IMG/VR virus record: IMGVR_UViG_3300048597_000634
Location: 62,001 to 126,000 of that record
Reading direction: 5' to 3' (one strand)
Length of the DNA: 64,000 bases
Part shown: in pieces, positions 1 to 64,000 of the stretch
How positions within the stretch are numbered: the stretch's first letter is position 1
Layout of the letters: every line of letters starts with the position of its first letter
Position numbers and translations under genes: made by a program
The notes under the pieces: generated by a model
Seen by the model: only the letters and a program-made list of their open reading frames with translations
Databases searched by the model: none
What the model was told of the DNA's origin: nothing

Positions 1-1
1 G

Positions 2-523
2 TTAGTCGTTCACTTATATTATCGGGAGGCTAGCTATAACGCCCCTACTATTATCTATTCAGAGCAGTCTAGCCCAATTAACGATATAGTTAACGCGCTG
101 CCCCATGGTCGGATGTTGCAGTATAAAGAAGGTTTTGACCAACCAGTTGATTTACCTGGAGATACTTTACAAGAGCATTTGCCGGAGACTCATTTTGTAG
201 GGCAGAAGATGTTACAGGTTAATATTCTGCCTGGTGAGGAGATATTAAGGAATTGGATGGCCATATTGCGCGGCGTCATTAGGGATATTAACGTGCTGAA
301 GCCATTTACGGTTAGGAATCCTACTATCCAGTCTGTTAATTATGAGACGCCTAACTGGGAAGGAAAGGACAAGATGAACTTAGTCTTTCATTCCGCGTTT
401 ATGGTTGTTACTTACGACTTATATGAACCGCCCCGTGCCCAGGACTATATTTTGCCCAAGCCCAACTTTGTGCTGCAGTCTGGTAACCCAGAAATAGACG
501 ATGTGAGATCCTTTGTCTCATAA
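2..523 (+). CDS. Partial CDS (5' end off window), putative tail completion/terminator-like protein
   Basis: The frame of ORF 113..523 is open back to position 2. It lies immediately upstream of the tail sheath. Function is from synteny only. Confidence 0.4.
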   Translation, partial: LVVHLYYREASYNAPTIIYSEQSSPINDIVNALPHGRMLQYKEGFDQPVDLPGDTLQEHLPETHFVGQKMLQVNILPGEEILRNWMAILRGVIRDINVLKPFTVRNPTIQSVNYETPNWEGKDKMNLVFHSAFMVVTYDLYEPPRAQDYILPKPNFVLQSGNPEIDDVRSFVS

Positions 524-628
524 GGGTTTTCGGCTAGCTACCACATAATTAGTCAAAATCAACTAATTGTATGAGTAGGGGCTGACGCCCTATGTAGTGT
601 AATAAAAACATCACGCTAGTAGCACCTC

Positions 629-3600
629 ATGGCTGACTATACCTTTCCACATATTTCGTTTGATTCTCGAATCTTAGGGCCCGTTCCTTCTACTGCTCCC
701 TGGCGTGATGGTTACGCAATCATCGGGGAGTTTAACCGCGGGCCCCTACGCCCCATTTCTTCCAAACAGCGTTCTGTATTAGCCTCTTTGTTCGGCGAAG
801 ATAGCAGCTCTGGCTCCATTGCTCTTCAACAAGCGTTACAACAGGGCGCAGCTAATGCCACCGCTATTCGTGTCGTTCCTAGTACCCAGCCTGGATATCT
901 ACGGTTCTACTTAGCCGGTGAAGATCCTAACGTGGTGCCCAAGACTGGTTTTGAGTCTGGTGTTAGCACCACTAACGTATTAGACGTATTCAACCGGACT
1001 ACTGGTTTCCGCCTGACCTTTGATTATATTGGCAGCCCTGTTAGTGCCGTTACTCATTATGGAGAGCTGCGTACTGAGACTGGACCTGTAACCCACCCTG
1101 ACTTTTTCGGTCGCGGTCAGTTCAACTTTAATGCTAAGTATATCCAGAAGGGTAACTTTGCTGAGCCAGTGGTTTACGAAGATGACGAGCAGACTTTAGA
1201 CTTGAGTGTTCGTAACTCAGCGCCTGGTGAATACCAAGTTGTTACTTACATCGAAGGGAATAACAGTTACGTCGAGCAGTTCTTAAACCCTGGTTTTTCT
1301 TTACTGTCCGAAGAAAACGGGCAGCAAGAAGGTTTGACTATCGCATCTGAGCCCTTCACTATTAATGAAGATACAGGGCTTAAAGGTATTGTAGTTACAG
1401 GTCATTTTAGCCCTACTACGACTATTAACGGTGTTGTAACCGGCACTTCTGGGCTGCGGGAAATCACCTTCGACGCTACTCTTGGTGCGTTGGGTGCCGG
1501 TTGGGAGCCTACTGCTGAACAACTGACTATTTTAGAAGATGCCGCGCTATTAGTTAACGAAACTGTTTATCTAATTGACAGCGCCGATGCTACTGATGAT
1601 ACGGTAACTCTGCAAATAGGCAGTAATCTAAGCTCTACTGTAGAGGCTGGTTCTCGGGTGACCTTGGCCCCCCGTGTAGGTAGTATTACCCCCGGCAGCA
1701 CCACTTCTACTTTGACTATTAAAGGTCTGCCTGATGCTGCCATTGCGGTGGGTACTAAATTGACCTTTGGTCACTCTAAAGAGACTTTTGTTGTTGATGC
1801 AATCACCACCCCCTATGCACCCTTAACTGGACTAGTTACGGTAACCGTGACTGGTAATATCGCTAATAAGACCAAGGTCGGCGATTATATCGTTCTCACT
1901 GCCCCTAATACCGCTGCTGTAGAGAAAGCCTTCCGGGTTCACTTCCCTGCTAAAAGTAAGATTCTGGTATCTTACGCTTACGTACAGACTGATACCTTCG
2001 CTAACTTAACTGCTCAGCAAGCGGGTTATAAGTATTTTGAAGTACCCAGTTTGGCTGAAGCTGACGCTTTCTTTGTATTGGAGGAAGGAAACGGTAATAA
2101 GCCCATTGAGTTTAAGTATTTGACCTCACCACTGTCTCTTAATGCAGCTACTCTGTTGGGACAAGAATCTGTAGGGATTAAAATCCTTTATGGTTTGCCT
2201 AATGATAGTCGCTTGAACCTCACTTTGGGTACTCAGTGGACTGTACCCTTTGTACGGACGCAAGTAGTAGTTGGTGGTCGTGCTGGTACTCCTGAAGCTT
2301 ATCCTAAAGGTACTCCGCTGGCTAATATCATGCGGGATTTGGAGTATGCTATTTACGCCGACCCCGCATTCTCTTCCATGACTAGTTCTGTAGAGAATGT
2401 TATTGGGATTACACCCTACATGTTCCAGGTCCGTCCTAGCATCACTGGGTTGGAGTCTAATCGGTGTCTGTGGAACTTGGTTCGCTATGTAGCTGGACCT
2501 GAGCTGGTCTTCTCTAGCTATGACGCTGGCGACTTTAACGTAGAGTCTGTCAATAACGTTATCTTGGATCACCCAGAAGACTATGGCGTTACCTTCAATG
2601 GGACTTATTACCCCATCGAGTCTGCCACTAGCACTTCTGTGACGTTTGACATGCCTGTTGATGTAGAGGCGGCGTTTGTCTCTACTCTTTATGCCGGGGC
2701 TCCTATTCCCTTAGAGAGTCAAGACCAAACCCGTGATATCTTGATGTCCTTAACTAAAGACGGGATTTACACTCAGGATAACTACGGCGCCGCTAGTTAC
2801 TATCCGTATAAAGGAGGTCGTGACAGCGGCTCTTTTGCTTACCGTGACTTCTATACCCTCGATGGTCGTCCTCTGGTTCGAGTTCAATCTTTGAGCCCTG
2901 GTGACTATGGTAATAAGATTCGGGTAACTCTTATTCCAGATGAAGTTACTGAAGGTAGCGCTCGGTTTTATCTACAAGTCGAAGATACTTCTGCTGAGGT
3001 TGGCATTGGCGGACCTAAAGTAGAGTCTTTCTACTTGGATAATAAGGCTGTTAATACTGACACTGGAGTCTATGTAGAGACTGAGACCTCTAACTTGGTC
3101 CGAGTATTCTTAATCCCTGCTATTGAGCCTAGCAATCCTATTGTTCGTGCCCAATTGTTAACCTCGGAGATTTATACTCAATTACCTCTGCGTTTGGCAC
3201 CACCTTTGGAAGCCCAAGATAACTCCTATGCTTCTGGGTTTACTCGATTTAGCGCACAAGGCTCTACTACTATTGCTGACGTCTTCCTTCGTAAAGGCAC
3301 TAACTTCTCCGCTGCCGATGCTACTTCTGCTGTAGAAGCTCGTAAGGCTGGCTACTTAGAAGCGCTAGAAAAAGTACGTTCTTTGGACGTTACTTGGATT
3401 GGTATCGCTGGTATTTACTACGGTGATAGTGACTACAAAGAAGTCTTTGAGACTCTCAAAGAGATTGTTGACTCTAGTGGTCCATCTACTGGTGGTTTCC
3501 GCCGGGCAGTAGTCCAACTATCTCCCACAGTCACCCCTCGCTCTGCGGGTACGATGCGTACTCAGGTTAATTCCCCACGCTTTATTCAGATTGCTGGTAT

Positions 3601-4225
3601 GGCCCAAGGACGGAGCATGAGCGGTATTGCTTACCGGAGCGAGCCGGTAGTAGGCGCTTATATCGGGTTAGGCGCTAGCCGCGGTCCTCACTTGAGCCCG
3701 GCCTCTACCTACGGTGAGCGCTCTGTCGTGGGTATGACTTATAGCTCTATCAATCCTACTCCTGCTACGTTGGAGGCCTATACCCAATCTGGCACTGAGG
3801 TCTTCTACCGTGACCCCGGGTTGAACGTGTTCAAGTTCTTGAATGGTATTAGTTCTACGACTAATAACCTGTTGCGCCATGTCTCTGTAGTCCACTCTTG
3901 GGACCAGGCCCGCGACCGGATTTATCAATCGTTGTTAAGCTACCGTTCTCAGAATATCAGCCCCCAACTGTTGAGCCGTATTGCTAGCGCCTGTGACGCT
4001 GTGTTGGCTGAGTTTGTACGGAACGAAATGTTGTCTGCTTACCAGCCGACGATTTGCGATGCCCGTAACAATAGTGAAGATGATGCTCGTCGGGGCATTA
4101 TCAACATTCTAATTCAGGCTCGTCCTATCTTCCCTGGGGATTACCTCAAGGTTACTGACATCTTGGACTTCCGGTCTTCGTTGACCATTAACGCACTGCC
4201 TGGACCTCGTGTCGACCAGTTCTAG
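629..4225 (+). CDS. Contractile tail sheath protein (unusually long, 1198 aa)
   Basis: N-terminal IIGEFNRGP..P motif, SPGDYGNKIRV motif, and C-terminal CDARNNSEDDARRGIINILIQARPIFPGDYL are typical of sheath proteins. Followed by the tube gene. Confidence 0.9.
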   Translation: MADYTFPHISFDSRILGPVPSTAPWRDGYAIIGEFNRGPLRPISSKQRSVLASLFGEDSSSGSIALQQALQQGAANATAIRVVPSTQPGYLRFYLAGEDPNVVPKTGFESGVSTTNVLDVFNRTTGFRLTFDYIGSPVSAVTHYGELRTETGPVTHPDFFGRGQFNFNAKYIQKGNFAEPVVYEDDEQTLDLSVRNSAPGEYQVVTYIEGNNSYVEQFLNPGFSLLSEENGQQEGLTIASEPFTINEDTGLKGIVVTGHFSPTTTINGVVTGTSGLREITFDATLGALGAGWEPTAEQLTILEDAALLVNETVYLIDSADATDDTVTLQIGSNLSSTVEAGSRVTLAPRVGSITPGSTTSTLTIKGLPDAAIAVGTKLTFGHSKETFVVDAITTPYAPLTGLVTVTVTGNIANKTKVGDYIVLTAPNTAAVEKAFRVHFPAKSKILVSYAYVQTDTFANLTAQQAGYKYFEVPSLAEADAFFVLEEGNGNKPIEFKYLTSPLSLNAATLLGQESVGIKILYGLPNDSRLNLTLGTQWTVPFVRTQVVVGGRAGTPEAYPKGTPLANIMRDLEYAIYADPAFSSMTSSVENVIGITPYMFQVRPSITGLESNRCLWNLVRYVAGPELVFSSYDAGDFNVESVNNVILDHPEDYGVTFNGTYYPIESATSTSVTFDMPVDVEAAFVSTLYAGAPIPLESQDQTRDILMSLTKDGIYTQDNYGAASYYPYKGGRDSGSFAYRDFYTLDGRPLVRVQSLSPGDYGNKIRVTLIPDEVTEGSARFYLQVEDTSAEVGIGGPKVESFYLDNKAVNTDTGVYVETETSNLVRVFLIPAIEPSNPIVRAQLLTSEIYTQLPLRLAPPLEAQDNSYASGFTRFSAQGSTTIADVFLRKGTNFSAADATSAVEARKAGYLEALEKVRSLDVTWIGIAGIYYGDSDYKEVFETLKEIVDSSGPSTGGFRRAVVQLSPTVTPRSAGTMRTQVNSPRFIQIAGMAQGRSMSGIAYRSEPVVGAYIGLGASRGPHLSPASTYGERSVVGMTYSSINPTPATLEAYTQSGTEVFYRDPGLNVFKFLNGISSTTNNLLRHVSVVHSWDQARDRIYQSLLSYRSQNISPQLLSRIASACDAVLAEFVRNEMLSAYQPTICDARNNSEDDARRGIINILIQARPIFPGDYLKVTDILDFRSSLTINALPGPRVDQF

Positions 4226-4247
4226 ATAGCGTATTCATTGTTCTAGT

Positions 4248-4281
4248 AATGGGGTAGGTATCTTGCGGTGCCTGCCCCATT
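4248..4281 (+). terminator. Stem-loop between sheath and tube genes (terminator/attenuator or mRNA-stabilising hairpin)
   Basis: Inverted repeat AATGGGGTAGGTA...TGCCTGCCCCATT followed by the T-rich TACTTTCGGATTTCTTTCT. Confidence 0.55.
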
Positions 4282-4300
4282 TACTTTCGGATTTCTTTCT

Positions 4301-5071
4301 ATGTCTTCGATTATTTCCCGGGCGGCGATTAATAACGCCATCCTAGACCCTTTCCAGGGGTTTGATATTGACGTATTTGTACAAGACCAGGCCACTGGTG
4401 TTCAGGTTCTGGCAGGCTCCTTTACCTCGTTCCAATTCACCATGCGGAACGCCACTGAGCCCTATTTAGAATTAAACCAACGTGTACCTCGCCTCCTTGA
4501 TGGTGTTTTCCAATTTGGTTGGGTATTAGAACGTGGTTGCTTAGACGTTCGGTTTGTAGAGCAGACCTTTGGCTTCCGGTCTATTGGTCGTGAGCTGCGG
4601 GTCAATCGTAGCCCTCGGTTCCAAATCACTTTGGAAATGAACGCCCCTGAGCTTGATGGCAATCCTATTGATGGTAGTGTTGCTTACTTTAAAGCTGGTG
4701 CCAGTGGTCAGGCTGCTGCTGGTGAAACGCGTATGGCTAAGGGTCGCATTCGTTTAGTTTATGCCAAGACTGACGCCTTGACCTTTGGTGCTATGGCCGG
4801 AGGCTCTGTGGTCGCTAACCGTTGGGAAGGGCTGTGTGAAGGTATTTACCGTTCTGATGAGGTTAGTGGTTGGGCTGGCATTCAGACTGGTCAAACCGAC
4901 ATTGATCAGGATGTAAGCTTGGCGCAGAGTAGGGACCAAATCGAGCGAAATAACGTTAATGGTTCAGGCGGTATTATTCGGGCTACTAGTGACTTTGAGA
5001 ATACCTACCCTAGTTGGTTAAATAACTACTTGCCTACCGGAGCTTCTGAAACTACTACTGTTGATATTTAG
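4301..5071 (+). CDS. Tail tube protein (gp19-like)
   Basis: Directly after the sheath. DPFQGF, YLELNQRVPRLLDG and WVLERG motifs resemble tube proteins. ATG 4301 is preferred over GTG 4268, which lies inside the hairpin. Confidence 0.75.
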   Translation: MSSIISRAAINNAILDPFQGFDIDVFVQDQATGVQVLAGSFTSFQFTMRNATEPYLELNQRVPRLLDGVFQFGWVLERGCLDVRFVEQTFGFRSIGRELRVNRSPRFQITLEMNAPELDGNPIDGSVAYFKAGASGQAAAGETRMAKGRIRLVYAKTDALTFGAMAGGSVVANRWEGLCEGIYRSDEVSGWAGIQTGQTDIDQDVSLAQSRDQIERNNVNGSGGIIRATSDFENTYPSWLNNYLPTGASETTTVDI

Positions 5072-5157
5072 TAAGCTGAACTTGGTAGAATCATAAGCGC
5101 TAGGGGTTCTATGAGCCTCGGCGCTTTAACTTATTTGTAGTAATAGACGTTGGTTGT

Positions 5158-6876
5158 ATGTCAACAGAAGACCTAAAAGGACAGATAGAGAAGTTAGAGA
5201 AGGAGCTTAAAGCCCTAGAAACGCTACAACAGGATAAGTTAGAAGCAGTTAGACGTAGTACTTTATTTGAGAATAATCTTGACCAACTAATAATCCAAGG
5301 TAATCCTTTAGCACTCGAATACTCCCGAGCCACAGCTAATGTAGCTTCGAAAAAGGCAGAATTAGACGCCAAAAAGAAAGAGTCAAACCCTGGCACGACT
5401 ACGCAACAGACAACTGGCCTGAGTGTAACACCATCATCTCCAAGTACAACATCCACAACTACTGCCTCAGCAATAGGCAAACCCAACAAACTAGCACCTT
5501 ACTTTCCAGGCTTTACCACTGACGATAAAGGTAATAGCACCCCTAAGATGGGTGCTTTATGTCATCAACAGCGTCCTGCCGCGGTACCGGTCTGTGCTAT
5601 CACTGACTTAGAAAACAAAATCATAATGTCTAACACCAACAAAGCTGGTGATTGGGTAGTGCTTAAGGCAAGGACTAATATAAATAATTATTGGGATGCG
5701 TCGACGGCGTTTTTCCAGTGTACGGTGGCAGCTACAGATACTACTGCTGATATCCCACCAAGTCCTGGCGGTATAGCGCGGCATATGCTGGTTAGGAGTA
5801 GTTTTGATAAAGGCGTTAAATATTCAGACGAGGCTCAATTAGGCAGTACGTTAGCTATCAGGTATGGGAAAGACAAAGCAGATGCGGTAAAGACAGCTAT
5901 TTTGAACCCACAAAATTACACTACATATGACACTCAGGGAAGTCAATCTAGGAAGGTAAAAGGTATATCTATAGATAAAATAGACGCTGCTTTTAGAAAC
6001 TTGCTACCTGACATTTCAAAGGCTAAGACTCCGACAGGCGAAGTAGACGAAAAGAAAAAACAAGTAACAGACGACGCGCTAAGGCAACTATTAGATTCAC
6101 TTAAAGTAACTAACCAAATTCAATCTGAGCCTAGGGGTATTGTAACTGAGGAAGATTTACAAGCTGCCTTAAATGACCCTAACTCAAAGTTAGCTCAATT
6201 TTTTGCGGCTGCCAGTAGTATAGAAAACAGTGAGGAGTTAGAAGCTGGACTAACAGATGGAGAGAAAGAAGCTAAAGCAGCAGCAACCCAAGACGAAATA
6301 GAAGAGTTTCCCTTAGATATCCTTGACGAGGTCTGTATCTTCTTTGGCTACCTAGATACCATGCGTCCTGTAACGCAGCAGGATATAGCCGAAAATCGGT
6401 TATTACGGCGTGGAGTTTGGGTAATTGACACAGTCACTAAGAGCGGCGGTGCTTCAGCGGGCATAGTCTGGACAGTGCAGTGCCGAGACCGTCTGAAGTA
6501 TTTAATGGATACCTTAGGGTCGTTTAATACGGCGGCGAATAATGACTTATTAATCGGGGATATTTTAGCGCAAAAGCCTGGTGATAAGGCAGAAGGGGCA
6601 TCCCCTCCTCCAGCAAAGTCAGAGAATGCCGCTAAGAATGGCGCGGCGCCTGCTGCAGAACCAACTACGTTAAAGAATAGTAGGTCGTTAGCCATTCTTT
6701 ATATTGCTCGCACGGGTATTGGCGATTTAGGAGATTTCAATGTAGGGGGTAGATTTATAGAAAAGGGGTTTATTTTGGATATATCGGATTACGCTATGGC
6801 AACGTCATCAGAAGAGCCGGGCACTGGCGCCAGTGAAGCTGATAAAGGAGATAGTAGTAGTGTAGCCCCCCCCTAA
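5158..6876 (+). CDS. Putative baseplate hub/late-gene-D-like protein, N-terminal part
   Basis: DEVCIFFGY...GVWVIDTV...VQCRDRLKYL pattern typical of the hub (gp27/gpD-like) N-terminal beta domain. Position after the tube. Confidence 0.5.
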   Translation: MSTEDLKGQIEKLEKELKALETLQQDKLEAVRRSTLFENNLDQLIIQGNPLALEYSRATANVASKKAELDAKKKESNPGTTTQQTTGLSVTPSSPSTTSTTTASAIGKPNKLAPYFPGFTTDDKGNSTPKMGALCHQQRPAAVPVCAITDLENKIIMSNTNKAGDWVVLKARTNINNYWDASTAFFQCTVAATDTTADIPPSPGGIARHMLVRSSFDKGVKYSDEAQLGSTLAIRYGKDKADAVKTAILNPQNYTTYDTQGSQSRKVKGISIDKIDAAFRNLLPDISKAKTPTGEVDEKKKQVTDDALRQLLDSLKVTNQIQSEPRGIVTEEDLQAALNDPNSKLAQFFAAASSIENSEELEAGLTDGEKEAKAAATQDEIEEFPLDILDEVCIFFGYLDTMRPVTQQDIAENRLLRRGVWVIDTVTKSGGASAGIVWTVQCRDRLKYLMDTLGSFNTAANNDLLIGDILAQKPGDKAEGASPPPAKSENAAKNGAAPAAEPTTLKNSRSLAILYIARTGIGDLGDFNVGGRFIEKGFILDISDYAMATSSEEPGTGASEADKGDSSSVAPP

Positions 6877-6918
6877 TAATGCAGATATAGGTAATGCGTA
6901 TCTTCTAGGATTTTAATT

Positions 6919-8532
6919 ATGGCTGACTCAACAGCTCCTCCCACTCCTGAAACTCCAGTGGCTCAGGTGCCCGCCGAACCTACTACTGACGTTACTGCCA
7001 GACCGAGAATAGAAGCGGGCGGCTTTGACCCATTCATTCCTTGGAAAGGCTCTACTGGCAGTATGTCTACGAACGTAACTGTAGACTCTAGCGGTCAATC
7101 AGTGCCTACTAATAAAACCGACAATTTTGTAGTAGTCAGCCCTAATGAAGGTAACTTTGCTGATTATTATAAGATTGCTAGAGAGGACCAAGCTAAACAA
7201 CAGCCTGGTACTAACAACCTTCTGCTAGAGAATGTCGCAAAGCGATATAACAAAGAAATCAAAGACATTACTTTAGAAGACTTCAGTAATTATTTGCTGT
7301 CTAATACTGATGAAGCAGTCGCCTTGACTACGCCTGATGCCAATAATAACTTCACTCAGTTCAGTGCAGGTGGCACGTTACAAGGCAGTACGCGTAACAA
7401 AGCATTATCTAAAGAGCTCAAGTTCAACATAGTCACAGGTAGAACGGCATATGAAAGTCAAGTAGAATCCTACTTTGGCACTAACTTTGTTGTAACCGAG
7501 CGTGGTCCGTTGGAGTTTATCAAGTTTCTTAGTCAGCAAGAGCCCTGGCCCACTATCGTCTTTGCTGATAGCCGCACTGGTGAGTATTGGTATGTGGTGC
7601 GTGGACTTGATGTAAGTGGTTTAGGGGATGGGTCTAGGTTTAACAGGACTTACTATTTCCGGCAATATCCTGAGGGAGTGGCACCGCATATGGCTACCAT
7701 GCTTCATTCATTCAGAGAAGAGCGGTCGGCTATTAGTAAACGGACTAACATCATTGTGCAGAGTCACGCTATCAGTGATAGCAATGGAGAGAAAAATAAC
7801 CTAATCCATTTATCAATTATCCCACCGGGTTGGAGAGACCGTGCGTTCGCCTGTAGTTATTTTACAGTTACCGATGATACTGCCGTTGATAGTCCCGGGG
7901 CGCTAATTGCGGTGGCATTTGCCTATGCTCGGGTATTAAGTAAGGAAGTAAAAGCGGCGGCGGCTACTATGCTCGGCGACCCCAGTATCATCCCAGGAGA
8001 GGCTATACAAGTTATAGGCTCGCCAATGCACCAAGGATATACTGACCCAGATAAAGGGGCTGCAGATCGAGAAGTATTTATGGAAATGGCTCAAGCTTAT
8101 GAGGACACATATAAAAGGATGGCTGACTTAGTGAGGTCTGATGCTTCTGGTACCGCAGGGGCTAGTGCTGCAGACAACGAAGGTAACTTTTTACAAAATA
8201 TGTTAGGTACTGCAGCTAATGCATTAGGGTTTGGTAATGGCAGTGGTAGCGATGCAGCAGGCGGGGGCGGCGGCGGTGGTAAAAGCCCAGTAGATCTTAA
8301 AATAGCCAACAACGCAAATGGTGGACCGGTGGTATTTGAGACTACCCAAAACGCCACCGATATGCCAGAAGTATTAACTTTGGCTGCCCAAGAGCGTCAA
8401 CAGTTATATAGGAATACGATTATGTTTGAGCCGGAGCCTAATTCAATGTGGCGAGTTGAAGGGGTAGTAGATAGGTTTAATGATGGTACTGAGGGGTATT
8501 ACACCGAGTTAACCTTATTAAGCTGCTTTTAA
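6919..8532 (+). CDS. Putative baseplate hub/late-gene-D-like protein, C-terminal part
   Basis: MLGDPSIIPGEAIQV and WRVEGVVDRFNDGTEGYYTELTL match the hub C-terminal pattern. AGGA RBS 8 nt before the ATG. Confidence 0.55.
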   Translation: MADSTAPPTPETPVAQVPAEPTTDVTARPRIEAGGFDPFIPWKGSTGSMSTNVTVDSSGQSVPTNKTDNFVVVSPNEGNFADYYKIAREDQAKQQPGTNNLLLENVAKRYNKEIKDITLEDFSNYLLSNTDEAVALTTPDANNNFTQFSAGGTLQGSTRNKALSKELKFNIVTGRTAYESQVESYFGTNFVVTERGPLEFIKFLSQQEPWPTIVFADSRTGEYWYVVRGLDVSGLGDGSRFNRTYYFRQYPEGVAPHMATMLHSFREERSAISKRTNIIVQSHAISDSNGEKNNLIHLSIIPPGWRDRAFACSYFTVTDDTAVDSPGALIAVAFAYARVLSKEVKAAAATMLGDPSIIPGEAIQVIGSPMHQGYTDPDKGAADREVFMEMAQAYEDTYKRMADLVRSDASGTAGASAADNEGNFLQNMLGTAANALGFGNGSGSDAAGGGGGGGKSPVDLKIANNANGGPVVFETTQNATDMPEVLTLAAQERQQLYRNTIMFEPEPNSMWRVEGVVDRFNDGTEGYYTELTLLSCF

Positions 8533-8538
8533 AACATC

Positions 8539-10374
8539 ATGGCTATAGCGGACGAGATTTTCTTTGATAATAAGTTTACGGAGATGCAGCGTTGGCCCCA
8601 GCAAGACCAGCGTAATAATGTCTTATACTCTGGCGTTGTCCAGACTATATCTCCGTTAAATAGGCTTAATGGTACTTTGCACGTCCGCGTGCCTGACCTC
8701 CATAGCATTCTTAAGTGTGATGCTTCTGGACCGTATAGCTCTTACTTTGTGGGAGATACTAGGGATTATTACGAAGGCGACCATGTTCTTATTGCTTTTG
8801 TAAATGGTAAGTCTGAGCGCCCAGTGGTAATAACCACGATCCCACATCACAACACTGAGGCTGAATTTCTAAACGATATAATCCCTACCATTGGGCTTGA
8901 GTCAGACGTATCTGGCAAGCTTAATTTACCCAGTACGGCTCCTCAAGGGTATCTACCAGGGGCTATTAATAATAACTTTCAGGTTAGTGGCACTGTCCAT
9001 AGGATGAGATATGCGCCGCTAGAATCATTTCACTCTAACTATCATCCTGTGGCGGGGCACTGGGTTGACTCATTAGGTAATGAGTTCCATTACCCATCCC
9101 ATACGTTTGCCATTAAGGCTACAGAGATTCAGCATATAATCCGCGCTCCTAAGGAGTCATTAGACCCAGTACTAAGTCCTTTTGCAGAGGCTGAAGATAA
9201 GATTAACGTCTTGAAAGTAAGTGGTGAGATGCAACACCCACTGCGTCTACAAGAAGGGTCGGATGATTACTTGTGGGAGCCTGTAGAGTACCCGGTAGGA
9301 GAAACTGGTAAGCAACTGGGACATGACTTTTTAATTGAGAAGTCTCAGGAAATCTTTCCTGTTAAGACGCCTGAGATGATATTAGAAGAAGCACAACAGG
9401 AATCAGACGCTGCTAAGTTTCTTAAAGCCTGTTTGAGTCAGAACGTTGACTTGGGGGCAGACCTATTTAGTGTGGTGTTAGGTGCTGGAGAAGGATTAAT
9501 AGGTGCTGCGTTAGAAGCACTTAACTCCTTCTTGCCTGATTTTTTACAAGTCAGTATGCAAGATGGTGAGATACAAGTAGGTCCATTAGTAGTTAACAGC
9601 GAAACTGGTCAAGTGGGTTTTCAAGGACAAGCATTTGGTCAGCTACTACAAAAACCCCTTGCTGAATTGAATAGCCTACTGCCCGACTTCATGGGGCTTA
9701 ATATTACGGCAGAGTCTATAGGTCTTGGAGGTCAGACTCTCAATTTTAGTGATTTACAAAACTTTGCTTCAGGGCAGTCACAGGGTCTAGGTCCTTTAGA
9801 TGTAACTATGGGGGATGACGGCGGATTAAGGGTTATGCTTGGCGACTCTGAGGTTGTTAACCTAACTCAGCTGGCGGTTAATCAGGTGGGTAATATGGCT
9901 AACGGACCGCTTAGTGAAGTCAATAGTCAATTACCACCCGGTATGGATATTAGTTATAGTATCGGTGCCGACGGTAAGCCTATCGTCAAAATAGGACCAT
10001 TAACCTTAGACCTAAGTAATCCATCCCAGATATTATCTTTTGACCCCATGTCTATGATGGAGATGCTTACTCAGCATATACAGAACTTTGTGGGAGGGCT
10101 TATGAATCAACTACCTAAGCCTATACAAATGCTGGCGTTGGCATTATGGGAGGAGCTTAACATAGGTGGCTTATTTACTGGGTTACTAGAGGCTTTAGGA
10201 TTACCAGAGGAGCCTAGCGTGATTAAGTCTACCTCTTATAAGTCTTGTGCGGTTGATTCTAGTGGACCTAGACTGCCCACTTTCGATCCCACTAACTCAG
10301 GGCCGCCCCCCATTACTAACACGTCAGACTTCACTGTCCCTACTGAACCTATAGGTCAATTTGATTTTGACTAA
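8539..10374 (+). CDS. Baseplate spike-like protein with gp5/gpV-type OB-fold
   Basis: GVV...HVRVP...GDHVLIAFVNGKSERPVVI is the OB-fold signature. Follows the hub genes. Confidence 0.65.
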   Translation: MAIADEIFFDNKFTEMQRWPQQDQRNNVLYSGVVQTISPLNRLNGTLHVRVPDLHSILKCDASGPYSSYFVGDTRDYYEGDHVLIAFVNGKSERPVVITTIPHHNTEAEFLNDIIPTIGLESDVSGKLNLPSTAPQGYLPGAINNNFQVSGTVHRMRYAPLESFHSNYHPVAGHWVDSLGNEFHYPSHTFAIKATEIQHIIRAPKESLDPVLSPFAEAEDKINVLKVSGEMQHPLRLQEGSDDYLWEPVEYPVGETGKQLGHDFLIEKSQEIFPVKTPEMILEEAQQESDAAKFLKACLSQNVDLGADLFSVVLGAGEGLIGAALEALNSFLPDFLQVSMQDGEIQVGPLVVNSETGQVGFQGQAFGQLLQKPLAELNSLLPDFMGLNITAESIGLGGQTLNFSDLQNFASGQSQGLGPLDVTMGDDGGLRVMLGDSEVVNLTQLAVNQVGNMANGPLSEVNSQLPPGMDISYSIGADGKPIVKIGPLTLDLSNPSQILSFDPMSMMEMLTQHIQNFVGGLMNQLPKPIQMLALALWEELNIGGLFTGLLEALGLPEEPSVIKSTSYKSCAVDSSGPRLPTFDPTNSGPPPITNTSDFTVPTEPIGQFDFD

Positions 10375-10381
10375 GCTAATT

Positions 10382-11008
10382 ATGTTTTTACCTACTGGCC
10401 AACCTACTGAGATATTAGCTCGACAGTCTAACGATGACTTACGGTTCTGCACTGCCATGCATACTGCTGGTATCCCAGGCGGCTTTCAAACAGCTGCTAT
10501 TTTACTTAGCTATCATGCTTCTCACTCGATGTATGACTTGCTTAATCTAGTAAAGCTGACAGGAAACTTTGGGCAGGCATACTGTGCTTCAGCATTAATG
10601 ATATTACTAGGCAGAGAACTAGAGAAAGAGATGTCTGACTTAGGAGCTCTACAACTAACTCAGTTAGTAGAGACCGCATACAGTCAAGGTTTGCCCAAGT
10701 TAAGTGACTTGCGCCGCGCCCACATTACACCTAAAGAAAACTTACAGGCTATAGCTGACTGGTTTGGCTATGAATCCTTTGTAGACCCATTAGAGATGAT
10801 AGATAACCCTAGGGTGTTTATTAACTGGGCAAAAGACACGTTGGGGTATCAATATGAACTTAAAGGGTTATATCCGTTCCACCATCATGGCTGCCGGGCA
10901 TTTGTAGAGTCTATGTTGTCAGCTATGGGTCAGGATAGAATACCTAAAAGCTTAGGGTTATTAATGCTAAGGTTGTTTACTTCTACCGAGGGTCGTCCAG
11001 TAACATGA
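10382..11008 (+). CDS. Hypothetical protein (baseplate region)
   Basis: Long ORF in the operon, ATG at 10382 (alternative TTG 10361), 4-nt overlap with the next gene. Confidence 0.6.
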   Translation: MFLPTGQPTEILARQSNDDLRFCTAMHTAGIPGGFQTAAILLSYHASHSMYDLLNLVKLTGNFGQAYCASALMILLGRELEKEMSDLGALQLTQLVETAYSQGLPKLSDLRRAHITPKENLQAIADWFGYESFVDPLEMIDNPRVFINWAKDTLGYQYELKGLYPFHHHGCRAFVESMLSAMGQDRIPKSLGLLMLRLFTSTEGRPVT

Positions 11009-12126
11009 TAGAAATCACTCAGGTCAGACAACCTAAACTATCTAAGCTAGCGGGGCTAGCTATAGACCCTAAAGCTCAACGTATAGGATATGAGTCTAAT
11101 ACTGCTTACGAAGTAGATCGTGACCGTAGCCTTGACGTTTTAAAAGGCACTGGGGTATTTACTAAACTATCTATCCAATACGGCGAATCATACCAACAAG
11201 GGCGCGGGCGTCCATCTGTAATTCAATACCGAGACTATGTCTTCTCACTAATCCTGTCTGAGTCTTTATATAACACTCAATATTATGGAGCTCAAACCTT
11301 AACAGGACAGGCGACAAAGGTATGGACTAATTACAATTATAGAGATTTATGGCCTAACTATGACCCTGGGTTGGAGCCTAACTTAGTTAATGGCTGGGGT
11401 CCGCTAGGGTCTATTGCTTTTTATTGCTACTACCTAGGCTCTAATAGTAGTAATGACTATGACTGGTTGTCTTTAATCAAGGGTTGTTTAAGGGTGGCTT
11501 GGGTAACAGTGGGTCAACGTTATCCCAATGAGTCTACTGTTAACCGCCGCCTCGTAGACTTGTTTGAGTGGAATATAGGTTTGACCCGCAAGAAGTCGGA
11601 CTTGTTTGAAGAAGCGTTGACTGCCTACTGGGAATATCCAGAGATACAAAAGGTATTACGGCGCGCAGGGCAACTTGTTAAGCCTGATTTAGTGAGACAG
11701 CGGTTGTTAACAGGAGAGTATGATGCCTATACCTGGGATTTGATTATGTCTGAGGCGCCAGATAAGATACAAGAAGAATTCCAGCAGATTACTAAGAGTT
11801 TGTTGAGCCTTACTAAACCCGGTGGGCTACGCTTGATACTACAAGCTGCCATTATAGAGACTCTACTAGAGATAGGCGAGACATTAACTGAGTATGCTAA
11901 CCAAAGTAAACTACAGGACCTACCAGTGCCTATCAAAGCTCATATTGCTGGGCTATGGGCGACTATAGCTGACGCCAGATTAATCCAGAACTACTTTGAC
12001 CCGGTGCAGGCTAATAGAAGGTTTAAGCGTAATGAGAATCTTACGTTATGGTTGCGCTTAGCTGGGATAGACCGACCTGATTTAGACCTTAACTCCAGTC
12101 AATACCGGCTCAACTTCTTTGATTAA
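11005..12126 (+). CDS. Hypothetical protein (baseplate region)
   Basis: 373-aa ORF tightly packed in the operon; no recognisable motif. Confidence 0.6.
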   Translation: MIEITQVRQPKLSKLAGLAIDPKAQRIGYESNTAYEVDRDRSLDVLKGTGVFTKLSIQYGESYQQGRGRPSVIQYRDYVFSLILSESLYNTQYYGAQTLTGQATKVWTNYNYRDLWPNYDPGLEPNLVNGWGPLGSIAFYCYYLGSNSSNDYDWLSLIKGCLRVAWVTVGQRYPNESTVNRRLVDLFEWNIGLTRKKSDLFEEALTAYWEYPEIQKVLRRAGQLVKPDLVRQRLLTGEYDAYTWDLIMSEAPDKIQEEFQQITKSLLSLTKPGGLRLILQAAIIETLLEIGETLTEYANQSKLQDLPVPIKAHIAGLWATIADARLIQNYFDPVQANRRFKRNENLTLWLRLAGIDRPDLDLNSSQYRLNFFD

Positions 12127-12128
12127 TT

Positions 12129-14348
12129 ATGGCTGTATTACCACAAGATTACGACTTAAATGAGCTGTTATTCCCTGGTGACAGCGGTGCGCCGATTACT
12201 TACGGCTCAGTGGATATTAGTACCGGTACGACTATTACGGCCTCTACTGAAGTGCCCTTAGTTCGCGGGGCTGAGGATAATGCTGTTAACGTCACTATAT
12301 TAGGTGGCGATGTAGGGACTATAAATCCTAACGACTTTAGTGTGACGGCTATTAGTCCTGATCGTGAGACTTCTGTTAGGTTGCCAGTACAAGGAATTAC
12401 TGCTGCGACCCAGCCTAATTCATTTAAGTTAACTCCAGGATTACCTGAAAACTTCGTAGATGGCTCGCAGGTTGTTGTTAGTTATTTAGGTGCAGAGAGT
12501 AATAGTTTGCCTGTGGCAAATGGCACTTACCCTACACTGCCTGTTTATGAGGCTAATCAAGCGTCGGAAGAACTATTAGGGTTATATGCTCAAGCTGGTG
12601 CTGCTTTGAGCGGAGCCGGTGGTGGCGGTCAGTCTGATAATGGAACCCTAGAAGGCATATTAGCTGCTTCCGGTAAAGTGACTATTGACGCTAAAGATGA
12701 CATCTTAAGGAAAGAAGCGCTAAGGGGTGCAGCTAAAGAGACTGCTACTCGTTATGGTGGCTTAACCGAATTATTAAATGGCAATCATATAGCTGATGAA
12801 GTTCTTAAACTAGGGCTTTGGACTGCCAGCATGGGATTAGGCAACTTAGATGTAGCCGACCAATTCAGGAAATATAAGACTACGTTGGCCTATTCTATGT
12901 CTCGGCTGGGCTTCATTATGAAGAAGTATGACTTCACCAATAAAGGTAGTGTAGTCGTGCAGAGCTCTAACGCGTATAACTCATCTGCTCAGAGTCACAG
13001 GTTTAATTCTGGGACTGTATTTGACATATATGCTCCTACAACGATGATTAACACTGAATATTTAATTCAGCAGTCGTCTAATGCTACGTTGAGACAAACG
13101 GGGATTGACCAGCTAAGTTGTTTTTATCGGTGGCATCGCGCAGAAGAAGCGATGATTAACCAGACTAAAAAAATATATAACTACACTACTGACCAAGTAA
13201 TTAATGGAGGCAATGCCTTAGATGAGGTTTATAACGTAGCCACTTATAAATACTTAGATGGAGTTAATGTTCATATTGGCGGGTTTGGTTCGCCATTGGG
13301 CGGCGGAATTGGTGGGGCAATTGGCGGCGCCGTAGGTGGAGCGGTTGGCGGGGCAATTGGCGGAGCTGTAGGTAGTGCTGCTAGTGGAGGCGGTGGCAGT
13401 GGGGGTGGTGGAGGCTCAAGTTCTGGCGGTGGAGGCTCAAGTTCTGGCGGTGGTGGCGGCAGCGGGGAATTCTCTTTAGATGGGACAGAAGAAAGTATAA
13501 GTCTAGATGGTGTAGAGTCTGCGTTAGGTGGCGCTGGTGATGTTGCAGGGTCAGCAGTTAATGCTGGTATTGATGCAGCACAAGGCGGTATTGATGCGCT
13601 CACAGGTGGTGAGTTACCGGGCTTGACAGACCCTATCAAATCTAACTATACGCTTAGCGCTACAGGTAACGTTAACCTGTTTAGTCTATTAGGGCGGCTA
13701 TTAGTAAAAGCCAAAGACTCAGTTTTGGCTATGGCTGAGAATATAGTCTTAGATGCTACTAAAGATATATTTATCCGAGCTGCTGAAAAACTGGCATTAG
13801 AATCTAAGCACAATCTTAATATCACCTGTAGAGAAGGACAGTTAATCATAGACGCCGAAGAGATTATCTTTAGAAGTCCACGCCCAATCCAATTTAACAT
13901 TGGTGAAGGGCCTATGTATATGCAAGAAACCATTGCCGGGCTATATGAAATAGAGAACCCAGACTTAATGAGACTGCCTGAGCTATTTGTCACTGCAGTA
14001 GAAGACTTAGCTCCTATTGATGAAATACCGGCTGAGGGTGGCGAGGCTATTGGTGTAGAGGGCCCTGCAGAAGGTGGCGGGCGCCCTCATGCTGGCGTTG
14101 CTGCTGGAGCTATTGATGAGATACCTGCTGAGGGGGCTGTACCAATTGAGGTAGAGGAAGTAGAAGAATTAATAACTGAAGGACCACTTATTAAATATGT
14201 GGTTATTGTAGAGCAGACCCCAGACCCTTCTCCTGGCATGATTACTTCACCCTATCCATTAATGGGGTACCCAACTTCGCCGCTGCCTGCCCCAGTAGCC
14301 CAACCTAATAATGGTATTGTTGCCAGTCCTGTTTACCCAGCTGCTTAA
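12129..14348 (+). CDS. Spike/needle-like beta-helix protein with Gly-rich linker (VgrG/gp5 C-terminal-like)
   Basis: Short beta-strand repeats LSATGNVNLFS/LDATKDIFIRAAEKLALESKHNLNITC, GGAIGGAVGG repeats, acidic Pro-rich tail. Confidence 0.5.
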   Translation: MAVLPQDYDLNELLFPGDSGAPITYGSVDISTGTTITASTEVPLVRGAEDNAVNVTILGGDVGTINPNDFSVTAISPDRETSVRLPVQGITAATQPNSFKLTPGLPENFVDGSQVVVSYLGAESNSLPVANGTYPTLPVYEANQASEELLGLYAQAGAALSGAGGGGQSDNGTLEGILAASGKVTIDAKDDILRKEALRGAAKETATRYGGLTELLNGNHIADEVLKLGLWTASMGLGNLDVADQFRKYKTTLAYSMSRLGFIMKKYDFTNKGSVVVQSSNAYNSSAQSHRFNSGTVFDIYAPTTMINTEYLIQQSSNATLRQTGIDQLSCFYRWHRAEEAMINQTKKIYNYTTDQVINGGNALDEVYNVATYKYLDGVNVHIGGFGSPLGGGIGGAIGGAVGGAVGGAIGGAVGSAASGGGGSGGGGGSSSGGGGSSSGGGGGSGEFSLDGTEESISLDGVESALGGAGDVAGSAVNAGIDAAQGGIDALTGGELPGLTDPIKSNYTLSATGNVNLFSLLGRLLVKAKDSVLAMAENIVLDATKDIFIRAAEKLALESKHNLNITCREGQLIIDAEEIIFRSPRPIQFNIGEGPMYMQETIAGLYEIENPDLMRLPELFVTAVEDLAPIDEIPAEGGEAIGVEGPAEGGGRPHAGVAAGAIDEIPAEGAVPIEVEEVEELITEGPLIKYVVIVEQTPDPSPGMITSPYPLMGYPTSPLPAPVAQPNNGIVASPVYPAA
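13407..13448 (+). repeat. 21-bp tandem duplication GGTGGAGGCTCAAGTTCTGGC x2 (GGGSSSG)
   Basis: Exact adjacent copies at 13407 and 13428. Confidence 0.9.
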
Positions 14349-14350
14349 CC

Positions 14351-14632
14351 ATGGATAACATTTATTTACCAGCCCACTTACAAGACGATACTGACCCTGG
14401 ATACAGACCACCACCAACTTATGCTGTGAAAGAGCTATCTGGTCAGTATGCTACTGTTGCGTATCCGATGGGGTTGGGGGAATTAGTTGACTTTTTTTAT
14501 AGCGGGGACAGAGTGTTCCGTGGGATTGTTATTAGGCGCTCAGGTAGTACTCAAGACGCTTTAGTTTTATTAAGTAAGAAGTGTGTGGGGACTGAGCAGG
14601 TGTCTCGTATGTCCGCTGTTAAAGTCTTCTAG
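14351..14632 (+). CDS. Hypothetical protein
   Basis: 93-aa ORF starting 2 nt after the previous stop. Confidence 0.55.
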   Translation: MDNIYLPAHLQDDTDPGYRPPPTYAVKELSGQYATVAYPMGLGELVDFFYSGDRVFRGIVIRRSGSTQDALVLLSKKCVGTEQVSRMSAVKVF

Positions 14633-14669
14633 CCGCTAGGTTGCTAATAGGTCTTTAGTTATTTGTTAT

Positions 14670-15185
14670 ATGGCTAGCATTACTTTACCTATTTCCCAGC
14701 TGGACCAGGCATACGGAGTGGATTTGTTACTAGATGGGTCTAAAGACTTATCTTTGGATACTTATGAGCCTGACTTGGCAGCAGTGGTAGGGCCTAAAAG
14801 TGTAGCTACTAGTCTTCGGCGACGTCTCACTACTACTCCTCAAGGTTTTACTCGTATGGTCAAGACTGTGGATGGGTATCGCGCCGTAGACGAAGGGTAT
14901 GGGTCTATCTTGATGTCTTTCTTGTCAGCACCTATTACTAGTCAATTTTTAGATGCTATTGTCGAGGAGGCAGAGAAGACTGCTTTACAAGACTTACGCA
15001 TTGCTAGCACTCAAGGCAATATTGTCGGTGTAGATATGAGTGAGGTTAAGTTACAGCTATACAGCACTGTGGAGCCTGAACCTATAGGTCAAGTAATTAC
15101 TGGAGAGTTTGACTTAAATGGCTTGCCGGTGGGCACTGTCAATACTAATTACCAATTTGTTCTGCCCTTAGGAGGCTTAAGTTAA
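14670..15185 (+). CDS. Baseplate wedge/sheath initiator (gp25/gpW-like)
   Basis: SLRRRLTT...YGS.L...L.D.RI pattern; immediately precedes the J-like gene. Confidence 0.75.
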   Translation: MASITLPISQLDQAYGVDLLLDGSKDLSLDTYEPDLAAVVGPKSVATSLRRRLTTTPQGFTRMVKTVDGYRAVDEGYGSILMSFLSAPITSQFLDAIVEEAEKTALQDLRIASTQGNIVGVDMSEVKLQLYSTVEPEPIGQVITGEFDLNGLPVGTVNTNYQFVLPLGGLS

Positions 15186-16279
15186 TGGTTCAGTATAATC
15201 CTAAGTCAGTAGAGCAATATCAAGCGGATTATATTCAAGCATTGGCTGATGCTGGGTCAGGTTTGGCTTTTGATGTTACCCAAGGGTCGGTATTATATGC
15301 GTTAGCACGGGGCTCAGCGGCAGTGGCAGCCACCCAAGGAGTAGACCTTAAACGCTTAGCTGAGTCCATTACCTTATCTAACGCTAAGGGCGCCGACTTA
15401 GACGCTTATTCATCCTATGGGATTACTAGGATAGTAGCTGCCAAGGCAGTAGGTTCGGTGTTGGCTATTTCTAGTTCTAATCGTAGCGAGACTATAGCTC
15501 CTGATACAGTGTTAACTGAGCCTCAGACGGCTATTCAGTATCGAACTACGAATACGGCTCCAGTGCGTGTTGGTTACTTAGAGGCTACTATCTCTGTAGA
15601 GTCTATTGAAAGTACCACAGTAGCTAATTTACAGGCAGGCACGCGGCTTTATAGTAGTCGTCATGGCGGTATTCAGTTCATAGTGGGAAATTCCCACACC
15701 GCTGATAATGCTTATTATGGTGATTTAACTGGTGGGCGTCCTCGGGAATCAGATGACTCGTATAGACAACGGATTGCTAATTGGCTTTCGTCTCGGTCTA
15801 CTACTGCTAGGGATAATGTTATGCAGCGCGTTCTTAGCTTCCCTGGTGTTACTAATGCTTATACCCGCACTAAAGCTGGCGGCGTGCTAGAAATATGGGT
15901 TGATATGGGTTTTGCCGAGGGTCAACGTATGAACACCCAGCAACAACTTGAATTGACCCAATGGGTACGTCCTGTGGTCTCTGATGGCATCTTTATAACC
16001 ATAGGGGACATCATCAGGAAGTATGTTGATTTACGGTTTGATGTTAAGCCGTTCTTTAACGCTAACTTAGACACGTTGTCTACTAGGATTACTGACTTGT
16101 GTCGTGCTTATTTTAACCAACAGTTCTTAAACCAAGACTTTCAGGCTGCGCCATTGCTTAGTTTATTAAGACCGCTAGCCCCTAAGGTGTTTTTGGTTAG
16201 CCCTAAGTTTGATGTTTATGTAGATTTGGAAGAGCGGGCAATGTTAGGTACCGTAGACGTTAACTATCAGGTTTATTGA
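15185..16279 (+). CDS. Baseplate J-like protein
   Basis: AKGADLD...GITR..A.KA.G and GGRPRESDDSYRQRI motifs. Confidence 0.9.
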   Translation: MVQYNPKSVEQYQADYIQALADAGSGLAFDVTQGSVLYALARGSAAVAATQGVDLKRLAESITLSNAKGADLDAYSSYGITRIVAAKAVGSVLAISSSNRSETIAPDTVLTEPQTAIQYRTTNTAPVRVGYLEATISVESIESTTVANLQAGTRLYSSRHGGIQFIVGNSHTADNAYYGDLTGGRPRESDDSYRQRIANWLSSRSTTARDNVMQRVLSFPGVTNAYTRTKAGGVLEIWVDMGFAEGQRMNTQQQLELTQWVRPVVSDGIFITIGDIIRKYVDLRFDVKPFFNANLDTLSTRITDLCRAYFNQQFLNQDFQAAPLLSLLRPLAPKVFLVSPKFDVYVDLEERAMLGTVDVNYQVY

Positions 16280-16281
16280 GT

Positions 16282-18849
16282 ATGAGTGTTACCAGCAGTC
16301 CTCCTAAACTAGGTTTTATAGATTTTCTATTTACCCATTTAGGCGTAGAAGAAAATCTAGCGCCTACGTTGCTTATAGACTGGGAGCTGTGTTCATACTC
16401 TGATAAAGTGCGGACGTTGTGTCTGAAATATAGACATAACGTAGAACGATTTGAAAGGCTAGAGTTTCAACCGGTAACTAATAAAGTTAAAGTTCGAGCT
16501 CCTTTAAGGGTAAATGGTGGCGCTAAGGTTAGCTCTACTTTGACTTATAGTCGGTACACGGTTGACTTTGAAGCAAGCGATGACCCCACTCAAGTTAGGA
16601 CTGCTTTATACACAGACCCTGAGGACTATAACCTTTACGTTACTAGCCGGACGGTACAGGTAGCTGAACCTACATTACAGCACGTAATCTCTGGGCAGGA
16701 CGAGGAAGAGAATAGGTACCACCAGCGGACTATAGGGTCGGTGCCTGATGTGCGCGGTGTGGCGTTAGAAGTAACAAATACACTGACTGACGCTGACGAG
16801 CCTGAGTCTATTACTAATCCTCGTTTGGTTTCTACTCGATTAGATATACCGGCTAGTAGAGATGGCTTATTGGCAGCGCCAACTATAACCCATGATACTT
16901 CTGCCAAAACGCCTATTAGTATCGCTTGGGGGCTATTATCTGCCTGCTGCTTGGGTAATGACTTGTTAGTATTACACACCTTAAAAGGATTAGTAGCGGA
17001 GTTTGGCAGGCGTTCTCTTGATAGTCCGGGCTTTGAAGAAACGTTTGCGCCGGGTGCATTAGAAGATGATTTACGTAGAGATATTAGGTATAACGCTGTT
17101 TTGGGTTGGTCTATTTGTCATGCTATCCGCTATCTAAACGATAGACGTCCTCTTAATCCCGAACTGTTAAAAGGCTCTTATGTAGAGTTCTTACCGAGAC
17201 TACGGGATTTGTTATTGTCTTTGGGCAGTTTATGCGCTGGCGCGGTGGTCGACGGTCTAGGCTGGTGTGCTGACTCTGTTGAGTATGGTGTTTATAATTA
17301 CGGGGTGTGCTCCAGAGCGGCGTCTTATTGGTCAGCTATATTCTTTAATGAATTGCTGCCTTTGGTGTATGACCAATATGTTCATTTGCAAGCAGCCAAG
17401 TTACATCTGGTTTTATACGAGTATGACCCAGATTCTAATGACTTAGACCCGTTTTTGTTTAAAGATACTGATGACCAGGTTATAGCTGACCGCGCCTGGT
17501 GGTTATGGCAAATTGAAGATGCACCGGCGGTAGCTCATCAATACCTAAAGGATAGCTACGGCGATGGCAGCCAGTTAACTGAGTATGCCAAGGCACTATC
17601 ATCTTACCTCTGGTATAACACTAAGCAGTTTGATACTGAGTCTTTGCCTGATTGGGTGTGGTCGGAGACTAAGGAGGAATATGCTTTAGGCCTATCTGCT
17701 GGTTTAGATACTAGAGAGTATCTGCCGCTTACGTGTCTTATTTATGGCTATTCATTAAAAGCGCCCGCGAACTTTGACTTAAAAGCGCACGAAGCGCAAG
17801 CATTAGTCCAGTGGGTATTGAGTCAGTTAAGGAGGATGTGGCCAACTGGACTACGTTGGGGTTCCACTGAGGTAATTAACACTACTACTTCCTTATTAGG
17901 CTCGCTGTTTAAAGCAGAGGCTTGGCTTTACTTTGACTACTACCTCACTAAGTGTTTAACAGATGACGCTAATTACCTAAGCCGAAGCCAAGGCCCGTAT
18001 AGTAAAGGTTGGTTAGACCTCTATACCATTGCAGACGCCGACCATCTAATGACGGATAGTTTTGGTAATAGTTATGTGGATGATTACATTAACCGTAACA
18101 AGACGGACATCGAGCTATTTATTAGGCTGACTCTTGGGTACAGTGACGCTCTTGTTAAATACTTAAGACCTCGCCCTTATAGTTTGTTAATAGACGATAG
18201 GTTAGTCAGTGACGCGTTGGACAACTATACAGTAGAAGTCAATCAACTCAGGGGTGACCAAGCGTTTAATGAATTAGAGCGGCGTTGTATTGTGTATCAA
18301 CCAGCGTCTAGGCAGTTAGTTAATCGTAGTTCTACACCAAACTCAGCTAGTGGGGTATTAATTAATGACTGGGGGGGATTTGGACCCCGCCGGCGTTCTG
18401 GGTTCCCTTACCGTAACCAATTGGTATCTAGCACTGAATTAGCTGCTCCAGAAGCCATCTTGAGTGTTGAGTATGATGAATTAGCTATAGTGCCTCGACT
18501 AATGTATCCGCCAGGCACGCTAGCGTCTAACAACGAAATAGACTGTTCTTATCCTGAGTGGACTAACCCTGACTTGTATGTACGGGATGGGACTATGCTC
18601 ATTAAACCGTTGGAGCAGTTTGTTCCGGTTATAGAGATATGGTTAGACCGCCCGGCGGGCCCAGATTTGAAGCCAATCTTAGATAAGTTGATTACGGCAG
18701 GTGTGACCTATGTAATTAAGTATGTTGAGTGGCATTATATTGACCCACTGCAGACTATATACATTGGAGATTTTAGGATTACAGTGGCTAGAACTTCGTT
18801 CTACCTAGATTTTTCATCCCATTACACATTGTTGCGCCGGACGTTCTAG
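16282..18849 (+). CDS. Large baseplate wedge/gpI-like protein
   Basis: Follows the J-like gene. LRRMWPTGLRW and C-terminal LDKLITAGVTY resemble gpI/gp48-like motifs. ATG 16282 (alternative TTG 16276). Confidence 0.45.
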   Translation: MSVTSSPPKLGFIDFLFTHLGVEENLAPTLLIDWELCSYSDKVRTLCLKYRHNVERFERLEFQPVTNKVKVRAPLRVNGGAKVSSTLTYSRYTVDFEASDDPTQVRTALYTDPEDYNLYVTSRTVQVAEPTLQHVISGQDEEENRYHQRTIGSVPDVRGVALEVTNTLTDADEPESITNPRLVSTRLDIPASRDGLLAAPTITHDTSAKTPISIAWGLLSACCLGNDLLVLHTLKGLVAEFGRRSLDSPGFEETFAPGALEDDLRRDIRYNAVLGWSICHAIRYLNDRRPLNPELLKGSYVEFLPRLRDLLLSLGSLCAGAVVDGLGWCADSVEYGVYNYGVCSRAASYWSAIFFNELLPLVYDQYVHLQAAKLHLVLYEYDPDSNDLDPFLFKDTDDQVIADRAWWLWQIEDAPAVAHQYLKDSYGDGSQLTEYAKALSSYLWYNTKQFDTESLPDWVWSETKEEYALGLSAGLDTREYLPLTCLIYGYSLKAPANFDLKAHEAQALVQWVLSQLRRMWPTGLRWGSTEVINTTTSLLGSLFKAEAWLYFDYYLTKCLTDDANYLSRSQGPYSKGWLDLYTIADADHLMTDSFGNSYVDDYINRNKTDIELFIRLTLGYSDALVKYLRPRPYSLLIDDRLVSDALDNYTVEVNQLRGDQAFNELERRCIVYQPASRQLVNRSSTPNSASGVLINDWGGFGPRRRSGFPYRNQLVSSTELAAPEAILSVEYDELAIVPRLMYPPGTLASNNEIDCSYPEWTNPDLYVRDGTMLIKPLEQFVPVIEIWLDRPAGPDLKPILDKLITAGVTYVIKYVEWHYIDPLQTIYIGDFRITVARTSFYLDFSSHYTLLRRTF

Positions 18850-18895
18850 CCACTAGGTTATTGGTAGATGAGTGCAGTAGTGAGGTCGAGCTCTA

Positions 18896-19132
18896 ATGAT
18901 CAATTCGGAAAATATATTTCCGGTAGTGGCTGTGGGTGGTGGGTGCGCTGTTATGGTGAGCGCCGCACTAATAATAGCTTTTAAACCTAATCCCCCTGAT
19001 AGTGTCAGAGATTTGATCGTAGGTGGTGGTGGTGTAGCTGCATTGGGTGGTACTGCCTATGGGATTACTTATTCACAGACTAATAACAGAAAACCTACTA
19101 CACGTAAGAAAGCCACTCCTCCCGGCCCTTAA
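18896..19132 (+). CDS. Small two-helix membrane protein (holin-like candidate)
   Basis: Two hydrophobic segments and a basic C-terminal tail (RKPTTRKK). Confidence 0.4.
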   Translation: MINSENIFPVVAVGGGCAVMVSAALIIAFKPNPPDSVRDLIVGGGGVAALGGTAYGITYSQTNNRKPTTRKKATPPGP

Positions 19133-19247
19133 AGCATGATTAGACCTATTCGTAGATTATGAAGGTCAGACTAAGTTGGTAATGCAACGAACGTCATTTA
19201 TTATGAGTTTCTCAACGCGCTGGAGTTTGTCAAGGAGGGCCTTCTAG

Positions 19248-19712
19248 GTGGCTAATATCAGGGCTATAGACATTGATAATACTAGCCTTGTTTACCTTAA
19301 AGCTAAAGGTGTCGGCGAGGACAATGACCCGTTTGTTTCTGTCTTCCAACAAGAATTCCCTGACATCCTAAGTTTTAGAGATGCGTCTCTATCTATAACA
19401 CCAGTGCAAGTTAAAGCCGGCGCCGTGGAATTATTAGCGTGGAATATTATTAACCTTAATACTACGTGCTCCTATGTAAAGTTCTATGACTCCCTTGCCC
19501 CGGCAGTAACTGTCGGCACTACTGTCCCTAAGCTGACCCTTATGATACCTCCAGGTAATTTAGTCGTGCCTGGGGTGTTTTATATGGACCCTTCGTTAAT
19601 AGCCCACGAAAGCTTTACCTCTGGGTTGACGGTAGCAGCCACGTCCGGTCTAGCAGATGACAATAATACCGCCGTTTTTAGCCCAATCCATATAAATTTG
19701 AGGTACCGGTAA
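19248..19712 (+). CDS. Tail-fibre-associated beta-sandwich protein
   Basis: GTG start after an AAGGAGG RBS. YVKFYD...VTVGTT.P motif seen in phage fibre-region proteins. Confidence 0.5.
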   Translation: MANIRAIDIDNTSLVYLKAKGVGEDNDPFVSVFQQEFPDILSFRDASLSITPVQVKAGAVELLAWNIINLNTTCSYVKFYDSLAPAVTVGTTVPKLTLMIPPGNLVVPGVFYMDPSLIAHESFTSGLTVAATSGLADDNNTAVFSPIHINLRYR

Positions 19713-19717
19713 TAGTC

Positions 19718-21931
19718 ATGGGATTATATTATTCTCCTGTTTCTAATATGGGTGTCGACAACAATGGTGTTGTCGACGATTCTGAACGCTTAGGCGGGCA
19801 ACTACCTAGTCATTACTTAACTAAAACTGAGTATGATATCCTTACTGCTAACAGAATTTATTATGTAGACCCAGATAACGGTGATGATTCGAATACTGGG
19901 TTAGATGGTGCTCCGTTCGCTACGTTAGCAAAAGCTATTAGTATATTATCTACTTTAGACGCTAATGGTTTTTTAGTTAGGGTTTATTTCAGCGGCACCC
20001 ATGATATACCTGAGTCTGGCTGGACAATTATGCCCCCTTCTCGTTGTAGGGAGCTAATTATTACGGGGGATGACCGGGATACTACCCTGCTACGATATAC
20101 TGCCGGCTCTGATGAGTATTGTTTTAGGATTCGGAGTAATTCGTCTATCGTCGAGCTCTCTGACTTTTCTATAGTTTACGAAGAGGTAGAAGACCATTCA
20201 TATTGGACGACTCCTATCTACGCTAGTGGTCAAGGTGAGTTAAATATAGAATACGTAAAATTTAATATCCCACTTGCAGGAGAGACTACCTGTATTGAGC
20301 TGAATGGCTCTGTAACTTCTCAAATACAGGATTGCCAAGTAGTAGGCAATTTGGCTAATAACAGCACTGGAGGATACTTCGTAAACTTAGATGACCGCAC
20401 TAGGGCTAATGTCAGGTGGATTCAACTTGAAGAGCCTAACCTTTATAGTGTATTTAGCATTGATGACCAATCTATTTTAACGTTTGATTCAGTCGAAGGC
20501 ACTTTACCTCCTAATACTAGAAGATTTAGTCAGTATGGCGATAGTAGGCTCTTGGGTTCTTTTACTAGTAGCATCAGCGGTGGGCTGCCTGGTTACGTTT
20601 CGTTAAACAACGCTCAGTATGATTATGAGCAGAGAGACAAAGTTAACTGGGATTCCGAGTATACGATTAGAGACTACGATAAGAATACTGTCTTAGTAAG
20701 AACGGAGCCGGGCGACATTGATTATATTATCCCTACCGAAGCCAGCGGTTACTTAGCAGATGGTTTTACTGTAAGAATTCAGCGTGGGTCTACTGGTGAT
20801 GTAACAGTCATCCCGCAGGCTGGCGTAACTATAAATGGTGCGTCAGATAATATTCCTTTGTCCGCTTTAGGCGACTGCTTTACCTTACGTAAGGTTGAGA
20901 ATAATAAGTGGGAAACACTTTACGACCGTCCTACCAGTAAAGTTAAGTGGTCTGACGTTATAGAAGTCGATGGAGCCCTTATTAAAGACCTGTATGAGGA
21001 CGAGCCAGACACTAATGCCTTTACTGATGCTGAAAAGACTAAACTGGCTGATACTGAGGTAACTAGTCAGTTAAACAGTAGAGACACGGCGAATAGAAAT
21101 AGAGCTAATCATACTGGCACTCAGGTTATAAGCACCGTTAGTGGTTTACAGATAGCTCTAGATGGTAAGCAGCCTGTCGGTAACTATGCCACTTTAACAG
21201 ACGGAAAAGTAACCGCTAGTCAATTGCCGCCATTTGTTGGTGAATCTCCCAGTAGCACTGATGCTGTTCCAGAAGGTGCAACTAATCTATACTTCACCAA
21301 CGCACGGGCATTATTAGCTGTTACTTGGTCAACTTTAACGGGGATTCCCGCGTGGATTGGTAGTGCTACATCGTTTGGTCAATCATTAATTACAGCGGCA
21401 AATGCTGGTGCGGTTAAAACGCTGCTATCGTTATCAAAGGCTGATGTAGGACTAAGTAATGTAAATAACACGAGTGACCTGGCTAAGCCAATCTCTACGG
21501 CAACGCAGGCAGCGTTAGATTTAAAGTTAAATATCGCCGACGCAACAACAATCGTAGAAACAATTGCCGTCCACCTATCCGACAACGTTACTCCCGTTGC
21601 TCCTGCCACTGCGGTTGAATATTATTTCCTTGAATACAATCTAGACTTAACTGGTGTTGGTTTTAAGTCACCAATCCAAGCACCTACTGGAAGCAATGCA
21701 ATAGTTAGGGTTCTGTATAACGCTGATGGTAATACGGCTGGTACTTTTACCAATATATTTACCTCGGCTGATTCTCTGACTATCCCCGCTGGCTCTACAA
21801 GTGTGGGGTTGTTAGTCCCCGATACTACGTCTCTTGCAAGCGGTGGGGTACTTCGGTTTGATATTCAGCAGGTTGGTGCAACTAATACTGGTCGAGGCTA
21901 TCGAGTTACTTTACAGGGGACGAGGAGTTAA
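19718..21931 (+). CDS. Tail fibre/tailspike with pectin-lyase-like beta-helix and mosaic shaft motifs
   Basis: YYVDPDNGDDSNTG..APFATLAKAI start of a beta-helix; RNRANHTGTQ, EGATNLYFTNAR and KADVGLSNVNNTSD..KPISTATQAALD fibre motifs. Confidence 0.75.
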   Translation: MGLYYSPVSNMGVDNNGVVDDSERLGGQLPSHYLTKTEYDILTANRIYYVDPDNGDDSNTGLDGAPFATLAKAISILSTLDANGFLVRVYFSGTHDIPESGWTIMPPSRCRELIITGDDRDTTLLRYTAGSDEYCFRIRSNSSIVELSDFSIVYEEVEDHSYWTTPIYASGQGELNIEYVKFNIPLAGETTCIELNGSVTSQIQDCQVVGNLANNSTGGYFVNLDDRTRANVRWIQLEEPNLYSVFSIDDQSILTFDSVEGTLPPNTRRFSQYGDSRLLGSFTSSISGGLPGYVSLNNAQYDYEQRDKVNWDSEYTIRDYDKNTVLVRTEPGDIDYIIPTEASGYLADGFTVRIQRGSTGDVTVIPQAGVTINGASDNIPLSALGDCFTLRKVENNKWETLYDRPTSKVKWSDVIEVDGALIKDLYEDEPDTNAFTDAEKTKLADTEVTSQLNSRDTANRNRANHTGTQVISTVSGLQIALDGKQPVGNYATLTDGKVTASQLPPFVGESPSSTDAVPEGATNLYFTNARALLAVTWSTLTGIPAWIGSATSFGQSLITAANAGAVKTLLSLSKADVGLSNVNNTSDLAKPISTATQAALDLKLNIADATTIVETIAVHLSDNVTPVAPATAVEYYFLEYNLDLTGVGFKSPIQAPTGSNAIVRVLYNADGNTAGTFTNIFTSADSLTIPAGSTSVGLLVPDTTSLASGGVLRFDIQQVGATNTGRGYRVTLQGTRS

Positions 21932-21933
21932 TT

Positions 21934-22965
21934 ATGGCTACTACGATTATTAATAACTTTATCAGCCCCCGCAGTCCGTTTGAAATGGTTATCAAGACTA
22001 ACAATCTATCGACGGGCAGTACGGCGAATAATCAATTCCGTATTCCCCATTACCCTACGGGCACATATAACTACAAGGTGGACTGGGGTGATGGTGTAGT
22101 TGAAGAAGTTAGGGGGAATACTTCGCCAACGCATACCTATCCTAGTGTTGGGACTTACAATGTGAAAATCTGGGGAATATTTGCCGGGATTTATTTTAAT
22201 AATAGTGGAGATAGATTAAAGCTCCTTCAGATAATTAGTGCAGACAGACGAAATAAGCAGACAGCATTTAATCGTTCTTATAGACGGTGCGATAACTTAG
22301 TGGGCGACTTATCCAATTGGGATGTGAGCAATGGTACTGATTTTTCTTATATGTTCAATGCCGCAACCTCATTCAATAGTGACTTATCTAATTGGGATGT
22401 GAGCAATGGTATTGATTTTACTGCTATGTTCTTTAACACAACATCATTCAATGATGACTTATCCAATTGGGATGTGAGCAATGGTACCAATTTTTCTTAT
22501 ATGTTTAATGGCGCAACATCATTCAATGGTGACTTATCCAATTGGGATGCGAGCAATGGTACCAATTTTTCTTATATGTTCTTTAACGCAACATCATTCA
22601 ATGGTGACTTATCCAATTGGGATGCGAGCAATGGTACCAATTTTTCTTATATGTTCAATGGCGCAGCATCATTTAGTAACTTCCCTCCAGGTTTTTTTGA
22701 CAACTGGACTGCCACTCCAGCTCTTTTGTGTTTTCTGGGAACGTGGGATGGTTGTACTTCTTTGACTGCTCAATCAGTAGAAAACATCTTGGTTAGCATC
22801 GACACCAGTGCGCGCAGTGCTCCGGCTGGTGCAACGGGAGTCCAAGCGGACATAACAATTGACTACAACACAGCAACTGGATCGCTATCAACCGCTACTA
22901 ATACCGCAATCACTAACCTTAAAGCAAAGGGTTGGAAACCTAAAATTAATAATGTTTATGTCTAA
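21934..22965 (+). CDS. BspA/DUF285-type leucine-rich-repeat adhesin with N-terminal PKD-like domain
   Basis: VDWGDG...HTY...GTY.V motif; five 25-aa DLSNWDVSNGTNFSYMF..ATSFN repeats. Confidence 0.85.
   Translation: MATTIINNFISPRSPFEMVIKTNNLSTGSTANNQFRIPHYPTGTYNYKVDWGDGVVEEVRGNTSPTHTYPSVGTYNVKIWGIFAGIYFNNSGDRLKLLQIISADRRNKQTAFNRSYRRCDNLVGDLSNWDVSNGTDFSYMFNAATSFNSDLSNWDVSNGIDFTAMFFNTTSFNDDLSNWDVSNGTNFSYMFNGATSFNGDLSNWDASNGTNFSYMFFNATSFNGDLSNWDASNGTNFSYMFNGAASFSNFPPGFFDNWTATPALLCFLGTWDGCTSLTAQSVENILVSIDTSARSAPAGATGVQADITIDYNTATGSLSTATNTAITNLKAKGWKPKINNVYV
22306..22680 (+). repeat. Five near-identical 75-bp tandem repeats (coding)
   Basis: GACTTATC(C/T)AATTGGGATG(T/C)GAGCAATGGT recurs at 22306, 22381, 22456, 22531 and 22606. 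Confidence 0.95.
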
Positions 22966-23455
22966 AATTCTTTACTCTCAATCAACTCAACAAACCTTTG
23001 GTTATCCCCGTAGTGATAACGAGCCTATTGTCGGGCTAGACCCTGATTTTCTGGTGTTAACCCAAGTGGAAACTACACCGCCGGAGATAACAGAAAGCCA
23101 GTCGTTATCTAGTAGTTATGAAGTGGACTTAGATTCACTAGAATATGTGCAACAGTGGACGGTGGTGGATAATCCATTACAACCTGATTGGGATGGGTTT
23201 AATGGTGCAATGCTACAAGATGTTGCATTTAATCAAACAACAGGGGCAGTGATGGGGGTTGCCCCTAGTGTGGCGTTAGCTCTGCCTGCAGCTTTGGCAC
23301 AGGTTTCTACTAACGGAGTCAATGCTTTTGGTTTAGTGTTCAATGCATTCTGTGCGGCAGGGAGTGTGAGTGTTGTACAAAGGAGTGAGTGGGCAAGTAT
23401 TGCTGAAACGTATAGTTTGCCCGCCGACTTCGTAAACATAGTTAGGGGTACATAA
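22958..23455 (+). CDS. Putative tail fibre assembly/chaperone protein
   Basis: ATG 22958 overlaps the adhesin stop. Paralogous to 63185..63715 (LPADFVNIVRGT vs LPAEFVDIIRGV). Confidence 0.55.
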   Translation: MSKILYSQSTQQTFGYPRSDNEPIVGLDPDFLVLTQVETTPPEITESQSLSSSYEVDLDSLEYVQQWTVVDNPLQPDWDGFNGAMLQDVAFNQTTGAVMGVAPSVALALPAALAQVSTNGVNAFGLVFNAFCAAGSVSVVQRSEWASIAETYSLPADFVNIVRGT

Positions 23456-23465
23456 GCTAAAAACA

Positions 23466-24299
23466 ATGGACTATCTCAATCCACTATCTGCCACTCCACA
23501 AATTATTATCGGTAATCCTGCTACTGGGCAAGGTGCTGATGATACAGCGCAGGCATTTCGTAAATATAACGCTCATACCCACCGCACCTACAGCCCTGAT
23601 GACTTTAGGGCCTACCATATATCATTAGGCGACCGGGTTTATGTATATGACGAAGACGACGTCTCAGTATTTGACATAGTAGATGCCCCGGTCATTACTA
23701 CCCTCAATCCTGATTATTTAATCGTCAGTGTTACTTGCACCACCAACCTTAGTAACACCAAGCTCTATGTTGGCGCCCCTAAAAACTCTCCTGACTCACC
23801 GCCGGTAATCATCTGGGGTGTTCAGTTAACTTTAGGCTCTAACGTCATTGAATTTAACCCGGCTATAGACCGCGCGGGCTTCTTAGATTCACGCCAAGTA
23901 GAAGCTCTAAGTTCATTCCAAACTAGTCAACTGTTTTACCTAAACATCGCTGAGTATCCAGAAGAACCTGACCCATTAGACTTGCCGGTTATAGTCATTC
24001 ACACTCCGAAGGTCATAGCTGTGCGGGCACTTAGTGTACAACTACAGTTTAATGGCGCTGGTGAAGGTAATCTTACATTAGCCTCCTACGACCCAGAACT
24101 AGATACGACTAAGATACTAGACAGTCAACCTTTATTAGTTACTAGTCAGTATACTAATAGAGTGTACTTAGACAATCCTTTGGATGTTATCGAACCTGAA
24201 GAGGACTTAAGGTTATTAGTTAACTCCTTGGTGTTGCCAGAGGATGTCTATAGTGTGTATTTGAACGTGACCTTTGAGTTTCAAAGACTGATAACGTAA
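23466..24299 (+). CDS. Structural protein with T4 gp9/gp10-like N-terminal motif
   Basis: QIIIGNPATGQGADDTAQAFRKYN resembles the IG...DG.GD.LR.AF.K.N fibre-connector motif. Confidence 0.4.
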   Translation: MDYLNPLSATPQIIIGNPATGQGADDTAQAFRKYNAHTHRTYSPDDFRAYHISLGDRVYVYDEDDVSVFDIVDAPVITTLNPDYLIVSVTCTTNLSNTKLYVGAPKNSPDSPPVIIWGVQLTLGSNVIEFNPAIDRAGFLDSRQVEALSSFQTSQLFYLNIAEYPEEPDPLDLPVIVIHTPKVIAVRALSVQLQFNGAGEGNLTLASYDPELDTTKILDSQPLLVTSQYTNRVYLDNPLDVIEPEEDLRLLVNSLVLPEDVYSVYLNVTFEFQRLIT

Positions 24300-26077
24300 T
24301 GGCTAGTGTTAAGGGCTTTGATAGTTTAGCGGACAACTTCTTTGGGGACTTCTTAGAAGACCTGAGTCAGGAGTTTTCGGCTAACTATCGGGCTAGTAAC
24401 ATTATTGAGTTTTTAGAGACTGAGGTAGATATAGAGTCTTGGTTGGGCCCGGGCGGTAAGCTTAATGAACGGCAGATAATACTATTGAAAACATATGATG
24501 GCTTACCACTAACTGAGAGTGAAATAGCTTATATTCAAGCTTGGCGCGCGCTAGACCGTACAACCTATGACCTAGAAATGGGTCCTAGAAAAAGACAGTC
24601 ATTTGTACTAGAATCTGGTCGTGGCTCGGGGAAAACTTTTCTCGGAGCTGTTATCATCGGGTATGAATGGTATAGGCTTTGTATGCTTCCTAATCCCCAA
24701 CAATTCTTTGGTGTAGCCAGCTCCACCTTAATAAGTATATACTGCCTGGCACCTGCAGCCAGTCAAGTTAAGAAAACTATCTTTGGACAAGCGCGGGCAT
24801 TCCTTAACTACATCCCTAAAGTCAAAAGACTAATAGACAACAAAGATATAATAATAGGTGAAGAAGAAATTAAATATCACGACAAGCTACTCTACATATA
24901 TGCAGGTAACTCTAAGGGTTCTAGTCAAGTAGGGTCTAGGGTTATTCTACTAGTCATGGATGAAGTGGCCCGTTTTGAGAATAAGGATGGTAAGTCTAAC
25001 GCTTTAGAGTTATGGTCTAACGTAGGTGTATCTGGTATAACCTTTGGGGAACATGCTCGCCGCGTCGCCATTAGTAGTGCCTGGCGAGAAGGAGATGCCA
25101 TACAACGGTTATACACCGCCGCCAAGGCAGAGGACTCTTGGATAGGCTTCAGATTCCGTACTTGGGATGTAAATCCTACAATGGACCGTAATAACTCTAT
25201 TGTGGCTTCTGAGTATGTATTGAATCCGGCGTCAGCCCGCCTTGAATTTGAGGGTGACCGCACTACCTCAGCTTACACCTACTTCAGTGAAAACGAGGTG
25301 TTAGCCGCCACAGTAGGTAGGTCGGTCATTAAGATTGAGCCTATGCAAGCCATGCCGGACAAAATGGTTCGGCTACAGCTATCTAGCATCGAGAAAGATT
25401 ATAGCCACCCTACTTATATGCACTTAGACCCAGCATTCGTTAAAGACGCCTATGCTATGGCATTTGGTCATGGAGAGCGTCGAGATGACCAGGACGTAGT
25501 GGTTATTGATGGATTAGCCGCTTGGGAGCCTGAGGGTGGCTCTGTAGTGAGTATCATTAATGTTTATGACATCATCACTACTATCCACGCTGCTAGACCT
25601 ATTCATAAGCTAACTACAGACCATGCCCAACAACATGAGACCATCCAACGTCTAAGGCTGCTTGGTATCAATGCTAGTAGTCGGTTTTGGAGTAATAGGG
25701 TCCAAGTAGAAATCTATGACTTTACGAGGAAGTTAGTTCACGAAGGGCGGCTGATACTGCCTAAGGATTCCTACTGGACTGCTTTACTGAAGTCGGAGAT
25801 GATGGGCATCATTTATGATACCGAACGAGGCAAGATAAACCACCCCCCAGATGGCACAAAAGACCTAATAGACGCCGTAGCTTCTGTTGCATGGGAGATT
25901 GCCGGCGCGCCCACAGCGGCTAAAGCATTGCCTAGGATGGTAGGTAGACCGTCTGTAATGAAGTCTAAAGTCAGGGATTGGGGGTCTGACTCTCAGCGCC
26001 GCTCTTTAGTAAGACAAGCTAGAACTAAGGGGCACGGCTTTAGTGATGACTTCGACGATGGCGGCTTCGGTTTTTAA
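24299..26077 (+). CDS. terL: Terminase large subunit
   Basis: Walker A GRGSGKT, Walker B LLVMDE, nuclease HLDPAFVKD and KDLIDA motifs. Confidence 0.9.
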   Translation: MASVKGFDSLADNFFGDFLEDLSQEFSANYRASNIIEFLETEVDIESWLGPGGKLNERQIILLKTYDGLPLTESEIAYIQAWRALDRTTYDLEMGPRKRQSFVLESGRGSGKTFLGAVIIGYEWYRLCMLPNPQQFFGVASSTLISIYCLAPAASQVKKTIFGQARAFLNYIPKVKRLIDNKDIIIGEEEIKYHDKLLYIYAGNSKGSSQVGSRVILLVMDEVARFENKDGKSNALELWSNVGVSGITFGEHARRVAISSAWREGDAIQRLYTAAKAEDSWIGFRFRTWDVNPTMDRNNSIVASEYVLNPASARLEFEGDRTTSAYTYFSENEVLAATVGRSVIKIEPMQAMPDKMVRLQLSSIEKDYSHPTYMHLDPAFVKDAYAMAFGHGERRDDQDVVVIDGLAAWEPEGGSVVSIINVYDIITTIHAARPIHKLTTDHAQQHETIQRLRLLGINASSRFWSNRVQVEIYDFTRKLVHEGRLILPKDSYWTALLKSEMMGIIYDTERGKINHPPDGTKDLIDAVASVAWEIAGAPTAAKALPRMVGRPSVMKSKVRDWGSDSQRRSLVRQARTKGHGFSDDFDDGGFGF

Positions 26078-26097
26078 CGGTTCTAAACAGACTAACT

Positions 26098-26727
26098 ATG
26101 TACAACTCCAATCCACCACAATTAATAGATGTATATGGTCGGTCGGTAACTGCCGGGCAATTGAAATATACGCCCATAGTCATCCATTTCCGTCCATCGG
26201 CATTATCCCCTGATGGCTCATTTATCCAGAAGCCCAGTGAGTATTACTTGAAGATACATCCGCCGGCGGTGGTGCATCGAGGGGTGCAGAATATTATTCC
26301 AGAACCTTTTGTCTTAGAAGTGCCGCCGGATGGCTTTATCCGGTTACAGTTAGCGTCTAGTGCCGCCGAGTTGCCCAATGGTCATTACATAGTAGATTAC
26401 CACCGTAAAGGGGCGCGGGCACCGTTATTAGCCCAGCGGTGGCTAATCCCTGAGTTTGACGGTATGGAGTCTAGCCATGATTTTGTTTATACCGGGGCTA
26501 ATCCTTATGAGTTGCCTACTAATGTGTGGTTGGTGAGGTCAGTGGGGTCGAATGGTAATAATGTGTGGAGTTCTAACTATAATGTGTTGACTTGGCCTGG
26601 TGAGACACCGGTGCCTGGGGAGTATGTGCGCGTTGTATTTCAGCCAGCGCTGACTTTAGCAGATATTGTAGATAGCGACGATTTTGGGTTTGAGTCAGCT
26701 AAAGACTTAACTCGACGGCGTGCCTGA
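26098..26727 (+). CDS. Hypothetical protein
   Basis: 209-aa beta-rich ORF between terL and the giant gene. Confidence 0.55.
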   Translation: MYNSNPPQLIDVYGRSVTAGQLKYTPIVIHFRPSALSPDGSFIQKPSEYYLKIHPPAVVHRGVQNIIPEPFVLEVPPDGFIRLQLASSAAELPNGHYIVDYHRKGARAPLLAQRWLIPEFDGMESSHDFVYTGANPYELPTNVWLVRSVGSNGNNVWSSNYNVLTWPGETPVPGEYVRVVFQPALTLADIVDSDDFGFESAKDLTRRRA

Positions 26728-26771
26728 AGCCGACTTAAGTTGAAGATAAGAGTGCTAACCTTGGGGACTAA

Positions 26772-29700
26772 ATGGCCGGGACTTTTGGGTATACCAGCGT
26801 CAATAATGACCACCAACTGAAGTTTAATGTGCCTGATCGGTTTAGTGCTAGTAGAACCGGTCAAGTACGCCCTGAGTCTGGCTCTAACCCCTACGTTGTA
26901 TATAGTGAGACCCACACAGTCTTTAATTTAGAGCAGTCCTTATCTAGATTTAAGCGAGGCACTGTAGAGACGGATAACTTTCTAGTTACTGCGCCCCCCG
27001 ATAGTTTCTTAGGGTGGGCTTTGGGTAAAACAGAAAGTCAAGTGTTGGCTAAACAGGGTGTTACTAGGGTTCAACAGAGTGAGTTCTCTTTTGGGGCTAA
27101 CAAGAGTAAAATACATGTCCCTGCTGAGACTCAGGGCATAGGCAGGCTTAGATCCTTTCTAGAACGAGTCAATCTTAATGGTGAGCCCCCTTTAGTTTCT
27201 GGCGCAGGTGTAGACCCTAACGTCCCTAAAGAGATTGAACAAAAACTAGCTCACTTTAAGATCACTACTGGAGATATAGATGCTGCTGCTCTAGGTCAAT
27301 ATGAAGGTATAACAGATGGTAACAATAGCCCAGTAGAAGCACCGACTAAAGTGGCAGTCCAAACTACTGCCATGTACGGCAACTATCAATTCCATGGCAC
27401 TTGGGGTATTGTTGGTGGCGCCCTATCGTTTAAACGTGATAGCTCAGGCATAACTGACTTAGGGCGTGGGGCCTACACTCAAGGCTATATGGACACTTCT
27501 ATCCACATAGAAGACCCTAGATATTTACGAATGGTCGATGACTGGAGTAAGGATAAATACGCCACTAGAGGAGTATTTAGAAGTGAAGACTATTCAAAAG
27601 AAGGTCAAGAGAAGTTAGAAGGCGTAAAGCTACTTCGTAACGTATCTATACATGAGGAAGCTATACGAGAAACAGCCGCTTATATTGAGGCGTTAAGTCC
27701 TCGCTCAGCCACTGCAGAACGGTTATCTGAAGGTAAGCAGATAACCAACAAAGATTTAGAGAATATCCGTAAAGAGTATGCAGAAGACTTAGAGGTTATT
27801 CAGTCTGATATGCAGGCGGCTGGCGCCATGTATTACATGAGTGGTCCGGCTATGGGTTACAACGAGACTAACTTGTCTGATAACACTGTAGCTGGCATAC
27901 GACGTCAACAAGTAAAGCAAACCCTAGACCAAATAGAGACTCTAAAGCAGCTGGGTATTAAGCCGGTCATTCATACAGATATTAACCGGATGGATATAGA
28001 TACTGGGTCTAAGCGCCGTCTGTTAGAAGAAGCCTATGTGGTTCAAACTCATACCTTTTTTGGGATGAGTCAACAGCAGGCCCACCACAACGTATCAGGG
28101 TTAGTAATCCCTAACCTGGACATAGACTCTCAGGCTGGTAGTAGGCTCAAAGAAGCAGGTTTAGCGTCGGAAAGCGGTCTGGCAGGATTTATAAGTTTGG
28201 GTACCGCCCGTTTGATTGGCTCCTTTGCCTATGAGATGGGTATCCAAGTAGATCTTGACGCTGCGCCAGACTCCTATGTTGACGCTATTATGGGGTCTAT
28301 TGGTCGGACATTAAACGTGGGGGCAGTATATCGTCAGCGTAAAGACGCTGCTTACCAAGGTCCCAGCGGCGCTGACTTATCATCTTTTTATAAACCCACG
28401 TATAGAGACGTAAGGAGCGGCAACTTCCAGGAGATTGGGTTACTACCAGTCATGCCTAATGAGATGCCCGACGATTTCTTTGAATACTACGGCGGGCTAT
28501 CCACCCGTATCTACTCCGATAGATACCAAGCTTTATACGGCACTAAAGCCACAGGAATGCAAGGTCACGTCTTAGAACGATTAGACGCCAAGCTAAGCGC
28601 GCCCGGCTTTGGTATGGGGCTCAACCAACTATTCCGACAAGACGATTTATACACCCCAGGACAGGGTTTAGCCGGCTTCCTAGCTACTAGTATTGGTAGG
28701 GTATTCGATACTGTTAGCGGGCATTATACGATGCAACGCATTAAGAAACAGCACGACGGGGATTTGTCCGGCTCTTTAGGGGAATACCAACAGAAGATTA
28801 TTGAGCAGGAACACTTCAGGGCTATAGAGCAGCGGGGCTTCTTTGAGAACTTATTCAATACCTTGACGACTACTATTGCCGATACGTCGCTGTCTATGGC
28901 TAGTTACTTTGGGGTTACTCACGCCTATAGTATTGCCAAAGCACAAATCGAAGACGCCGGTTCCAAACATATCCTTGATGTCGTTACTGGAGCAGTGGGC
29001 GAAGGTAAGGCACATACTAGTATCTTGATGTTAACTGGGGGGCACTCCAAGTTGTTTGAGGAGGCTAATCAGTTACATGAGTTGATGGACAAAGTCGGAG
29101 GCTTCGATAGCATTAAGTCTGCTTCATCACTTGGTGATTATCTGTTAGCCGTACAAGACTTCACTTCTGGGCAAGATGTAACTATAGCTGAGGGCGCTAC
29201 TGATAGCGTTTTTGGGTGGTATAAGAAAAAGAAAGATGTTGAAGGATTTATGCGGACTCCTACAGGCCCAGGCGCTGCACCAGTGTCAGCTTTAGGAGAG
29301 CAACAGCTGTTCGACTTTCTAGACGATATTTATAATGTAAAGCCCGGCTTGGACGATGACTTAGCCAGTCTAGTTAAAAAGAAATTAGGGCAGGCTAATA
29401 CAAATAGTATTGACCCAGCTGCCTTAAGGAAAGCTTACGCTAAAGCATTAGAGGAGATGGGTATAACTATAAACTTGCCTACTTCAGGTAACGCTCATGT
29501 AAGCGGCAGCGTTGAGTTAGCTAGGTCACTGGATAATGCTAATTCTGGTGCGATTCACATGCCAGATGCCGTTGGCTTTAGGAACATTAGGGCGGTACGC
29601 CGGCTAGACTCAGCCAATCTAACTAATATGTTCCTGCCGTTCTTAGATAACGCGGTAGACCTATCAACAGAGGCTAGTAAGGAAGGATATCTAAAGGCTC

Positions 29701-32700
29701 GGGAACAGCTAGTTGACTTAGCCCGCGCCAAACCTGTTCTAACCTTTGACTCTAGTGTCCAAGGTGAACACACCAATAAAATTCTCCACTACGGTTATGA
29801 TCGGCTAACGGACTTGGCCCGTACCTTCGACGACCTGGCTCAATACTTACCCGCCTATCCTCTACTATGGATTAAGCCCATACGAGACGCATTTAACCGC
29901 TATGAGTTAGCCCAAGGCAAAACTAAAGATGACATTCTTGGTACTAGACGCTCTTTTAGAGATCTAATCGGCCCGGGCTTTACTGGACTACTATCTTTAC
30001 AAGGGGAAGTAAGTAGAACCATAGGCAGCATAGCCCAAGTAGGTGTAGGCAAATATGTGACTAACACCTTGGAGGTGTTTAAACTACAAGGTCAGGCTTC
30101 TGTTCTAGAAGCTAAGATAGCTAACTCATTTAAAGAGTCATATAAGTTTATTGCTCAAGTTCACGGTGCCGCCAACAACGTTAACTTCGATGACGTACTT
30201 CAGGCATTTATAGATAGGCTACAAGATCCTAAAAAAAGCGGGATTAATCAACAAGACTTTGAGGAGTTAGCGAAGTTACATTCAGAAATAAGCCTGAAGA
30301 TTAATAAGACCCCAGGCTTGAAATACTCTACTGGGCATAACGAATTAGGGGCGCCTGGCGAGGACTCTTATGCCGGACTAAGGAAGTTCTTATTCAGTGC
30401 TGGTGCGGTGCTAATCGCTGACCGCATTATCGACCACTTCTTTATTAAGCCCCAAGGAGTGGACTTAGGCGATAGTCTAATGAGCCATATCTTCGGGACT
30501 GTCAGCCCTGAAGTAGAAGGCAGAGAAGAAGACGCTAAGGTATTAGCTGGCTATAGTCAAAACTATAGTCATACGGCGCCGGCTATATTCAAATATCCGG
30601 CAGCTACTGCAGGGTACGCCATAGGTGGTCTAGTTTTCCCTTCTGTATACCACCAAGCCAGTCATCTAAAGTATTGGACTTCTGCTACTAAGGGTAAGCA
30701 GTTCACCTCCGACCAAGTAGAGTTGGTCACCCAAGTAGCGTCTGGCATCACCCAGGGGTTACAAGGTATAACACCTAACGCTACTAAAGAGCAATTAGCC
30801 GAGGCGTTTGCTAAGGGTAGTGCTAATGCCTTTGCAGGGTCTAATAAGTTACGCTTTGGTTATGCCGGCGCTTTTGTGGGTGCATCCTTAGCACTATTAG
30901 CTACCCAAGCAATTACATCTGTAGTGGCTTCCACTTTAGAGCCACTGGTAGCCCTAGGGGATACAGCATTCCGTGGTCGTTGGCATGACCCCCGTAAAGG
31001 TTTAGAACTAGACCCGATTAAAGGTAGTGCGGCAGCCATATTTGCTAAAGCGCATAGACAAGGGGCTGCTAGGGCAGCAGCGTTATCTCAGAGGGCTGAG
31101 GCTCGTGGTGGTAAGGCTGGAGATTATATGGATTATACGTCTAGGGGAAGTATGGTAGTCGCCTGGCTATTATCCTCCTCTATGACGGTAAGCGCCCAGC
31201 AACCAGGTAGATTATTCTATCCATTTGCTACCCAAATAGCCGCGCCGTTCTACCAGTTCGCCATGGTAGGTAAGTTAGACCCCAGCTCTAACCAGATTAC
31301 TATGCAGTCTGGTTTGCAGCTGTTCCCACTATCTGGGGTGGGCTTTATGGTGCCGTCTATGTTCAACCCAGCTACTAAATACACCCCATCTATCGCCGAA
31401 CAATTCCTCATCAACCAATTAACAGACCTTACTCCCGGTATGAACCAACGGGCGTTAATCGGTGATGACTCCGACGTAGAGCAACGAAAAGAAGCCTATT
31501 CACTGTTAAAGGCATCGTCTGGGATATTATCGCTGGCGCTAGGGTCAGGGCTTAACCCTACGTTTGACTATAGACCGGTGATGTTTATTGGTGGGCTTAC
31601 TGCTTTACAGTCTGCAGAGCAGGTATTAGGTAAGTCTGTGGGCAGATTAAAGCCCGACTCTGCTTTATATAAAGAGCTGAAGAATTACGAGACTGTTTAC
31701 TCTATCGCGAGTATGGGGCTAAACGTAACAGATAAGTTAACACGAGGGGCGTTTTCTTTAAGCCTCACAGGAGTTAATTACCTAACTCACTCTATTACTG
31801 CCTTCTTAGGGCGCGGGGAATTGTCCTTATTTAAGGCAGGCCCCGCGGCTAGGAAACTAATGCCGTTTTATCTGAGTGCTATGTTAGTGGCGGGTATGTT
31901 ACGTCCTGGACAGACTACCACTGAACACCAAAGTGATCACATAGGCTCTTTGATTGAAAACCTTACGGAAGGTAATACTTTTGGTGCAGTGCGGTTAGAG
32001 CAAGACCATTTGACTAACTATGTGCTGGCTACGGCTATCGGGTCGGCGGGTTTTGGTGGCGCCCTTACTGCTTCAGGAGCATTTGAGAACGTAGCTGACT
32101 GGGCTAATGAGGCTGGTACGGGCTATATAGGTCTTAAGAAGCAAGAGATGTACAAGACTTACTTGGAGCATCTAGGAAAGATAGGTGTCTCTGTAGATGA
32201 TGCTGCTGATTTTAGAAAACAGTTGATGGTCAGCATTAAGCGTGGCGAGAACGTAACCACCCTATTATCCCAGGTTAACCGCCAGCAATTACCGCTATTA
32301 CAGTCCGGTGCCGCCCGCCTTGGTATGGCTTCTAGGGTCTTAGCCCCTATACTCTTAGGGTCGTTTGTGGCGGCTCAGTTCTTATCTCTGACGGACTTCT
32401 ATGACCACTCCAACCCAGTCAGTTACTTATTAAGGGGTCTTACTGATACTGGTCGTGGCGCTCAGATGACCTATGAACAGAAGGCGATGCTTTCTAACTT
32501 AGGCATTAAGGGTGCCAGATACCAACCCAAGAACGTAGGCGAGGCAGTCTCGAACGTAGGGGATTATCTCTTAAGGTCAGTATTCTTCATGGGTAACCCG
32601 TCTAAGTCCATGGGGACTTACCAGGATGCGCCGTCGCCGTTCTTGGGATTAGGCGGTCCTTTTGGGGTATCTGGTCAGCAGGATATGATGAAGTCCTATA

Positions 32701-35700
32701 TGCAGTCTCAGTCGGTGGCTGCTGACGTTAGTGGATCATTTTACTTAATGCCTGCTATGGCATCTGAGTTTAATAACGCTAAGTCCTTAGGTCCCCTATT
32801 AGCCGCCGCCCAGCGTAACCCTAACCTGACTGACTCTAGGGCAGTAGCCCTATACCGAGCCACGTTGATGCGTAAGTCCAGGGCTACGTATAAGAACAAT
32901 ATTAGTGCAGGTGAGTCTGCGGCTATTTCTAGCCCTACATTACAGATTGCCATTGGGCGCCGCTCAGATGAAGTAAGACGTCTTGCTTGGCAAACCGGCG
33001 AGGGTCATATGTTAGACCTGTTGACCACTATGGCTGCCGCAGGTCGGATTAAAACAGAGGCCACTACCAACTTTATTAGTAATGCCGGCGCTACTATATA
33101 TGACTTTGTGGGTAATAACTTCAGAATCCAACCTACTAACATCGCTGGTAATCCTGTTAGGTTTAGTATCCAGACTAATGCTGAGTTCGCCCGGGCTATG
33201 TGGACTATGGCTAAGGGCAGCAATACTCAGACTGACATCAACACGATGTTATATGACTCTGAGCGGGTACAAGACGCTGGGCCCAATCCTGTTACAGGGT
33301 ACTTCGGCAATATCATGAGTTACGCCTTTGGTACCTTTTATGACCGTACCTTAGATGAGTATGGCCCGAGCTTCCACAATATATTGCCCGCCGCCGCCCT
33401 AGCATTTAGTGCAGTGGGCTTAAGCGCCATGTTGACCGGTACGGCGATAACTTCGGTTGTACAGGGTATTGGGGCGCTAGGTGCCTTACAGGTGTATGGA
33501 ACGCTGGCCGACTCTGCTCGTAACTTAGACCAAGCGAGACAGAACGTCACTCATGTTATACAAAGCACTTCCTATGGCATCGGGCGCGATAACAAATTAA
33601 TGAAGCAAGTTGGCTCAGTGATGTCTGAGATGGATATGACCGGGGGCGTAACCGAGGAAGCCATTACTGCCTTAAATAGTGTTTTTGGTAAACGCAACCA
33701 AGTTGGTAGTTTAGGTAAGTTCAGTAACTCCCTAGCGGGTAAGGCCAGCCAACTAGCCTCTATGTCTGCTAGTAATACTAACGATATAACGGAGGTACTG
33801 CGGCAGATTAAAGCGGACTTCAACGATAGCGTTGAGGGTCTTCAGAAAGGCTTCAACATGTCAAACGACGCTTTCAAAGAGATGTTAGAGGGCATATTTG
33901 ATGCGACTGATAGCACTTTAGTAGCCGGCATCAATAATATTCTTCGCAACATGCCTCTGGAAGAAACCCGCCGACAAGAGATAGAAATCCTATTGTTGCA
34001 GCATATGCAGAATAATATGGACCCCTTGCGTAATACGTCGGGGTTTAAGCTGACTGATGCCGCCCCTAGCGATAAGTCTCGTATTGTTTATAACTCTCTA
34101 TCTGACAAAAAAACCATGAGCGCTAGCTCTGCGTTTATCAATACAGTATTAGACCAAGAAGGGTACTCTGGACTATTTAAACGGTCTACGGGAGGGCTAT
34201 TCCGGGCATCTTTTGCCATGTTTGATATGAAAGCTGCTTATGAGTTTGCCAGCTTTGCGGCGGCTTCCTCTGACCCTATGGATGAATTAGAACGCCGTCG
34301 GTCCTCTTATGCTGCCGCTGCCAGTCTATTCCAAACATTCGGGATGATTATCCCAGGTCAGGTAGTATTAGGCACCTTAGCTAAGAACCCGACCTTAGCT
34401 GTAGCAGCTATGGTCGCTGCGGTAGGTATTGGTAGTGTTGCCTATGCCAACAAGGGTTTTCGTAAAAAGGTCAGTAACTTCTTCAAGCCGAAGTTTAAGT
34501 GGGCAGACCGTAACATAATTAAGCCTACTATTAGGTCTATTGCCAGTGCTTTAGACGCAGTGGGAAGTATTGGCGCTGTCCAAACTATGCTATCTCCAGT
34601 ACGGGTTATTACCTCAGGCTTAGATCCTATGTTTACGAATATGCGGCGTAGGGCGGCGCGCATACCTGGGGTTAACTTCATAGCTGACATGTTCATCCCT
34701 GAGACCAAAGAATCGTTCTACGACCGGTGGTCTGAGCAGACACCCACTATGACCGCCTATGGTCCCCGCATGGAGTTATACACCCGTGCAGAGATAGAAC
34801 AAGACCGTAAGAATAGGATTGAATCTCGGCGACGCCGGGGCGGTCAATTAAACGCTGGCATTAGTGTTGAGTTAATGTCTGGATTCCTACAAGGTAGACC
34901 TGATTCTACTGAATTAGGTCGTATGAGGTTAGAGCGTTTAACCAAGGGCGCTGGGCGGGTAGCCAGTGAGCACATAGGGTATAGCTATGTAAGCCCCCTA
35001 ATTCATTTAGCGGTTAAGCGGCGTCAACAAGAGATAGACTCCTATGGCAATGCTCTACTTGGCCCGTTGGTTCCTGAGACTAGGGGGTCGGCGGCGCCCA
35101 TATTGTCTTTGTCAACTAGTGTTATGCGTTATAGCTTGCACAGCACTGGCAGTTTAATTCAAGCGCCTATGGATGTGGCAGGTAAGGGGGCGGCCATAAC
35201 CATAAAGTCTTTTGCTTGGCTGAATGACGCCTTTACTAAGGTGAAAGACAGTAAGTTAGTATTTGGTCTTATTGGGGGTGCTAAGGCAGCTCCTAATAAC
35301 CAAATGTTTACCTGGGCTGCCGCCGGCGTGATCGGCTCATCTATCTTGGCAGACCGTTTAGGTTGGACTCAAAAAGAAGATAAGAAATGGCAAACTGCCG
35401 GGCTGGTAATTGGGGCAGGCGCTACAGCGGCGGTGGCCAGACCCTATGCCGGCGCCGCCTTTAATATGCTAGCTGACCAAGATAACTTTGCCGGTAAGAA
35501 TATTCGTAAGCTACGTCGTATAAACATGAATGCCATTACTGACCTGGCGGTTAAGGTCGGTATGGGCGGTCTTAAATGGACTAAGGGGTTATTTAGTCAC
35601 GCATCACAGTGGGCAAGGACTCAATCATGGTCTCGCATAGCGGCTAATACCGGGTATAGTGGCGCTGCTATTGTCGGGGCAACAATGTTATTAAGCCCGG

Positions 35701-38700
35701 CGGTGGATGACTTTCTGGGTTGGGGTGAAGACCCTAAGAAAGAGAATGACCGTAAATTATTAGACCGTCGTAGGATGACGGCTATTGGAGTTACTGCAGG
35801 GGTGTCACTATTAGCTAGATTAGGAGCCACTTGGAAGCCTAACCTTGCAGGCTCAGCAGTTAACAAAGTAGGGGGCTCTGTCACACGATTAGCCACTTTT
35901 GGGGTTAGTACCTTAGCAGTGTTTAAGCTTAGTAAGGTAGTGATGGCTAATCAAATCACTGGGTTTGGATTTAACACTGCTTTTAACGTCGGCTATGGTT
36001 TGCTTAACTTAGAAGACGACGCACAAGGTCGGGCTAAAGCACAGGCCTATGAAGCTACCACGAGCACCATTGCTTTTGGTTTGACTGTGGGTTATGCATA
36101 TAACGTCTATGGTAAGGAATTAATAAATAAAGCTAGGGGTATAGCCCCGACGCATGTAGGCTGGGCTGCTTTCCGCCATAACGTTAAGTCTGGGCTTAAG
36201 AATATATTCACACCAGTTACCTTTGGAGCACCTTATTGGGGTCAGATAAGGGGTCTATTAGGGGGTGGTTGGAATGCGGTCTATAACTCGAATAATTTGG
36301 CTGGGCGGGCGCTAAGACCTACAGGTAGGTATTTAGGAATGGCTAAGGACATGCTGCCTAAACTACCCCCCGGTTGGAATGAGCCTGTTAATAAGTTCTT
36401 TGGTCGTAAGATTAATTGGTTAATCAACGCCCAGAATGCGGCTAACCCAACTAAGGCACAATACGCAGCCTTCGATGCTGAGCAGATAGGATTACGGGAA
36501 CCTGCCCGAAAATTAGCCATTAAGAAGTGGGGTACTGTAGCTAGCCATGCGGCGAAATTAACCCCATTGATTATGGATACGGCTACCATAGCCGCCGCCC
36601 ACCACCGATACACTAAAGTAGACCCTAAAGATCACCTTGGTAACTACAAGGAAGCCTACCGCGCATATTACCAGTCGTCGGCTATGACTGCGGTCAGTAG
36701 CGTGCTTAGTGCCATTAGTGGTGGTGATAAGAAAGTAGGTCTGGTTAGCACTTTGTTAACTACCACTCAAGTTAGTGATATTGCCGGACGTATGGCAGAA
36801 GAGTGGGCTACTAAAGACTTGTATTCAGGGCGGTTATTAACTGAACAACGTGCCGGTCAAGATAGTTACTTTAGTCCTGAGTCAGCTGCTGGCGTAGGAG
36901 CTTTAACGCTTAGTGCTGCAGCCACTGCGTCTTACTACAAAGTAGGGGTCTTTAAGTCAGCTCGTTGGGATAAGACCGCCAACTTTATGGCAACTCATGC
37001 TGGTCAAGTAGCCCAAACAGCCATTACTGCCTATAACTGGCAAGATACCTGGCGTGCTGGTCGGCAAAGATATAGTGGTACTAATCCTAACTACATTGCC
37101 GCACAGCGCAGTAGTGATTTGGGCAAAGGGGCATTATACGCGGCGGCTATGTTGTCCTTGGCGTCTAAGAATCCAAGTTCTGGAGGTAAGAATCTGGCGT
37201 TAAGGACTGCTGGGGTGGTAACCTTTACTGCTGCTGCTATGGCAATGGATAACACTGAGTCTTATTTTGCTAAGCAACATACCTTAGCTGTCCGAGAAGC
37301 AGGCATTAGGGATGTATATGTTAAGAACTTAATCCAACGGGAAGCCGCCGAATCTACCCTTGGTTATGGTGCTGCTGGGGCGGCTATAGCTGGTCTAACC
37401 GTAGCCTCGTTATTGGCTTTTAAAGGCAAAGGTACTCCTTTCTGGAGTAAGGCGTCTTATGCACTACTAAGTGCCGCTACTGGTGGTTCAGCGGCTAGTT
37501 TCTTCGGACATCAGTGGCAATTAAATAAGGGTATCCAGAAGTATAAGGATGGTATTACTCCTGAGCAATATTTAGAACGGCAGCGGTGGATAGACAATGG
37601 TGCGTATACCCCAGATAGTTGGCGCAACACTGACCAGAACCGAATGCAATGGTTGTTATGGAATACTGATTCGGTTAATGCCCGTAATCAGGTTCGCCGT
37701 GGGCGAACGGGTGCGGCTATAGGATTAGGTAACTTGAGTAGTAGCTATGTGACTCCTGATATGATAGCCGCCGCCCAAGATCGGGAGTTAAGAGCACGTT
37801 ATGGCCAGCCTATTACCTTTACCAGTACCGTTCAGTTTGTCGGTGGGGCTACTATACTTGCTGCTAATACTTTCCGATATGAGAAGGGTTTAGGCGCGGT
37901 AGGGGTTACATTTAGGCAACATATTAAGCCTACAGCCACTTTGTTTGATACGGTAGCGGGCTCTGCTAAAGATATGAGTCTTTGGCAGAAAGGTAAGTCT
38001 ATTGGTGGGTCTACACTAAACGCAGGATTCCAAGCATTACCCCTAATGTCGTATTACTTTGCTGCTCAAGGTGCTAAGGAGCAAATCACTAAGCATTCTG
38101 GACGTTATAGTTCTGGACGTATGACTACCGCCCAATACTTACAGGCTACTGCTTTGAGTAGAAGGGCGTATATGGCTCGTAGTGAGGCGCTATATGACGC
38201 CTATTTGCCGGGTTCGTCTAGTATAATGCGGTCGATTATAAGCGGCGTGGCTTTTGGTGCAGCCAAGGGTGCCTTATCAGGCGTCTTAGACTCCAAAGCC
38301 ATTGATGATGAGCGTCGGTGGATTGAGCGTAATAAAGAGGGGCTAAACCTTAGTAGTCTGAACCTAGCTAAAGCCAACCGTGCGTCCAGAAAATATCTAA
38401 CTGGTGGTAGTGGTACTGATAAGGTAGTCGGATTGGCTACCGGTGTAACCACTTTAAGTATCAACCTGTCAGCTGGTTTCATCACTGGTGGTCCTGTTGG
38501 TATATTCACTGGACTAATCACTAGTATTGTGCCAGGGTTACAGAACCAAGCCATCGCTAAGGCGAATATATCTAGACATAGGGCGCGCAATGTATTGCTA
38601 GAGAAAGGTAATGAAGTAGGGCATGAAGGGATATTAGACGACCTGAGTGGTATTGGAGCTGATGGTTATGGAATGATGGCGCTTAACATGGGGATTAGCT

Positions 38701-41700
38701 CGGGGGCGAGTTATTTAGTTAAGCGTATTCGTGAATACCATAAAACAAAGAAAGCCAAAGAAGCTTTAGAGAGTAAGCGACCTGGTGCTTCTCCTGATGT
38801 AATTAATAATACGTCAGATGATGGTGATGTTGGGCGCGGTGGCGGGACGGATGACGCTGGTGGCGACGGAGTCCTTAGCCCCAGACCCGGCGGGGGTGGG
38901 GACGGTGGTAGTGTAGGTCCTGCACCTACTTTGAAAGATGCTGATGATAGAGCGTCTACTAGAGCAGTTTTAGACACCAGTAATACTTCTATGTCTACTG
39001 AAGAAGTGAAGGCGGTCATGTCTAGAGGTAATGTTTCTGTAGAGCAGTATGAAGGTAAGTCTAAGTCTCTACAAGAGTACCATTCCGAGAAGATAGAAAT
39101 TTACGATAAGAAGATAAATGCGTTAAATACTGAGAGATCAGCGTTGTCAGCAGAAATAGACGGCTTAATTACAGAAAGGCTAAGGTTAGATGACGCGTAT
39201 CAAAACTCGTCGGTTACCGGCGGTAAAGAGGTGTATGAAGCTATAGAAGCGTCACATAATGCCTCATTGAAGCAGTTAGACGATAAGTTAAAGCAAGTCG
39301 ACCAGAGAATAGTAGAGATTGACCGTACAATAAACGCCCATAGTAAAGGGAGGGTCGCGTCTCAAACTATCATTAGTGAGTTGGGTACTGCGTATACTAT
39401 CAGGCACCAGCAGTTTAATATGCCAGCGCCCGCACCCGACCTGGTAATAACTCCACAACCTTCTCCGACAGTTGTCGGCCCCCAGCCTACCCTAGAGCCG
39501 CCTGTAAGCCGTGGCGGAACTACAGTAGCTCAACCTGTTATGCGTGGGCGGAATGCTATTGTCACTGATCTTGGTGACGGTACTGTGAGAAAGACATTAG
39601 TGCCTGACGGACCTAACCCACAGATAGCTAACAATATTCAAGTTGAGGCTGCGATACAACGTAAAATGGCCATCTTTGGCGTATCTCCAGACGTAAGGTC
39701 AGTTAACGTAGATTCTTTTGTCATGCGTAAAGTTACAGGGCACGCAGTAAGTCCTCTAACTGGAGAGGCTCTAACAGCTTCTAGACTAATAGCGGCTAGA
39801 AAGTTAGCTTTATTACATAGTCTGGGTGTTGTACACGGTGATGTACACTCTGGCAACATACTTACATCACCAGACGGCACTAAAGCTACGGTTTTAGATT
39901 ACGGTTACTCTAGATTAGCCAGTGTAGAAGAAGCTTACTCTATGCTGAGCGACAATGTAACCGTAGATAGACTCAAGAATAATGAATTTACGTCTAGGCC
40001 TATGGCTGACGGGTCACTGGGACCTCGTACAGTTGGGTCTGACCTGTCTGGGCTAATCAATATGTCTGGGTCTGACTCTGAGGAAGTATTGAAAGTATAT
40101 AAAAGTGAAATGGACCGTCACCGGCGTATGCCTGATAGTGACAATGTCTTTAAACTAAATGAGTTGGGACTACCTCCTGAAATAGAAGCCCAGGTCAAAT
40201 GGACAAACTCATCCGAGATAACCCTGAATAATGGTAACTTGGCATCTAGGGGTGCTGACATTGTTGAACCTATCATTGCACAACCCCAACAATCTACTCA
40301 GGCTAGTAGACCTATTACTAGTGCCCAAGAGATAATTAATAGATCGGGCGGTGGGTCTTCTGTGCCTACTACACCTCAACCCTCAATAGAATCTCATGTA
40401 AAGCTTGGTAGCGGGTCTACATCCTCGGCACCCAACCCAGTTATCTCCCAACCAGAACTCTTGGATACTGATAATAAAGTGGTCGGCGCCCCTGTAGAGC
40501 CTGACCAGATTGTAGCTAAGGGCGGTGCTAATATGGTGAGTCCAATGCCATCACAAAATCTTGGTACCACTACTAACCCCTTACCTAACGTATCCAACTA
40601 CGATAACAATGTAGTATCTAATCCTTTAGACCAGACACCTAGTGGTTTAAACAAGCAGCAGCCTGGCGGTTACATAAACCTAGGCTCAGACTCTATCAGA
40701 CCTAATGACCCAGTCACTATCATAAGTCGGTCTGGGCGCGGTCTCGTAGGTAATGCCATAGACTCCGTTAAAGAAGCAGATTGGCAAACCCGCGGCACCT
40801 ACGCTAGCAACACTGTTAGCGCTGGTATGGCTACCTTTAACCTCTACCGAGGTGTCACTACCTTAGCTAAGAAAAACACCACAGGCTTTGAAAAGTCCTA
40901 CGGGTTTGAATACTTAAGTCAATCTGGCGCTGGCTACGCTACTACTTACCTCACCATTAAAGGCGGGCTTAAAGCGACTAAGGCGCTGCCTTACCTAAAC
41001 TATGCTAGTGATGCTATCTCATTAGCTTATGGGAGTCATCGTCTTAATACAGCTACTACTGAAGCTGAATATATTAAAGCTAAGGGGGATGTAGGCGGCG
41101 CCATTGGTGGGTTGGCCGGTAATGTTGCTGGGCAGGGTATTGGTTGGCTGGTTGGCGGTGCTATTGGTGCAGGTATTGGTGCTGTCATCGGCTTCTTTGG
41201 TGGTTTTGGTATAGGTGCCGGTGTGGGTGCCGCCGCAGGATTTAAGATAGGCTCGTCTATAGGGTCTATAGTCGGTTCTATCGCTGGCTCTATGTACGGG
41301 GAGCAAGTAGGTAGAGACTGGGTCACTAAGAATAAGTATGGTGCCGGCGATGCCGTAGAAGTGTTCGACCTTACTGGTAAATATAAGAAGACTCAGGAGG
41401 ATAAGGAGCAGCGTAGAGCAGCGTCCATGGCTAGACACGATGGCGGACCTAAAGTGTCTTATGTCAAACCGAAGGCTACTACTGGTACTAAAGCTACTGC
41501 GGTTAAGAGAGTAACCAAACCCATGAGACCTGGGTCTAATACGTCAAAGAATGGGGGAACTCGGTCTGGTGTTGATGGGCCAACGAATAATATAGTGTCG
41601 TTTAACCCGCTTAGTAACGTACCTGGGTTGGACTTGTTCTTTCCTAAACCAGCGGCGGCTAGTGATGTTATACCCACAAGCGCAAAGGTTTATACGGAAC

Positions 41701-44700
41701 CTACCCTTCCTAAAGATATCAAGAATGTAGACGTTGATGTAACATCACGGTCTTTAGAATCTAAGACCCAGGAAGAAAAGGAAGAGATAGAAAATAAGCA
41801 GTGGTATGAAGGGCTCTTTGAAGGGCTGGCAGCAATGGGTCGGAATATGACCAATACCATCAACAAGGCAGCTGAGTATGTAGGTGATTTAATTGGCGAC
41901 GCCTGGAATTTTGTGACGGGTGGGGGCGCTGACGCTACCTTTGCCGATGGTAAGTTTAGCGGAAGTATGGCTCCGTTGTTTAACCTCATTCATAAATATG
42001 AGTCGCCTGGCGCCGGCTTTGATGCGTTAAATCCTTCTACAACGGGTACTGCTGTGTATGGTAAACCTCTAACTGAGACTACTATCGGAGAGATTATGGA
42101 TAGGTCTCCACGAGGTGGCGGACGCGCCAGTGGTATGTTTCAGTTTATGCCTTGGATTAATGGCAAAGAAGGGACGCTATATAGCGCCATGAAAGCTGCA
42201 GGTTATACCAGAGACACAGTCTTTACTGCCGAAGTACAGACTAATATGGCCATTAAATTTTTGCCTAAGCACAGACCTGAATTATGGGCGTATTTAACAG
42301 GTAAGTCTGACAATATCAACGCAGCTATGGATGACTTTGCTCGTGAGTGGGCTGCATTCCCTAACTCTAGAGATACAGGTGCTTATTCAGGACAACGTTC
42401 TGCTGGATTTGAAGAAACCAAGCAGGCATTAATAGAAACTCGTAAGTTAGTTATGGCTTCTGGCTCTGCGGAGGCAGGGTTTCAAACTGGAGCTGCTAGA
42501 GTAGGGGGCGTAGTTAAGACTAACGTGAAGACTATTCGTGATGGGGGTGGCACTCCTTATCACATTGATATGATGTTTGACCGAAGCACGTCATGGGAAC
42601 AAAGGGTTCAGGTTTTTGACCAACTAGCCGCTGGTTATGCTGCAATGGGTCGTCGCATTGAGTTTAGTAATAGTGCTGTTTCTGGTCTTGTATACCGAAC
42701 TAATCTTACCCAGAAGCAGAAAATCGACATGTTAAAGCGTGTAGAGTCTGCTCATAGTAATAGAAAAGGTGGTAGCGGTCGTGCCGCCATGGACTTTTTT
42801 GTCCCGCAAGAAGGTCATGCTAGATGGACAGGCGGACCAGCCACTAGCGGCTCAGGGGCTAACGTTGAGTATTTATTACCGGTCATTGAAGGTGGTTATT
42901 ATACTGTGGGTGCCAAAGGTCGTTCAGGTCAACATATTCAAGCTTTTGATGCTAGTGGTAAGAAGATATATGAGTTCTTTCACGGTGGTGGTGGTCAGCA
43001 AGGACGATTTAATTTTTCTGGTGCTGGTAGCGGCGGCTCTATGCCACAAGCAACACAACAAAATAGACCGCCCCATCCTCTCACTAGAGGTGAAAAGAAA
43101 GTTACTAGTGGCACTACCGGAAAAGGTCAATCAGGCAGTGTTACCCACTTTAAATATGAAGAATACACAGGCAAACGGGTAAGCGTTGGTAACAACCAAA
43201 CTATGGCAGAGCCCGCTGCCATCGCATTTAAGAAAATGCAAGAAGCCGCCGCTAAAGAAGGCGTAACGTTACAAGCTCGTAGTGGCTTCAGGTCAGTTAA
43301 AGAACAAGGAGAGGTCTTTAAACGAGGCCTAGATAGAAGAGAAGGCAATGTTTACGAAAATACTTTATATATTGCCCCTGCCGGATATTCAGAGCATGCC
43401 ACGGGTTACGCCATCGATATTACGGGTACTCTCAGTGAAGGTCTAACTGCTGCTGTAGCTGATACCGCCGCCGGCAAATGGTTGGCAGCTAACTCTGCCA
43501 AGTTCGGCTATCAAATGTCTTTCCCTAAAGGAAATGCCGACGGCGTCACTTATGAGCCTTGGCACTTTAGGTTTATGGGTGATTACTACGAAGGTAGTGA
43601 ACCTGATACGTCTACTGACGGAGTTTATGTACCCAGTGAGGGTGGTAGTATAACTCGACAACGACCCCAACGACGAAAAGTAACTTCCTGGGCTGAGCGG
43701 GAACGTCGTGCACAAGAACGCATTAAGTCTGGTCAGGTTAGGCGTGAAGTTAATATCGGAACACCAGCTAAAAATAATGGTGTACGTCAAGGCGGTGCCA
43801 AGGTACAGACTAAAGCTGAAGAGCTGCCCAAGAATATTCAGACTAATGATGTACCTGCCATGTCTAATGACCGTCGTGGTGTTAGTGGCTCTAGCGGGGG
43901 CTCGGGCGGAGGTGGTGGCGCCGGGGGCGGTAGTTCTGTAATAAGTGGACCCGTTTACACTCAGGGAGATTTAGGGTCTCCGGGAGCATTCCACTTTGAC
44001 ATCAAACGAGTCGAAGGCGGGTTTTATGAACGTGATTACCTAGACAATTATGTCCAAGTAAATGGTAAGCCTATAGGCACAGGTATTACAGTTAAGGGTG
44101 GAGAGTACGGAGCCCCTAGGTCTTACGGTGGTCATGGTGGCTGGGACTATGCCTTTGGGGATAAGAATGCCGGGCTTAGTCTTGTTAATGGTGCCCGCTT
44201 AATCAGCGTTACACCCACTAAGACCTATGGTGATAAGCTAATATTCCAGCTTCCTACTGGAGAACAGTTCGCTATTATCCATGGACGAGCTACTGCCTTG
44301 GGTAAAGATTCCGCTGGAGCGGAAGGAGCATATGCTCAAACTGATGGCTCGGTCAGTTTGGCTAGTGGCGGTGGGGGCCGTGGCGGTTACAGATATATGC
44401 AGCCGCCTCGTAGAAAAGTCACTTCCTGGGCTGAGCGAGAACGTCGGGCTCAGGAACGTATTAGATCTGGTCAAGTTGTAAGGCAGTCTTACGTTACTAA
44501 CCCAAGTAGAACCCGTAATAACCAAGTGAGACCCGGCGGCAACATTACCCAAAGCGGCGGCGGTTTTGGTTGGTTAAAGCTACCTTCCTTCTTTAGACCG
44601 CAATCTACTAACCAAGACAAAGTTTCAGCGATATATGAACCTGATGCTAAACGTAATGCTCGCCAGAAAGACTTACTCAAGACTATTCCTTCTAACCAGA

Positions 44701-45116
44701 AAGACTTAGACGTAGATGAAATCCTTGACACTAAGGTTACCCAGGCTTCAGATGAGGCTATGTCTAATGCAGAGATTATCGGTAATGTAATCGCTGAGGC
44801 GGCGGCCAAAGCCTATAAACAAAAACAAGAAGCCACCCCAGAAAAAGCCGTTCATCATATTACTAACGTCCAACGTCCGGCGGAGACTGCCCTTAACGTT
44901 AACAGCTACTCGCGGGCCATCACCAGTAACATTACCCGTGCTACTAAAACACAAACTGTTTATCAACCGGACAACGACCAAAATGTTATCTTGGTCAGCT
45001 CTCAAGTAGACCACACTATGGTAAATGTCAATGTGGCTAACAGTGGAATTAAATCGCCGTGCGGGTGGCAGATGGCGGGTAAGAAACAAAGAGTACAGGG
45101 ACCTTGTGTTGCCTAA
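26772..45116 (+). CDS. Giant (6114 aa) tape-measure-like/ejected polyprotein with PLD-like, kinase-like, muramidase, M15 and M23-like domains
   Basis: 18.3-kb uninterrupted ORF with a long Ala/Gly-rich amphipathic/hydrophobic core. Kinase motifs HGDVHSGN..DYG; lysozyme-like YES..ASGMFQF..AREWAAFP; VanY/M15B SGFRS..SEHATGYAID..YEPWH. Confidence 0.75.
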   Translation: MAGTFGYTSVNNDHQLKFNVPDRFSASRTGQVRPESGSNPYVVYSETHTVFNLEQSLSRFKRGTVETDNFLVTAPPDSFLGWALGKTESQVLAKQGVTRVQQSEFSFGANKSKIHVPAETQGIGRLRSFLERVNLNGEPPLVSGAGVDPNVPKEIEQKLAHFKITTGDIDAAALGQYEGITDGNNSPVEAPTKVAVQTTAMYGNYQFHGTWGIVGGALSFKRDSSGITDLGRGAYTQGYMDTSIHIEDPRYLRMVDDWSKDKYATRGVFRSEDYSKEGQEKLEGVKLLRNVSIHEEAIRETAAYIEALSPRSATAERLSEGKQITNKDLENIRKEYAEDLEVIQSDMQAAGAMYYMSGPAMGYNETNLSDNTVAGIRRQQVKQTLDQIETLKQLGIKPVIHTDINRMDIDTGSKRRLLEEAYVVQTHTFFGMSQQQAHHNVSGLVIPNLDIDSQAGSRLKEAGLASESGLAGFISLGTARLIGSFAYEMGIQVDLDAAPDSYVDAIMGSIGRTLNVGAVYRQRKDAAYQGPSGADLSSFYKPTYRDVRSGNFQEIGLLPVMPNEMPDDFFEYYGGLSTRIYSDRYQALYGTKATGMQGHVLERLDAKLSAPGFGMGLNQLFRQDDLYTPGQGLAGFLATSIGRVFDTVSGHYTMQRIKKQHDGDLSGSLGEYQQKIIEQEHFRAIEQRGFFENLFNTLTTTIADTSLSMASYFGVTHAYSIAKAQIEDAGSKHILDVVTGAVGEGKAHTSILMLTGGHSKLFEEANQLHELMDKVGGFDSIKSASSLGDYLLAVQDFTSGQDVTIAEGATDSVFGWYKKKKDVEGFMRTPTGPGAAPVSALGEQQLFDFLDDIYNVKPGLDDDLASLVKKKLGQANTNSIDPAALRKAYAKALEEMGITINLPTSGNAHVSGSVELARSLDNANSGAIHMPDAVGFRNIRAVRRLDSANLTNMFLPFLDNAVDLSTEASKEGYLKAREQLVDLARAKPVLTFDSSVQGEHTNKILHYGYDRLTDLARTFDDLAQYLPAYPLLWIKPIRDAFNRYELAQGKTKDDILGTRRSFRDLIGPGFTGLLSLQGEVSRTIGSIAQVGVGKYVTNTLEVFKLQGQASVLEAKIANSFKESYKFIAQVHGAANNVNFDDVLQAFIDRLQDPKKSGINQQDFEELAKLHSEISLKINKTPGLKYSTGHNELGAPGEDSYAGLRKFLFSAGAVLIADRIIDHFFIKPQGVDLGDSLMSHIFGTVSPEVEGREEDAKVLAGYSQNYSHTAPAIFKYPAATAGYAIGGLVFPSVYHQASHLKYWTSATKGKQFTSDQVELVTQVASGITQGLQGITPNATKEQLAEAFAKGSANAFAGSNKLRFGYAGAFVGASLALLATQAITSVVASTLEPLVALGDTAFRGRWHDPRKGLELDPIKGSAAAIFAKAHRQGAARAAALSQRAEARGGKAGDYMDYTSRGSMVVAWLLSSSMTVSAQQPGRLFYPFATQIAAPFYQFAMVGKLDPSSNQITMQSGLQLFPLSGVGFMVPSMFNPATKYTPSIAEQFLINQLTDLTPGMNQRALIGDDSDVEQRKEAYSLLKASSGILSLALGSGLNPTFDYRPVMFIGGLTALQSAEQVLGKSVGRLKPDSALYKELKNYETVYSIASMGLNVTDKLTRGAFSLSLTGVNYLTHSITAFLGRGELSLFKAGPAARKLMPFYLSAMLVAGMLRPGQTTTEHQSDHIGSLIENLTEGNTFGAVRLEQDHLTNYVLATAIGSAGFGGALTASGAFENVADWANEAGTGYIGLKKQEMYKTYLEHLGKIGVSVDDAADFRKQLMVSIKRGENVTTLLSQVNRQQLPLLQSGAARLGMASRVLAPILLGSFVAAQFLSLTDFYDHSNPVSYLLRGLTDTGRGAQMTYEQKAMLSNLGIKGARYQPKNVGEAVSNVGDYLLRSVFFMGNPSKSMGTYQDAPSPFLGLGGPFGVSGQQDMMKSYMQSQSVAADVSGSFYLMPAMASEFNNAKSLGPLLAAAQRNPNLTDSRAVALYRATLMRKSRATYKNNISAGESAAISSPTLQIAIGRRSDEVRRLAWQTGEGHMLDLLTTMAAAGRIKTEATTNFISNAGATIYDFVGNNFRIQPTNIAGNPVRFSIQTNAEFARAMWTMAKGSNTQTDINTMLYDSERVQDAGPNPVTGYFGNIMSYAFGTFYDRTLDEYGPSFHNILPAAALAFSAVGLSAMLTGTAITSVVQGIGALGALQVYGTLADSARNLDQARQNVTHVIQSTSYGIGRDNKLMKQVGSVMSEMDMTGGVTEEAITALNSVFGKRNQVGSLGKFSNSLAGKASQLASMSASNTNDITEVLRQIKADFNDSVEGLQKGFNMSNDAFKEMLEGIFDATDSTLVAGINNILRNMPLEETRRQEIEILLLQHMQNNMDPLRNTSGFKLTDAAPSDKSRIVYNSLSDKKTMSASSAFINTVLDQEGYSGLFKRSTGGLFRASFAMFDMKAAYEFASFAAASSDPMDELERRRSSYAAAASLFQTFGMIIPGQVVLGTLAKNPTLAVAAMVAAVGIGSVAYANKGFRKKVSNFFKPKFKWADRNIIKPTIRSIASALDAVGSIGAVQTMLSPVRVITSGLDPMFTNMRRRAARIPGVNFIADMFIPETKESFYDRWSEQTPTMTAYGPRMELYTRAEIEQDRKNRIESRRRRGGQLNAGISVELMSGFLQGRPDSTELGRMRLERLTKGAGRVASEHIGYSYVSPLIHLAVKRRQQEIDSYGNALLGPLVPETRGSAAPILSLSTSVMRYSLHSTGSLIQAPMDVAGKGAAITIKSFAWLNDAFTKVKDSKLVFGLIGGAKAAPNNQMFTWAAAGVIGSSILADRLGWTQKEDKKWQTAGLVIGAGATAAVARPYAGAAFNMLADQDNFAGKNIRKLRRINMNAITDLAVKVGMGGLKWTKGLFSHASQWARTQSWSRIAANTGYSGAAIVGATMLLSPAVDDFLGWGEDPKKENDRKLLDRRRMTAIGVTAGVSLLARLGATWKPNLAGSAVNKVGGSVTRLATFGVSTLAVFKLSKVVMANQITGFGFNTAFNVGYGLLNLEDDAQGRAKAQAYEATTSTIAFGLTVGYAYNVYGKELINKARGIAPTHVGWAAFRHNVKSGLKNIFTPVTFGAPYWGQIRGLLGGGWNAVYNSNNLAGRALRPTGRYLGMAKDMLPKLPPGWNEPVNKFFGRKINWLINAQNAANPTKAQYAAFDAEQIGLREPARKLAIKKWGTVASHAAKLTPLIMDTATIAAAHHRYTKVDPKDHLGNYKEAYRAYYQSSAMTAVSSVLSAISGGDKKVGLVSTLLTTTQVSDIAGRMAEEWATKDLYSGRLLTEQRAGQDSYFSPESAAGVGALTLSAAATASYYKVGVFKSARWDKTANFMATHAGQVAQTAITAYNWQDTWRAGRQRYSGTNPNYIAAQRSSDLGKGALYAAAMLSLASKNPSSGGKNLALRTAGVVTFTAAAMAMDNTESYFAKQHTLAVREAGIRDVYVKNLIQREAAESTLGYGAAGAAIAGLTVASLLAFKGKGTPFWSKASYALLSAATGGSAASFFGHQWQLNKGIQKYKDGITPEQYLERQRWIDNGAYTPDSWRNTDQNRMQWLLWNTDSVNARNQVRRGRTGAAIGLGNLSSSYVTPDMIAAAQDRELRARYGQPITFTSTVQFVGGATILAANTFRYEKGLGAVGVTFRQHIKPTATLFDTVAGSAKDMSLWQKGKSIGGSTLNAGFQALPLMSYYFAAQGAKEQITKHSGRYSSGRMTTAQYLQATALSRRAYMARSEALYDAYLPGSSSIMRSIISGVAFGAAKGALSGVLDSKAIDDERRWIERNKEGLNLSSLNLAKANRASRKYLTGGSGTDKVVGLATGVTTLSINLSAGFITGGPVGIFTGLITSIVPGLQNQAIAKANISRHRARNVLLEKGNEVGHEGILDDLSGIGADGYGMMALNMGISSGASYLVKRIREYHKTKKAKEALESKRPGASPDVINNTSDDGDVGRGGGTDDAGGDGVLSPRPGGGGDGGSVGPAPTLKDADDRASTRAVLDTSNTSMSTEEVKAVMSRGNVSVEQYEGKSKSLQEYHSEKIEIYDKKINALNTERSALSAEIDGLITERLRLDDAYQNSSVTGGKEVYEAIEASHNASLKQLDDKLKQVDQRIVEIDRTINAHSKGRVASQTIISELGTAYTIRHQQFNMPAPAPDLVITPQPSPTVVGPQPTLEPPVSRGGTTVAQPVMRGRNAIVTDLGDGTVRKTLVPDGPNPQIANNIQVEAAIQRKMAIFGVSPDVRSVNVDSFVMRKVTGHAVSPLTGEALTASRLIAARKLALLHSLGVVHGDVHSGNILTSPDGTKATVLDYGYSRLASVEEAYSMLSDNVTVDRLKNNEFTSRPMADGSLGPRTVGSDLSGLINMSGSDSEEVLKVYKSEMDRHRRMPDSDNVFKLNELGLPPEIEAQVKWTNSSEITLNNGNLASRGADIVEPIIAQPQQSTQASRPITSAQEIINRSGGGSSVPTTPQPSIESHVKLGSGSTSSAPNPVISQPELLDTDNKVVGAPVEPDQIVAKGGANMVSPMPSQNLGTTTNPLPNVSNYDNNVVSNPLDQTPSGLNKQQPGGYINLGSDSIRPNDPVTIISRSGRGLVGNAIDSVKEADWQTRGTYASNTVSAGMATFNLYRGVTTLAKKNTTGFEKSYGFEYLSQSGAGYATTYLTIKGGLKATKALPYLNYASDAISLAYGSHRLNTATTEAEYIKAKGDVGGAIGGLAGNVAGQGIGWLVGGAIGAGIGAVIGFFGGFGIGAGVGAAAGFKIGSSIGSIVGSIAGSMYGEQVGRDWVTKNKYGAGDAVEVFDLTGKYKKTQEDKEQRRAASMARHDGGPKVSYVKPKATTGTKATAVKRVTKPMRPGSNTSKNGGTRSGVDGPTNNIVSFNPLSNVPGLDLFFPKPAAASDVIPTSAKVYTEPTLPKDIKNVDVDVTSRSLESKTQEEKEEIENKQWYEGLFEGLAAMGRNMTNTINKAAEYVGDLIGDAWNFVTGGGADATFADGKFSGSMAPLFNLIHKYESPGAGFDALNPSTTGTAVYGKPLTETTIGEIMDRSPRGGGRASGMFQFMPWINGKEGTLYSAMKAAGYTRDTVFTAEVQTNMAIKFLPKHRPELWAYLTGKSDNINAAMDDFAREWAAFPNSRDTGAYSGQRSAGFEETKQALIETRKLVMASGSAEAGFQTGAARVGGVVKTNVKTIRDGGGTPYHIDMMFDRSTSWEQRVQVFDQLAAGYAAMGRRIEFSNSAVSGLVYRTNLTQKQKIDMLKRVESAHSNRKGGSGRAAMDFFVPQEGHARWTGGPATSGSGANVEYLLPVIEGGYYTVGAKGRSGQHIQAFDASGKKIYEFFHGGGGQQGRFNFSGAGSGGSMPQATQQNRPPHPLTRGEKKVTSGTTGKGQSGSVTHFKYEEYTGKRVSVGNNQTMAEPAAIAFKKMQEAAAKEGVTLQARSGFRSVKEQGEVFKRGLDRREGNVYENTLYIAPAGYSEHATGYAIDITGTLSEGLTAAVADTAAGKWLAANSAKFGYQMSFPKGNADGVTYEPWHFRFMGDYYEGSEPDTSTDGVYVPSEGGSITRQRPQRRKVTSWAERERRAQERIKSGQVRREVNIGTPAKNNGVRQGGAKVQTKAEELPKNIQTNDVPAMSNDRRGVSGSSGGSGGGGGAGGGSSVISGPVYTQGDLGSPGAFHFDIKRVEGGFYERDYLDNYVQVNGKPIGTGITVKGGEYGAPRSYGGHGGWDYAFGDKNAGLSLVNGARLISVTPTKTYGDKLIFQLPTGEQFAIIHGRATALGKDSAGAEGAYAQTDGSVSLASGGGGRGGYRYMQPPRRKVTSWAERERRAQERIRSGQVVRQSYVTNPSRTRNNQVRPGGNITQSGGGFGWLKLPSFFRPQSTNQDKVSAIYEPDAKRNARQKDLLKTIPSNQKDLDVDEILDTKVTQASDEAMSNAEIIGNVIAEAAAKAYKQKQEATPEKAVHHITNVQRPAETALNVNSYSRAITSNITRATKTQTVYQPDNDQNVILVSSQVDHTMVNVNVANSGIKSPCGWQMAGKKQRVQGPCVA
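43671..44477 (+). repeat. Internal duplication RRKVTSWAERERRAQERI.SGQV (69 bp x2)
   Basis: Copies at 43671-43739 and 44409-44477, differing mostly at synonymous sites. Confidence 0.9.
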
Positions 45117-46186
45117 TCTTCATATAGCCGGTCTCTAATCTTCTCCCAAGCCTTGGCGTGGTCTGATTCGGTTAGCCATGCATTATAAGTACTGGTGTGA
45201 ACTTGGTGACTATGGCGCATCTGCTGTGCTGCCAGTCTACTATCTAATCCTAACTCGATGGAGCGCCGTGCCCAACAGTGCCTCAAGTTATAAGGGGGGA
45301 ACGGTATGCTGGCTCGATTAAACGCCCTGGAAATGCGCTGTCCATTTTCCCTATTACTCTTACCGTTTATGTTCGGTACCCTCACGTTCTTTAAAGCAAA
45401 TAAGTCTACCCAGTGGGGGTATAACGGCCATACCTTCCCACTGTGAGATTTACTACTCAGCCCGTTCTTCTCCGTTACGTAACATATACCGGTCTCTACT
45501 AGATAATCAAGGTCTATAAGGAAAACCTCATGGTTTCTTAGTGCGTAAGTTGCCATCATTCCGTATGCCCAACGATAGGGCTCATAACTGAATTGTTTAA
45601 CTAGCTGTTCTATCTCAGCGTCGGTTGGTAATAACCGTGGCTTTACTTGTTTCTGACTATAGTTGCCTTTTAGTTTAGATACGTCTAGCTCTAAATCAAA
45701 CTCAGTTGCCAGTGCCTTAAACGCTTGGCACATTAATTGTCTGCTACGAGTATTGGCGTCACTAGACTTAATCACGTCAAGCAATATGCGAGGGGTTAAG
45801 TCTTTATTGTTGGGTAATTTCTTAAAGGCGTCTCCGTAGTTACTACTCCAAGTAGTCTTAGTCTTTGTATCGATACCGCGCTCAACGAAGTACTTCTCCT
45901 TAAATAGCTCTATGGCTTCAAGGATAGTAATGCGGTCACGCTTTGGCTCCCAGGCGAAACTACCCTCCGCTAACTGAACACCTAACTTCTTAGCCTCTAA
46001 CTCTGCATGCTTAAACCCCATAGAGTTGGCATTAATACCTAAAGCTATTCGTTGTTGGTAAGGTTCGGTACGGTCACTGTTCGGCTTAGGAGGCAGCGTG
46101 GCCACTAGGTAAAGTTTTTCTCCCCTCTGCTCTATCTGGACTTTTACCTTACCTGCTTTTAACCTGGCATTGACTGAGTTAAGCAT
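45113..46186 (-). CDS. int: Tyrosine recombinase/integrase, cyanobacterial type
   Basis: YALRNHE, YNLRHCWA and MRHS..VH..TY catalytic motifs. N-terminal NARLKAGKV.V.IEQRG..LYL.ATLPPKP is typical of cyanobacterial integrases. Confidence 0.9.
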   Translation of the reverse strand: MLNSVNARLKAGKVKVQIEQRGEKLYLVATLPPKPNSDRTEPYQQRIALGINANSMGFKHAELEAKKLGVQLAEGSFAWEPKRDRITILEAIELFKEKYFVERGIDTKTKTTWSSNYGDAFKKLPNNKDLTPRILLDVIKSSDANTRSRQLMCQAFKALATEFDLELDVSKLKGNYSQKQVKPRLLPTDAEIEQLVKQFSYEPYRWAYGMMATYALRNHEVFLIDLDYLVETGICYVTEKNGLSSKSHSGKVWPLYPHWVDLFALKNVRVPNINGKSNRENGQRISRAFNRASIPFPPYNLRHCWARRSIELGLDSRLAAQQMRHSHQVHTSTYNAWLTESDHAKAWEKIRDRLYED

Positions 46187-46195
46187 ATCAAAAAC

Positions 46196-46243
46196 TGGCT
46201 TAAAATTGGCTTAAATGTCCGTCGATCATTGCCAATTTAAGCC
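46196..46243. promoter_or_regulatory. Putative integrase arm-type sites (left arm of attP)
   Basis: TGGCTTAAA at 46196 and 46207, inverted TTTAAGCC at 46236. The same doublet recurs at 47164-47183. Confidence 0.65.
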
Positions 46244-46254
46244 TGTTTTGTCAA
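46225..46254 (-). promoter_or_regulatory. Putative sigma70 promoter of the integrase
   Basis: TTGACA-N18-AATGAT on the minus strand, overlapping the inverted repeat copy. Confidence 0.4.
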
Positions 46255-46318
46255 GGGTAGTCTGTAGGAGTTAGCCTAAATAAACGAAGTGCGTATAGTA
46301 TTCGAACTAATTGTTTAT

Positions 46319-46948
46319 TTAGTCTGGTAGAGGACATGCCTGCCCTTCAAATTTACCTGCCTTTATTTTGTTCCAGAATCCTCTTCCTGGACGAGGGACA
46401 CCATACTTTATACACTGCTTCTTAACTGCCGTATCGCTGACACCTAAAGCCACAGCAACATCAGTTATTGGTTTATCCCATATTTGTTTATGTAGGTTAA
46501 GTCTAGCCTCTTCGTCGTCTTTGATTTTTATTACAGATTTAGACTTTGCTGCACAGGAATGGGAGCAGAATTTTTGCTCTCTTTTGCCTCTCCTTACACT
46601 CGGGGCAAATGCTGCACCGCAGCAGGGGCATATCTTAGTGGGCTTTTCTCGACACACATAAGTACCGTCAGCTAAAAGTAATAGTTCCCTAGATTCAGGG
46701 TCTAAGTTGTGAAAACGAATGTGGTCACCGTTTGTTTTAAAGACAAGGAGATTATCTATGTCATTATTCTCCTTATTCTCATCTATATGGTGAACAGTTT
46801 CCCCGGGAGCTAGAGGGCGTCCCAGCATAATTTTTGCAGCCTTTCTGTGTATATAATCCAATCTACTTTCTTCCTGATTAAAGTAGTAAAAATAGCCAGC
46901 CCGCTTTGCTTGTTCAACCATAGATGTTAGTAGGTTCGACTCTTTCAT
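46319..46948 (-). CDS. HNH homing endonuclease with Zn-finger and HTH
   Basis: YIHR...LGRPL...ETVHHIDENKENN...NL...H motif; CPCCG..FCSHSC; C-terminal VAVALGVSDTAVKK HTH. Confidence 0.9.
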   Translation of the reverse strand: MKESNLLTSMVEQAKRAGYFYYFNQEESRLDYIHRKAAKIMLGRPLAPGETVHHIDENKENNDIDNLLVFKTNGDHIRFHNLDPESRELLLLADGTYVCREKPTKICPCCGAAFAPSVRRGKREQKFCSHSCAAKSKSVIKIKDDEEARLNLHKQIWDKPITDVAVALGVSDTAVKKQCIKYGVPRPGRGFWNKIKAGKFEGQACPLPD

Positions 46949-47010
46949 TGTAGCAGAATCGAACCAGCTAACAGCGCTAATAGCTATATGCTCAAATGGA
47001 CACCTACATA

Positions 47011-47048
47011 AAAGAAAAAGCCCTCTATAGGTTCGAACCCATATGAGG
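47011..47048 (-). terminator. Intrinsic terminator-like hairpin downstream of the tRNA fragment
   Basis: Minus strand CCTCATATGGG-TTCGAA-CCTATAGAGG followed by GCTTTTTCTTTT. Confidence 0.55.
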
Positions 47049-47076
47049 TCATCTTTTCAATATAGATGCAGTCTTT

Positions 47077-47131
47077 AACCTGCGACCGTCCGCTTAGAAG
47101 GCGGATGCTCTATCCACTGAGCTACGCACCC
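47077..47131 (-). pseudogene. 5' 55 nt of tRNA-Arg(UCU), truncated in the T-loop (likely attP identity block)
   Basis: GGGTGCG TA GCTC AGTGGATA GAGC A TCCGC CTTCTAA GCGGA CGGTC GCAGGTT: perfect D and anticodon arms. The expected CGAATCCTGC-CGCACCC 3' end does not follow. Confidence 0.9.
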
Positions 47132-47147
47132 AGGCTTGCCCTTAATA

Positions 47148-47153
47148 ATTATA
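47148..47153 (-). promoter_or_regulatory. -10 box upstream of the tRNA fragment
   Basis: TATAAT ending 16 nt upstream of the tRNA 5' end; no clear -35. Confidence 0.45.
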
Positions 47154-47163
47154 TCTTCAACAG

Positions 47164-47183
47164 TGGCTTAAAATTTGGCTTAA
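47164..47183. promoter_or_regulatory. Putative integrase arm-type sites (right arm of attP)
   Basis: TGGCTTAAAATTTGGCTTAA, nearly identical to TGGCTTAAAATTGGCTTAA at 46196. Confidence 0.65.
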
Positions 47184-47210
47184 CTATTAACTTGTTGTTT
47201 ATATCATAAC

Positions 47211-47244
47211 AAGCTGGTGGTGAAAAAGCAACCCCTACCAGCTT
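47211..47244. terminator. Stem-loop ending the leftward early operon
   Basis: AAGCTGGT...ACCAGCTT inverted repeat in AT-rich intergenic DNA downstream of the last minus-strand ORF. Confidence 0.5.
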
Positions 47245-47309
47245 ATTTATTTTTGGTTCTTAAACATACTGTCAATATATCTTTTATATTTGTTTGGCAG
47301 AGATATTAA

Positions 47310-47552
47310 TTAGAACTCAGCAGGAGCAATGATTTGCCAGATATTTTCTGTGCTTTCACTGTCTAAACTTGCGCTTGCTGTTGACGTCAATATCTCCAGT
47401 AGTTGGTTGGGGTCATAGATTCCACTACTGTGGTCGTCGTAGACTTTTACCCCGTCGTCGTCAACATCTACACGTAGTCCGCTATAAGGGTCGTGCTCTG
47501 CAGAGCATTTAAGGCTGTCAATTTCTTTGTTAATTAGTTTAATAATAGACAT
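47310..47552 (-). CDS. Small acidic hypothetical protein
   Basis: Probable ATG 47552 (MSIIKLIN); the track start 47612 overlaps the upstream gene. Confidence 0.55.
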   Translation of the reverse strand: MSIIKLINKEIDSLKCSAEHDPYSGLRVDVDDDGVKVYDDHSSGIYDPNQLLEILTSTASASLDSESTENIWQIIAPAEF

Positions 47553-47571
47553 GTAGTTATTTGGTATTCTC

Positions 47572-47853
47572 TTATAAAGCAGATTGATACTGTTCAAAGC
47601 AGTATTTGGCATACTCTATAGCTAAGTCGCCTAAGACTTCTTTGTCCTCGTCTGTTAACTTGTTGACCGCCTCTTCTGTCCATTCTTCCCATGGAGTCCC
47701 CATTTCCCAATCGAATCTGCCATTCTCTGTGACAGACTCTTTGAATCCCCATTTACAGAAGTATGGGAGAACATCACGGCTTAACTTGACGTCTCTTCCT
47801 TCAATAAACGAAGCGTACAAATCGTTTTCAACTGCAAAAGTATTAATGTCCAT
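47572..47853 (-). CDS. Small acidic hypothetical protein
   Basis: Probable ATG 47853 (MDINTF). Confidence 0.55.
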   Translation of the reverse strand: MDINTFAVENDLYASFIEGRDVKLSRDVLPYFCKWGFKESVTENGRFDWEMGTPWEEWTEEAVNKLTDEDKEVLGDLAIEYAKYCFEQYQSAL

Positions 47854-47912
47854 TTTGTTGCTTGTAATTGTTTGTGGTGGGTTTGGTATACGGTCCAAAC
47901 CATAATATACTC

Positions 47913-48560
47913 CTAATTCCCCGAAGGAGCGTAAATCACCGGCTTAGTTGGGAACTTAGGAAACGACAATGGCGGCGCTACATTCAAGGGCACCGGCTTC
48001 TTCGGTTTAAACTCATAAGTAAACCGCCCGGACTTAATAGCCAATCCTTCGTCTTCCAGCTTAAGCAAAGCCGCCCGCGCCGCTTCCTTCCATAAATGTC
48101 GGTCAGCACGACTAGGGGTTAACCGTAAGTCTAGTAGACGCTCTTTGTCAGCATCACCCATTTTAAGCAGGTATTCGTCGTAGATATGGTCGTTATACTC
48201 GTAGCTGGTGGTACTGCCCAGCGCAAACTTATCTAGGTCTAAGTCAGCTTTAACTCGGTTATAGATATAGTCGGTTAACTCTAACAGGTCAGACTTGGTA
48301 CCAAACTTGACGTTATCTAGCCCGTCGATAATCGGATGAGCCGCCGGCTTCGGTTTGGGTTCTTGGGTAGCATTAGAGGCGGGGGCGGCGGGGCTAAAAC
48401 TAAGTAACAACCCAGTAAGCACATCAAGGGACTTATAGTCTTCAGAGGTAACGGATTCTACTGCCAGCTCTTTAATACAGCTCAGGAGCTTCGTTTGGCA
48501 ATTCTGGGAGAGGCTCTCGAGCAATTGATTCAGCGTAGGCTCGGACGATGACTTGTGCAT
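47913..48560 (-). CDS. Protein with Mrr-N-like winged-helix domain
   Basis: IYNRV...RHLWKEAARAALLKLEDEGLAIKSGRFTYEF resembles the Mrr N-terminal wHTH. Confidence 0.45.
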   Translation of the reverse strand: MHKSSSEPTLNQLLESLSQNCQTKLLSCIKELAVESVTSEDYKSLDVLTGLLLSFSPAAPASNATQEPKPKPAAHPIIDGLDNVKFGTKSDLLELTDYIYNRVKADLDLDKFALGSTTSYEYNDHIYDEYLLKMGDADKERLLDLRLTPSRADRHLWKEAARAALLKLEDEGLAIKSGRFTYEFKPKKPVPLNVAPPLSFPKFPTKPVIYAPSGN

Positions 48561-48846
48561 AACGGTTATTAACTAATGATTGTGAACTTTTGACTTTCTG
48601 ATTAGGCAGTCCCACACATAGGATTCCGCCAAAGGGTGGGGTGCCGGAAATAGCGGCGATTATAGCTTGTTCTCCGCCCTCTTTATATAGTTCTATGACT
48701 TGACCTACATAAGGGCTTTCTAGGTTAAGCCAGTCATAGAACCATGGGGATGTCTCATACCAGCGGCGCAATGATACGGCATAGATACCGCTATGCATTC
48801 GCTGAGGCGGCGGTGTTGATTTCTTATCTAGGGTTTTGACCATCAT
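48472..48846 (-). CDS. Hypothetical protein
   Basis: Starts immediately after the previous stop; its 3' end overlaps the next gene. Confidence 0.5.
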   Translation of the reverse strand: MMVKTLDKKSTPPPQRMHSGIYAVSLRRWYETSPWFYDWLNLESPYVGQVIELYKEGGEQAIIAAISGTPPFGGILCVGLPNQKVKSSQSLVNNRYAQVIVRAYAESIAREPLPELPNEAPELY

Positions 48847-49407
48847 TTAATTATTAACATTTAGGACTTGTCCAGTAGCACTTACGATAATGCCGGTGGC
48901 TTCAAATTCTTCTACTGCTTGTAGCAGTCTATTATCTAAACCAAGGCTTATATCTAGTAGAGCTATGTACGGATAGTGGAAGTTAACGTTGGCGCCGCCG
49001 GCGGCTATGGCAGTCATATAAAGAGCCTCGTACTCAGACAGCCCCCACATGACGTAGAGGCCGGCGATTAGACTATGACTTAACTGCTGGTAATTCAACT
49101 GATATACAAACCTCACCAAATCACATTCGTTTAATAGCCGGCTATGTACTTTATACAAAGCGCCTATACAGTCAAAGGCTTCAGTGAAGTAGTCTATCTG
49201 GTCAAATTCATTGTCTAGCTCATATAAGGGGTCTATGACGGGGTCATGGATTATCCCTATGGATAGACTTGGTGTTTGGTCGTCTGGGGGCGGCGGCGCC
49301 CGGTCAAACCCACCCACATAAACCAAGCCTTCTTCATTCTTATGGTTACTGGGTAAGTTTGACCATTGGAAGGTAGTCAGTAATTCTAACCTTGGCAGGC
49401 TAGACAT
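48847..49407 (-). CDS. Possible degenerate protein-tyrosine-phosphatase-like protein
   Basis: C-terminal YIALLDISLGLDNRLLQAV resembles small bacterial PTPs, but the HCxxGxxRS motif is absent. Confidence 0.35.
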   Translation of the reverse strand: MSSLPRLELLTTFQWSNLPSNHKNEEGLVYVGGFDRAPPPPDDQTPSLSIGIIHDPVIDPLYELDNEFDQIDYFTEAFDCIGALYKVHSRLLNECDLVRFVYQLNYQQLSHSLIAGLYVMWGLSEYEALYMTAIAAGGANVNFHYPYIALLDISLGLDNRLLQAVEEFEATGIIVSATGQVLNVNN

Positions 49408-51641
49408 TCATCTCCTCCCCCTTCCGAGTGATAGTTCTGCTTAATCACTTTCTGTTCTAGCTCCTGTTGGCGTTTAGCGGCTAACTGCCCAGACCGCCCC
49501 TCGGCGTTCTGAATAGCTTGTGACCGACAATAATACAACGTCTTTAACCCCAAACGCCAGGCTTCAAAGTGAACCTTAGCAAAATACGTCGGGTCGGGCT
49601 CAGCAGTAAAGAATAGATTCACTGATTGGGACTGTCCCTGTAAATGCCTGTCCATCTCTACCTGACGCTCAGCGGCTTGCTTGACAATAGCCATCTGGTT
49701 AATTTCACGGGCGGTTAGGAATACTTCCCGCTCTAAGTCAGACAAGAACGTCAAGTGTTGTACACTGCCCCGGGCTTCTGTAATAGAATCCCAAGTCTCA
49801 TCGTCATCTTTACCGTACTCAGCTAATACCTTTTGTAAGGTGGGGTTGTGAAAGAACATAGAGCCGCGGCTAGTCTTCTTCTCGAAGCTATTAGCGGCGA
49901 AGGGCTCAATACCAGGGCTAACATGACCACAGATGATTGAGTTAGTTACCGTGGGGGCACATGTCACTGTATGGGTATTGCGAGTGCCTGTACCTTCACA
50001 CCATTCAGGCTCGCCGTATTCTTTATACATGTCGACACTAGCCCGATGGGATTCATCTGCTATATGTCGGAATACAGCTCGATTTAATAAGCTTGCTCCG
50101 AATGATTCGAAGGGTAGGCGGCGCTCTTGTAGTAACGAATGCCATCCCATAGCCCCTAACCCTAACATCCGGCTTTTAACGGCGAAGCGGTAGGCATTAT
50201 CAAAGTACGGCTCACCTTCGATTTTGTCTATGTACTCTTGCATAACGCCATCTAAGAACCATGTAGCCCAATACACCGCGTCAGTCTCCCGCCATTCATC
50301 CCACTTAGCCAAGTTCATAGAACTCAAGCAGCACACGAAGGTATGATTTGGATCGGTGTAGGCGGTAATCTCGCTACAGTTGCCTGTCATCCGTCCATCC
50401 GCCAAAGCAAACATGTTAGTAGTGGGTACAGTGGTGCAATATACAGGCACCGGCTCTTCCATATACACCTTGGCTACCCGTTTAATCAAACCTGTAACCT
50501 TCTTCAGGTGGGTTAATACTTCTAGGAAAGGGTGGTCGATGCGGCGGTATTGCTCGCATAGTTCCCCGGCGGTGACGAACTCTACTTTCTGTGTAGTGCC
50601 AAAACGCCTAACTGGTAGGCGGTGTTCTGGTGTGACATCAATGGTACTATCATCGCCGAAGGTAATACGAATAAAGCGGTCGTTAACACCTTTTTGTTCA
50701 AAGGCATCGTTCTGTACCCAGTCTTTTCCATCCCAGATACTTACTGCCTTACCTACCAGGTCTTTAATGGCCACAGGACCGTCTTTAGTCCTTACCAGTG
50801 CATCCCCTTTAAGGCAGATGTTAGATGTTTTTACTTTCAGTCCTAAGCGGTTATAACCAGGGGGATTAACGCGGTTAACGTTGTCTGTGAAGAACAGATA
50901 AGGCTCGCCGGTTTCAATCCTAGTCCGTAGAATTTGACCAAATAATTCCCGGGCCTCGCCGCCGGCTTGGATAGCCAACATATCTTCATCGGTGAAGCAT
51001 ACAGCATGGTGGATGTTCATACAGCGCTGGTTCTCATCCCCTGTAGGGCGCCGCATGTTAATGAATTCTTTAATGTCTGGGTGGTTAAACGGTAAGTAAA
51101 CCGCCGATGCTCCTTTACGTACCCCGTTTTGGCTAACGCCTACAGTAGTGGAATCTAATATCTTGCACCATGGGATAACACCTTCTGAGATATAACCCCC
51201 GCGGATGGCAGCCCCACGACCTCTAATGTCCCCAGCATAGATGCCAACCCCTGCTCCTTTAGAACTTAAATGAGCTAGCTCAGCAACACCGTGAAATATA
51301 CCACCGAGAGAATCCTCTATGTGTAGGCTGTTACAGCTTATAGGAAAACCACGGGTGGTGCCTAAGTTAGCAAACACTGGGCTAGCTGGTCCAAGCCACC
51401 CAAGCCACATAATCTTAAAGAATCGTTGGGCTAAGTCAGGTCGTTTAAGAGCGCGGGCGGAGGCTTCTGATAACCTCACATAGGCATCCCAGGGGGTCTC
51501 ACCGTCTAATAGATAGCCAGACTTGAGCATATAATAGCCTTCAGCAGTCATCCAATCTGGTACGCCGTTGTCTGGTTTAGTGAAGCCTTCAGTGGTATTG
51601 AATTTGAGATGGGCTTGGGGCAGTCGAGGGAAGATAAACAT
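49386..51641 (-). CDS. nrdA: Class I ribonucleotide reductase alpha subunit, one intein
   Basis: PASPV..N.G, PISC, SNI[intein]CSEI, VCCLSS.N, APT, KTLYY and C-terminal CLACQG motifs. ATG 51641 is preferred to 51758. Confidence 0.95.
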   Translation of the reverse strand: MFIFPRLPQAHLKFNTTEGFTKPDNGVPDWMTAEGYYMLKSGYLLDGETPWDAYVRLSEASARALKRPDLAQRFFKIMWLGWLGPASPVFANLGTTRGFPISCNSLHIEDSLGGIFHGVAELAHLSSKGAGVGIYAGDIRGRGAAIRGGYISEGVIPWCKILDSTTVGVSQNGVRKGASAVYLPFNHPDIKEFINMRRPTGDENQRCMNIHHAVCFTDEDMLAIQAGGEARELFGQILRTRIETGEPYLFFTDNVNRVNPPGYNRLGLKVKTSNICLKGDALVRTKDGPVAIKDLVGKAVSIWDGKDWVQNDAFEQKGVNDRFIRITFGDDSTIDVTPEHRLPVRRFGTTQKVEFVTAGELCEQYRRIDHPFLEVLTHLKKVTGLIKRVAKVYMEEPVPVYCTTVPTTNMFALADGRMTGNCSEITAYTDPNHTFVCCLSSMNLAKWDEWRETDAVYWATWFLDGVMQEYIDKIEGEPYFDNAYRFAVKSRMLGLGAMGWHSLLQERRLPFESFGASLLNRAVFRHIADESHRASVDMYKEYGEPEWCEGTGTRNTHTVTCAPTVTNSIICGHVSPGIEPFAANSFEKKTSRGSMFFHNPTLQKVLAEYGKDDDETWDSITEARGSVQHLTFLSDLEREVFLTAREINQMAIVKQAAERQVEMDRHLQGQSQSVNLFFTAEPDPTYFAKVHFEAWRLGLKTLYYCRSQAIQNAEGRSGQLAAKRQQELEQKVIKQNYHSEGGGDECLACQG
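50379..50816 (-). mobile_element. Mini-intein (146 aa) in NrdA
   Basis: Begins CLKGDALVRT, has block B VTPEHR, ends VYC.TV...TGN before extein C(SEI), the thiyl-radical Cys of the NxCxE motif. Confidence 0.92.
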
Positions 51642-51670
51642 TAGTCTATTAGGCGATATGAAGGAAAGAG

Positions 51671-51692
51671 CGGGCTGATTGCAGTCAGCCCG
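51671..51692 (-). terminator. GCAA-tetraloop hairpin between nrdB and nrdA
   Basis: Minus strand CGGGCTGACT-GCAA-TCAGCCCG followed by CTCTTTCCTT. Confidence 0.5.
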
Positions 51693-51702
51693 GGTTGGTT
51701 GC

Positions 51703-54165
51703 TTAGGCGAATACAGAATCCCAGTCGATGGCTTCGGTATTAAACAGCCCTTTGGCATAGTTAGATACGTGGGCTGCGAAGAAGTCGGTGCTAGCCTCGC
51801 CTCCGGTCATTAGATAAAACCAGCGCTCGATTTGTCTGGCCGCTGCTTTATCTACGTCGAAGATGGGCTCTAAGCCAATCTCCTCTAACTTCTGGTTAGT
51901 GCGCTGCTCAATAAATGACTTCACAATATGAGCGTTAAGTCCAGGCAATTCATGGTTATCAAACACCATGTCAATAAAGTCGTATTCTAAGTCCACTACT
52001 GCCCGGGCAGCTTCGTATAACGTATTGTTTACGTGCTCACTGTTCAAAGATGGAAACTCAGATCGTAGTTGACGGAATAACCAACAACCGGCGTTAGAGT
52101 GCATACAATTCCCACTAATCATCACGGAGTCTTTATACCGTGTGATGAGTGTGCCTTTGTCTACGGTGGCACAATACACGTAGCCAGAATAAGACTTACT
52201 GGTCATTACAGTGCAGCGGATGTTTTTCCACGCTTTGTTGTCATAAATCTTCAGTCCATACTTATAGCCCCGCTTGGGGTCTCTGTAATGTTCGCCGCCG
52301 CGTCCTGATAGGGTACACAACACTTGGACACGGTCTGCTGCCGCCCGGTCATTCGTATAGAACAACTCACAGGTTCTATTAGCTGGCTTACCCCGCCGCC
52401 AAAACCGCAGCTCATGGAAGAATTGGTCAATCCAATTCTGAGTAATATGCGTGAAGACAATCCACTTAAATGACTTGGGTAATAACTGTTCTTCCTTCAG
52501 CTTAATCTGGTAGTTGATAGTGGTCGGGTTATTACGGGTGTAGTACCTTACCCCGGGGATAACGTCTAGCCCAGCCAACACTCCTTCCATTGCCTTAATC
52601 TTGTGCTGCTCTTTCTTCTTAGACAGGGTGATAGTGAGTGTATAAAACCCGTGCTCGTCTTCCATTTCTACTCGACTGCCGATAATCTCAGCAATTAAGT
52701 GAATACGTTCAAGGGCGGTCATAGTCACCTTGGTGCCCTTTACTTTATAGCCGGCAATGGGAATCTCAAACTTGTTCTCTACCCGTAAGTCCTTAGCCTT
52801 TATCTTGTAGGTCTTCTTATTTATCTGGTTATAAATGACCATGTCGTGGTCTTTAGTAACCCTGCATTTTAAAGGCAACTTGCGCTTACCACTTAACTCA
52901 TACATTGACCCGGAGTAACGCTTTTTAACCAGTTGGCTAGGTCTGACATAGCTTATCTCCTCGGTCTCTATGTCGTATTGAGCCAGCAAGTGGTATTCAG
53001 ACAAAGAATCGAACTTAACCCAACCCACATCAGTCAATACCTCTGTATCCGGGCTATGGCATTCATCTCGAACGCTATAGGCAATTACTTCTGATACGCC
53101 CTTTAGCATGTTCTCAGAGGGTAATTCTAAGTAGTTCCCTTTGAGTCCGTATTTGTCGCTGATGTCTTTGTTACCGGCGCGGTCTAGCTCTTTAATCAAC
53201 CCGCGGGCTGAGAAGTATAACAACACAGCAAAGTTGGCGTATAGGCTCACACCTTCGGCAAAAGCAGAGTACACGGCTAGGGATATAGCTCGCTCTTCTA
53301 GGGAATCCCCTGGAGTATTGATAAGATTTTCAATCTTAGCCGCTGCCCTGGGCTCTCTTAAGAACGCATCATATTCCTCTAGGTTCAGCGTCTCGTTTAG
53401 GTAGTTATAAGATTTGGAATGAATGGAGTTGCCGGTGATGGCTACTTTGCCATTACGGCGACATATAACGGTGGTCTTAGGTAAAGATACACAGTAAACG
53501 TAACCTTGATAAGGTTTCTTTGTGGGGGTGGGTAGAGGCTCGAACTCCACATGGTCATCAACCATTGTTGTGGTTAATAGCCGCCCGGCATCTGTAGTAT
53601 CTAGTAAGTCACCAGCTTGAACCTTTAGTAGAATACTATCTGGTCCAGTCACGATTAACATATCGTGGTTAGGTGTCACAAACACATCAATGGTGTCATT
53701 GACGAAGTGAATCATGTTACCCACATAGCGCTCACAAATCAGCTTATTGGGCTTGGCATAGCTAACCTCACAGGTGTTCAAGTCTAGCTGGGCTATCTCA
53801 TGGTCAGTGGTAATCTGAGGGCATGATATCCAACCATCAGTGGTTAGCAGCTCAGTCTCTTGGTCAAAACACTCCATCCCAGCAAAGGTAAACGCCATTA
53901 GGCTAATTTCCGGCTTAGGAAACCATTGAGCCACCTTCTGAGCCCAGTAGTTACCGATGTACAACTCCATCTGTGTGAAGCCTAGTAGCGTGCCGCTGAT
54001 AATCTTTTTCTCTTCTTCGGTCAGCTTAGTCTCCCAGTCATGTACGCTACTTGTCATTACGCACTGTGACCACAACCAATGAGACTGTTGCTGCTTCACG
54101 AAGTACTCGTGGGCTTCTGGGTACTCAAATGGTTGGTAAGACTTCCTTGGTGTAATTAACGTCAT
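51703..54165 (-). CDS. nrdB: Class I ribonucleotide reductase beta subunit, two inteins
   Basis: YQPFEYP, HW, GFTQME, ME[intein]SIHSKSY, EGVSLY..F, RDE[intein]CMH and DFF..HVSNYAK motifs. Confidence 0.95.
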   Translation of the reverse strand: MTLITPRKSYQPFEYPEAHEYFVKQQQSHWLWSQCVMTSSVHDWETKLTEEEKKIISGTLLGFTQMELYIGNYWAQKVAQWFPKPEISLMAFTFAGMECFDQETELLTTDGWISCPQITTDHEIAQLDLNTCEVSYAKPNKLICERYVGNMIHFVNDTIDVFVTPNHDMLIVTGPDSILLKVQAGDLLDTTDAGRLLTTTMVDDHVEFEPLPTPTKKPYQGYVYCVSLPKTTVICRRNGKVAITGNSIHSKSYNYLNETLNLEEYDAFLREPRAAAKIENLINTPGDSLEERAISLAVYSAFAEGVSLYANFAVLLYFSARGLIKELDRAGNKDISDKYGLKGNYLELPSENMLKGVSEVIAYSVRDECHSPDTEVLTDVGWVKFDSLSEYHLLAQYDIETEEISYVRPSQLVKKRYSGSMYELSGKRKLPLKCRVTKDHDMVIYNQINKKTYKIKAKDLRVENKFEIPIAGYKVKGTKVTMTALERIHLIAEIIGSRVEMEDEHGFYTLTITLSKKKEQHKIKAMEGVLAGLDVIPGVRYYTRNNPTTINYQIKLKEEQLLPKSFKWIVFTHITQNWIDQFFHELRFWRRGKPANRTCELFYTNDRAAADRVQVLCTLSGRGGEHYRDPKRGYKYGLKIYDNKAWKNIRCTVMTSKSYSGYVYCATVDKGTLITRYKDSVMISGNCMHSNAGCWLFRQLRSEFPSLNSEHVNNTLYEAARAVVDLEYDFIDMVFDNHELPGLNAHIVKSFIEQRTNQKLEEIGLEPIFDVDKAAARQIERWFYLMTGGEASTDFFAAHVSNYAKGLFNTEAIDWDSVFA
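52108..53061 (-). mobile_element. Intein (318 aa) in NrdB with probable degenerate LAGLIDADG-type endonuclease region
   Basis: CHSPDTEVLTDVGW...VTKDHDM...YSGYVYCATV..G.L..R...SGN|C. The central ~170 aa has FFHELRFW and AADRVQVLCTLSG, reminiscent of DOD blocks. Confidence 0.9.
53428..53871 (-). mobile_element. Mini-intein (148 aa) in NrdB
   Basis: CFDQETELLTTDGW...VTPNHDM...YQGYVYCVS....RRNGKVAITGN|S. Confidence 0.92.
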
Positions 54166-54381
54166 AATTTATCGGTGTTGGAATGGGCCCCCCCATTAGG
54201 GACGTGATTTTACCTTAGCGTTTTTCCTAACGCCTTTAAATATGATAGAACCTTAAGAAATTATTAAGTTTCTTGCTGTGTAATTAAATACAATATCACA
54301 AAGTAAATTAAGACTTAGGAAATAAACCCCTAAGCCTTGATATACTTATCATAGAGCCACGTCGTGCCCTAAAAGTTACTG

Positions 54382-55119
54382 TTACTCTCTGCCTTGTGAA
54401 AGTAATTTATTAACGCCCGTGTCCTTGAATCTAGCTAATATTAATGCTTGTTTTTCAGGTAACTCTTGAATTAGTATCTCTCGGACAATATCTTTTACTT
54501 GTTGTAGCTCCTGTTGAGCTGTGTATCGCGCTTGGAATCCTTCGACGTTCTTTAATAGTTGGCGCAGCTCAGAGATATATCGTACATGGTTCTCAGGGTC
54601 GTTTTCAAGCTTAGCCAGCATCCTGTATATGAGTGAGCCCATCTCTTCCCAGTGCCCTACAAAATCCATAATGGACCGGTTACGCTCTTTGACTTTCTCT
54701 AAGGGAGTCATGCGGTCATAGAGCCGGCAAAACTTGGAGACAGTAGTTTCTGATAAAGAGAAGCGCTCGCCGATTTGTTTAAACGTTTGGCGCTCCATAT
54801 TCCGCAGGCGGATAATTTCAGAGCCAATACCTAACTTAGCGATTACACCACGGATAGATGACCCAGCATCAGAGCTATCTGAATTAAGTACCCGGAGGAC
54901 TTCTTCCCCATCCTCCTTGTTGTTCAGCATCTTAAGTAGCGACTCAGCCCTAGACTTAACCAGGGATACCTCAGGACGATACTCCAAAGCAACGTGTTCG
55001 TGGAGTTGGTCTAAGTCTTTAACGATGGTCTCGAATTGTTCGATGATAGCTAAGGCTCTTTGAGCGACAGCTACGGCCTCATTATTAGGGGTGGCTGGGG
55101 CGCCGGCGGTGGTGAACAT
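54382..55119 (-). CDS. Helical protein with HTH (terminase small subunit candidate or regulator)
   Basis: TFKQIGERFSLSETTVSKF HTH followed by coiled-coil helices. Confidence 0.45.
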   Translation of the reverse strand: MFTTAGAPATPNNEAVAVAQRALAIIEQFETIVKDLDQLHEHVALEYRPEVSLVKSRAESLLKMLNNKEDGEEVLRVLNSDSSDAGSSIRGVIAKLGIGSEIIRLRNMERQTFKQIGERFSLSETTVSKFCRLYDRMTPLEKVKERNRSIMDFVGHWEEMGSLIYRMLAKLENDPENHVRYISELRQLLKNVEGFQARYTAQQELQQVKDIVREILIQELPEKQALILARFKDTGVNKLLSQGRE

Positions 55120-55140
55120 AAAGATACTGACGTTGATAAA

Positions 55141-55389
55141 CTATTCTTCGCTTAGGTAGTCTGTGATGTCGTTGATAACGCAGCTTTGGTTATTAATGGC
55201 ATTAACTAGTCTACAGCTTGTGGCGAAGTTGTCGGCGGTTATTTCTAGGACTTTTTCTAAGACATGACATAAGACCACAACCTCTGGGTTACTAGAGCTA
55301 AAGCGTAAGTAACCTAAGGTGTCATCACAGTTCTCCATAGTCTGTGCGACCTCTTCAATATACTGCTCTATAGACTCTTGTGACTCCAT
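55141..55389 (-). CDS. Small acidic hypothetical protein
   Basis: 82-aa ORF with an AGGA RBS. Confidence 0.55.
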   Translation of the reverse strand: MESQESIEQYIEEVAQTMENCDDTLGYLRFSSSNPEVVVLCHVLEKVLEITADNFATSCRLVNAINNQSCVINDITDYLSEE

Positions 55390-55404
55390 AACTTAGTCCT
55401 ATTG

Positions 55405-56064
55405 CTACTTACTTTTCAATCTAGAATCCAACAGCTCCTTCACACCAGTGGGTGTTAAGTGCTCACAAGTTAATATCAGCAACACTGAGTCTACTGACCG
55501 CAGCCACGCCCGCTTTACTAAATAAACATTGTTATCTAGCTGCTCGGCAATATACTCCACCCGCTCACTAATCGGCCACCACAACAACCAGAACAATAGC
55601 CAACTCTTAGGGTCTACAACCCTAAAAAGCTCTACAGCTTTCTTAATCTCTTCATGCTGGTAAACTACCCGGGTTGTGGGGTGTTCCCAGTTATGTCCTA
55701 ACACAAAGCCTTCCCTTAAATATTTCATAAAGGTATTCCGCAGTTTACGAGTTGAATCCCGTACCCCTTTAGCCCTTAACTGGGTCATAGGCTTGGTGTT
55801 GGGGATAAGAGTGTCTAACTGTTGTGCGTTGGCTCTAATAGCACGCCCTAATCGGGTGGGGTAGTAAAGCCTGATGTAGCTAATCTTCTTATCTTCTTTG
55901 TTGATGCTAGCCTTTAATTTGCCAAGAGGGCCCAAGTCAGCCTCACCGTTAGCTAAGAGCTCACCAAGCATACAATCAGCAACGGCGTCGGCTATTGCTT
56001 GACTATCATCCTTAGTGAGCCCTAGACGGCTTTGTAGGTGCAACGTTAGTTTATCGGTTAACAT
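55405..56064 (-). CDS. HU/IHF-like DNA-binding domain fused to a C-terminal helical domain
   Basis: LQSRLGLTKDDSQAIADAVADCMLGELLANGEADLGPLGKLK fits the HU fold pattern. Confidence 0.55.
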   Translation of the reverse strand: MLTDKLTLHLQSRLGLTKDDSQAIADAVADCMLGELLANGEADLGPLGKLKASINKEDKKISYIRLYYPTRLGRAIRANAQQLDTLIPNTKPMTQLRAKGVRDSTRKLRNTFMKYLREGFVLGHNWEHPTTRVVYQHEEIKKAVELFRVVDPKSWLLFWLLWWPISERVEYIAEQLDNNVYLVKRAWLRSVDSVLLILTCEHLTPTGVKELLDSRLKSK

Positions 56065-57191
56065 CAGCCCTCTAGCTTAAGCATGTGTTTGACTTCATCC
56101 CTAACGTAATCAACGTAACGGGGGTGACATTCATTCAGATAGGGGCAGACCGATGTGACTTGTTTAGACTTCCAATCTCGTTTAACGCATGGAGTACCGT
56201 AATCTGTTGGCCCTTTGGTGGGCCAACAGTTGGTCTCATACGCCATATTGATAGACTTCTGGACGTCTTGGAAGTGTTTAAAGGTGTCATAGACGACCTT
56301 GAGGTCTACTTTGGCCACCACTATTTCCCCAGTTGGTAAATGGTTAATGGCTATGTAGTCGGGGGGCTTACCAGTGTCTTCCGTCCATAGATAGGCGTAC
56401 ATGTTTAGCTGACCATGGAAAGCAACGTCTAATCCTGAGGGTAGGTCTTTACCAGTCTTATGGTCACTAATGACTGTATGTCCTTCTTTGGTCTTATAAC
56501 TGAAGTCTACGAACCAAGCCCATTCTTTATTACCGTCGTCCCAGGGGATTTTCTTCTCTGAGGTGTATTCAATGCCGGTTATTTCTTCTACCCAGTCGGG
56601 GATATAAAAGTTGTAGAAGCAGGCGGCGGCCTGGGCGGCGGTGTTACATAAACTGATGCGGCGGAATTCCGGGTTAATCAACGCTGCTGAATTATCTACA
56701 GCCATCTTGATGTCATATAACCCGTGTCTTTCCAACTCAGCAGTCATCTGTTTAGGTGGGTACTCCACCGGCTTCTTTGGTACGGTACCATCACCATTAC
56801 GGATAGCGTCAGACCCTTTATAGGTCGCTGTACATCTATGTAGTAAATAACCATAGATTTTGGCGTATCTGGTTAGGCTGTCTACGTCGATGAGGTGTAG
56901 GGTGTCTAGGCTACTGGTGTCCATATGTGTAGACTCAGTGGCGAACTTACAGCTTTCAATTAACCATTCAGGGATGAGCATCTCTAGGATGTCGTCTTTG
57001 GCACCACCGCTTTTCAGATATTCCTCAATACAGTTATGGGCCAAGGTACCCTTTAAGAAATAATCTTCTAGTGGGATATACACCCCTTCGGGCTTATTAA
57101 CGTATCGGTGGTAGAACTTGGCTGGGCATTCCGTGAAAGTAGTTAACCTACTGTACGACACGGTATTTGATAACTGTTTTGATGAACTCAT
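56064..57191 (-). CDS. PD-(D/E)XK RecB/Cas4-like exonuclease
   Basis: SYSRL.TF.ECP, GTLAH, E...VD...ISDHKTG and QLNMYA motifs; C-terminal PC...CPY...C (AddB/Cas4-type Cys set). Confidence 0.85.
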   Translation of the reverse strand: MSSSKQLSNTVSYSRLTTFTECPAKFYHRYVNKPEGVYIPLEDYFLKGTLAHNCIEEYLKSGGAKDDILEMLIPEWLIESCKFATESTHMDTSSLDTLHLIDVDSLTRYAKIYGYLLHRCTATYKGSDAIRNGDGTVPKKPVEYPPKQMTAELERHGLYDIKMAVDNSAALINPEFRRISLCNTAAQAAACFYNFYIPDWVEEITGIEYTSEKKIPWDDGNKEWAWFVDFSYKTKEGHTVISDHKTGKDLPSGLDVAFHGQLNMYAYLWTEDTGKPPDYIAINHLPTGEIVVAKVDLKVVYDTFKHFQDVQKSINMAYETNCWPTKGPTDYGTPCVKRDWKSKQVTSVCPYLNECHPRYVDYVRDEVKHMLKLEG

Positions 57192-57831
57192 CTGGGTTGT
57201 TTATTCTCTTAATATGTAGCTTATTGTCCTCTAACCATTTTAACGTTATAAGGTTAGACCTAATTAGCCCACCAAATAACACTCCTAGGGCATCGTATTC
57301 ATGCTCAGTACCGCTCTTAAGCCACCTCTTGAAGAATGTTTGGGCATATTCTTTGGTGCCTTCTAGTTGGAGGTGCTGAGACCATTCCTTAGCCCCTATT
57401 ACTTCATAAGGTATGCACTTCTTATAGAGTGTCATATGTACGGTCATCTCCGCTCTGAGTAGGGTGCCGTAGGCAGAGCGTCTACCGGGATAAACTTGTT
57501 CAGTGAATACGGTATTAGGATTAGCGCGGGTGCAGTCTTGGATAAACTCTTCTAACTTGATTAGTCTCTTAATTAGTTGGGTAGAGCTAGAGCCAGCCGA
57601 TAACGTGGTGGTATAGACAGTAAGGTTAGGTATATTTAGCCAGGCTACCCCAGTAAAACTAGAGCTCTGGTCTAATCCCAGATAATGTGTGCCTAATGCC
57701 TTGTGCTTAGTTGTTTTAGTTGATGCAGCACGGCGCTTAGTTGGCTTAGCAGACGACTTCGGCTTCGTGGACTTCTTGGTCGAGGGCTTGGTTTTGGATA
57801 AAGGCATTGAGAGCTTTGGTGCGGTGTTCAC
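57148..57831 (-). CDS. RuvC-like Holliday junction resolvase
   Basis: YLGLDQSSSFTG, VFTEQ and HEYDALG motifs; basic N-terminal tail. Confidence 0.8.
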   Translation of the reverse strand: MNTAPKLSMPLSKTKPSTKKSTKPKSSAKPTKRRAASTKTTKHKALGTHYLGLDQSSSFTGVAWLNIPNLTVYTTTLSAGSSSTQLIKRLIKLEEFIQDCTRANPNTVFTEQVYPGRRSAYGTLLRAEMTVHMTLYKKCIPYEVIGAKEWSQHLQLEGTKEYAQTFFKRWLKSGTEHEYDALGVLFGGLIRSNLITLKWLEDNKLHIKRINNPDEFIKTVIKYRVVQ

Positions 57832-58180
57832 TGTATTCTACAAGCTCTTGCCAGTAGTTAATGTCAGTATTATCTAGCATCCTACTAATGCCCAGCACCC
57901 ACCGTCGGATTAATTCTAATGACTCCTTAAACTCTTTACAGTTAGTCAAGCCAGGGTATAGCGCCAGCCATTCTTCATTGAGGGCTACCCAGAAGCTGAC
58001 CCACCAAGGGTTGTGGTAGACATCTTCGGCACTGGTTAACGCTACTCGGATTAAGTCTCTAATTAGTCGCACTTCAATGGCTACTAGCATCTGTGGGTCG
58101 ATGATATTGCCGGCGTCTGATGCGGCTAATACGTCGGGTAATCGTTGCTTTAGGTATTGGATTTGGGTGATGTCGTCCAT
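57746..58180 (-). CDS. Hypothetical protein
   Basis: 144-aa helical ORF. Confidence 0.55.
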   Translation of the reverse strand: MDDITQIQYLKQRLPDVLAASDAGNIIDPQMLVAIEVRLIRDLIRVALTSAEDVYHNPWWVSFWVALNEEWLALYPGLTNCKEFKESLELIRRWVLGISRMLDNTDINYWQELVEYSEHRTKALNAFIQNQALDQEVHEAEVVC

Positions 58181-58384
58181 GCTGTTGATATTAGTTTTTG
58201 TGGGTTGGGAACTGTTGGTATAAATCTGTAGAAAGCTGTAGAATCTATTAGTAATGGTTGTACACTATGTATGTAAATCCATTTATCTTAAGTATTCAGC
58301 AACGACGTAATGTCCGAGTTGATAGAAGCTTCGCCGTTAAGCTTTAGTTTGGATTCTTCATTCTAGAAACACTACCTCGTTTTT

Positions 58385-59260
58385 CTACAGGTTTTGTGAA
58401 CGGTATGGTGCGGGAGAGCCGTATATGTTCATATGGGCTTGGTTGCTTTCTTGGTCCAGCCACGTGTTGAACCGGTCAGGGTATTGCCCACGCCCTAATA
58501 GGTTTACTTGGTCATTGGCGTCAGCATCCCAATAGGGTAATTCCCTAAAGGTGGTTGACCACCAGTCTGGTTTAACGGTGAGTGTCTGGTCGAAGTGGTT
58601 AGTCATTGCTCGTAGAGGTCCATCGACTATGGACGACTGAAGGTCTAATAGTCGCACGCTGGGTAGTAGGTCATAGACGTTCTCTAGGATGAATAACTCT
58701 TCATTAGGTACGCCGTGTTGCCATAGGATGCGCCCTGCTTCTACGTTTAATACCCCGCGGTTTTTTGAAAGCTCTAGGTGGGGATATATCTTGTCATAGT
58801 GAGAGTCAATCATCCAATGTCTACGCATAGCAGAGACAGCGGCTAAAACAGAACACTGCACGCAACCTTCTTCCTTTACCTGGATAGACCGTAGGTGTCG
58901 GTCTTGAAGGTTTATATAAGGGGTTGTGCAAACCTTAACCACCGTGTTCTCAGCTAATAGGTTATGGTTTTGAATGAATTGGTAGGCTAATAACCGAAGC
59001 TTTCTACGGATTAGGTCGGTAGCATCTTTAAAGTTAGCGTTTAGTTCCCTAGGGGTGATGACGCTCAGTATGACGTCTGGGGTATGGTTTTCTACTAAGT
59101 CTTCTACTGTCTGGTTTTTATAGCACTCTTGGTAGGTAGCGCAGCATTTCCTGATGGTTGGGTCTAGTGACTTAGGCAAGTCCATACCCACGCTACACCA
59201 GATAGGGGCGGCGAAGTAATTGTTAGCCCAATGTACGTGGCAGTAGATGTAGTTCAGCAT
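58385..59260 (-). CDS. Hypothetical protein, possibly degenerate DnaQ/exonuclease-like fold
   Basis: Coupled to the primase gene; weak pattern similarity only and no DEDD residues. Confidence 0.3.
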   Translation of the reverse strand: MLNYIYCHVHWANNYFAAPIWCSVGMDLPKSLDPTIRKCCATYQECYKNQTVEDLVENHTPDVILSVITPRELNANFKDATDLIRRKLRLLAYQFIQNHNLLAENTVVKVCTTPYINLQDRHLRSIQVKEEGCVQCSVLAAVSAMRRHWMIDSHYDKIYPHLELSKNRGVLNVEAGRILWQHGVPNEELFILENVYDLLPSVRLLDLQSSIVDGPLRAMTNHFDQTLTVKPDWWSTTFRELPYWDADANDQVNLLGRGQYPDRFNTWLDQESNQAHMNIYGSPAPYRSQNL

Positions 59261-60462
59261 AGTGGTAAGTCTGCTATGTACCGTGCCCAGTCTCCACGGT
59301 AGGGTTCTGTTTGCTCTACGTATTGTTTTAGTAGTGACGCCGCCGAAGCGTCGAAGTTATTACCTTTTAGTAGTTTCCATAAATCCCCATGCTGTTTAGG
59401 AGTAGAGCCACCGGGTAGTTGTAATACCAGGTCTACTGCCATAGCGGTGAGGGTTACGGAATTATTAGCTAAGTACCGTTTAAACTCTGTTAAGTCCCAG
59501 TCGATGGCGAGCATAAAGTCATTAATGTCTTTGACACCTGACCAATTGGGAACCATACAGCAGAAGATTTTGGTATTGGGTAGTGCCCCGGCTAATTCTA
59601 CAAGGTTAGGGAGCATCCTTGACCAGCTTTTATATTGCCCAGCCTGTTCAGACCCTAGCGGGTATTTATCCCGGTCTAAAACTATAACCATATGACTCAA
59701 ATCCTTTAACGCCCAAGCATGATGGACCAGCGGGATGTTAACTCCAAAGCAGGATACTACCGGTTCGCCTAGTGCTTTGAGGCAAATACCGTCTGTTACG
59801 CCTTCGCAGAGGATGACGTAGTCTTGTTGTTGATATTTGACTTGGTCTAGACCCCATAGATAGTTGTTAATAGCCGGCGTGCCTTTGGAGTGCATCCAGC
59901 GTATATCCTGGGTTGGGTTGTTAGCTCTGCCTGTTAGGTGAGTGATGCTACCGTTAAGGGCTCGTACAGCGGCTATGTACCGGTCTTGGAAGTAGTGGTA
60001 TAGTTCGTGGTCTTGTAACTGATTAGGGTGCCAATAGTTAAAGTAGTCCGTGAGATTATGTTGATTAACTAGTGCTTCGGGAATGCCCCGGGTGTTTACT
60101 AGCCATTCAACTACTTGTCTGGAGTTGTGTTTAGATAATGTAGACCACAGAGAATCTAGTGGTGATGGCCCAGCGTTTGCCTTAGTGACTTGGATGTTAA
60201 ATGTTTCAGCCAGCCAATGGAGCGATGATTTAAAGTCATGGGCGCGCCCTGCTTTGACTACGAGGTCGAATACTGAGCCTTGGGCATCGCAGCGATAGCA
60301 CCTGAAGTATTGGTCTCTGGTGGTTTTAAACCCGGTGGAAGAGCCACACCAAGGGCAAGGGTCGCGGCGGCCCCCACTGGGAGAGATATTTAATCCAAGG
60401 TGTTCAGCTGCTTGGCTCAGGCTTACCTGTTCCTTTATGGTTTGACTTAGGGTCGAGTTCAT
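59254..60462 (-). CDS. DNA primase (Zn-finger + TOPRIM)
   Basis: CPWC...CYRC..GSVFDLV, LCEGVTD, LDRD and KDIND motifs. Confidence 0.88.
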   Translation of the reverse strand: MNSTLSQTIKEQVSLSQAAEHLGLNISPSGGRRDPCPWCGSSTGFKTTRDQYFRCYRCDAQGSVFDLVVKAGRAHDFKSSLHWLAETFNIQVTKANAGPSPLDSLWSTLSKHNSRQVVEWLVNTRGIPEALVNQHNLTDYFNYWHPNQLQDHELYHYFQDRYIAAVRALNGSITHLTGRANNPTQDIRWMHSKGTPAINNYLWGLDQVKYQQQDYVILCEGVTDGICLKALGEPVVSCFGVNIPLVHHAWALKDLSHMVIVLDRDKYPLGSEQAGQYKSWSRMLPNLVELAGALPNTKIFCCMVPNWSGVKDINDFMLAIDWDLTEFKRYLANNSVTLTAMAVDLVLQLPGGSTPKQHGDLWKLLKGNNFDASAASLLKQYVEQTEPYRGDWARYIADLPLC

Positions 60463-60589
60463 TGTCAGTGGTGGGGCTTAGTTGTTTAATGTCTTCTAGG
60501 GATGACTCTTTAGGTAAACCTAGTTGAATGGCTAAACAAGGAATGACCCACGCTTGATATTCTTCCCTAAGTCGTTGGCTAAGCGGCAT
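60404..60589 (-). CDS. Small hypothetical protein
   Basis: Fills the gap between flanking genes, overlapping both. Confidence 0.35.
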   Translation of the reverse strand: MPLSQRLREEYQAWVIPCLAIQLGLPKESSLEDIKQLSPTTDNELDPKSNHKGTGKPEPSS

Positions 60590-60932
60590 TGGCTTCTATT
60601 AATAGATGTCTAGCGCTTGCCAGTTTAGCTTCTACATCGAACCATTCGTAATCATCGATTTTAGAAGCATAGCCCATGGGACCTAATAAGACTTGGCGGT
60701 GATTGATTTGAGATATATACCAACCAGCCGGCAAGATACCGTTTAGTCTTTCTTTAGTGGTGTTGGTTGGCCAACCAGCTAATGAGTACAATACCCTGCC
60801 GGTTTCTGGGTCTCGTTTAGCTATGCAATTGCCGTGGAGCCAGACCTTGAGCCCGTCTGTTTCTGTATTTGATTTACGCCAAGCCTCTTGTCTAAGCCAA
60901 GCTTGGCGGAGTTCTTTAGTGATTTTCCGCAT
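60579..60932 (-). CDS. Phage hypothetical protein
   Basis: MRKIT...SNT...LHGNCIA...GWPTNTTKERLNGIL resembles a recurrent phage family (from memory). Confidence 0.65.
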   Translation of the reverse strand: MRKITKELRQAWLRQEAWRKSNTETDGLKVWLHGNCIAKRDPETGRVLYSLAGWPTNTTKERLNGILPAGWYISQINHRQVLLGPMGYASKIDDYEWFDVEAKLASARHLLIEANAA

Positions 60933-60947
60933 GGGTTTCTGATGGTT

Positions 60948-61697
60948 TCAGCTTTTGATGTGCTTTTTACATAGCTCGAAGTAGTGTTCTCTTTCTGCTA
61001 AACCGTTAAGACCGCCGTTGATAATGCGGGTAATGATTTTAACGGTGGCGCCGCGGTCGGCGGTATTGTTCAGCTTATTTTGTTGCCAGAACCAACCGGC
61101 GGAGCAGAAGGGGTATTTAGCCGCGGTGTAAGAGGCGCCTTGTACGATTACTTGAGCATCGCCTATGTCGTTAGCGAAGCGTTGGTAATTATAGCGACCT
61201 GTCAGCATTAGACCGCCGCTGCCTTTGAACTTAGGTCCATCGCCAGGGCGATTATTACCAAGGTTTTGTCTACCCTCGTAGGCTTCTCCAGAGGCTAATT
61301 CAAGCCACCATTGACCGCCGCCGGTTTCATGAGCTACTTGAGACAGAAAATGCCAGGCGCGGGGTCCTGGCACGATGTCATACTTCTTAAGGCAGCGGTT
61401 AAGGTCTTCGAGTTGAGTAACGGTTAACTGTCTGCCGAAGATATTGGTTATCTGGTCATTGGTTACCCATAGTGTTTTTTCTTTAGCGTTGTTGTAGTGG
61501 TGTTCTAGGTTAGCCAGGGATTCATCGGCGTATTTATCGAGGTTAACCTCATGGGCTAGTCGTTTGAATTGAGCCCAGGCAGCGTGGGTTTTGGGACCTG
61601 GGTCACCGTCTATGGGACCTGGGTCGATGCCGATGGTTTTGAGCTTTTGTTGGATAGAGCGGATGAGGTTAGTGTCTGCGGCGGTTAGTGGTTGCAT
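60948..61697 (-). CDS. Endolysin: peptidoglycan-binding domain + GH19 catalytic domain
   Basis: PGPIDGDPGPKT..A..QF, FLSQVAHETGG, YEGR.NLGN...GDG.KFKG.G..LTGRYNY and TRIINGGLNGL.ER motifs. Confidence 0.92.
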   Translation of the reverse strand: MQPLTAADTNLIRSIQQKLKTIGIDPGPIDGDPGPKTHAAWAQFKRLAHEVNLDKYADESLANLEHHYNNAKEKTLWVTNDQITNIFGRQLTVTQLEDLNRCLKKYDIVPGPRAWHFLSQVAHETGGGQWWLELASGEAYEGRQNLGNNRPGDGPKFKGSGGLMLTGRYNYQRFANDIGDAQVIVQGASYTAAKYPFCSAGWFWQQNKLNNTADRGATVKIITRIINGGLNGLAEREHYFELCKKHIKS

Positions 61698-61699
61698 GA

Positions 61700-62374
61700 C
61701 TATGTGTTATAGCGAAGATGTGGGTTCTTTTCGTGTAGGCACTTGAAGATCCAAGAAGTCATCCAATTAGGCATGTGGGTGCGGACTAAGGTGTTGTATA
61801 GCTTTTTAACCGGCAGACCTTTTTGGATGATACCTAGAGCCAGCTTAACTTCATGGCCGCTACGAGAGAGACTAACTGCCGCCAAGGTTTGTTGGAGAAT
61901 GTTAGCGAGGAAGTGGATTGGATTGGTAATTGTTTCGCCTTGTTTGTTAAAGGGCGTGGGCTCTTCTGACTTAGGTCGTCCTATCAATGGAGTATTGGTG
62001 GCAGAGCTTACTATGATGTGGTCTTGTTTGCTGAGGTAAGTTAGGTTTTCTGGGCGATTATCATCAGTAACACCATTGATGTGATGTACTTCGACGACGC
62101 CTTCTTCAGCCTTGAAACCATTTGAGAGAGCTTTATACCCACCGCAGGCGTAGAAAGCGACTATTTGGGAGACGCCGACTATTTCACCGTTGTTCGTGGT
62201 GTGAAAATCAAAGAAACCTGAGCGGGTTAAGGTGCGAAAGACCGACTTATTATCTGCACGTTTAGCGAAGAGTCTGCCAGACTTTTTGCACTTGATGGTT
62301 TTAATGACATTGAGAATGGCGCCTAATCGGAGTTTAGCCCGTTCGGCGCCCATGCTAGCATTCTTATTACTCAT
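61700..62374 (-). CDS. HNH endonuclease with long C-terminal extension
   Basis: EVHHINGVTDDNRPENLTYLSKQDH motif. ATG 62374 preferred; the track GTG 62431 lies in the structured RNA. Confidence 0.85.
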   Translation of the reverse strand: MSNKNASMGAERAKLRLGAILNVIKTIKCKKSGRLFAKRADNKSVFRTLTRSGFFDFHTTNNGEIVGVSQIVAFYACGGYKALSNGFKAEEGVVEVHHINGVTDDNRPENLTYLSKQDHIIVSSATNTPLIGRPKSEEPTPFNKQGETITNPIHFLANILQQTLAAVSLSRSGHEVKLALGIIQKGLPVKKLYNTLVRTHMPNWMTSWIFKCLHEKNPHLRYNT

Positions 62375-62662
62375 AGGCTTAGGGATGAATGGTAGACACA
62401 CTGATCCTATCGAACACTCAGATAGAACCACGGTTTAAACATTCAGCCCCTACGGCTTTTTATGCACAGATCTTGGGGTGCGCCGGCCTATCATCCCTTG
62501 TCTCTAGGATCAGTTCCGATGCTATCTGTCCCGGCGAATTAAGCCCGTAGGCCTACCCTCTTCCGTATGCTGATTAATGGAAGGTCCCACGCCCGGACAC
62601 ATAGGGTTGTGGTATCGACATCCGGCCCATGTCCCCAAGAGGATGGTGTCCGGCTTGCCGAT
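62375..62662 (-). ncRNA. Putative large structured ncRNA / 5' leader upstream of HNH (family not recognised)
   Basis: GC-rich gap in an otherwise densely coding region, with at least 7 complementary segment pairs including crossing ones. An extended -10 lies immediately upstream. Confidence 0.65.
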
Positions 62663-62669
62663 AAAAATA

Positions 62670-62678
62670 ATCATATCA
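62670..62678 (-). promoter_or_regulatory. Extended -10 promoter (TGnTATGAT)
   Basis: TGATATGAT on the minus strand, 7 nt before the first hairpin ATCGGCAAGCCGG. Confidence 0.55.
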
Positions 62679-63185
62679 CAGCTTACCTAATCTTTCTAAA
62701 CAATCTCTACAAACGCCGCAATGGCGGCAGTCTACTTTGCTGGATAGTATTTGTAAGTCATTATTAGAGCCGAGGTCAACCGTTACAAGACTACCGGAGA
62801 AGCCACGTTCAATCTCTTTATAGCGGGACGCTATAGTTAGTCTTTTATTCTCTATTAAGGCTTTTTTCCTAGCTTCTTTCTGCTCTAGAGACTCTAAGCG
62901 TAGTCGAACGCCTTTCGTCGGTAAAGCTATGAGGTTGACAGTGGTTGGGAGAACATGTTTGAGATAGTTAAAAACCTGCGGTATTTCTTTAACACGGAAC
63001 ATATACGCAGATCTGGGGCTTTGTACGAAGCGATAGTTGTTTAAGCCGGGCTCTTTTGCTACCCACTGGCTCCGTTTGTTAATCCAGTCAACTCTAATAT
63101 AGCGGGTAGATACTATGTGTGGTCCTGGTTTGTGCACCTTCTCACGAGGTCGTCGCTCTCTCTTAGGTTTAGTTTTTCTCGCCAT
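62676..63185 (-). CDS. Highly basic protein with C-terminal CxxCxxCxxC cluster
   Basis: MARKTKPKRERRPREK N-terminus; CRHCGVCRDC near the C-terminus. Confidence 0.6.
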   Translation of the reverse strand: MARKTKPKRERRPREKVHKPGPHIVSTRYIRVDWINKRSQWVAKEPGLNNYRFVQSPRSAYMFRVKEIPQVFNYLKHVLPTTVNLIALPTKGVRLRLESLEQKEARKKALIENKRLTIASRYKEIERGFSGSLVTVDLGSNNDLQILSSKVDCRHCGVCRDCLERLGKL

Positions 63186-63715
63186 TAAACTCCTCGAATA
63201 ATATCCACAAATTCAGCAGGTAAGTCACAATTAACTGCCAGGTCTGCCCATTCATCTCTATGTGCTTGAGTAACGCCGGCTAGTTGACAGTACAACGGGA
63301 ATATCTGGCTAAAGTTATCTAGCCCATGGGTAGTAATCATCAGATATGCCAGGTCTAGCTTGCCCGCCAGCGTCGGGTTAATGGTAACTAATGCTAAATC
63401 ATAACTGACTTTAGCTGCGTTGGTAGTAAGGGCGGCGTTAAAGGATATCCAATTGGGGGTAGGGGGCGGTGTTGGTAGGGGTTCTGTGACCCAACCTAAG
63501 ACCCATACACCGTTGACCAAGTCAGGGTGGCTAGCTAGAAATAAGCGGTGGGTTTCCGGGTTGTAAGTAGGTGGCTCAGCAGTGATTACTTCTGCCGCGT
63601 TGTAATCTTCTAAGTAGAAATCTTTTAAGTCGACTGGGAAACTGGTGTTTGGGTAGTCTTGCTGTAAGTCGTAAAGGGTGTAAGGATACTTTTCGTCAGA
63701 TAGTCTAATTAACAT
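63185..63715 (-). CDS. Putative tail fibre assembly/chaperone protein (paralog of 22958..23455)
   Basis: YPYT..DL..DYPNTSFP motif; shared P.W..FN.A...EWA..A....LPA.FV.I.RG C-terminus. Confidence 0.6.
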   Translation of the reverse strand: MLIRLSDEKYPYTLYDLQQDYPNTSFPVDLKDFYLEDYNAAEVITAEPPTYNPETHRLFLASHPDLVNGVWVLGWVTEPLPTPPPTPNWISFNAALTTNAAKVSYDLALVTINPTLAGKLDLAYLMITTHGLDNFSQIFPLYCQLAGVTQAHRDEWADLAVNCDLPAEFVDIIRGV

Positions 63716-63717
63716 TT

Positions 63718-64000
63718 TTAAACATCCCCTGTGTTAGTAGACGGGAAAGCGCGCCCTGCACCCCATATTATACGTACAGCACCAGCACCACCAGTACCTG
63801 TGTTTGAGTTAGCAACGCCAGCGCCACCACCATAGAATCCTCCATTTCTTACTTCTGCTTGATTAATTCCAGCAATAAGATTCGAACTTTTTCCTCCGTG
63901 CTGTCCCCCACTCCCACCAGATCCTCCATTAATAACTCCTGCAGAATTAGTGCTCCCGTTGTTGGAGCCATTACCTCCTACACCATTTTCTCCTTGTCCT
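63718..64000 (-). CDS. Partial Gly-rich tail fibre protein (3' end only; not in ORF track)
   Basis: Reads ...FYGGGAG...GTGGAGAVRIIWGAGRAFPSTNTGDV*, a common Gly-rich fibre C-terminus. Its stop is 2 nt before the chaperone ATG. Confidence 0.8.
   Translation of the reverse strand, partial: GQGENGVGGNGSNNGSTNSAGVINGGSGGSGGQHGGKSSNLIAGINQAEVRNGGFYGGGAGVANSNTGTGGAGAVRIIWGAGRAFPSTNTGDV

Follow-up and report, generated by a model that had tools for sequence, protein, structure and literature searches.

The phage T7 proteins gp14, gp15 and gp16 are stored in the capsid, expelled unfolded through the tail and form a trans-envelope conduit, with gp16 contributing a lytic transglycosylase domain. Tape measures with muralytic domains at their C-terminus are known, and jumbo phages such as phiKZ possess protein inner bodies. 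That giant proteins can be ejected is illustrated by the virion RNA polymerase of phage N4 (gp50, ~3500 aa), as described in PMC13434306, and P1 DarB, of about 250 kDa, shows that a contractile-tailed phage packs very large multi-enzyme proteins in its head and injects them (PMC5512222 and PMC12810830). Polyvalent proteins, as described by Iyer, Burroughs, Anand, de Souza and Aravind (2017, J Bacteriol; PMC5512222), are products of genes close to the late virion genes and include lysozyme, DD-peptidase and C-lobe-less kinase domains, the lysozyme and DD-peptidase domains serving “to breach the peptidoglycan barrier” (PMC5512222).

Here the analysis concerned a giant open reading frame (ORF) in a window of 64,000 nucleotides from an IMG/VR virus record (IMGVR_UViG_3300048597_000634), to which all coordinates refer. 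The ORF occupies positions 26772..45116 on the + strand and comprises 6114 codons with 0 internal stops, exactly as the first-pass annotation had it, giving a protein of 6114 aa and ~657 kDa. On sequence grounds, this protein is a member of a rare family, not described before, of giant proteins (~3500–7900 aa) that contain almost no cysteine and are carried by a clade of jumbo (about 190–216 kb) contractile-tailed phages and prophages. The hosts of this clade are probably cyanobacteria; CP12 and NblA, looked for in this genome as host markers, were both absent. We lean, by a modest preference, towards the giant protein being a polyvalent ejection protein delivered from the virion, a delivery that we infer from the features described below.

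A chance origin is excluded by the length of the open frame, 18.3 kb at 46% GC, and both GC content and GC skew are even along its entire length. Three independent IMG/VR viral contigs each carry a homolog collinear with the giant protein, their lengths being 6943, 7866 and at least 4659 aa; G001 shares 64% identity with the giant protein over 4000 aa, and G002 and G003 share ~30% identity over ~3000 aa. As far as sequence comparison reaches, this protein-level collinearity, which extends to 29 database clusters, excludes the assembly chimera that the first-pass annotation had named as fatal to its reading, and a chimeric or otherwise spurious frame, for which no supporting point was found, is given practically no credence. 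The ATG at 26772 is supported by the relative G001, which starts with an identical MAGTFG... N-terminus; in the database version of the protein (P0001, 6031 aa) the gene caller placed the start 83 codons downstream.

Relatives of the whole protein were rare. When 1.84 billion proteins were searched exhaustively with a profile, only 29 clusters emerged, every one of them giant (1789–7866 aa), and a word-indexed search for relatives over the full length, among 5.8 billion proteins, returned the giant protein itself only. Against deposited phages, no match was obtained for the ORF by megablast or for aa 1–2800 by tblastn, while an ESM Atlas feature search with aa 1–2040 and 2041–4080 gave low recognition and viral hypothetical proteins only. 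A scan of IMG/VR with the giant protein as query yielded no relatives; those from IMG/VR were found using the adjoining terminase as query. Two genes lie directly upstream:

24299..26077, + strand: large terminase subunit (TerL; phrog_17415 at 1e-20, phrog_2 at 1e-19), the upstream synteny anchor
26098..26727, + strand: conserved 209-aa partner gene between TerL and the giant ORF

The gene order is portal, protease, MCP, sheath, tube, baseplate, fibres, TerL, 209-aa gene and giant ORF, making the last of these the final gene of the late structural block. The succession of TerL, a conserved ~200-aa gene and the giant was the same in the three contigs and in distant members, that is, in every context examined. 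The 209-aa product had no match in Pfam, PHROGs or NCBIfam, and its alignment from 7 contexts (A11) contains 24 invariant columns. The record is a 205-kb genome, 91% complete and classed as a provirus, in which an integrase-like gene abuts the giant ORF. The same genome encodes two further giants, a conserved, cysteine-free one of 5341 aa adjacent to the portal gene and one of 3186 aa that contains a Dda-like helicase; the three giant genes together take up 21% of the phage genome. Paralogy of these three ORFs was rejected, as they show no mutual similarity.

This gene order bears directly on the comparison with tape measures drawn in the first-pass annotation. T5 Pb2 and the tape measures of mycobacteriophages and staphylococcal phages are, like the giant protein, helical and Ala/Gly-rich, with hydrophobic segments and C-terminal peptidoglycan hydrolases used at entry. 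A tail tape measure with muralytic domains, lying in the lumen of the tail tube and setting tail length, would account for the Ala/Gly/Ser-rich composition, the long helices, the weakly hydrophobic segments and the C-terminal hydrolases; moreover, no gene in the window matched any tape-measure family, and the nominal top BFVD matches of the giant protein include tape measure and minor tail proteins, at chance level (E of at least 0.03, TM <0.1). However, the ORF sits after the fibres and the terminase, whereas the slot between the tube and the hub/spike genes is held by genes of 572 and 537 aa (the 572-aa product having a coiled coil at its N-terminus), and no tape-measure model of Pfam, PHROGs or NCBIfam matches the giant protein. 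As a plausibility argument, chains of 6114, 6943 and 7866 aa at ~0.15 nm per residue would imply tails of ~0.9–1.2 micrometres, and the tails of close relatives would be hundreds of nanometres apart in length, when the difference in length consists of enzyme cargo and not of a helical ruler. N-terminal nuclease modules and a kinase are also foreign to tape measures. The comparison therefore fails on gene position and on family models, and a tape-measure role is considered unlikely.

Members of the family follow one plan in a fixed order, with an N-terminal nuclease-type module, a ~3500-aa conserved core and a mosaic C-terminal cargo that recombines and is rich in cell-wall hydrolases. The N-terminal features of the present protein are:

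27069..28211, + strand: N-terminal PLD-derived module (aa ~100–480), with PLDc_2 at the homologous position in 14/25 relatives
27252-27275, + strand: first HKD motif, His-x-Lys (H161, K163), kept; second HKD motif lost

Across 25 members, this position is occupied by a PLD module in 14, an SNase in 3 and an EEP domain in 1 (a nuclease type in 18/25). In the alignment, H161-x-K163 falls on the first HKD motif in the 14 relatives that score as PLDc_2 (best E 1.3e-18), which indicates shared descent without full PLD membership here. Within that motif His161 and Lys163 are kept and the position of the Asp varies (D/E/L/L), while this protein and its 5 closest relatives lack the second HKD motif altogether; the paired HKD motifs of the PLD superfamily (HxKxxxxD...GSxN; in dimers, one motif in each subunit) are accordingly not found; a Pfam search with this protein alone gave no PLDc_2 match above the gathering threshold. 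The PLD-like region proposed earlier thus stands by homology but not as an intact member of the superfamily, and the module in this protein is, judging from its motifs, eroded.

Two thirds of the protein belong to the conserved core, in which the following were located:

28209..38771, + strand: conserved family core (aa ~480–4000), defined by the conservation profile, mostly long helices
30870..30932, + strand: weakly hydrophobic segment 1 (aa 1367–1387)
31215..31355, + strand: first beta-meander motif (aa 1482–1528, YxFAxQIxxPFFQ...DP...GxQLxPxLGxG), highly conserved, with invariant columns in alignment A7 (model strands 282–328)
32319..32396, + strand: weakly hydrophobic segment 2 (aa 1850–1875)
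32616..32735, + strand: second beta-meander motif (aa 1949–1988, YxDxPxxF...GPxGxS...YxQxQSxxxDxSxS), highly conserved, with invariant columns in alignment A7 (model strands 749–788)
33378..33452, + strand: weakly hydrophobic segment 3 (aa 2203–2227)
34389..34454, + strand: weakly hydrophobic segment 4 (aa 2540–2561)
37365..37424, + strand: weakly hydrophobic segment 5 (aa 3532–3551)

The ~3500 aa of helical and hydrophobic sequence remarked on in the first-pass annotation correspond to this core and its five segments, which are conserved in position. Their mean Kyte-Doolittle scores of 1.1–1.6 mark them as only weakly hydrophobic, so that membrane insertion is conjectural, and the suggested membrane channel would draw on these segments together with the glycine zipper described below. 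An AF2 model of aa 1201–2120, built from a 29-sequence alignment, reached a pLDDT of 67; none of the fold searches with it returned a significant hit, whether in the PDB (Foldseek and VIA-wide), in BFVD, in the AFDB clusters or in the ESM Atlas, and PDB profile searches with three core blocks found nothing.

Cysteine is almost completely avoided, with 2 residues observed against ~71 expected (P 1.7e-28), and family members contain 0–3 cysteines at lengths of up to 7866 aa. Such avoidance is expected of a protein that threads a narrow channel unfolded or works outside the cytoplasm. Both cysteines lie in a single feature at the extreme C-terminus:

44889..45113, + strand: C-terminal tail (aa 6040–6114), a loosely family-conserved pattern holding the sole two Cys of the protein (CGWQMAGKKQRVQGPC)

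The cargo runs in this protein from a coiled coil through a truncated Bud32-like kinase, linkers, a glycine-zipper hairpin and a lysozyme-like domain to an H/H/D/H domain and VanY. Its first half comprises:

39039..39371, + strand: coiled coil (aa ~4090–4200; crude heptad score), at the start of the variable cargo region
39549..39971, + strand: truncated Bud32-like protein-kinase domain (aa ~4260–4400), with the beta3 Lys in xRK, the alphaC Glu, an HGDVHSGN catalytic loop and DYG, and no C-lobe
40263..40694, + strand: Pro/Ser/Thr/Gln-rich linkers (aa 4498–4641)
41124..41306, + strand: glycine-zipper hydrophobic hairpin (aa ~4785–4845; GxxxG runs 4789–4823), matching phrog_22557 and phrog_14537, with Gly-zipper_Omp in a relative

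The coiled coil, kinase-like domain, Pro/Ser linker and glycine zipper had all been read from the sequence in the first-pass annotation and were recovered here at these positions, the coiled-coil region being missing from G002 and G003. Support for the kinase came from a three-sequence profile that matched solved kinases (PknB, PAK4, GCN2) at E 1e-8, and the beta3 Lys, alphaC Glu, HxD(x)4N loop and DFG motif are invariant in G000, G001 and P0010. The nearest NCBIfam kinase was Bud32 (E 8e-8; 31.9 bits vs a cut-off of 125), and the Pfam kinase scores of 20.4 and 17 bits fell below the thresholds of 23.2 and 31.7. Matches stop just past the DFG-like motif, and no complete C-lobe, with an APE motif and substrate-binding subdomains, was found.

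The second half of the cargo contains the candidate wall-active domains:

41955..42446, + strand: lysozyme or lytic-transglycosylase-like domain (aa ~5062–5225), with invariant Glu5077 and a GMFQF motif (family alignment A10)
42507..43001, + strand: Region A (aa 5246–5410), a conserved domain with invariant His, His, Asp, His, recurring in the gp5-position protein of cyanophage S-WAM2
43200..43580, + strand: VanY / M15B D-Ala-D-Ala carboxypeptidase domain (aa 5477–5603), with SEHATGYAID and EPWH motifs
43659..43811, + strand: basic ~50-aa repeat, copy 1 (aa 5630–5680)
43944..44351, + strand: Region B (aa ~5725–5860), an orphan segment with an HGGWDYAF (HxxxD-like) motif
44397..44555, + strand: basic ~50-aa repeat, copy 2 (aa 5876–5928), 60% identical to copy 1

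The M15B assignment was confirmed by the Pfam VanY model (117 bits vs a cut-off of 25), by PDB entry 4mph (1e-19) and by the motifs at aa 5540 and 5595. The proposed muramidase is a tentative assignment. Its domain matched, in tblastn, proteins of cyanophages that carry the annotation lambda lysozyme or amidase (E 5e-10 to 1e-7) and shows the invariant Glu5077 and a GxxQF motif in A10, along with one weak PDB match (E 0.004); against this, Pfam searches of the protein and of six-frame translations gave no lysozyme-family match for aa ~5062–5225. A single-sequence AlphaFold model of the C-terminal 1200 aa had a pLDDT of 36, too low for use. The two regions previously called M23-like did not hold up, and an M23 identity of Regions A and B was rejected, since the Peptidase_M23 model of Pfam matched nowhere in protein or six-frame searches and no HxH motif occurs in the C-terminal 1400 aa. 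Region A is instead a separate conserved domain outside M23, a putative metallohydrolase, for which a profile search found no stand-alone homologs, whereas Region B has the HxxxD-like HGGWD only and no homologs even inside the giant family.

Elsewhere in the family, M23 occurs in the cargo of 13/25 members, alongside VanY, SLT, DPBB, a SleB-like hydrolase, phage tail lysozyme and S11, and relatives carry SprT-like or HExxH modules. An HExxH processing peptidase is present in 9 relatives and not in this protein; its absence here, like that of a second HKD motif from the PLD module, counts against the ejection reading.

The nearest relatives of the lysozyme-like domain and Region A outside the family are in gp5-position baseplate proteins of cyanomyoviruses. 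These T4 gp5-type hub lysozymes (P29B0810_009 of S-WAM2 and SSZBM1_66, “lambda lysozyme”, of S-SZBM1) have both domains in common with the giant protein at ~30% identity; they are virion-associated wall hydrolases of 780–850 aa encoded among baseplate-hub genes, and the similarity covers ~330 aa of the giant cargo. VanY in the giant ORF is the sole recognisable peptidoglycan hydrolase of the 205-kb genome, since six-frame searches for seven other common hydrolase families were negative and no separate endolysin was recognised, so the hydrolases could act at lysis instead of, or besides, entry. A main or additional role as a lysis factor, with a holin-like glycine zipper and wall hydrolases destroying the sacculus from within, would fit late expression, the placement of the glycine-zipper hairpin just upstream of the hydrolases and the weak Phage_holin_3_6 matches in two relatives. 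It would leave the conserved ~4000-aa N-terminal region, the nuclease modules and the kinase without a function, and outside the family the hydrolase domains have their closest relatives in baseplate-associated proteins, not in lysis cassettes. Endolysins are small and, to our knowledge, there is no precedent for one of this size. Cyanophage endolysins are frequently unrecognisable and the record is 91% complete, which makes the apparent absence of an endolysin weak evidence, and we regard a lysis role as rather improbable.

The location within the late structural block could also be explained by a virion component that is not ejected, either an inner head or inner-body scaffold of the kind known from phiKZ or a giant fibre or decoration whose enzymes would work at the surface of the particle. 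A bulk structural role of this kind is suggested by the other conserved giant without cysteines, the 5341-aa product encoded beside the portal gene. Arguing the other way, no Ig-like, collagen-like or beta-helix fibre domains are present, the sole internal repeat is the 50-aa basic segment, kinase and nuclease modules would be useful only with access to the host cytoplasm, and the hydrophobic and glycine-zipper segments would be left unexplained; a purely structural role is accordingly thought to have a small chance of being correct.

The provirus classification and the abutting integrase-like gene raise a further alternative, a secreted toxin or adhesin (e.g. a type I secretion substrate) made by the lysogen against competitors and acting outside the virion. 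The giant size, the cysteine-poor and Gly/Ala-rich composition and the loosely conserved extreme C-terminus would fit such a product, and a conserved N-terminal part followed by variable C-terminal enzymes recalls polymorphic toxins. An RTX or T1SS adhesin was nevertheless rejected for want of repeats, a single chance GGxGxD motif being the only trace; secretion-system genes are absent nearby, and strict terminase synteny within the structural block was kept in every context examined. This explanation is judged very unlikely.

A polyvalent ejection protein is our preferred reading. As in polyvalent proteins, unrelated activities are joined in one very large polypeptide (kinase, VanY, lysozyme-like and PLD-derived modules, where at least two disparate domains are expected), the gene lies near late/virion genes (at the end of the portal-to-TerL block), the kinase lacks a C-lobe, wall hydrolases are present, the variable part recombines in a cassette-like manner and some family members have zincin (SprT-like/HExxH) modules. 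Hallmark domains of the class (MuF, zincin-like MPTase, DarB-type methylase-helicase, ArdC-N and ART) were not found in the giant protein, with no Pfam match and no HExxH. It further differs in being 2–4 times the typical size, in the ~3500-aa core without known fold, the near absence of Cys and the fixed N-terminal nuclease slot, none of which figures in the published description, and in a contiguous HGDVHSGN loop without the His-Asp insert described for polyvalent kinases. No sequence or fold similarity was detected to known ejection proteins, including T7 gp14/gp15/gp16 and N4 gp50 (with gp51/gp52), to portal-associated proteins or to the MuF domain. The present phage, unlike T7 and N4, is contractile-tailed, and one polypeptide, whose ejection is proposed from its sequence, would unite what T7 splits among three. 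The likeness to the P1 Dar system extends to the 3186-aa protein with a Dda-like helicase; DarB itself is a methyltransferase-helicase acting on DNA, without wall hydrolases and without homology to the giant ORF.

According to this ejection reading, the giant protein would be synthesised late and packed into the particle, with the head or the head-tail channel as the most likely site, and at infection would be expelled unfolded via the tail, like T7 gp14–16, the N4 virion RNA polymerase and the P1 Dar proteins. The C-terminal hydrolases may then cleave the peptidoglycan locally, the glycine zipper and the core hydrophobic segments may insert into or span the envelope, and the kinase, with the nuclease in relatives, may reach host targets; proteolytic processing is conceivable. 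The entry machine envisaged in the first-pass annotation is thus retained in outline, being consistent with several unrelated enzyme domains, the last place in the late block, Cys avoidance and relatives among baseplate proteins, while its tape-measure analogy is not. The giant protein would represent a very large case of the polyvalent strategy, and its 657 kDa would exceed by far any ejected protein known to us, a point against this reading. A more specific and distinctly tentative proposal, which we consider doubtful, is that the family forms a single-chain “ejectosome”, in which one 0.4–0.85 MDa polypeptide leaves the particle unfolded, the hydrolases and glycine zipper anchor it in the periplasm or membrane, the core forms a trans-envelope conduit and the N-terminal nuclease end (plus the kinase in some members) reaches the cytoplasm; together with the 5341-aa giant it would replace a multi-protein ejection machinery, and it might double as the only lysin.

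If delivered from the virion, the proteins of this family would be about twice as large as the current record holder among ejected phage proteins, the N4 RNA polymerase (~3500 aa), and one would have to ask how a particle with a contractile tail can store and thread a chain of 650–850 kDa; were the single-chain ejectosome true, no larger translocated protein would be known from any virus. The family offers a 3500-aa conserved core without recognisable fold and a natural set of swapped cargo, in which one end draws on three unrelated nuclease folds and the opposite end on wall hydrolases and other domains of at least 10 kinds, and Region A constitutes an uncharacterised putative metallohydrolase domain that also occurs in cyanophage baseplate proteins. 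The wall-active domains may serve as enzymes against cyanobacterial cell walls. With 21% of the genome devoted to three giant genes, the family also bears on why jumbo phages are large.

The giant ORF occupies positions 26772–45116 of the window on the + strand without interruption (6114 codons), with GC content and GC skew even along its whole length, and encodes a protein of predicted ~657 kDa in which Ala, Gly and Ser are abundant. The ATG at 26772 is its likely start codon, because a relative shares the N-terminal MAGTFG... at its own beginning; the public gene call, P0001, places the start 83 codons further downstream. The source record is a single contig of 205,544 bp, of which the window covers bases 62001–126000, classed as a provirus by IMG/VR and estimated by CheckV as 91% complete. 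The + strand block begins with portal, prohead protease and major capsid protein genes, continues with a 1198-aa sheath, a probable tube protein, two unknowns (572 and 537 aa), a 611-aa protein that starts with a gpV/gp5-like OB fold, a VgrG-like spike, a gp25-like protein and Baseplate-J proteins, and goes on to fibres, a DUF285 protein and the large terminase, after which a 209-aa protein and the giant ORF close the block. Directly downstream, the opposite strand carries an integrase-like gene, an HNH protein, ribonucleotide reductase subunits and a PD-(D/E)XK nuclease. From the block order, running from portal through terminase to the giant ORF, the latter is therefore the last late structural gene of a jumbo phage or prophage with a contractile tail.

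Features of the giant protein (window 26772–45116, +; aa numbering of the protein) and of its upstream neighbour
window 26098–26727, +: 209-aa partner gene, between terminase and giant ORF in 7/7 contexts examined
aa ~4090–4200: coiled coil
aa ~4260–4400: kinase domain
between kinase and glycine-zipper hairpin: Pro/Ser/Thr/Gln-rich linkers
aa ~4789–4823: glycine-zipper hairpin
after the glycine zipper: lysozyme-like domain with an invariant Glu
between lysozyme-like domain and VanY (aa 5246–5410): Region A, with invariant His, His, Asp and His
after Region A: VanY/M15B domain, a clear match with metal-binding motifs present
after VanY (aa ~5725–5860): Region B, an orphan segment between two copies of a basic 50-aa repeat

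The giant ORF sits outside the slot between tube and baseplate hub that is canonical for tape measures, and this function is further disfavoured in that no tape-measure family model matched the protein, that the lengths of the giant and its homologs would imply tails of ~0.9–1.2 micrometres, and that, because of the enzyme cargo, the implied tail lengths would lie hundreds of nanometres apart between close relatives. Among the neighbouring genes, the tail sheath (629–4225, +) is unusually long, with a sheath-family match only over its C-terminal ~460 aa. A 343-aa protein encoded beside the tail fibre gene (21934–22965, +) has repeats of the DUF285, BspA-like type (1e-40) as well as a weak PKD domain, and is probably a receptor-binding accessory protein. 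The integrase-like gene (45113–46186, −; phrog_1 at 7.5e-17, weak Pfam Phage_integrase) is convergent with the giant ORF, and the two overlap by 4 nt at the latter's stop codon. Another 209-aa protein (46319–46948, −) has both an HNH_3 endonuclease domain and a DNA-binding motif of RWP-RK-like type, and the ribonucleotide reductase small subunit (51703–54165, −) bears an intein.

Among 50,697 deposited phages, neither megablast-type DNA similarity to the giant ORF nor a tblastn match to the first 2800 aa of its product was found; a word-indexed search of 5.8 billion proteins returned no full-length relative, and an IMG/VR scan with the giant protein as query gave nothing. Using the neighbouring terminase as query, three related IMG/VR contigs (G001, G002 and G003) were recovered, all showing terminase, then a 206–219-aa gene, then a frame open up to the edge of the fetched locus. 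Their giant homologs measure 6943 aa in G003 (a 216.5-kb record, 96% complete), 7866 aa in G002 and at least 4659 aa in G001, where the contig end cuts the gene. They are collinear with the window's protein over the first ~4000 aa (64% identity with G001 and ~30% over ~3000 aa with G002 and G003), and the remaining 2000–3800 aa are mosaic. An exhaustive search of 1.84 billion representative proteins with aa 1201–2250 as a profile retrieved only 29 clusters, each a giant protein of 1789–7866 aa. The distant members examined on their contigs again follow a terminase (often intein-bearing) and a 180–220-aa gene, and beyond them genes for ribonucleotide reductase, a nuclease and HU run on the other strand. 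With homologs in three contigs and 29 clusters and the same synteny, the giant ORF is no assembly chimera, one of the two circumstances under which the first-pass annotation would have withdrawn its proposal of a multi-enzyme virion polyprotein. The ~200-aa neighbour, with 24 invariant columns over seven contexts, is genuinely conserved as the giant's partner and could act as chaperone, adaptor or loading factor. The large terminase, 592 aa in the window, is intein-interrupted in two relatives (L001 8330–12730, 1466 aa; L016 6109–9288, 1059 aa), one of which has a LAGLIDADG domain.

The core (aa ~480–4000) is conserved along its whole length and contains five weakly hydrophobic Ala/Gly/Ser/Thr-rich segments at conserved positions. 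PDB profile searches with three blocks of the core revealed no sequence relative among solved structures. An AlphaFold model of aa 1201–2120 built from the 29-sequence family alignment, of moderate confidence (pLDDT 67, pTM 0.51), showed 30–40-residue helices in bundles and two beta-meanders, the latter falling on the most conserved motifs. Structural comparison of this model yielded nothing significant by Foldseek against the PDB (best E 0.13), BFVD (best E 0.03), AFDB clusters (best E 0.02) or the ESM Atlas (TM ≤0.2), and the best VIA-wide match in the PDB (Z 7.2) was a generic helical hairpin that scored below the noise threshold given by the tool for helical models.

Upstream of the core, a Pfam run on the N-terminal regions of 25 family members identified PLDc_2 in 14 (best E 1.3e-18), SNase in three (3.6e-21) and an EEP endo/exonuclease-phosphatase in one, with no domain in the window's giant or its five closest relatives. 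A PLD-like module had been called in the giant on one motif with a chance expectation of ~1 in 4. The call holds as a statement of descent, because the family alignment places His161-x-Lys163 at the first HKD motif, where 20/25 sequences have H-x-K. This subfamily lacks the second HKD motif (HxK...GSxN), and the Asp of the first is not conserved. The PLD-derived module of the window's giant is thus eroded and its activity doubtful. As three unrelated nuclease or phosphodiesterase folds share one position, the sequences point to a nucleic-acid-directed (or phosphodiester-directed) function for this end of the family.

In the C-terminal cargo (aa ~4000–6114), the coiled coil, kinase-like domain, Pro/Ser linker, glycine zipper and M15B peptidase of the first-pass annotation were all recovered. 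The kinase profile matched >2400 solved kinases (best E 1e-8) with the match stopping right after DFG, the nearest NCBIfam model being Bud32; the beta3 Lys, alphaC Glu, HGDVHSGN loop and DYG are invariant in all three family members carrying the domain. It is of the same C-lobe-less kind as kinases described for polyvalent proteins (PMC5512222). For the two segments previously called M23-like, that assignment was not supported. Region A, common to the giant and six family members, failed every M23 test and is a separate conserved domain with no Pfam, PDB or stand-alone relatives; in Region B, HGGWDYAF is the sole resemblance to M23. The giant's only internal repeat is the basic ~50-aa segment (RRKVTSWAERERRAQERI...; window 43659–43811 and 44397–44555, +), whose copies are 60% identical. 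Across the family, the last 1500 aa contain Peptidase_M23 in 13/25 members, along with VanY, beta-lactamase-like, RlpA-type DPBB, SleB-like, phage tail lysozyme, SLT, S11, SprT-like and glycine-zipper domains. T4-like cyanophages have 780–850-aa proteins that contain both the lysozyme-like domain and Region A; the genes for these proteins lie with those of the baseplate hub, where T4 has gp5. Modules of the HExxH zincin kind have been proposed as the processing enzymes of polyvalent proteins; the motif was seen in nine relatives, among them P0010, P0021, P0022, P0024–P0027 (mid-protein) and G002 (aa ~7283–7345, SprT-like), and is absent from the window's giant protein. Despite unrelated cargo upstream, family C-termini (44889–45113, +, in the window) keep a loose common pattern, in which ...(A/S)NG... 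comes after a short beta-like stretch.

Six-frame searches of the whole genome confined VanY to the giant ORF, making it the only recognisable peptidoglycan hydrolase, and were negative for Amidase_2, Phage_lysozyme, Amidase_3, GH25, Peptidase_M15_4, Peptidase_M23 and SLT; no stand-alone endolysin was recognisable in the record, whose incompleteness bears on this apparent absence. The giant protein may accordingly serve in lysis, a role that would leave unexplained 4000 aa of conserved core and the nuclease and kinase modules.

By analogy with secreted and ejected proteins, cysteine depletion is expected of proteins threaded unfolded through a narrow channel or working in an oxidising compartment. 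The giant protein has two cysteines against 71 expected (P 1.7e-28), both within its last 20 residues, and family members have 0–3 in up to 7866 aa; cysteine makes up 1.17% of the rest of the phage proteome. The two residues flank a 16-residue loop at the very C-terminal end. Outside the window, a divergent 5341-aa ORF adjoining the portal gene (35305–51330, −, of the source contig) likewise has no cysteine against 62 expected (P 6e-28); it has conserved counterparts in all three relatives, of 5186 aa in G001, 5113 aa in G003 and at least 3079 aa in G002. It gave no Pfam match and no hydrophobic segments. A third giant ORF, also outside the window (13169–22729, −, of the source contig; 3186 aa), has normal cysteine content and ends in a Dda-like helicase (phrog_325 at 2e-40), so that a polyvalent protein of DarB-like type is conceivable. 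Paralogy among the three giants was rejected, as comparison showed no similarity. Together the three span ~44 kb, or 21% of the genome.

Cyanobacteria are suggested as candidate hosts, because the contig of a distant relative has CP12 and the cargo domains resemble cyanophage proteins; neither CP12 nor NblA was found in the genome studied here.

Given the late structural context, strict packaging-gene linkage, cysteine avoidance, baseplate-related wall hydrolases, segments that look membrane-active and, at each end, host-directed modules, we lean modestly towards a giant protein carried in the virion and expelled at infection. Beyond 'late gene' we infer every step: the protein would be packaged in the particle and ejected at infection, where it may form a conduit and may be processed. 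In concept it would be a polyvalent protein (Iyer et al. 2017) of very large size, and in proposed mechanism it resembles the T7 and N4 ejection proteins and, among myoviruses, the Dar proteins of P1. The strategy of a virion-carried polyvalent protein is already published; no description of the giant family was found in the literature. As far as the searches reach, what appears to be new is the family itself with its novel 3500-aa core, its fixed nuclease-core-cargo plan, its extreme size (up to 7866 aa) and its avoidance of cysteine.

Follow-up and report, generated by a model that had tools for sequence, protein, structure and literature searches.

A minimal protein-kinase-like domain within a giant protein encoded beside the terminase gene of an uncultured cyanophage

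Results

The giant gene and its neighbours

The window analysed here is a 64,000-nucleotide stretch (positions 62,001 to 126,000) of the IMG/VR virus record IMGVR_UViG_3300048597_000634. The carrier phage is an uncultured jumbo cyanophage, and its host is probably a cyanobacterium. The window contains a giant gene that is contiguous, and on the same strand, with sheath, baseplate, fibre and large terminase subunit (TerL) genes; the features discussed below are listed in Table 1. The order TerL, ORF of ~210 aa and giant ORF is conserved in Ma-LMM01 and in Microcoleus phage My-WqHQDG. The small ORF that separates the two larger genes has no Pfam match, and a weak similarity chain runs from its 206-aa counterpart in contig L006 (below) to a 253-aa ORF of My-WqHQDG and from there to Ma-LMM01 gp119. 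The core block of the giant protein matches the giant protein of My-WqHQDG in BLASTP searches with E-values of 8e-6 and 4e-5 and Ma-LMM01 gp120 with an E-value of 0.004, and the My-WqHQDG protein and gp120 match each other with E 3e-25. Since hhalign comparison of the core block with gp120, made with two sequences only, was weak (probability 1.9%), homology to gp120 rests on BLAST transitivity through My-WqHQDG and on synteny. Judged by these similarities and by gene order, the carrier is a member of a giant-protein family that is encoded directly after TerL in Ma-LMM01-like cyanomyoviruses and whose members are 2,898 aa (gp120), 4,151 aa (My-WqHQDG) and 6,114 aa (here) in length.

The first ~4,000 residues of the giant protein form a conserved body with several Ala/Gly-rich hydrophobic segments, and the last ~2,100 residues carry, in order, a coiled coil, the kinase domain, a long linker, a glycine-zipper segment, a lysozyme-like domain, an unknown domain, a VanY domain and a further domain that is bracketed by the two copies of an 18-aa motif. 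The first 4,000 residues matched no structural family in PHROG, Pfam or NCBIfam, a protein-language-model search with the first 1,300 residues gave no usable match (score 0.76), and no paralogy was found among the three giant ORFs of this genome. The glycine-zipper segment has hydropathy peaks at residues 4790–4822 and weak Gly-zipper Pfam matches, and residues 4701–4800 are 81% identical to those of the relative P0152 (below). The lysozyme-like domain has no Pfam or PDB sequence match; its tblastn matches are annotated as lysozyme, endolysin, an S-CAM7 baseplate gpD-like protein and an S-CBS2 structural protein. The S-CAM7 protein, of the baseplate hub, and the S-CBS2 protein, annotated as structural, are in line with a role in the virion or in entry. 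Two other candidate C-terminal enzymes, an SLT-type lytic transglycosylase and an M23 peptidase, were unsupported by PDB phmmer or Pfam searches; the second was dropped, and the segment assigned to the first was later found to be lysozyme-like by cyanophage tblastn.

Table 1. Features of the giant gene and its neighbourhood (positions in the window; residues are those of the giant protein)
Feature	Position	Strand	Basis and remarks
Large terminase subunit TerL	24299..26077	+	PHROG terminase matches; 35% identity to Ma-LMM01 terminase
209-aa ORF between TerL and giant gene, function unknown	26098..26727	+	84% identical to 206-aa ORF at matching L006 site
Giant ORF P0001, 6,114 aa, kinase carrier	26772..45116	+	Single open frame; collinear with P0152
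Core block (residues 1872–2084) common to Ma-LMM01-like giant proteins	32385..33023	+	BLASTP
Coiled-coil-like stretch (residues ~4085–4200), upstream of kinase	39024..39371	+	Weak coiled-coil-type Pfam matches only; missing from P0152
Pro-rich linker (residues 4201–4254)	39372..39533	+	From sequence; variable, gapped in P0152
Minimal protein-kinase-like domain (residues ~4255–4450)	39534..40121	+	Sequence, profile and fold evidence
Glycine-rich loop variant GRNAIV (4259–4264)	39546..39563	+	Aligns with GxGxxG/GAEA loops
Beta-3 lysine Lys4274, in VRK	39591..39593	+	K in 64/71 aligned kinases; kept in P0152
Helix-C glutamate Glu4292, in QVEAA	39645..39647	+	E in 61/71; kept in P0152
Catalytic loop HGDVHSGN (4355–4362), catalytic Asp4357, Asn4362	39834..39857	+	Alignment columns
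DYG (4376–4378), DFG-equivalent metal-binding motif	39897..39905	+	D 68/71, G 68/71; Asp4376 within VLDYG
Ser/Pro/Gln/Asn-rich linker (residues ~4470–4640)	40179..40691	+	From sequence; mostly absent from P0152
Gly/Ala-rich glycine-zipper hydrophobic segment (residues ~4775–4840)	41094..41291	+	Between kinase and cell-wall domains
Lysozyme-like domain (residues ~5062–5225)	41955..42446	+	tblastn to 70 phage records, 68 cyanophage
Domain of unknown function (residues ~5258–5404)	42543..42983	+	tblastn to S-WAM2 hypothetical protein, E 2e-12
VanY (M15) D-Ala-D-Ala carboxypeptidase domain (residues 5477–5603)	43200..43580	+	Pfam VanY E 2e-33; NCBIfam VanY, LdcB models
18-aa repeat RRKVTSWAERERRAQERI, first copy (5634–5651)	43671..43724	+	Exact repeat
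18-aa repeat RRKVTSWAERERRAQERI, second copy (5880–5897)	44409..44462	+	Exact repeat

The kinase-like domain

An earlier note on this DNA had claimed an apparently intact minimal kinase of the Bud32/RIO type at 39540–40130. This interval is in frame within the single uninterrupted 6,114-aa ORF (residues ~4257–4453), every motif that the note had named is found in the translation (in GRNAIV, VRK, QVEAA, LHSLGVVHGDVHSGNIL, VLDYG and LSDN), and the claim is borne out by profile and fold matches beyond chance and by a full set of catalytic residues. The catalytic set of the protein-kinase-like (PKL) superfamily is complete at conserved columns of a 71-sequence kinase alignment: G4259, K4274, E4292, H4355/D4357, N4362 and D4376. 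The loop glycine G4259 is common to 57 of the 71 sequences, and in the nucleotide loop of the domain other residues stand in place of the first and the third GxGxxG glycine. The LHSLGVVHGDVHSGNIL motif includes His4355 (70/71), Asp4357 (64/71) and Asn4362 (71/71); the position two after the catalytic Asp is His here, as in 29 of the aligned sequences, and is the Lys of Ser/Thr kinases in 32. The Hanks-type HRDLKPxN loop is absent, the loop being HGDVHSGN, and the query is gapped at the activation segment and APE motif when it is aligned with Hanks-type kinases. By its residues, the ~200-aa domain looks like a minimal kinase of the PKL superfamily, of the RIO/Bud32/APH type, with all catalytic residues present.

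Profile searches with the isolated domain gave a single Pfam family above its cut-off, APH (PF01636), at 24.3–24.5 bits against 23.2; within a long chunk of the protein it scored only 19.8 bits, and the match is limited to profile positions ~140–200 of 239. Weaker Pfam matches were to Pkinase, ABC1, RIO1 and Kdo, with Pkinase (PF00069) at 20.6–20.8 bits against a gathering threshold of 31.7, matching in the catalytic loop and DFG region only, and RIO1 (PF01163) at 16.9 bits against a gathering threshold of 22. The best NCBIfam match was Bud32 (TIGR03724, E 1.7e-8), at 34.2 bits against an equivalog cut-off of 125, and the sole PHROG match was phrog_2361, “serine-threonine kinase” (E 0.0012). 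A phmmer search of PDB returned 216 sequences with E < 1, and nearly all of the best 60 of these are kinases; an exhaustive search with the domain returned 159 distant kinase-like matches at E < 1e-3; and the protein-language-model neighbours were viral kinases, RIO1 and OspG. In alignment A1, which consists of the query domain and 31 chosen matches, 31 of the 32 sequences match Pfam Pkinase. Word-index protein searches with the kinase region, the domain alone and residues 1–4100 recovered only the giant protein itself. The nearest stand-alone kinases lie on contigs too short to show a gene context. A Kae1/TsaD partner (PF00814) gave no match in the 205.5-kb record, in a search where the control genomes all matched; a host TsaD is a possible partner.

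Single-sequence AlphaFold prediction of the domain was unusable (pLDDT 35), and the model built on the 71-sequence alignment was taken instead; its pLDDT is 87.6 and its pTM 0.83, and it leans to a kinase fold because its input alignment is made of kinases. A two-lobed kinase fold of the PKL superfamily is present in this predicted structure. Foldseek searches with the model gave at least 500 matches at E ≤ 1e-3, of which the best 50 are all kinases, with PRPK/Bud32, TkArkI and RIOK1 at the top. VIA-align Z-scores were 16.6 for Rio2 (over 172 residues), 15.8 for Rio1, 13.8 for Bud32, 13.6 for APH(2''), 12.6 for OspG and 11.8 for NleH, with a range of 12.4–13.6 for the APH enzymes listed; macrolide and MTR kinases, WaaP and the RNA kinase ArkI are other close structural neighbours. 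After the DYG motif the model has two short helices and then a long helix at domain positions 182–212, in a region that is conserved in P0152, and the C-lobe appears in the model to be reduced rather than absent. In BFVD there is a kinase-like match in an uncultured-phage protein that is annotated as a portal protein.

Conservation and modular gain

The sole close relative that we found is P0152, a giant-protein frame of 4,659 aa whose 3' end is open, on an independent IMG/VR contig (L006); it is collinear with the 6,114-aa ORF and ~65% identical to it overall. Its kinase domain is 48–52% identical and retains all motifs and catalytic residues, with HGDVHGRN as the catalytic loop and DFG in place of DYG. 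Between the two domains pN is 0.355 and pS 0.707, and on these values the kinase is under purifying selection across the two phages. A rough estimate of omega (dN/dS), made from two sequences only and with dS saturated, is 0.22 for the kinase and 0.05 for the rest of the protein, so that the kinase evolves faster, and no other folded part of the giant protein evolves as fast. Other searches added no relatives: the region had no DNA relatives among INPHARED phages by megablast, tblastn of the N-terminal 2,900 aa against phages had no match, scans of IMG/VR with the kinase domain and the N-terminus found nothing further, alignment-based rescans of IMG/VR returned the same single relative again, the kinase alignment scanned over metagenome contigs found no relatives, and the core block scanned over GTDB genomes had no match. 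A search of sequencing runs gave one holder only (share 0.08), with no RNA.

The low-complexity linkers that the earlier note had seen on both sides of the kinase are real, Pro-rich on one side and Ser/Pro/Gln-rich on the other, and are rich in indels relative to P0152: the alignment at residues 4040–4240 is mostly gaps, and 89 of the 100 columns for residues 4501–4600 are gaps in P0152. Its further suggestion of an inserted module, to be checked by presence or absence in homologues, held up as well, in that the domain lies between these linkers, is present in one close relative (P0152) and is not found in the distant orthologues. These orthologues, gp120 of Ma-LMM01 and a My-WqHQDG protein of 4,151 aa, are both annotated as hypothetical; they share the gene order and a collinear core block with the giant protein but have no kinase, and the kinase profile found nothing in the entire Ma-LMM01 and My-WqHQDG records; the My-WqHQDG protein carries a PLD domain (PLDc_2). 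Because the kinase is absent from these distant orthologues, it is a lineage-specific module, and the comparison of the family's sequences shows a modular gain.

Discussion

A proposed kinase module of a virion-carried protein

From its position in the tail/terminase block on the same strand, its cell-wall domains and its glycine zipper, we infer that the carrier is a virion protein. We found no proteomic or structural report in the literature of virion presence for any member of the giant family, including Ma-LMM01 gp120. The reading that we favour, with about even confidence, is that the domain is the kinase module of a virion-carried polyvalent giant protein that is released at infection and phosphorylates host or phage proteins. 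The giant protein would be packaged and then set free as the phage infects, its lysozyme-like and VanY domains would act in the periplasm, and the kinase would act on the cytoplasmic side, because it requires ATP, reached either if the glycine zipper takes the chain across the inner membrane or if the linkers are cleaved. Host (or phage) proteins would be phosphorylated no later than the onset of phage gene expression, most plausibly with the effect of damping host responses, as is known for the T7 kinase; by this analogy and by that with polyvalent proteins, delivery at injection and the disabling of host defence are plausible. Because the HGDVHSGN loop is of the APH/RIO/Bud32 kind and the structural neighbours include ATPases and RNA and small-molecule kinases, we only infer that the substrate is a protein.

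A more specific version is that the packed 6,114-aa protein threads through the tail, the C-terminal domains cut the wall, the zipper inserts in the inner membrane and the kinase reaches the cytoplasm before phage gene expression; we hold this to be improbable, and to our knowledge passage of a 650-kDa protein through a phage tail is unprecedented. In this version the periplasm is where the lysozyme-like and VanY domains would cut the thick wall of the cyanobacterium, and the kinase would phosphorylate its host targets, of defence or takeover, ahead of all phage gene expression. If true, this would make the domain the first kinase effector of any phage shown to be delivered by the virion, on the largest ejected phage protein known.

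Relation to known systems

Polyvalent phage proteins, which are injected with the DNA, have been described with kinase and peptidoglycan-targeting domains (PMC5512222). They are huge polypeptides with several enzymes whose modules vary between relatives, and their proposed role is the modification of host proteins upon entry (PMC5512222); the carrier here is likewise huge and variable in its modules, with several distinct effector domains (kinase, lysozyme-like and VanY) in one ORF. By its domain content the giant protein thus fits the polyvalent phage proteins, but with a different kinase. The published kinase clade of polyvalent proteins, which occurs in Verrucomicrobia-Chlamydia and Bacteroidetes (pro)phages, has lost its C-terminal subdomain entirely, and an insert separates its catalytic His from the Asp (PMC5512222); set against that description, H4355-G-D4357 is contiguous here, the model shows a reduced C-lobe, and a cyanobacterium is the probable host. 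The carrier is also far larger and belongs to a separate, gp120-like family. Pfam and PHROGs revealed neither a MuF nor a portal domain in it, the domains by which polyvalent proteins are usually anchored, and no other known packaging anchor was detected.

RIO kinases and Bud32/PRPK share with the domain a G-x-E/N-A-type nucleotide loop, an HGD...N loop and the lack of an activation segment, and they are its best structural neighbours, yet its profile scores fall far under the cut-offs of these families, which are ribosome- or tRNA-modification factors, whereas here the domain forms part of a giant phage protein. The APH family (PF01636) shares the catalytic loop HGDxHxxN, but a domain of 200 aa has no room for the helical substrate-binding subdomain of APH enzymes. 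The type III effector kinases OspG and NleH are similar in size (~170–200 aa), lack the activation segment and are delivered by an injection apparatus; they target eukaryotic ubiquitin and NF-kB pathways, and their likeness to the domain is at the level of fold only. The T7 gp0.7 kinase (T7K) broadly disarms many defence systems (PMC13645617). It is a phage kinase that acts on host proteins, and the analogy to it is functional only: it is a separate early gene product and not part of a virion protein, no sequence relationship to the domain was seen in database searches, and its DFG-like motif is described as divergent (PMC13645617), as against the canonical D-[YF]-G here.

Alternative explanations

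It is conceivable, if on the whole somewhat unlikely, that the domain is an active phosphotransferase or ATPase and not a protein kinase, with a sugar, lipid, antibiotic-like compound, signalling nucleotide or RNA as substrate, or that it is an ATP-driven switch like RIO/Bud32 that, for example, senses arrival in the cytoplasm and drives a conformational step of the giant protein. APH alone exceeds its Pfam cut-off, the catalytic loop is of the APH/RIO type, the activation segment and APE motif are absent, and the top neighbours (above) are Rio2, Rio1 and Bud32, which are mainly ATPases, together with APH(2''), macrolide and MTR kinases, WaaP and ArkI. Pkinase, however, is matched by nearly all of alignment A1, OspG and NleH are true protein kinases in spite of having no activation loop, and the small-molecule binding subdomain of APH- and choline-kinase-like enzymes is missing from the domain.

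We regard as unlikely that the giant protein is left unpackaged, in which case it would be made in the infected cell and anchored in the membrane by its hydrophobic segments, and its enzymes would act from within; at the middle or late stage the kinase would act on cytoplasmic targets, and lysis would be aided by the lysozyme-like and VanY domains. Endolysins are small soluble proteins, and hydrolases that end a huge chain without a signal peptide are the usual pattern of virion-associated lysins. The hydrolases at the end of this 6,114-aa chain have no signal peptide and resemble the latter, although the lysozyme-like domain has many relatives with an endolysin annotation. The absence of any PHROG, Pfam or NCBIfam structural-family match to the giant protein favours synthesis in the cell, as does the expression of the Ma-LMM01 terminase in the middle class in a phage with only five late genes, and the need for cytoplasmic ATP is met most simply if the protein is made in place. 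The location of the gene within the tail/packaging block on the same strand argues for packaging, and variable effector modules on a conserved body (a kinase here, PLD in My-WqHQDG) fit delivered polyvalent proteins.

That the giant protein is a tail tape measure with the kinase as an accessory domain seems very improbable. Tape measures such as TM4 Tmp can be very long and can have muralytic domains and hydrophobic or glycine-rich segments, and they follow a rule of ~0.15 nm of tail per residue. Applied to the 2,898-aa orthologue from the Ma-LMM01 group, that rule predicts a tail of ~430 nm, against the 260 nm reported for MaMV-DH01 of the same group, and the family spans 2,898 to 6,114 aa among related phages. 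The giant gene, moreover, follows TerL instead of lying between the tube/chaperone genes and the baseplate hub, and three ORFs of 537–611 aa fill the usual tape-measure site between sheath and baseplate. We give equally little credence to a pseudokinase or decaying relic retained only as a spacer, which the fast evolution of the domain (48% identity against ~65% overall) and the two replaced GxGxxG glycines might suggest, since all catalytic residues are retained in both phages at 50% divergence, pN is well under pS, and RIO and Bud32 show similar loop variants.

Significance

Known phage kinases such as T7K must first be expressed, and a ready-made kinase that enters with the DNA would precede the sensing of infection by host defences. 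Genome analysis of polyvalent proteins led to the proposal that a kinase is delivered with the DNA (PMC5512222), and we found no paper that tests the idea; this locus is an independent case, with a different kinase lineage and a different, very large carrier family. One phage with a member of this family, Ma-LMM01 of bloom-forming Microcystis, is in culture, so that packaging of the family is directly testable by virion proteomics. Since the carrier swaps enzyme modules, with a kinase in this phage and PLD in My-WqHQDG, the giant protein may be a platform for host-directed effectors in freshwater cyanophages.

A kinase domain within the giant protein

The kinase domain described in the earlier note lies in frame within a single open frame of 6,114 codons (window 26772-45116, + strand), and every motif named there was found in residues ~4255-4450 of its product (window 39534-40121). 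Among Pfam families, APH matched the isolated domain with 24.3-24.5 bits (curated cut-off 23.2), and Pkinase, ABC1, RIO1, PK_Tyr_Ser-Thr and Kdo ranked after it, all below their own cut-offs; the first-ranked NCBIfam model was the archaeal Bud32 domain (E 1.7e-8), far under its equivalog cut-off. A phmmer search of the PDB gave 216 sequences at E<1, with kinases making up nearly all of the 60 matches listed. Exhaustive search of 1.84 billion representatives found no close relative of the domain and 159 distant hits at E<1e-3; Pfam Pkinase was matched by 31 of the 32 sequences in the alignment of the domain with 31 chosen hits. In this alignment and in a second one of 71 sequences, conservation falls on the catalytic columns, at each of which the query has the standard residue. 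The nearest stand-alone minimal kinases in the exhaustive search are metagenomic proteins of ~200-280 aa (P0009, P0023, P0096, P0109, P0111, P0117 and P0126), in which an N-terminal Cys-rich motif, C-x2-G-x2-C-G-x2-C, precedes the kinase.

An AlphaFold model from the single sequence was poor (pLDDT 35), and the final model used the 71-sequence alignment; its pLDDT of 87.6 and pTM of 0.83 rest on an alignment of kinases, which biases the model towards a kinase fold. PRPK/Bud32, TkArkI and RIOK1 were among the top Foldseek matches in the PDB, and an aligner independent of Foldseek gave Z values of 16.6 for Rio2, 15.8 for Rio1, 14.1 for RIOK1, 13.8 for Bud32, 13.6 for both PknB and APH(2''), 12.6 for OspG and 11.8 for NleH1. 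Given these structural neighbours, "Bud32/RIO-like minimal kinase" is a fair description of the predicted fold. By their curated thresholds the domain falls outside the Bud32, RIO and Hanks-type kinases, its likeness to which is limited to the fold and active site; no Kae1/TsaD partner was found in the 205.5-kb phage record. The best matches among predicted viral structures were the cyanophage kinases of S-TIM5 and S-CBWM1. The model also matched, by kinase fold, BFVD entry A0A6J5S481 (uncultured Caudovirales phage, 1,201 aa, annotated as an HK97-type portal), a possible fusion of a kinase with a virion protein. We regard it as almost certain that the domain has a kinase fold with intact residues.

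Features of the giant protein, its neighbourhood and related giant genes (window nucleotides unless marked aa)
Feature	Position	Strand	Remarks
Catalytic residues	Gly4259 (nucleotide loop), Lys4274, Glu4292, His4355, Asp4357, Asn4362, Asp4376, Gly4378		From the 32- and 71-sequence alignments
Glycine-zipper hydrophobic segment	~4775-4840 aa		In well conserved region after kinase and long linker
Lysozyme-like domain	~5062-5225 aa		Hits in 70 phage records (68 cyanophage)
Domain shared with an S-WAM2 hypothetical protein	5258-5404 aa
VanY/M15 peptidase	5477-5603 aa		Clear match
Last C-terminal domain			Exact copies of an 18-residue motif on either side
Tail sheath	629-4225	+	Upstream of giant gene
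Baseplate wedge protein	15185-16279	+	Upstream of giant gene
Fibre-like protein	19718-21931	+	Upstream of giant gene
ORF with DUF285 repeats and weak PKD-like domain	21934-22965	+	Amid tail-fibre genes
Large terminase (TerL)	24299-26077	+	Upstream of giant gene
ORF with weak phage-integrase match	45113-46186	-	E 5e-4, below cut-off; 4-base overlap with giant gene stop codon, opposite strand
HNH_3 endonuclease ORF with RWP-RK-like segment	46319-46948	-	Adjoins integrase-like ORF
Ribonucleotide reductase large subunit	49386-51758		Adjoins small subunit
Ribonucleotide reductase small subunit	51703-54165	-	Split by intein splicing domain; 820 aa total
Ma-LMM01 giant, gp120			2,898 aa; gp119 (211 aa) after TerL
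My-WqHQDG giant			4,151 aa; two small ORFs after TerL
Close relative's giant			4,659 aa, ended by contig end; 206-aa ORF after TerL

Conservation of the domain in a close relative

Across all collections searched, the giant protein had a single close relative, encoded in IMGVR_UViG_3300048597_000118, whose giant gene ends at the contig end after 4,659 codons. Both proteins align collinearly, and most window identities across the first 4,000 residues lie at ~45-90%. The relative's kinase is in the same place, is 48-52% identical and retains all catalytic residues, with the loop HGDVHGRN and the metal-binding motif DFG. Comparison of the two kinase sequences by the Nei-Gojobori method gave pN 0.355 and pS 0.707, an omega of ~0.2 against ~0.05 for the N-terminal body, values that are only rough because synonymous sites are saturated. 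The low-complexity flanks that the earlier note saw around the domain are real: the alignment to the relative falls into long gaps on both sides, and the coiled-coil and Pro-rich stretch 4040-4254 and the Ser/Pro/Gln-rich stretch 4470-4640 are largely absent from the relative. The kinase is a conserved yet mobile module.

The carrier family and its gene neighbourhood

The order TerL, small ORF(s), giant ORF is common to this record and three others. Homology is clear between Ma-LMM01 gp120 and the giant of My-WqHQDG (four collinear blocks, best E 3e-25), and the same block of the latter matches residues 1872-2084 of the present protein (E 8e-6 and 4e-5), to which gp120 has a weak match (E 0.004); profile comparison, with profiles built from two sequences only, gained little. 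On this synteny and transitive similarity we take the four giants to be one diverged family. A survey of these homologues found the kinase in the close relative and in neither gp120 nor the My-WqHQDG giant: a tblastn search with the domain across all phage records gave no match in Ma-LMM01 or My-WqHQDG, Pfam found no kinase in their giants, and a profile made from both kinase domains had no match in either complete record. The My-WqHQDG giant (L005:22995-35450, OR578706.1) carries instead a PLD-like domain (PLDc_2, residues 1043-1176, E 1e-9), and so the family would seem to consist of a conserved body able to take up various enzyme modules, which suggests swapping of such modules within it.

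In the present protein the first ~4,000 residues match no Pfam, PHROG or NCBIfam family and include about six moderately hydrophobic Ala/Gly-rich segments. Annotations of the lysozyme-like domain's relatives vary between lysozyme and endolysin; among these relatives are a gpD-like protein in the S-CAM7 baseplate-hub block and an annotated S-CBS2 structural protein. The 18-residue repeat RRKVTSWAERERRAQERI (exact copies at window 43671-43724 and 44409-44462) could serve in docking or processing; the guess of an M23 peptidase in the C-terminal part found no support.

The closest terminases to TerL come from the Ma-LMM01 group of Microcystis phages (35% identity) and from Microcoleus phage My-WqHQDG (30%). 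Cyanophages account for almost all of the best tblastn hits of the kinase and lysozyme-like domains. On both counts, a jumbo cyanomyovirus is the most likely identity of the phage. The source record (205,544 bp, CheckV completeness 91%) is classed as a provirus by IMG/VR, a label on which the integrase-like and HNH_3 ORFs may bear. At 1,198 aa the homologue of the tail sheath is unusually long, with the sheath-like match confined to residues ~720-1180, and the DUF285/PKD-like ORF may be a receptor-binding accessory. Outside the window lie two further giant ORFs (loci L007 and L008), one of 3,186 aa that ends in an AAA_30/PIF1-like helicase (G000:C1:13169-22729, - strand) and one of 5,274 aa with no Pfam hit (G000:C1:35305-51129, - strand). 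The record's three giant ORFs make up ~21% of the genome, and comparison with one another showed no paralogy.

Possible role of the giant protein

The kinase-fold module is intact and under selection, cell-wall hydrolase domains share its chain with a hydrophobic segment between, the giant gene lies within a tail/packaging gene block, and modules turn over between relatives. These features could reflect a polyvalent protein carried in the particle and released during infection, and we slightly favour its being packaged. The protein could instead stay out of the virion and act from within the infected cell, a reading that stands because neither a structural family match nor a proteomic record in the literature backs packaging. 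Nor need the domain be a protein kinase: its loop, HGDxHxxN, its APH score and those of its structural neighbours that are ATPases, small-molecule kinases or an RNA kinase would also fit another activity. We put the chances of a protein substrate as even; real phosphotransfer or ATPase activity seems probable. A tail tape measure is unlikely in view of the gene position and the family's size range, and a pseudokinase is unlikely because the catalytic residues are conserved.

Kinase domains have already been described in polyvalent phage proteins (Iyer et al. (2017), PMC5512222), so the concept is not new. The clade reported there, from Verrucomicrobia-Chlamydia and Bacteroidetes (pro)phages, has lost the C-terminal subdomain and carries an insertion that separates the catalytic His from the Asp (PMC5512222). 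By that description the present domain differs, in a comparison that covers two sequences and a predicted structure: H-G-D runs without interruption, and the model shows a reduced C-lobe, a region conserved in the relative. This points to a separate event in which another kind of minimal kinase was recruited to another carrier.

Peptidoglycan hydrolases have their site of action outside the inner membrane, and the ATP that kinases need occurs only on its inner side, so these two types of module would be expected to function in separate compartments. A particle-borne chain would then either span the membrane at the glycine zipper or be cut at the linkers, and the kinase would modify cytoplasmic targets very early. 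The full proposal of the earlier note, delivery at injection to disable host defence, is in our view doubtful. By analogy, the proposed mechanism would follow the delivery scheme of polyvalent proteins, for which kinase and peptidoglycan-targeting domains have been reported (PMC5512222), and would fit the anti-defence role demonstrated for the T7 kinase (PMC13645617).

Follow-up and report, generated by a model that had tools for sequence, protein, structure and literature searches.

A predicted cyanophage attachment site built on a host tRNA-Arg gene is split by an HNH endonuclease gene

Why would a large cyanophage carry the first 55 nt of a tRNA gene beside an integrase gene, with the remainder of the tRNA displaced by a nuclease gene? 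We examined this locus in a 64,000-nt stretch of DNA (hereafter the window; positions 62,001 to 126,000 of IMG/VR record IMGVR_UViG_3300048597_000634), which belongs to a 205,544-bp cyanophage genome. The original prediction described window positions 46196-47183 as an attP-like site on a tRNA-Arg gene split at the T-loop by an HNH cassette. It proposed that either a homing nuclease had invaded attP, altering lysogeny, or the integrase replaces the 5' end and promoter of the host tRNA. The observation held, as each element it described was present at or within a few bases of its predicted position. One claim required correction: after removal of the insert, the two arms are not equidistant from the T-loop. 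The relevant centre is instead the anticodon loop, which in HNH-less relatives lies about 80 nt from the outer arm and about 148 nt from the integrase-side arm.

We first analyzed the repeats that bracket the site. TGGCTTAA occurs at 46196 and 46207 and again at 47164 and 47176 (+ strand), spaced 11 and 12 bp, respectively. The whole genome holds only 8 copies of this octamer on both strands, about the number expected by chance, but four of them form these two tandem pairs, 968 bp apart. A fifth copy, inverted and one base shorter, lies at 46236-46244. Read on the minus strand, the repeats form two tandem doublets of TTAAGCCA. The putative P' arm (46196..46214) lies 9-27 nt upstream of the integrase ATG, and the putative P arm (47164..47183) lies 83 nt from the anticodon loop. 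A promoter-like site for the integrase gene (TTGACA, 18 nt, AATGAT) is located at 46225..46254 (-), with the inverted arm-like copy in its spacer. A promoter and terminator scan called only this site in the expected place, and its counts were no higher than those from shuffled sequences, although the TTGACA block is conserved in three integrase relatives (L001, L002, and L004).

The adjacent gene, at 45113..46186 (-), encodes an intact 357-aa tyrosine integrase of the XisA/XisC type. Its protein carries the Pfam families PF27551 and PF27132, named XisAC_N and XisAC_2nd in the gene tables of its relatives, whereas the local match to Pfam Phage_integrase was weak (20.4 bits, below the cut-off). 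In an alignment of 13 members, R217, K246, Y299-x-L-R302-H303, H325/H330, and Y334 were invariant. YxxR replaces HxxR in box II, which is typical of XisA/XisC. We identified 479 homologs, mostly in cyanobacteria. In contrast, tblastn with the integrase found no phage relative, and pattern and protein scans of IMG/VR for the tRNA piece and the integrase found nothing. A blastn search of the region against GenBank phages hit only tRNA-Arg genes of T4-like cyanophages, the listed ones at 87%.

Next, we examined the tRNA segment between the arms. Positions 47131..47077 (-) are exactly the first 55 nt of tRNA-Arg(UCU), ending GCAGGTT, and comprise the acceptor 5' strand, the D arm, the complete anticodon stem-loop (loop at 47094-47100), the variable loop, the T-stem 5' strand, and TT. 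Six cyanobacterial genome records carry the same 55-mer in a chromosomal tRNA-Arg(tct) called by ARAGORN: Synechocystis salina, a Synechocystis MAG, two Merismopediaceae MAGs, and two MAGs labelled only Cyanobacteriota. The gene appears to be single-copy in those genomes. A perfect TATAAT at 47148..47153 (-), 16 nt upstream of the tRNA 5' end, is a candidate phage promoter for the 5' half. This is inferred from a lone -10 hexamer, which the two-hexamer scan did not call.

To investigate whether this arrangement represents an attachment site, we compared it with its relatives. Integrase relatives at 53-72% identity show the same layout, with an outer doublet followed by a tRNA or its 3' part, a terminator, a second doublet, and the integrase ATG. 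An equivalent doublet lies directly before the ATG in relatives L001-L006, in two HNH-bearing relatives (L017 and L024), and in about half of 29 chromosomal homologs, and the arm sequence changes with integrase lineage. The spacing between the P arm and the anticodon loop is 80-83 nt in the window, L001, L002, L005, and L017. In a complete cyanobacterial chromosome (G013) with the same TTTAAGCCA arms, the doublets sit just inside both ends of a 19-kb element integrated in tRNA-Met, whose ends are the tRNA and its 52-bp repeat. The repeats flanking integrated relatives start at tRNA position 26 in G013, 23 in G078, and 27 in G142. In G013 and G078 the repeat runs through the 3' end of the tRNA, whereas in G142 only positions 27-50 match. 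Moreover, L005, L001, and L004 carry only the part from the anticodon stem onward. In another record, L012, a chromosomal tRNA-Arg has the phage-type doublet 38-49 nt upstream and host genes downstream, resembling an attR remnant. No lysogen, attL, or attR of this phage or of a close relative was found, and searches for sequencing runs listed none.

These comparisons also bear on the possibility that the tRNA piece is merely the wreck of an ordinary phage-encoded tRNA killed by a homing endonuclease, with the doublets acting as operators for the integrase gene or another regulator. L002 and L003 carry full tRNAs here, L003 has further tRNAs nearby, the doublet overlaps the region between the integrase promoter and the ATG, and this HNH clade is typical of phage tRNA arrays. 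However, a 3' part alone, as in L005, L001, and L004, is useless for translation, the same doublets flank the integrated element in G013, and the spacing between the P arm and the anticodon is fixed across lineages. We therefore consider this explanation very unlikely.

We then asked whether the tRNA had been contiguous before the nuclease gene arrived, a point that had been set in advance as a refuting condition. L002, an HNH-less relative whose integrase is 70% identical, has an intact, contiguous tRNA-Arg(tct), called by ARAGORN, between the same arms. Its first 55 nt plus 2 nt of leader are identical to the window at 56 of 57 positions, and a 21-nt stretch at the P' arm is identical to L002 positions 5980-6000. 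An analogous pair, L006 without the HNH gene and L024 with it, exists for tRNA-Thr(CGT). Thus, otherwise homologous alleles with and without the gene exist, and about 770 bp entered the T-loop of the tRNA in the window.

The insert holds several elements. At its 5' end (47010..47076, -) is a decayed tRNA-like piece (47019-47076) that resembles the spare tRNA-Thr of sister cassettes and ends in a hairpin plus a T-run (47010-47019). The resemblance was supported by a multiple alignment and a fold, but it is statistically modest and suggestive only (p=0.001 against the tRNA carried by L024, p=0.02 for L022, and p=0.047 for L020). A conserved leader hairpin follows at 46925..46973 (-), ending a few nt before the HNH start, with a -10-like TACAAT in its loop. 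It folds with z=-4.3 here and z=-4.8 to -5.9 in L017, L020, and L024, with paired changes in both arms. The HNH gene itself (46319..46948, -) matched Pfam HNH_3 at 1.6e-08 and an RWP-RK-like family at 1e-06, consistent with a C-terminal helix-turn-helix-like domain. Its relatives start at the second ATG, so that the likely true start is 46921 (200 aa). The HH..NN..N..H motif (columns H44, H45, N52, N53, N57, and H67) and five Cys are invariant in 8 relatives. The gene has no second copy in the genome and no match to the HNH_3 gene of L003.

A mutated 3' remnant of tRNA-Arg, GTTCGAAT..CGCAC..CGTT (46307..46283, -), begins 12 nt after the stop codon. Its local alignment to the native 3' end beat all but 0.15% of shuffles (p=0.0015). 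The T-loop is kept and the acceptor strand is partly kept, but the T-stem 3' strand is replaced, in agreement with the broken T-stem of the original prediction. The remnant sits in the loop of a weak 10-bp hairpin (z=-1.6). Analogous remnants follow the HNH stop within 1-8 nt in L017, L020, L024, and L060.

We also considered whether the insert is a self-splicing or otherwise removable intron, or whether the two pieces are joined in RNA, so that the phage still makes a working tRNA-Arg. Cyanobacterial tRNA genes host group I introns, both pieces lie on the same strand in the right order, and Rfam reports a tRNA hit above its gathering score (38.8 bits), which rests on the 5' part. However, an Rfam search at E up to 10 over 45900-47500 returned no intron or ribozyme family, only the tRNA hit and noise. 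Only about 128 nt before the ORF and 12 nt after it are non-coding, and the 3' remnant cannot form the T-stem. The contiguous 69-nt Rfam alignment has no T-arm and needs three G-U pairs in the acceptor stem, and we rejected it as a gene. ARAGORN found no tRNA in the window or in the whole genome. An intron or a joined tRNA is therefore highly improbable.

To place the nuclease, we examined the genomic contexts of its relatives. Relatives at 49-59% identity split tRNA-Arg or tRNA-Thr genes in attPs (L017 and L024), in a chromosome-like contig (L020), and in a phage-like contig (L060). Four contexts (L017, L020, L022, and L024) carry a spare tRNA or 3' half. Among 25 distant full-length relatives, 22 lie inside co-oriented phage tRNA arrays. 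The native T-arm is altered in the four HNH-bearing alleles where it could be compared (the window, L017, L020, and L024), and it is from these altered flanks alone that we infer the HNH target. The window and L017 may have been invaded once or twice: their HNH proteins and integrases are each 56% identical, but the junctions differ (tRNA position 55/56 versus 43/44), and the closer relative L002 lacks the gene. We also considered that the 5' half reached attP by co-conversion during homing, but rejected this idea because HNH-less L002 also has the full tRNA and HNH-bearing L024 lacks the native 5' half.

Overall, these results support the original interpretation, and we favor, with fair confidence, the view that the region is the attP of a temperate-type cyanophage of Synechocystis or Merismopediaceae, served by the XisA/XisC-family integrase. 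In this view, the doublets are its arm-type sites, the core is the anticodon stem-loop of tRNA-Arg(UCU), and the ancestral site held a whole tRNA-Arg gene between the arms. A free-standing HNH homing-endonuclease cassette then inserted into the T-loop, from a family whose members live in or next to tRNA genes and probably cut the variable-loop/T-arm part of them. Sister cassettes carry a replacement tRNA or 3' half, so the invaded gene still yields a tRNA, whereas in this phage the spare has decayed, the displaced 3' end is mutated, and no functional tRNA is encoded. The two originally proposed alternatives are not exclusive: a homing nuclease did invade attP, and replacement of the host 5' end and promoter is what the anatomy predicts, because the core is kept but the 3' part is dead. 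As the P arm, the 5' half, and the anticodon core are untouched, recombination with the host gene should still be possible. The junction next to the integrase gene would then carry a broken tRNA, and the far junction would join the phage promoter and 5' half to the host 3' half and restore the gene. The insertion thus probably changes which prophage end rebuilds the host tRNA. Our analysis establishes the anatomy of the site, the HNH-less allele, the tRNA integration of this integrase family and where its crossover region starts, and the association of the HNH family with tRNA genes. By contrast, we infer recombination by the integrase and its binding to the arms, cleavage of the native T-arm region by the HNH protein, the function of an attP whose P' arm lies about 740 bp further out, integration of this phage at tRNA-Arg, and expression of the tRNA from the far junction.

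An alternative is that the insertion inactivated attP, leaving an obligately lytic phage in which the integrase, arms, and 5' half have not yet decayed. The P' arm is 886 nt from the core instead of about 148 nt, which may disable an intasome that needs fixed geometry. Searches of the genome for excisionase-like (HTH_17) and HTH_3 genes were negative, and, as noted above, no lysogen was found. Conservation of the 5' half could also reflect a recent insertion or exchange with the host gene, rather than selection for rescue. However, the integrase has no defect and keeps all invariant residues, and the 3' remnant and the spare have drifted while the 55-nt 5' part is still identical to the host gene. 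Moreover, two other lineages keep integrase, arms, and core around the same kind of insert with nearly the same spacing, as the distance from the core to P' is 886 nt in both the window and L017 and 874 nt in L024. We consider a relic site unlikely, although it is less easily dismissed than the other alternatives.

A more speculative possibility, which we put forward only tentatively, is that this HNH clade is a self-compensating homing element for tRNA genes, which splits its target but brings a nuclease-resistant spare tRNA or 3' half. Because phage attP cores copy tRNA genes, it would repeatedly colonise attP sites. With the spare lost in this phage, the integrase system would compensate: the intact 5' half and phage promoter would replace the host's own 5' half and promoter at the far junction, and the host's only tRNA-Arg(UCU) gene would come under prophage control. 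The near-identical core-to-arm spacing in three invaded sites would then reflect selection to keep the enlarged attP working.

The locus resembles several known systems, each with differences. Like tRNA-targeting tyrosine integrases with an anticodon-loop crossover (Williams 2002 classification), including that of the 37-kb Anabaena variabilis element in tRNA-Cys (bioRxiv 10.64898/2025.12.09.693284), it has an integrase next to a site that copies part of a host tRNA, with arm-type repeats on both sides. In integrated relatives the duplicated block starts at the anticodon stem and, in two of three, runs to the 3' end. Here, however, the site holds the 5' part plus the core while the 3' part is destroyed, so lysogeny should break the usual rule that the element supplies the tRNA 3' end and keeps the integrase-side junction functional. 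A published Anabaena element does duplicate the first 38 bp of tRNA-Cys (bioRxiv 10.64898/2025.12.09.693284). The integrase shares its N-terminal and second domains with XisA and XisC of Anabaena/Nostoc (nifD and hupL elements), a family known mainly for developmental excision in heterocysts. It is shorter (357 aa versus 472-498 aa), is carried by a phage, and is inferred to target a tRNA gene rather than a protein-coding gene, and tandem arm doublets are not part of the classical 11-bp or 16-bp Xis targets.

Free-standing homing endonucleases in phage tRNA regions, such as T4 SegB (Brok-Volchanskaya 2008, cited in PMC8421152; PMC13096335), and the HNH gene all8564 next to cyanobacterial tRNA arrays (PMC8421152) are likewise embedded among or next to tRNA genes, are present only in some alleles, and have altered flanks in nuclease-bearing alleles. 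In the window and the closer relatives, the gene instead sits inside a tRNA gene and splits it, the cassette usually brings its own replacement tRNA or 3' half, and the invaded copy in the window is the core of a phage attP. As with intron- and intein-borne homing endonucleases, a selfish nuclease gene is inserted inside a functional gene with a device that spares the function of that gene. Here the device is a duplicate gene segment rather than RNA or protein splicing, and in this phage it has failed.

These findings highlight a collision of two mobile systems that both exploit tRNA genes and here meet on the same 75 bp, with an attP core that copies a tRNA acting as a landing pad for a putatively tRNA-specific nuclease gene. 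They also tie the heterocyst Xis recombinases to a large family of tRNA-integrating elements, present in 77 of 301 cyanobacterial genomes sampled. The arm motif, the fixed spacings, and the XisA/XisC-type integrase provide a recipe for finding attachment sites and hosts of uncultured cyanophages. Finally, IMG/VR labels the record a provirus. If the record were integrated through this site, attP could not be contiguous, yet it is contiguous here, and both ends of the record carry phage-type genes. We therefore treat the label as a trimming call rather than as evidence of integration here.

We first placed the site in its genome. The window covers bases 62001-126000 of a single 205,544-bp virus record with 46% G+C. 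IMG/VR labels this record a provirus, 91% complete, but both ends look phage-like: the left end (1-9000) holds a TnpB/IS605-OrfB gene, and the right end (196545-205544) holds a second, unrelated HNH_3 gene, a Bro-N/ANT antirepressor, PhoH and ThyX. Because the site studied here is contiguous in the middle of the record, the record is not integrated through this site. ARAGORN found no tRNA gene anywhere in the genome.

We then read the site on the minus strand, from 47183 down to 45113. A doublet of TTAAGCCA (47183-47164), the putative outer or P arm, is followed by a perfect TATAAT (47153-47148) and by the first 55 nt of tRNA-Arg(UCU), ending GCAGGTT (47131-47077). Next come a tract ending in a hairpin and T-run (47076-47010), a long hairpin (46973-46925) and an HNH_3 ORF running to 46319. 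The sequence GTTCGAAT ACTATA CGCAC TT CGTT (46307-46283) begins 12 nt after the stop codon, and is followed by a TTGACA-type promoter-like site (46254-46225), a second TTAAGCCA doublet (46214-46196), the putative P' arm, and the integrase ATG (46186). The octamer occurs only 8 times in the genome on both strands, and 4 of those copies form the two doublets. The observation in the original prediction, a tRNA-Arg 5' part and an HNH gene bracketed by matching doublets next to the integrase, was therefore confirmed.

The 357-aa integrase carries the XisAC_N and XisAC_2nd domains and keeps the invariant R, K, YxLRH, H and Y residues of its family. We found 479 homologs, mostly in cyanobacteria, and a sample of 301 genomes of the host's order has a homolog in 77. 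In 14 of the 29 best chromosomal loci, a co-oriented tRNA gene lies 140-240 nt upstream of int, and in most of these, as well as in two further loci that hold only a T-loop motif, a tandem doublet spaced about 11 bp lies directly before the ATG. The tRNAs include Met, Phe, Cys, His, Leu, Glu, Lys and Arg. The doublet sequence differs between lineages and includes TTTAAGCCA, TTTAGGCAA, TTTAGTCCA, TTTAGGGAA and others. Synechocystis salina LEGE 00031 carries a longer family member (locus L015, G002:C97), a 506-aa integrase homolog preceded by the 3' part of a tRNA-Thr(UGU), whose arm repeat is different: ATGTCGCCAG three times.

To examine where the family integrates, we analyzed integrated elements in chromosomes. 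In the complete cyanobacterial chromosome G013, whose arms are the same TTTAAGCCA, the full tRNA-Met is followed by the P' doublet and int, and 19 kb further on lies the P doublet, 55-75 nt before an exact 52-bp repeat spanning tRNA position 26 to 3 nt beyond the 3' end. In a second genome, G078, the repeat spans positions 23-76 of tRNA-Phe, and in a third, G142, it starts at position 27. These results demonstrate that the family integrates in tRNA genes and that the recombining core is the anticodon stem-loop, in agreement with what is proposed for the Anabaena 37-kb element in tRNA-Cys. Just beyond attR of the 19-kb element, downstream of the 52-bp repeat (locus L055, G013:C1:2959108-2962159), lies a second, degenerate P' region with a TTTAAGCC doublet and an integrase start truncated after a few codons, suggesting that elements have piled up in tandem at this tRNA-Met.

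Subsequently, we compared six metagenomic contigs (L001-L006) whose integrases are 53-72% identical, and these showed the same layout. Between the arms, L005 carries tRNA-Arg(UCU) from the anticodon stem onward only, L001 and L004 carry the 3' part of a tRNA-Pro(UGG)-like gene, L006 carries tRNA-Thr(CGU), and L003 carries a reversed tRNA-Thr(UGU). L002, with a 70% identical integrase and collinear flanking genes, has a complete ARAGORN-called tRNA-Arg(tct), a terminator and no HNH. The first 57 compared bases of L002 are 56/57 identical to the window, whereas the integrase genes are only 67% identical in DNA, and homology stops exactly at GCAGGTT. The distance from the P doublet to the anticodon loop is 80-83 nt in the window, L001, L002, L005 and the HNH-bearing locus L017, and the distance from the anticodon loop to the P' doublet is 148-149 nt in the HNH-less sites (L001, L002, L005, L006).

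The whole P-core-P'-int module of the window (45113-47183) is inverted relative to its flanking genes when compared with L002 (5748-7080) and L003 (5693-7080). In L002 and L003, the giant ORF is followed by the P arm, tRNA, P' arm and int on the same strand, whereas in the window the giant ORF ends convergently on int, and the P arm faces the downstream minus-strand genes, which are collinear with L002. The giant ORF of the window (26772-45116) is a single 6114-aa frame that ends 4 nt inside the integrase gene; relatives have 5029-aa and more-than-5313-aa counterparts, one of which carries a Phage_lysozyme2 domain. A stem-loop followed by a T-run lies on the plus strand just outside the P arm (47209-47250), with no plus-strand gene upstream of it, and would make sense as the terminator behind int if the module once had the L002 orientation.

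Next, we searched for the host gene. The 55-mer occurs exactly in the chromosomal tRNA-Arg(tct) of Synechocystis salina LEGE 00031, a Synechocystis MAG, two Merismopediaceae MAGs and two MAGs labelled only Cyanobacteriota, and the gene appears once per genome in the five of these genomes searched. One locus from a Merismopediaceae MAG (L012) is unusual in that the chromosomal tRNA-Arg has a TTAAGCC doublet 38-49 nt upstream, the same spacing at which the phage P arm sits (40-52 nt in the window and L002). On that side (L012 2190-4300), a GmrSD_N protein and a HEPN protein lie between the host tgt gene and the doublet, and ordinary host genes (NdhM, pyrophosphatase, phycobilisome) lie downstream. 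This looks like the far junction of an old integration, in which an element supplied the promoter side of the gene, and the GmrSD/HEPN pair looks like a small defence island left by it.

We then analyzed the insert and its relatives. The HNH protein keeps the catalytic HH..N..H motif, five conserved cysteines and a C-terminal helix-turn-helix-like domain, and it is single-copy in the genome. Its closer relatives all sit inside tRNA genes. In L017-L019 (56% identical), the order is P doublet, tRNA-Arg(UCU), leader hairpin, HNH, displaced 3' part, terminator, P' doublet and a XisAC integrase. The first 43 nt of this tRNA equal the window's and are followed by a different variable loop, T-arm and acceptor strand, while the displaced 3' part follows the stop codon by 2 nt and holds a variable loop, a T-arm with changed but still paired stem, and an acceptor strand. 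In L024 (54%), the native anticodon arm of tRNA-Thr(CGU) is followed by a complete, different tRNA-Thr(CGU), the hairpin, HNH, a remnant starting at the T-loop, the P' doublet and a XisAC integrase, making it the invaded counterpart of L006. In L020/L021 (51%), a chromosome-like contig (DUF3493, amidotransferase, diacylglycerol kinase), the 5' part of a tRNA-Thr(CGU) up to the variable loop is followed by a complete spare tRNA-Thr(CGU), the hairpin, HNH and a scrambled remnant. In L022/L023 (59%), an anticodon-arm fragment is followed by a spare tRNA-Thr(CGU) and HNH. In L060 (49%; 2430-3130 of a 104-kb metagenomic contig), a tRNA-Thr(UGU) is split immediately after the anticodon loop, with a perfect T-arm and complementary acceptor strands on the two sides, but no anticodon-stem 3' strand and no spare. 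The hairpin of the window (46925-46973) ends a few nt before the HNH start codon, is conserved with paired changes in L017, L020 and L024 (z -4.3 to -5.9) and has TACAAT in its loop; it would hide the ribosome-binding region unless transcription starts inside the loop, as described for T4 intron ORFs.

Among 25 more distant full-length relatives of the HNH (L061-L203; 30-37% identical) from phage contigs, many of them gut-type contigs of 85-160 kb, 22 lie within co-oriented tRNA arrays, mostly less than 100 nt from a tRNA and often only 5-60 nt from the next one. The association of this clade with tRNA genes is therefore general, and it recalls T4 SegB and the HNH gene beside cyanobacterial tRNA arrays. 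In the three invaded attPs, the anticodon arm stays joined to the P-arm side. In the four alleles where the native T-arm could be compared (the window, L017, L020 and L024), it is changed in every copy, which is the pattern expected if the nuclease recognises the variable-loop/T-arm part of the gene and nuclease-bearing alleles are immune, although both recognition and immunity are inferred here from sequence alone.

In the window's own cassette, the displaced remnant (46307-46283) matches the native 3' end better than 99.85% of shuffles but has lost the T-stem 3' strand. The 58 nt after the break (47076-47019) align with the spare tRNA-Thr of L024 from its D-loop to its 3' end (p=0.001; weaker for L022 and L020) and end in a hairpin plus T-run. 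So the window probably descends from a Thr-type cassette whose spare was truncated on entry into tRNA-Arg and has since decayed, a reading that is suggestive rather than proven. Neither piece can complete a cloverleaf with the 5' part: an Rfam tRNA hit of 38.8 bits owes its score to the 5' 55 nt and has no T-arm. No intron family was detectable in the Rfam search.

These findings support the original interpretation of an attP-like site on tRNA-Arg that was split by an HNH cassette. To it our analysis adds the integrase family (XisA/XisC type) and its arm motif, the position of the crossover region, the host clade, and the finding that the HNH is not a chance visitor but belongs to a family that is specialised for tRNA genes, usually carries a spare tRNA or tRNA part, and has entered at least three phage attPs. 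Whereas these points rest on the comparisons themselves, the consequence for lysogeny is inferred, as are recombination at this site and expression from its phage promoter region. The crossover region, anticodon stem-loop positions 27-43, lies within the intact 55 nt. Recombination with the host gene would give a junction next to int in which the host 5' part is joined to the phage's T-stem 5' strand and the cassette, a broken gene, and a junction at the far end in which the P arm, the phage promoter region and the phage 5' half are joined to the host's 3' half, a complete gene. In this view, most relatives need only the 3' part, whereas this phage would depend on its 5' half. That fits the perfect identity of the 5' half to the host gene while the remnant and the spare have drifted, the single-copy state of the gene in the host, and what looks like the same kind of junction in the chromosomal locus L012.

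The distance from the anticodon loop to the P' arm is 886 nt both in the window (46196-47100) and in L017 (1605-2510), although their HNH and integrase are each only 56% identical and the cassette interiors differ, and it is 874 nt in L024 (60-953). All three lineages keep an apparently intact integrase, although the L024 contig holds only its first 78 codons. This argues for tolerance of the insert, with P' moved outward, but does not prove it. The difference of 12 is close to the 11-12 bp arm spacing, so helical phasing may be preserved. Elsewhere in the window, a 790-aa ribonucleotide-reductase-like ORF (49386-51758) appears to contain an inserted segment beginning CLKGDALV, which looks intein-like by eye, and a further locus, L016, shows inteins in a neighbouring large gene.
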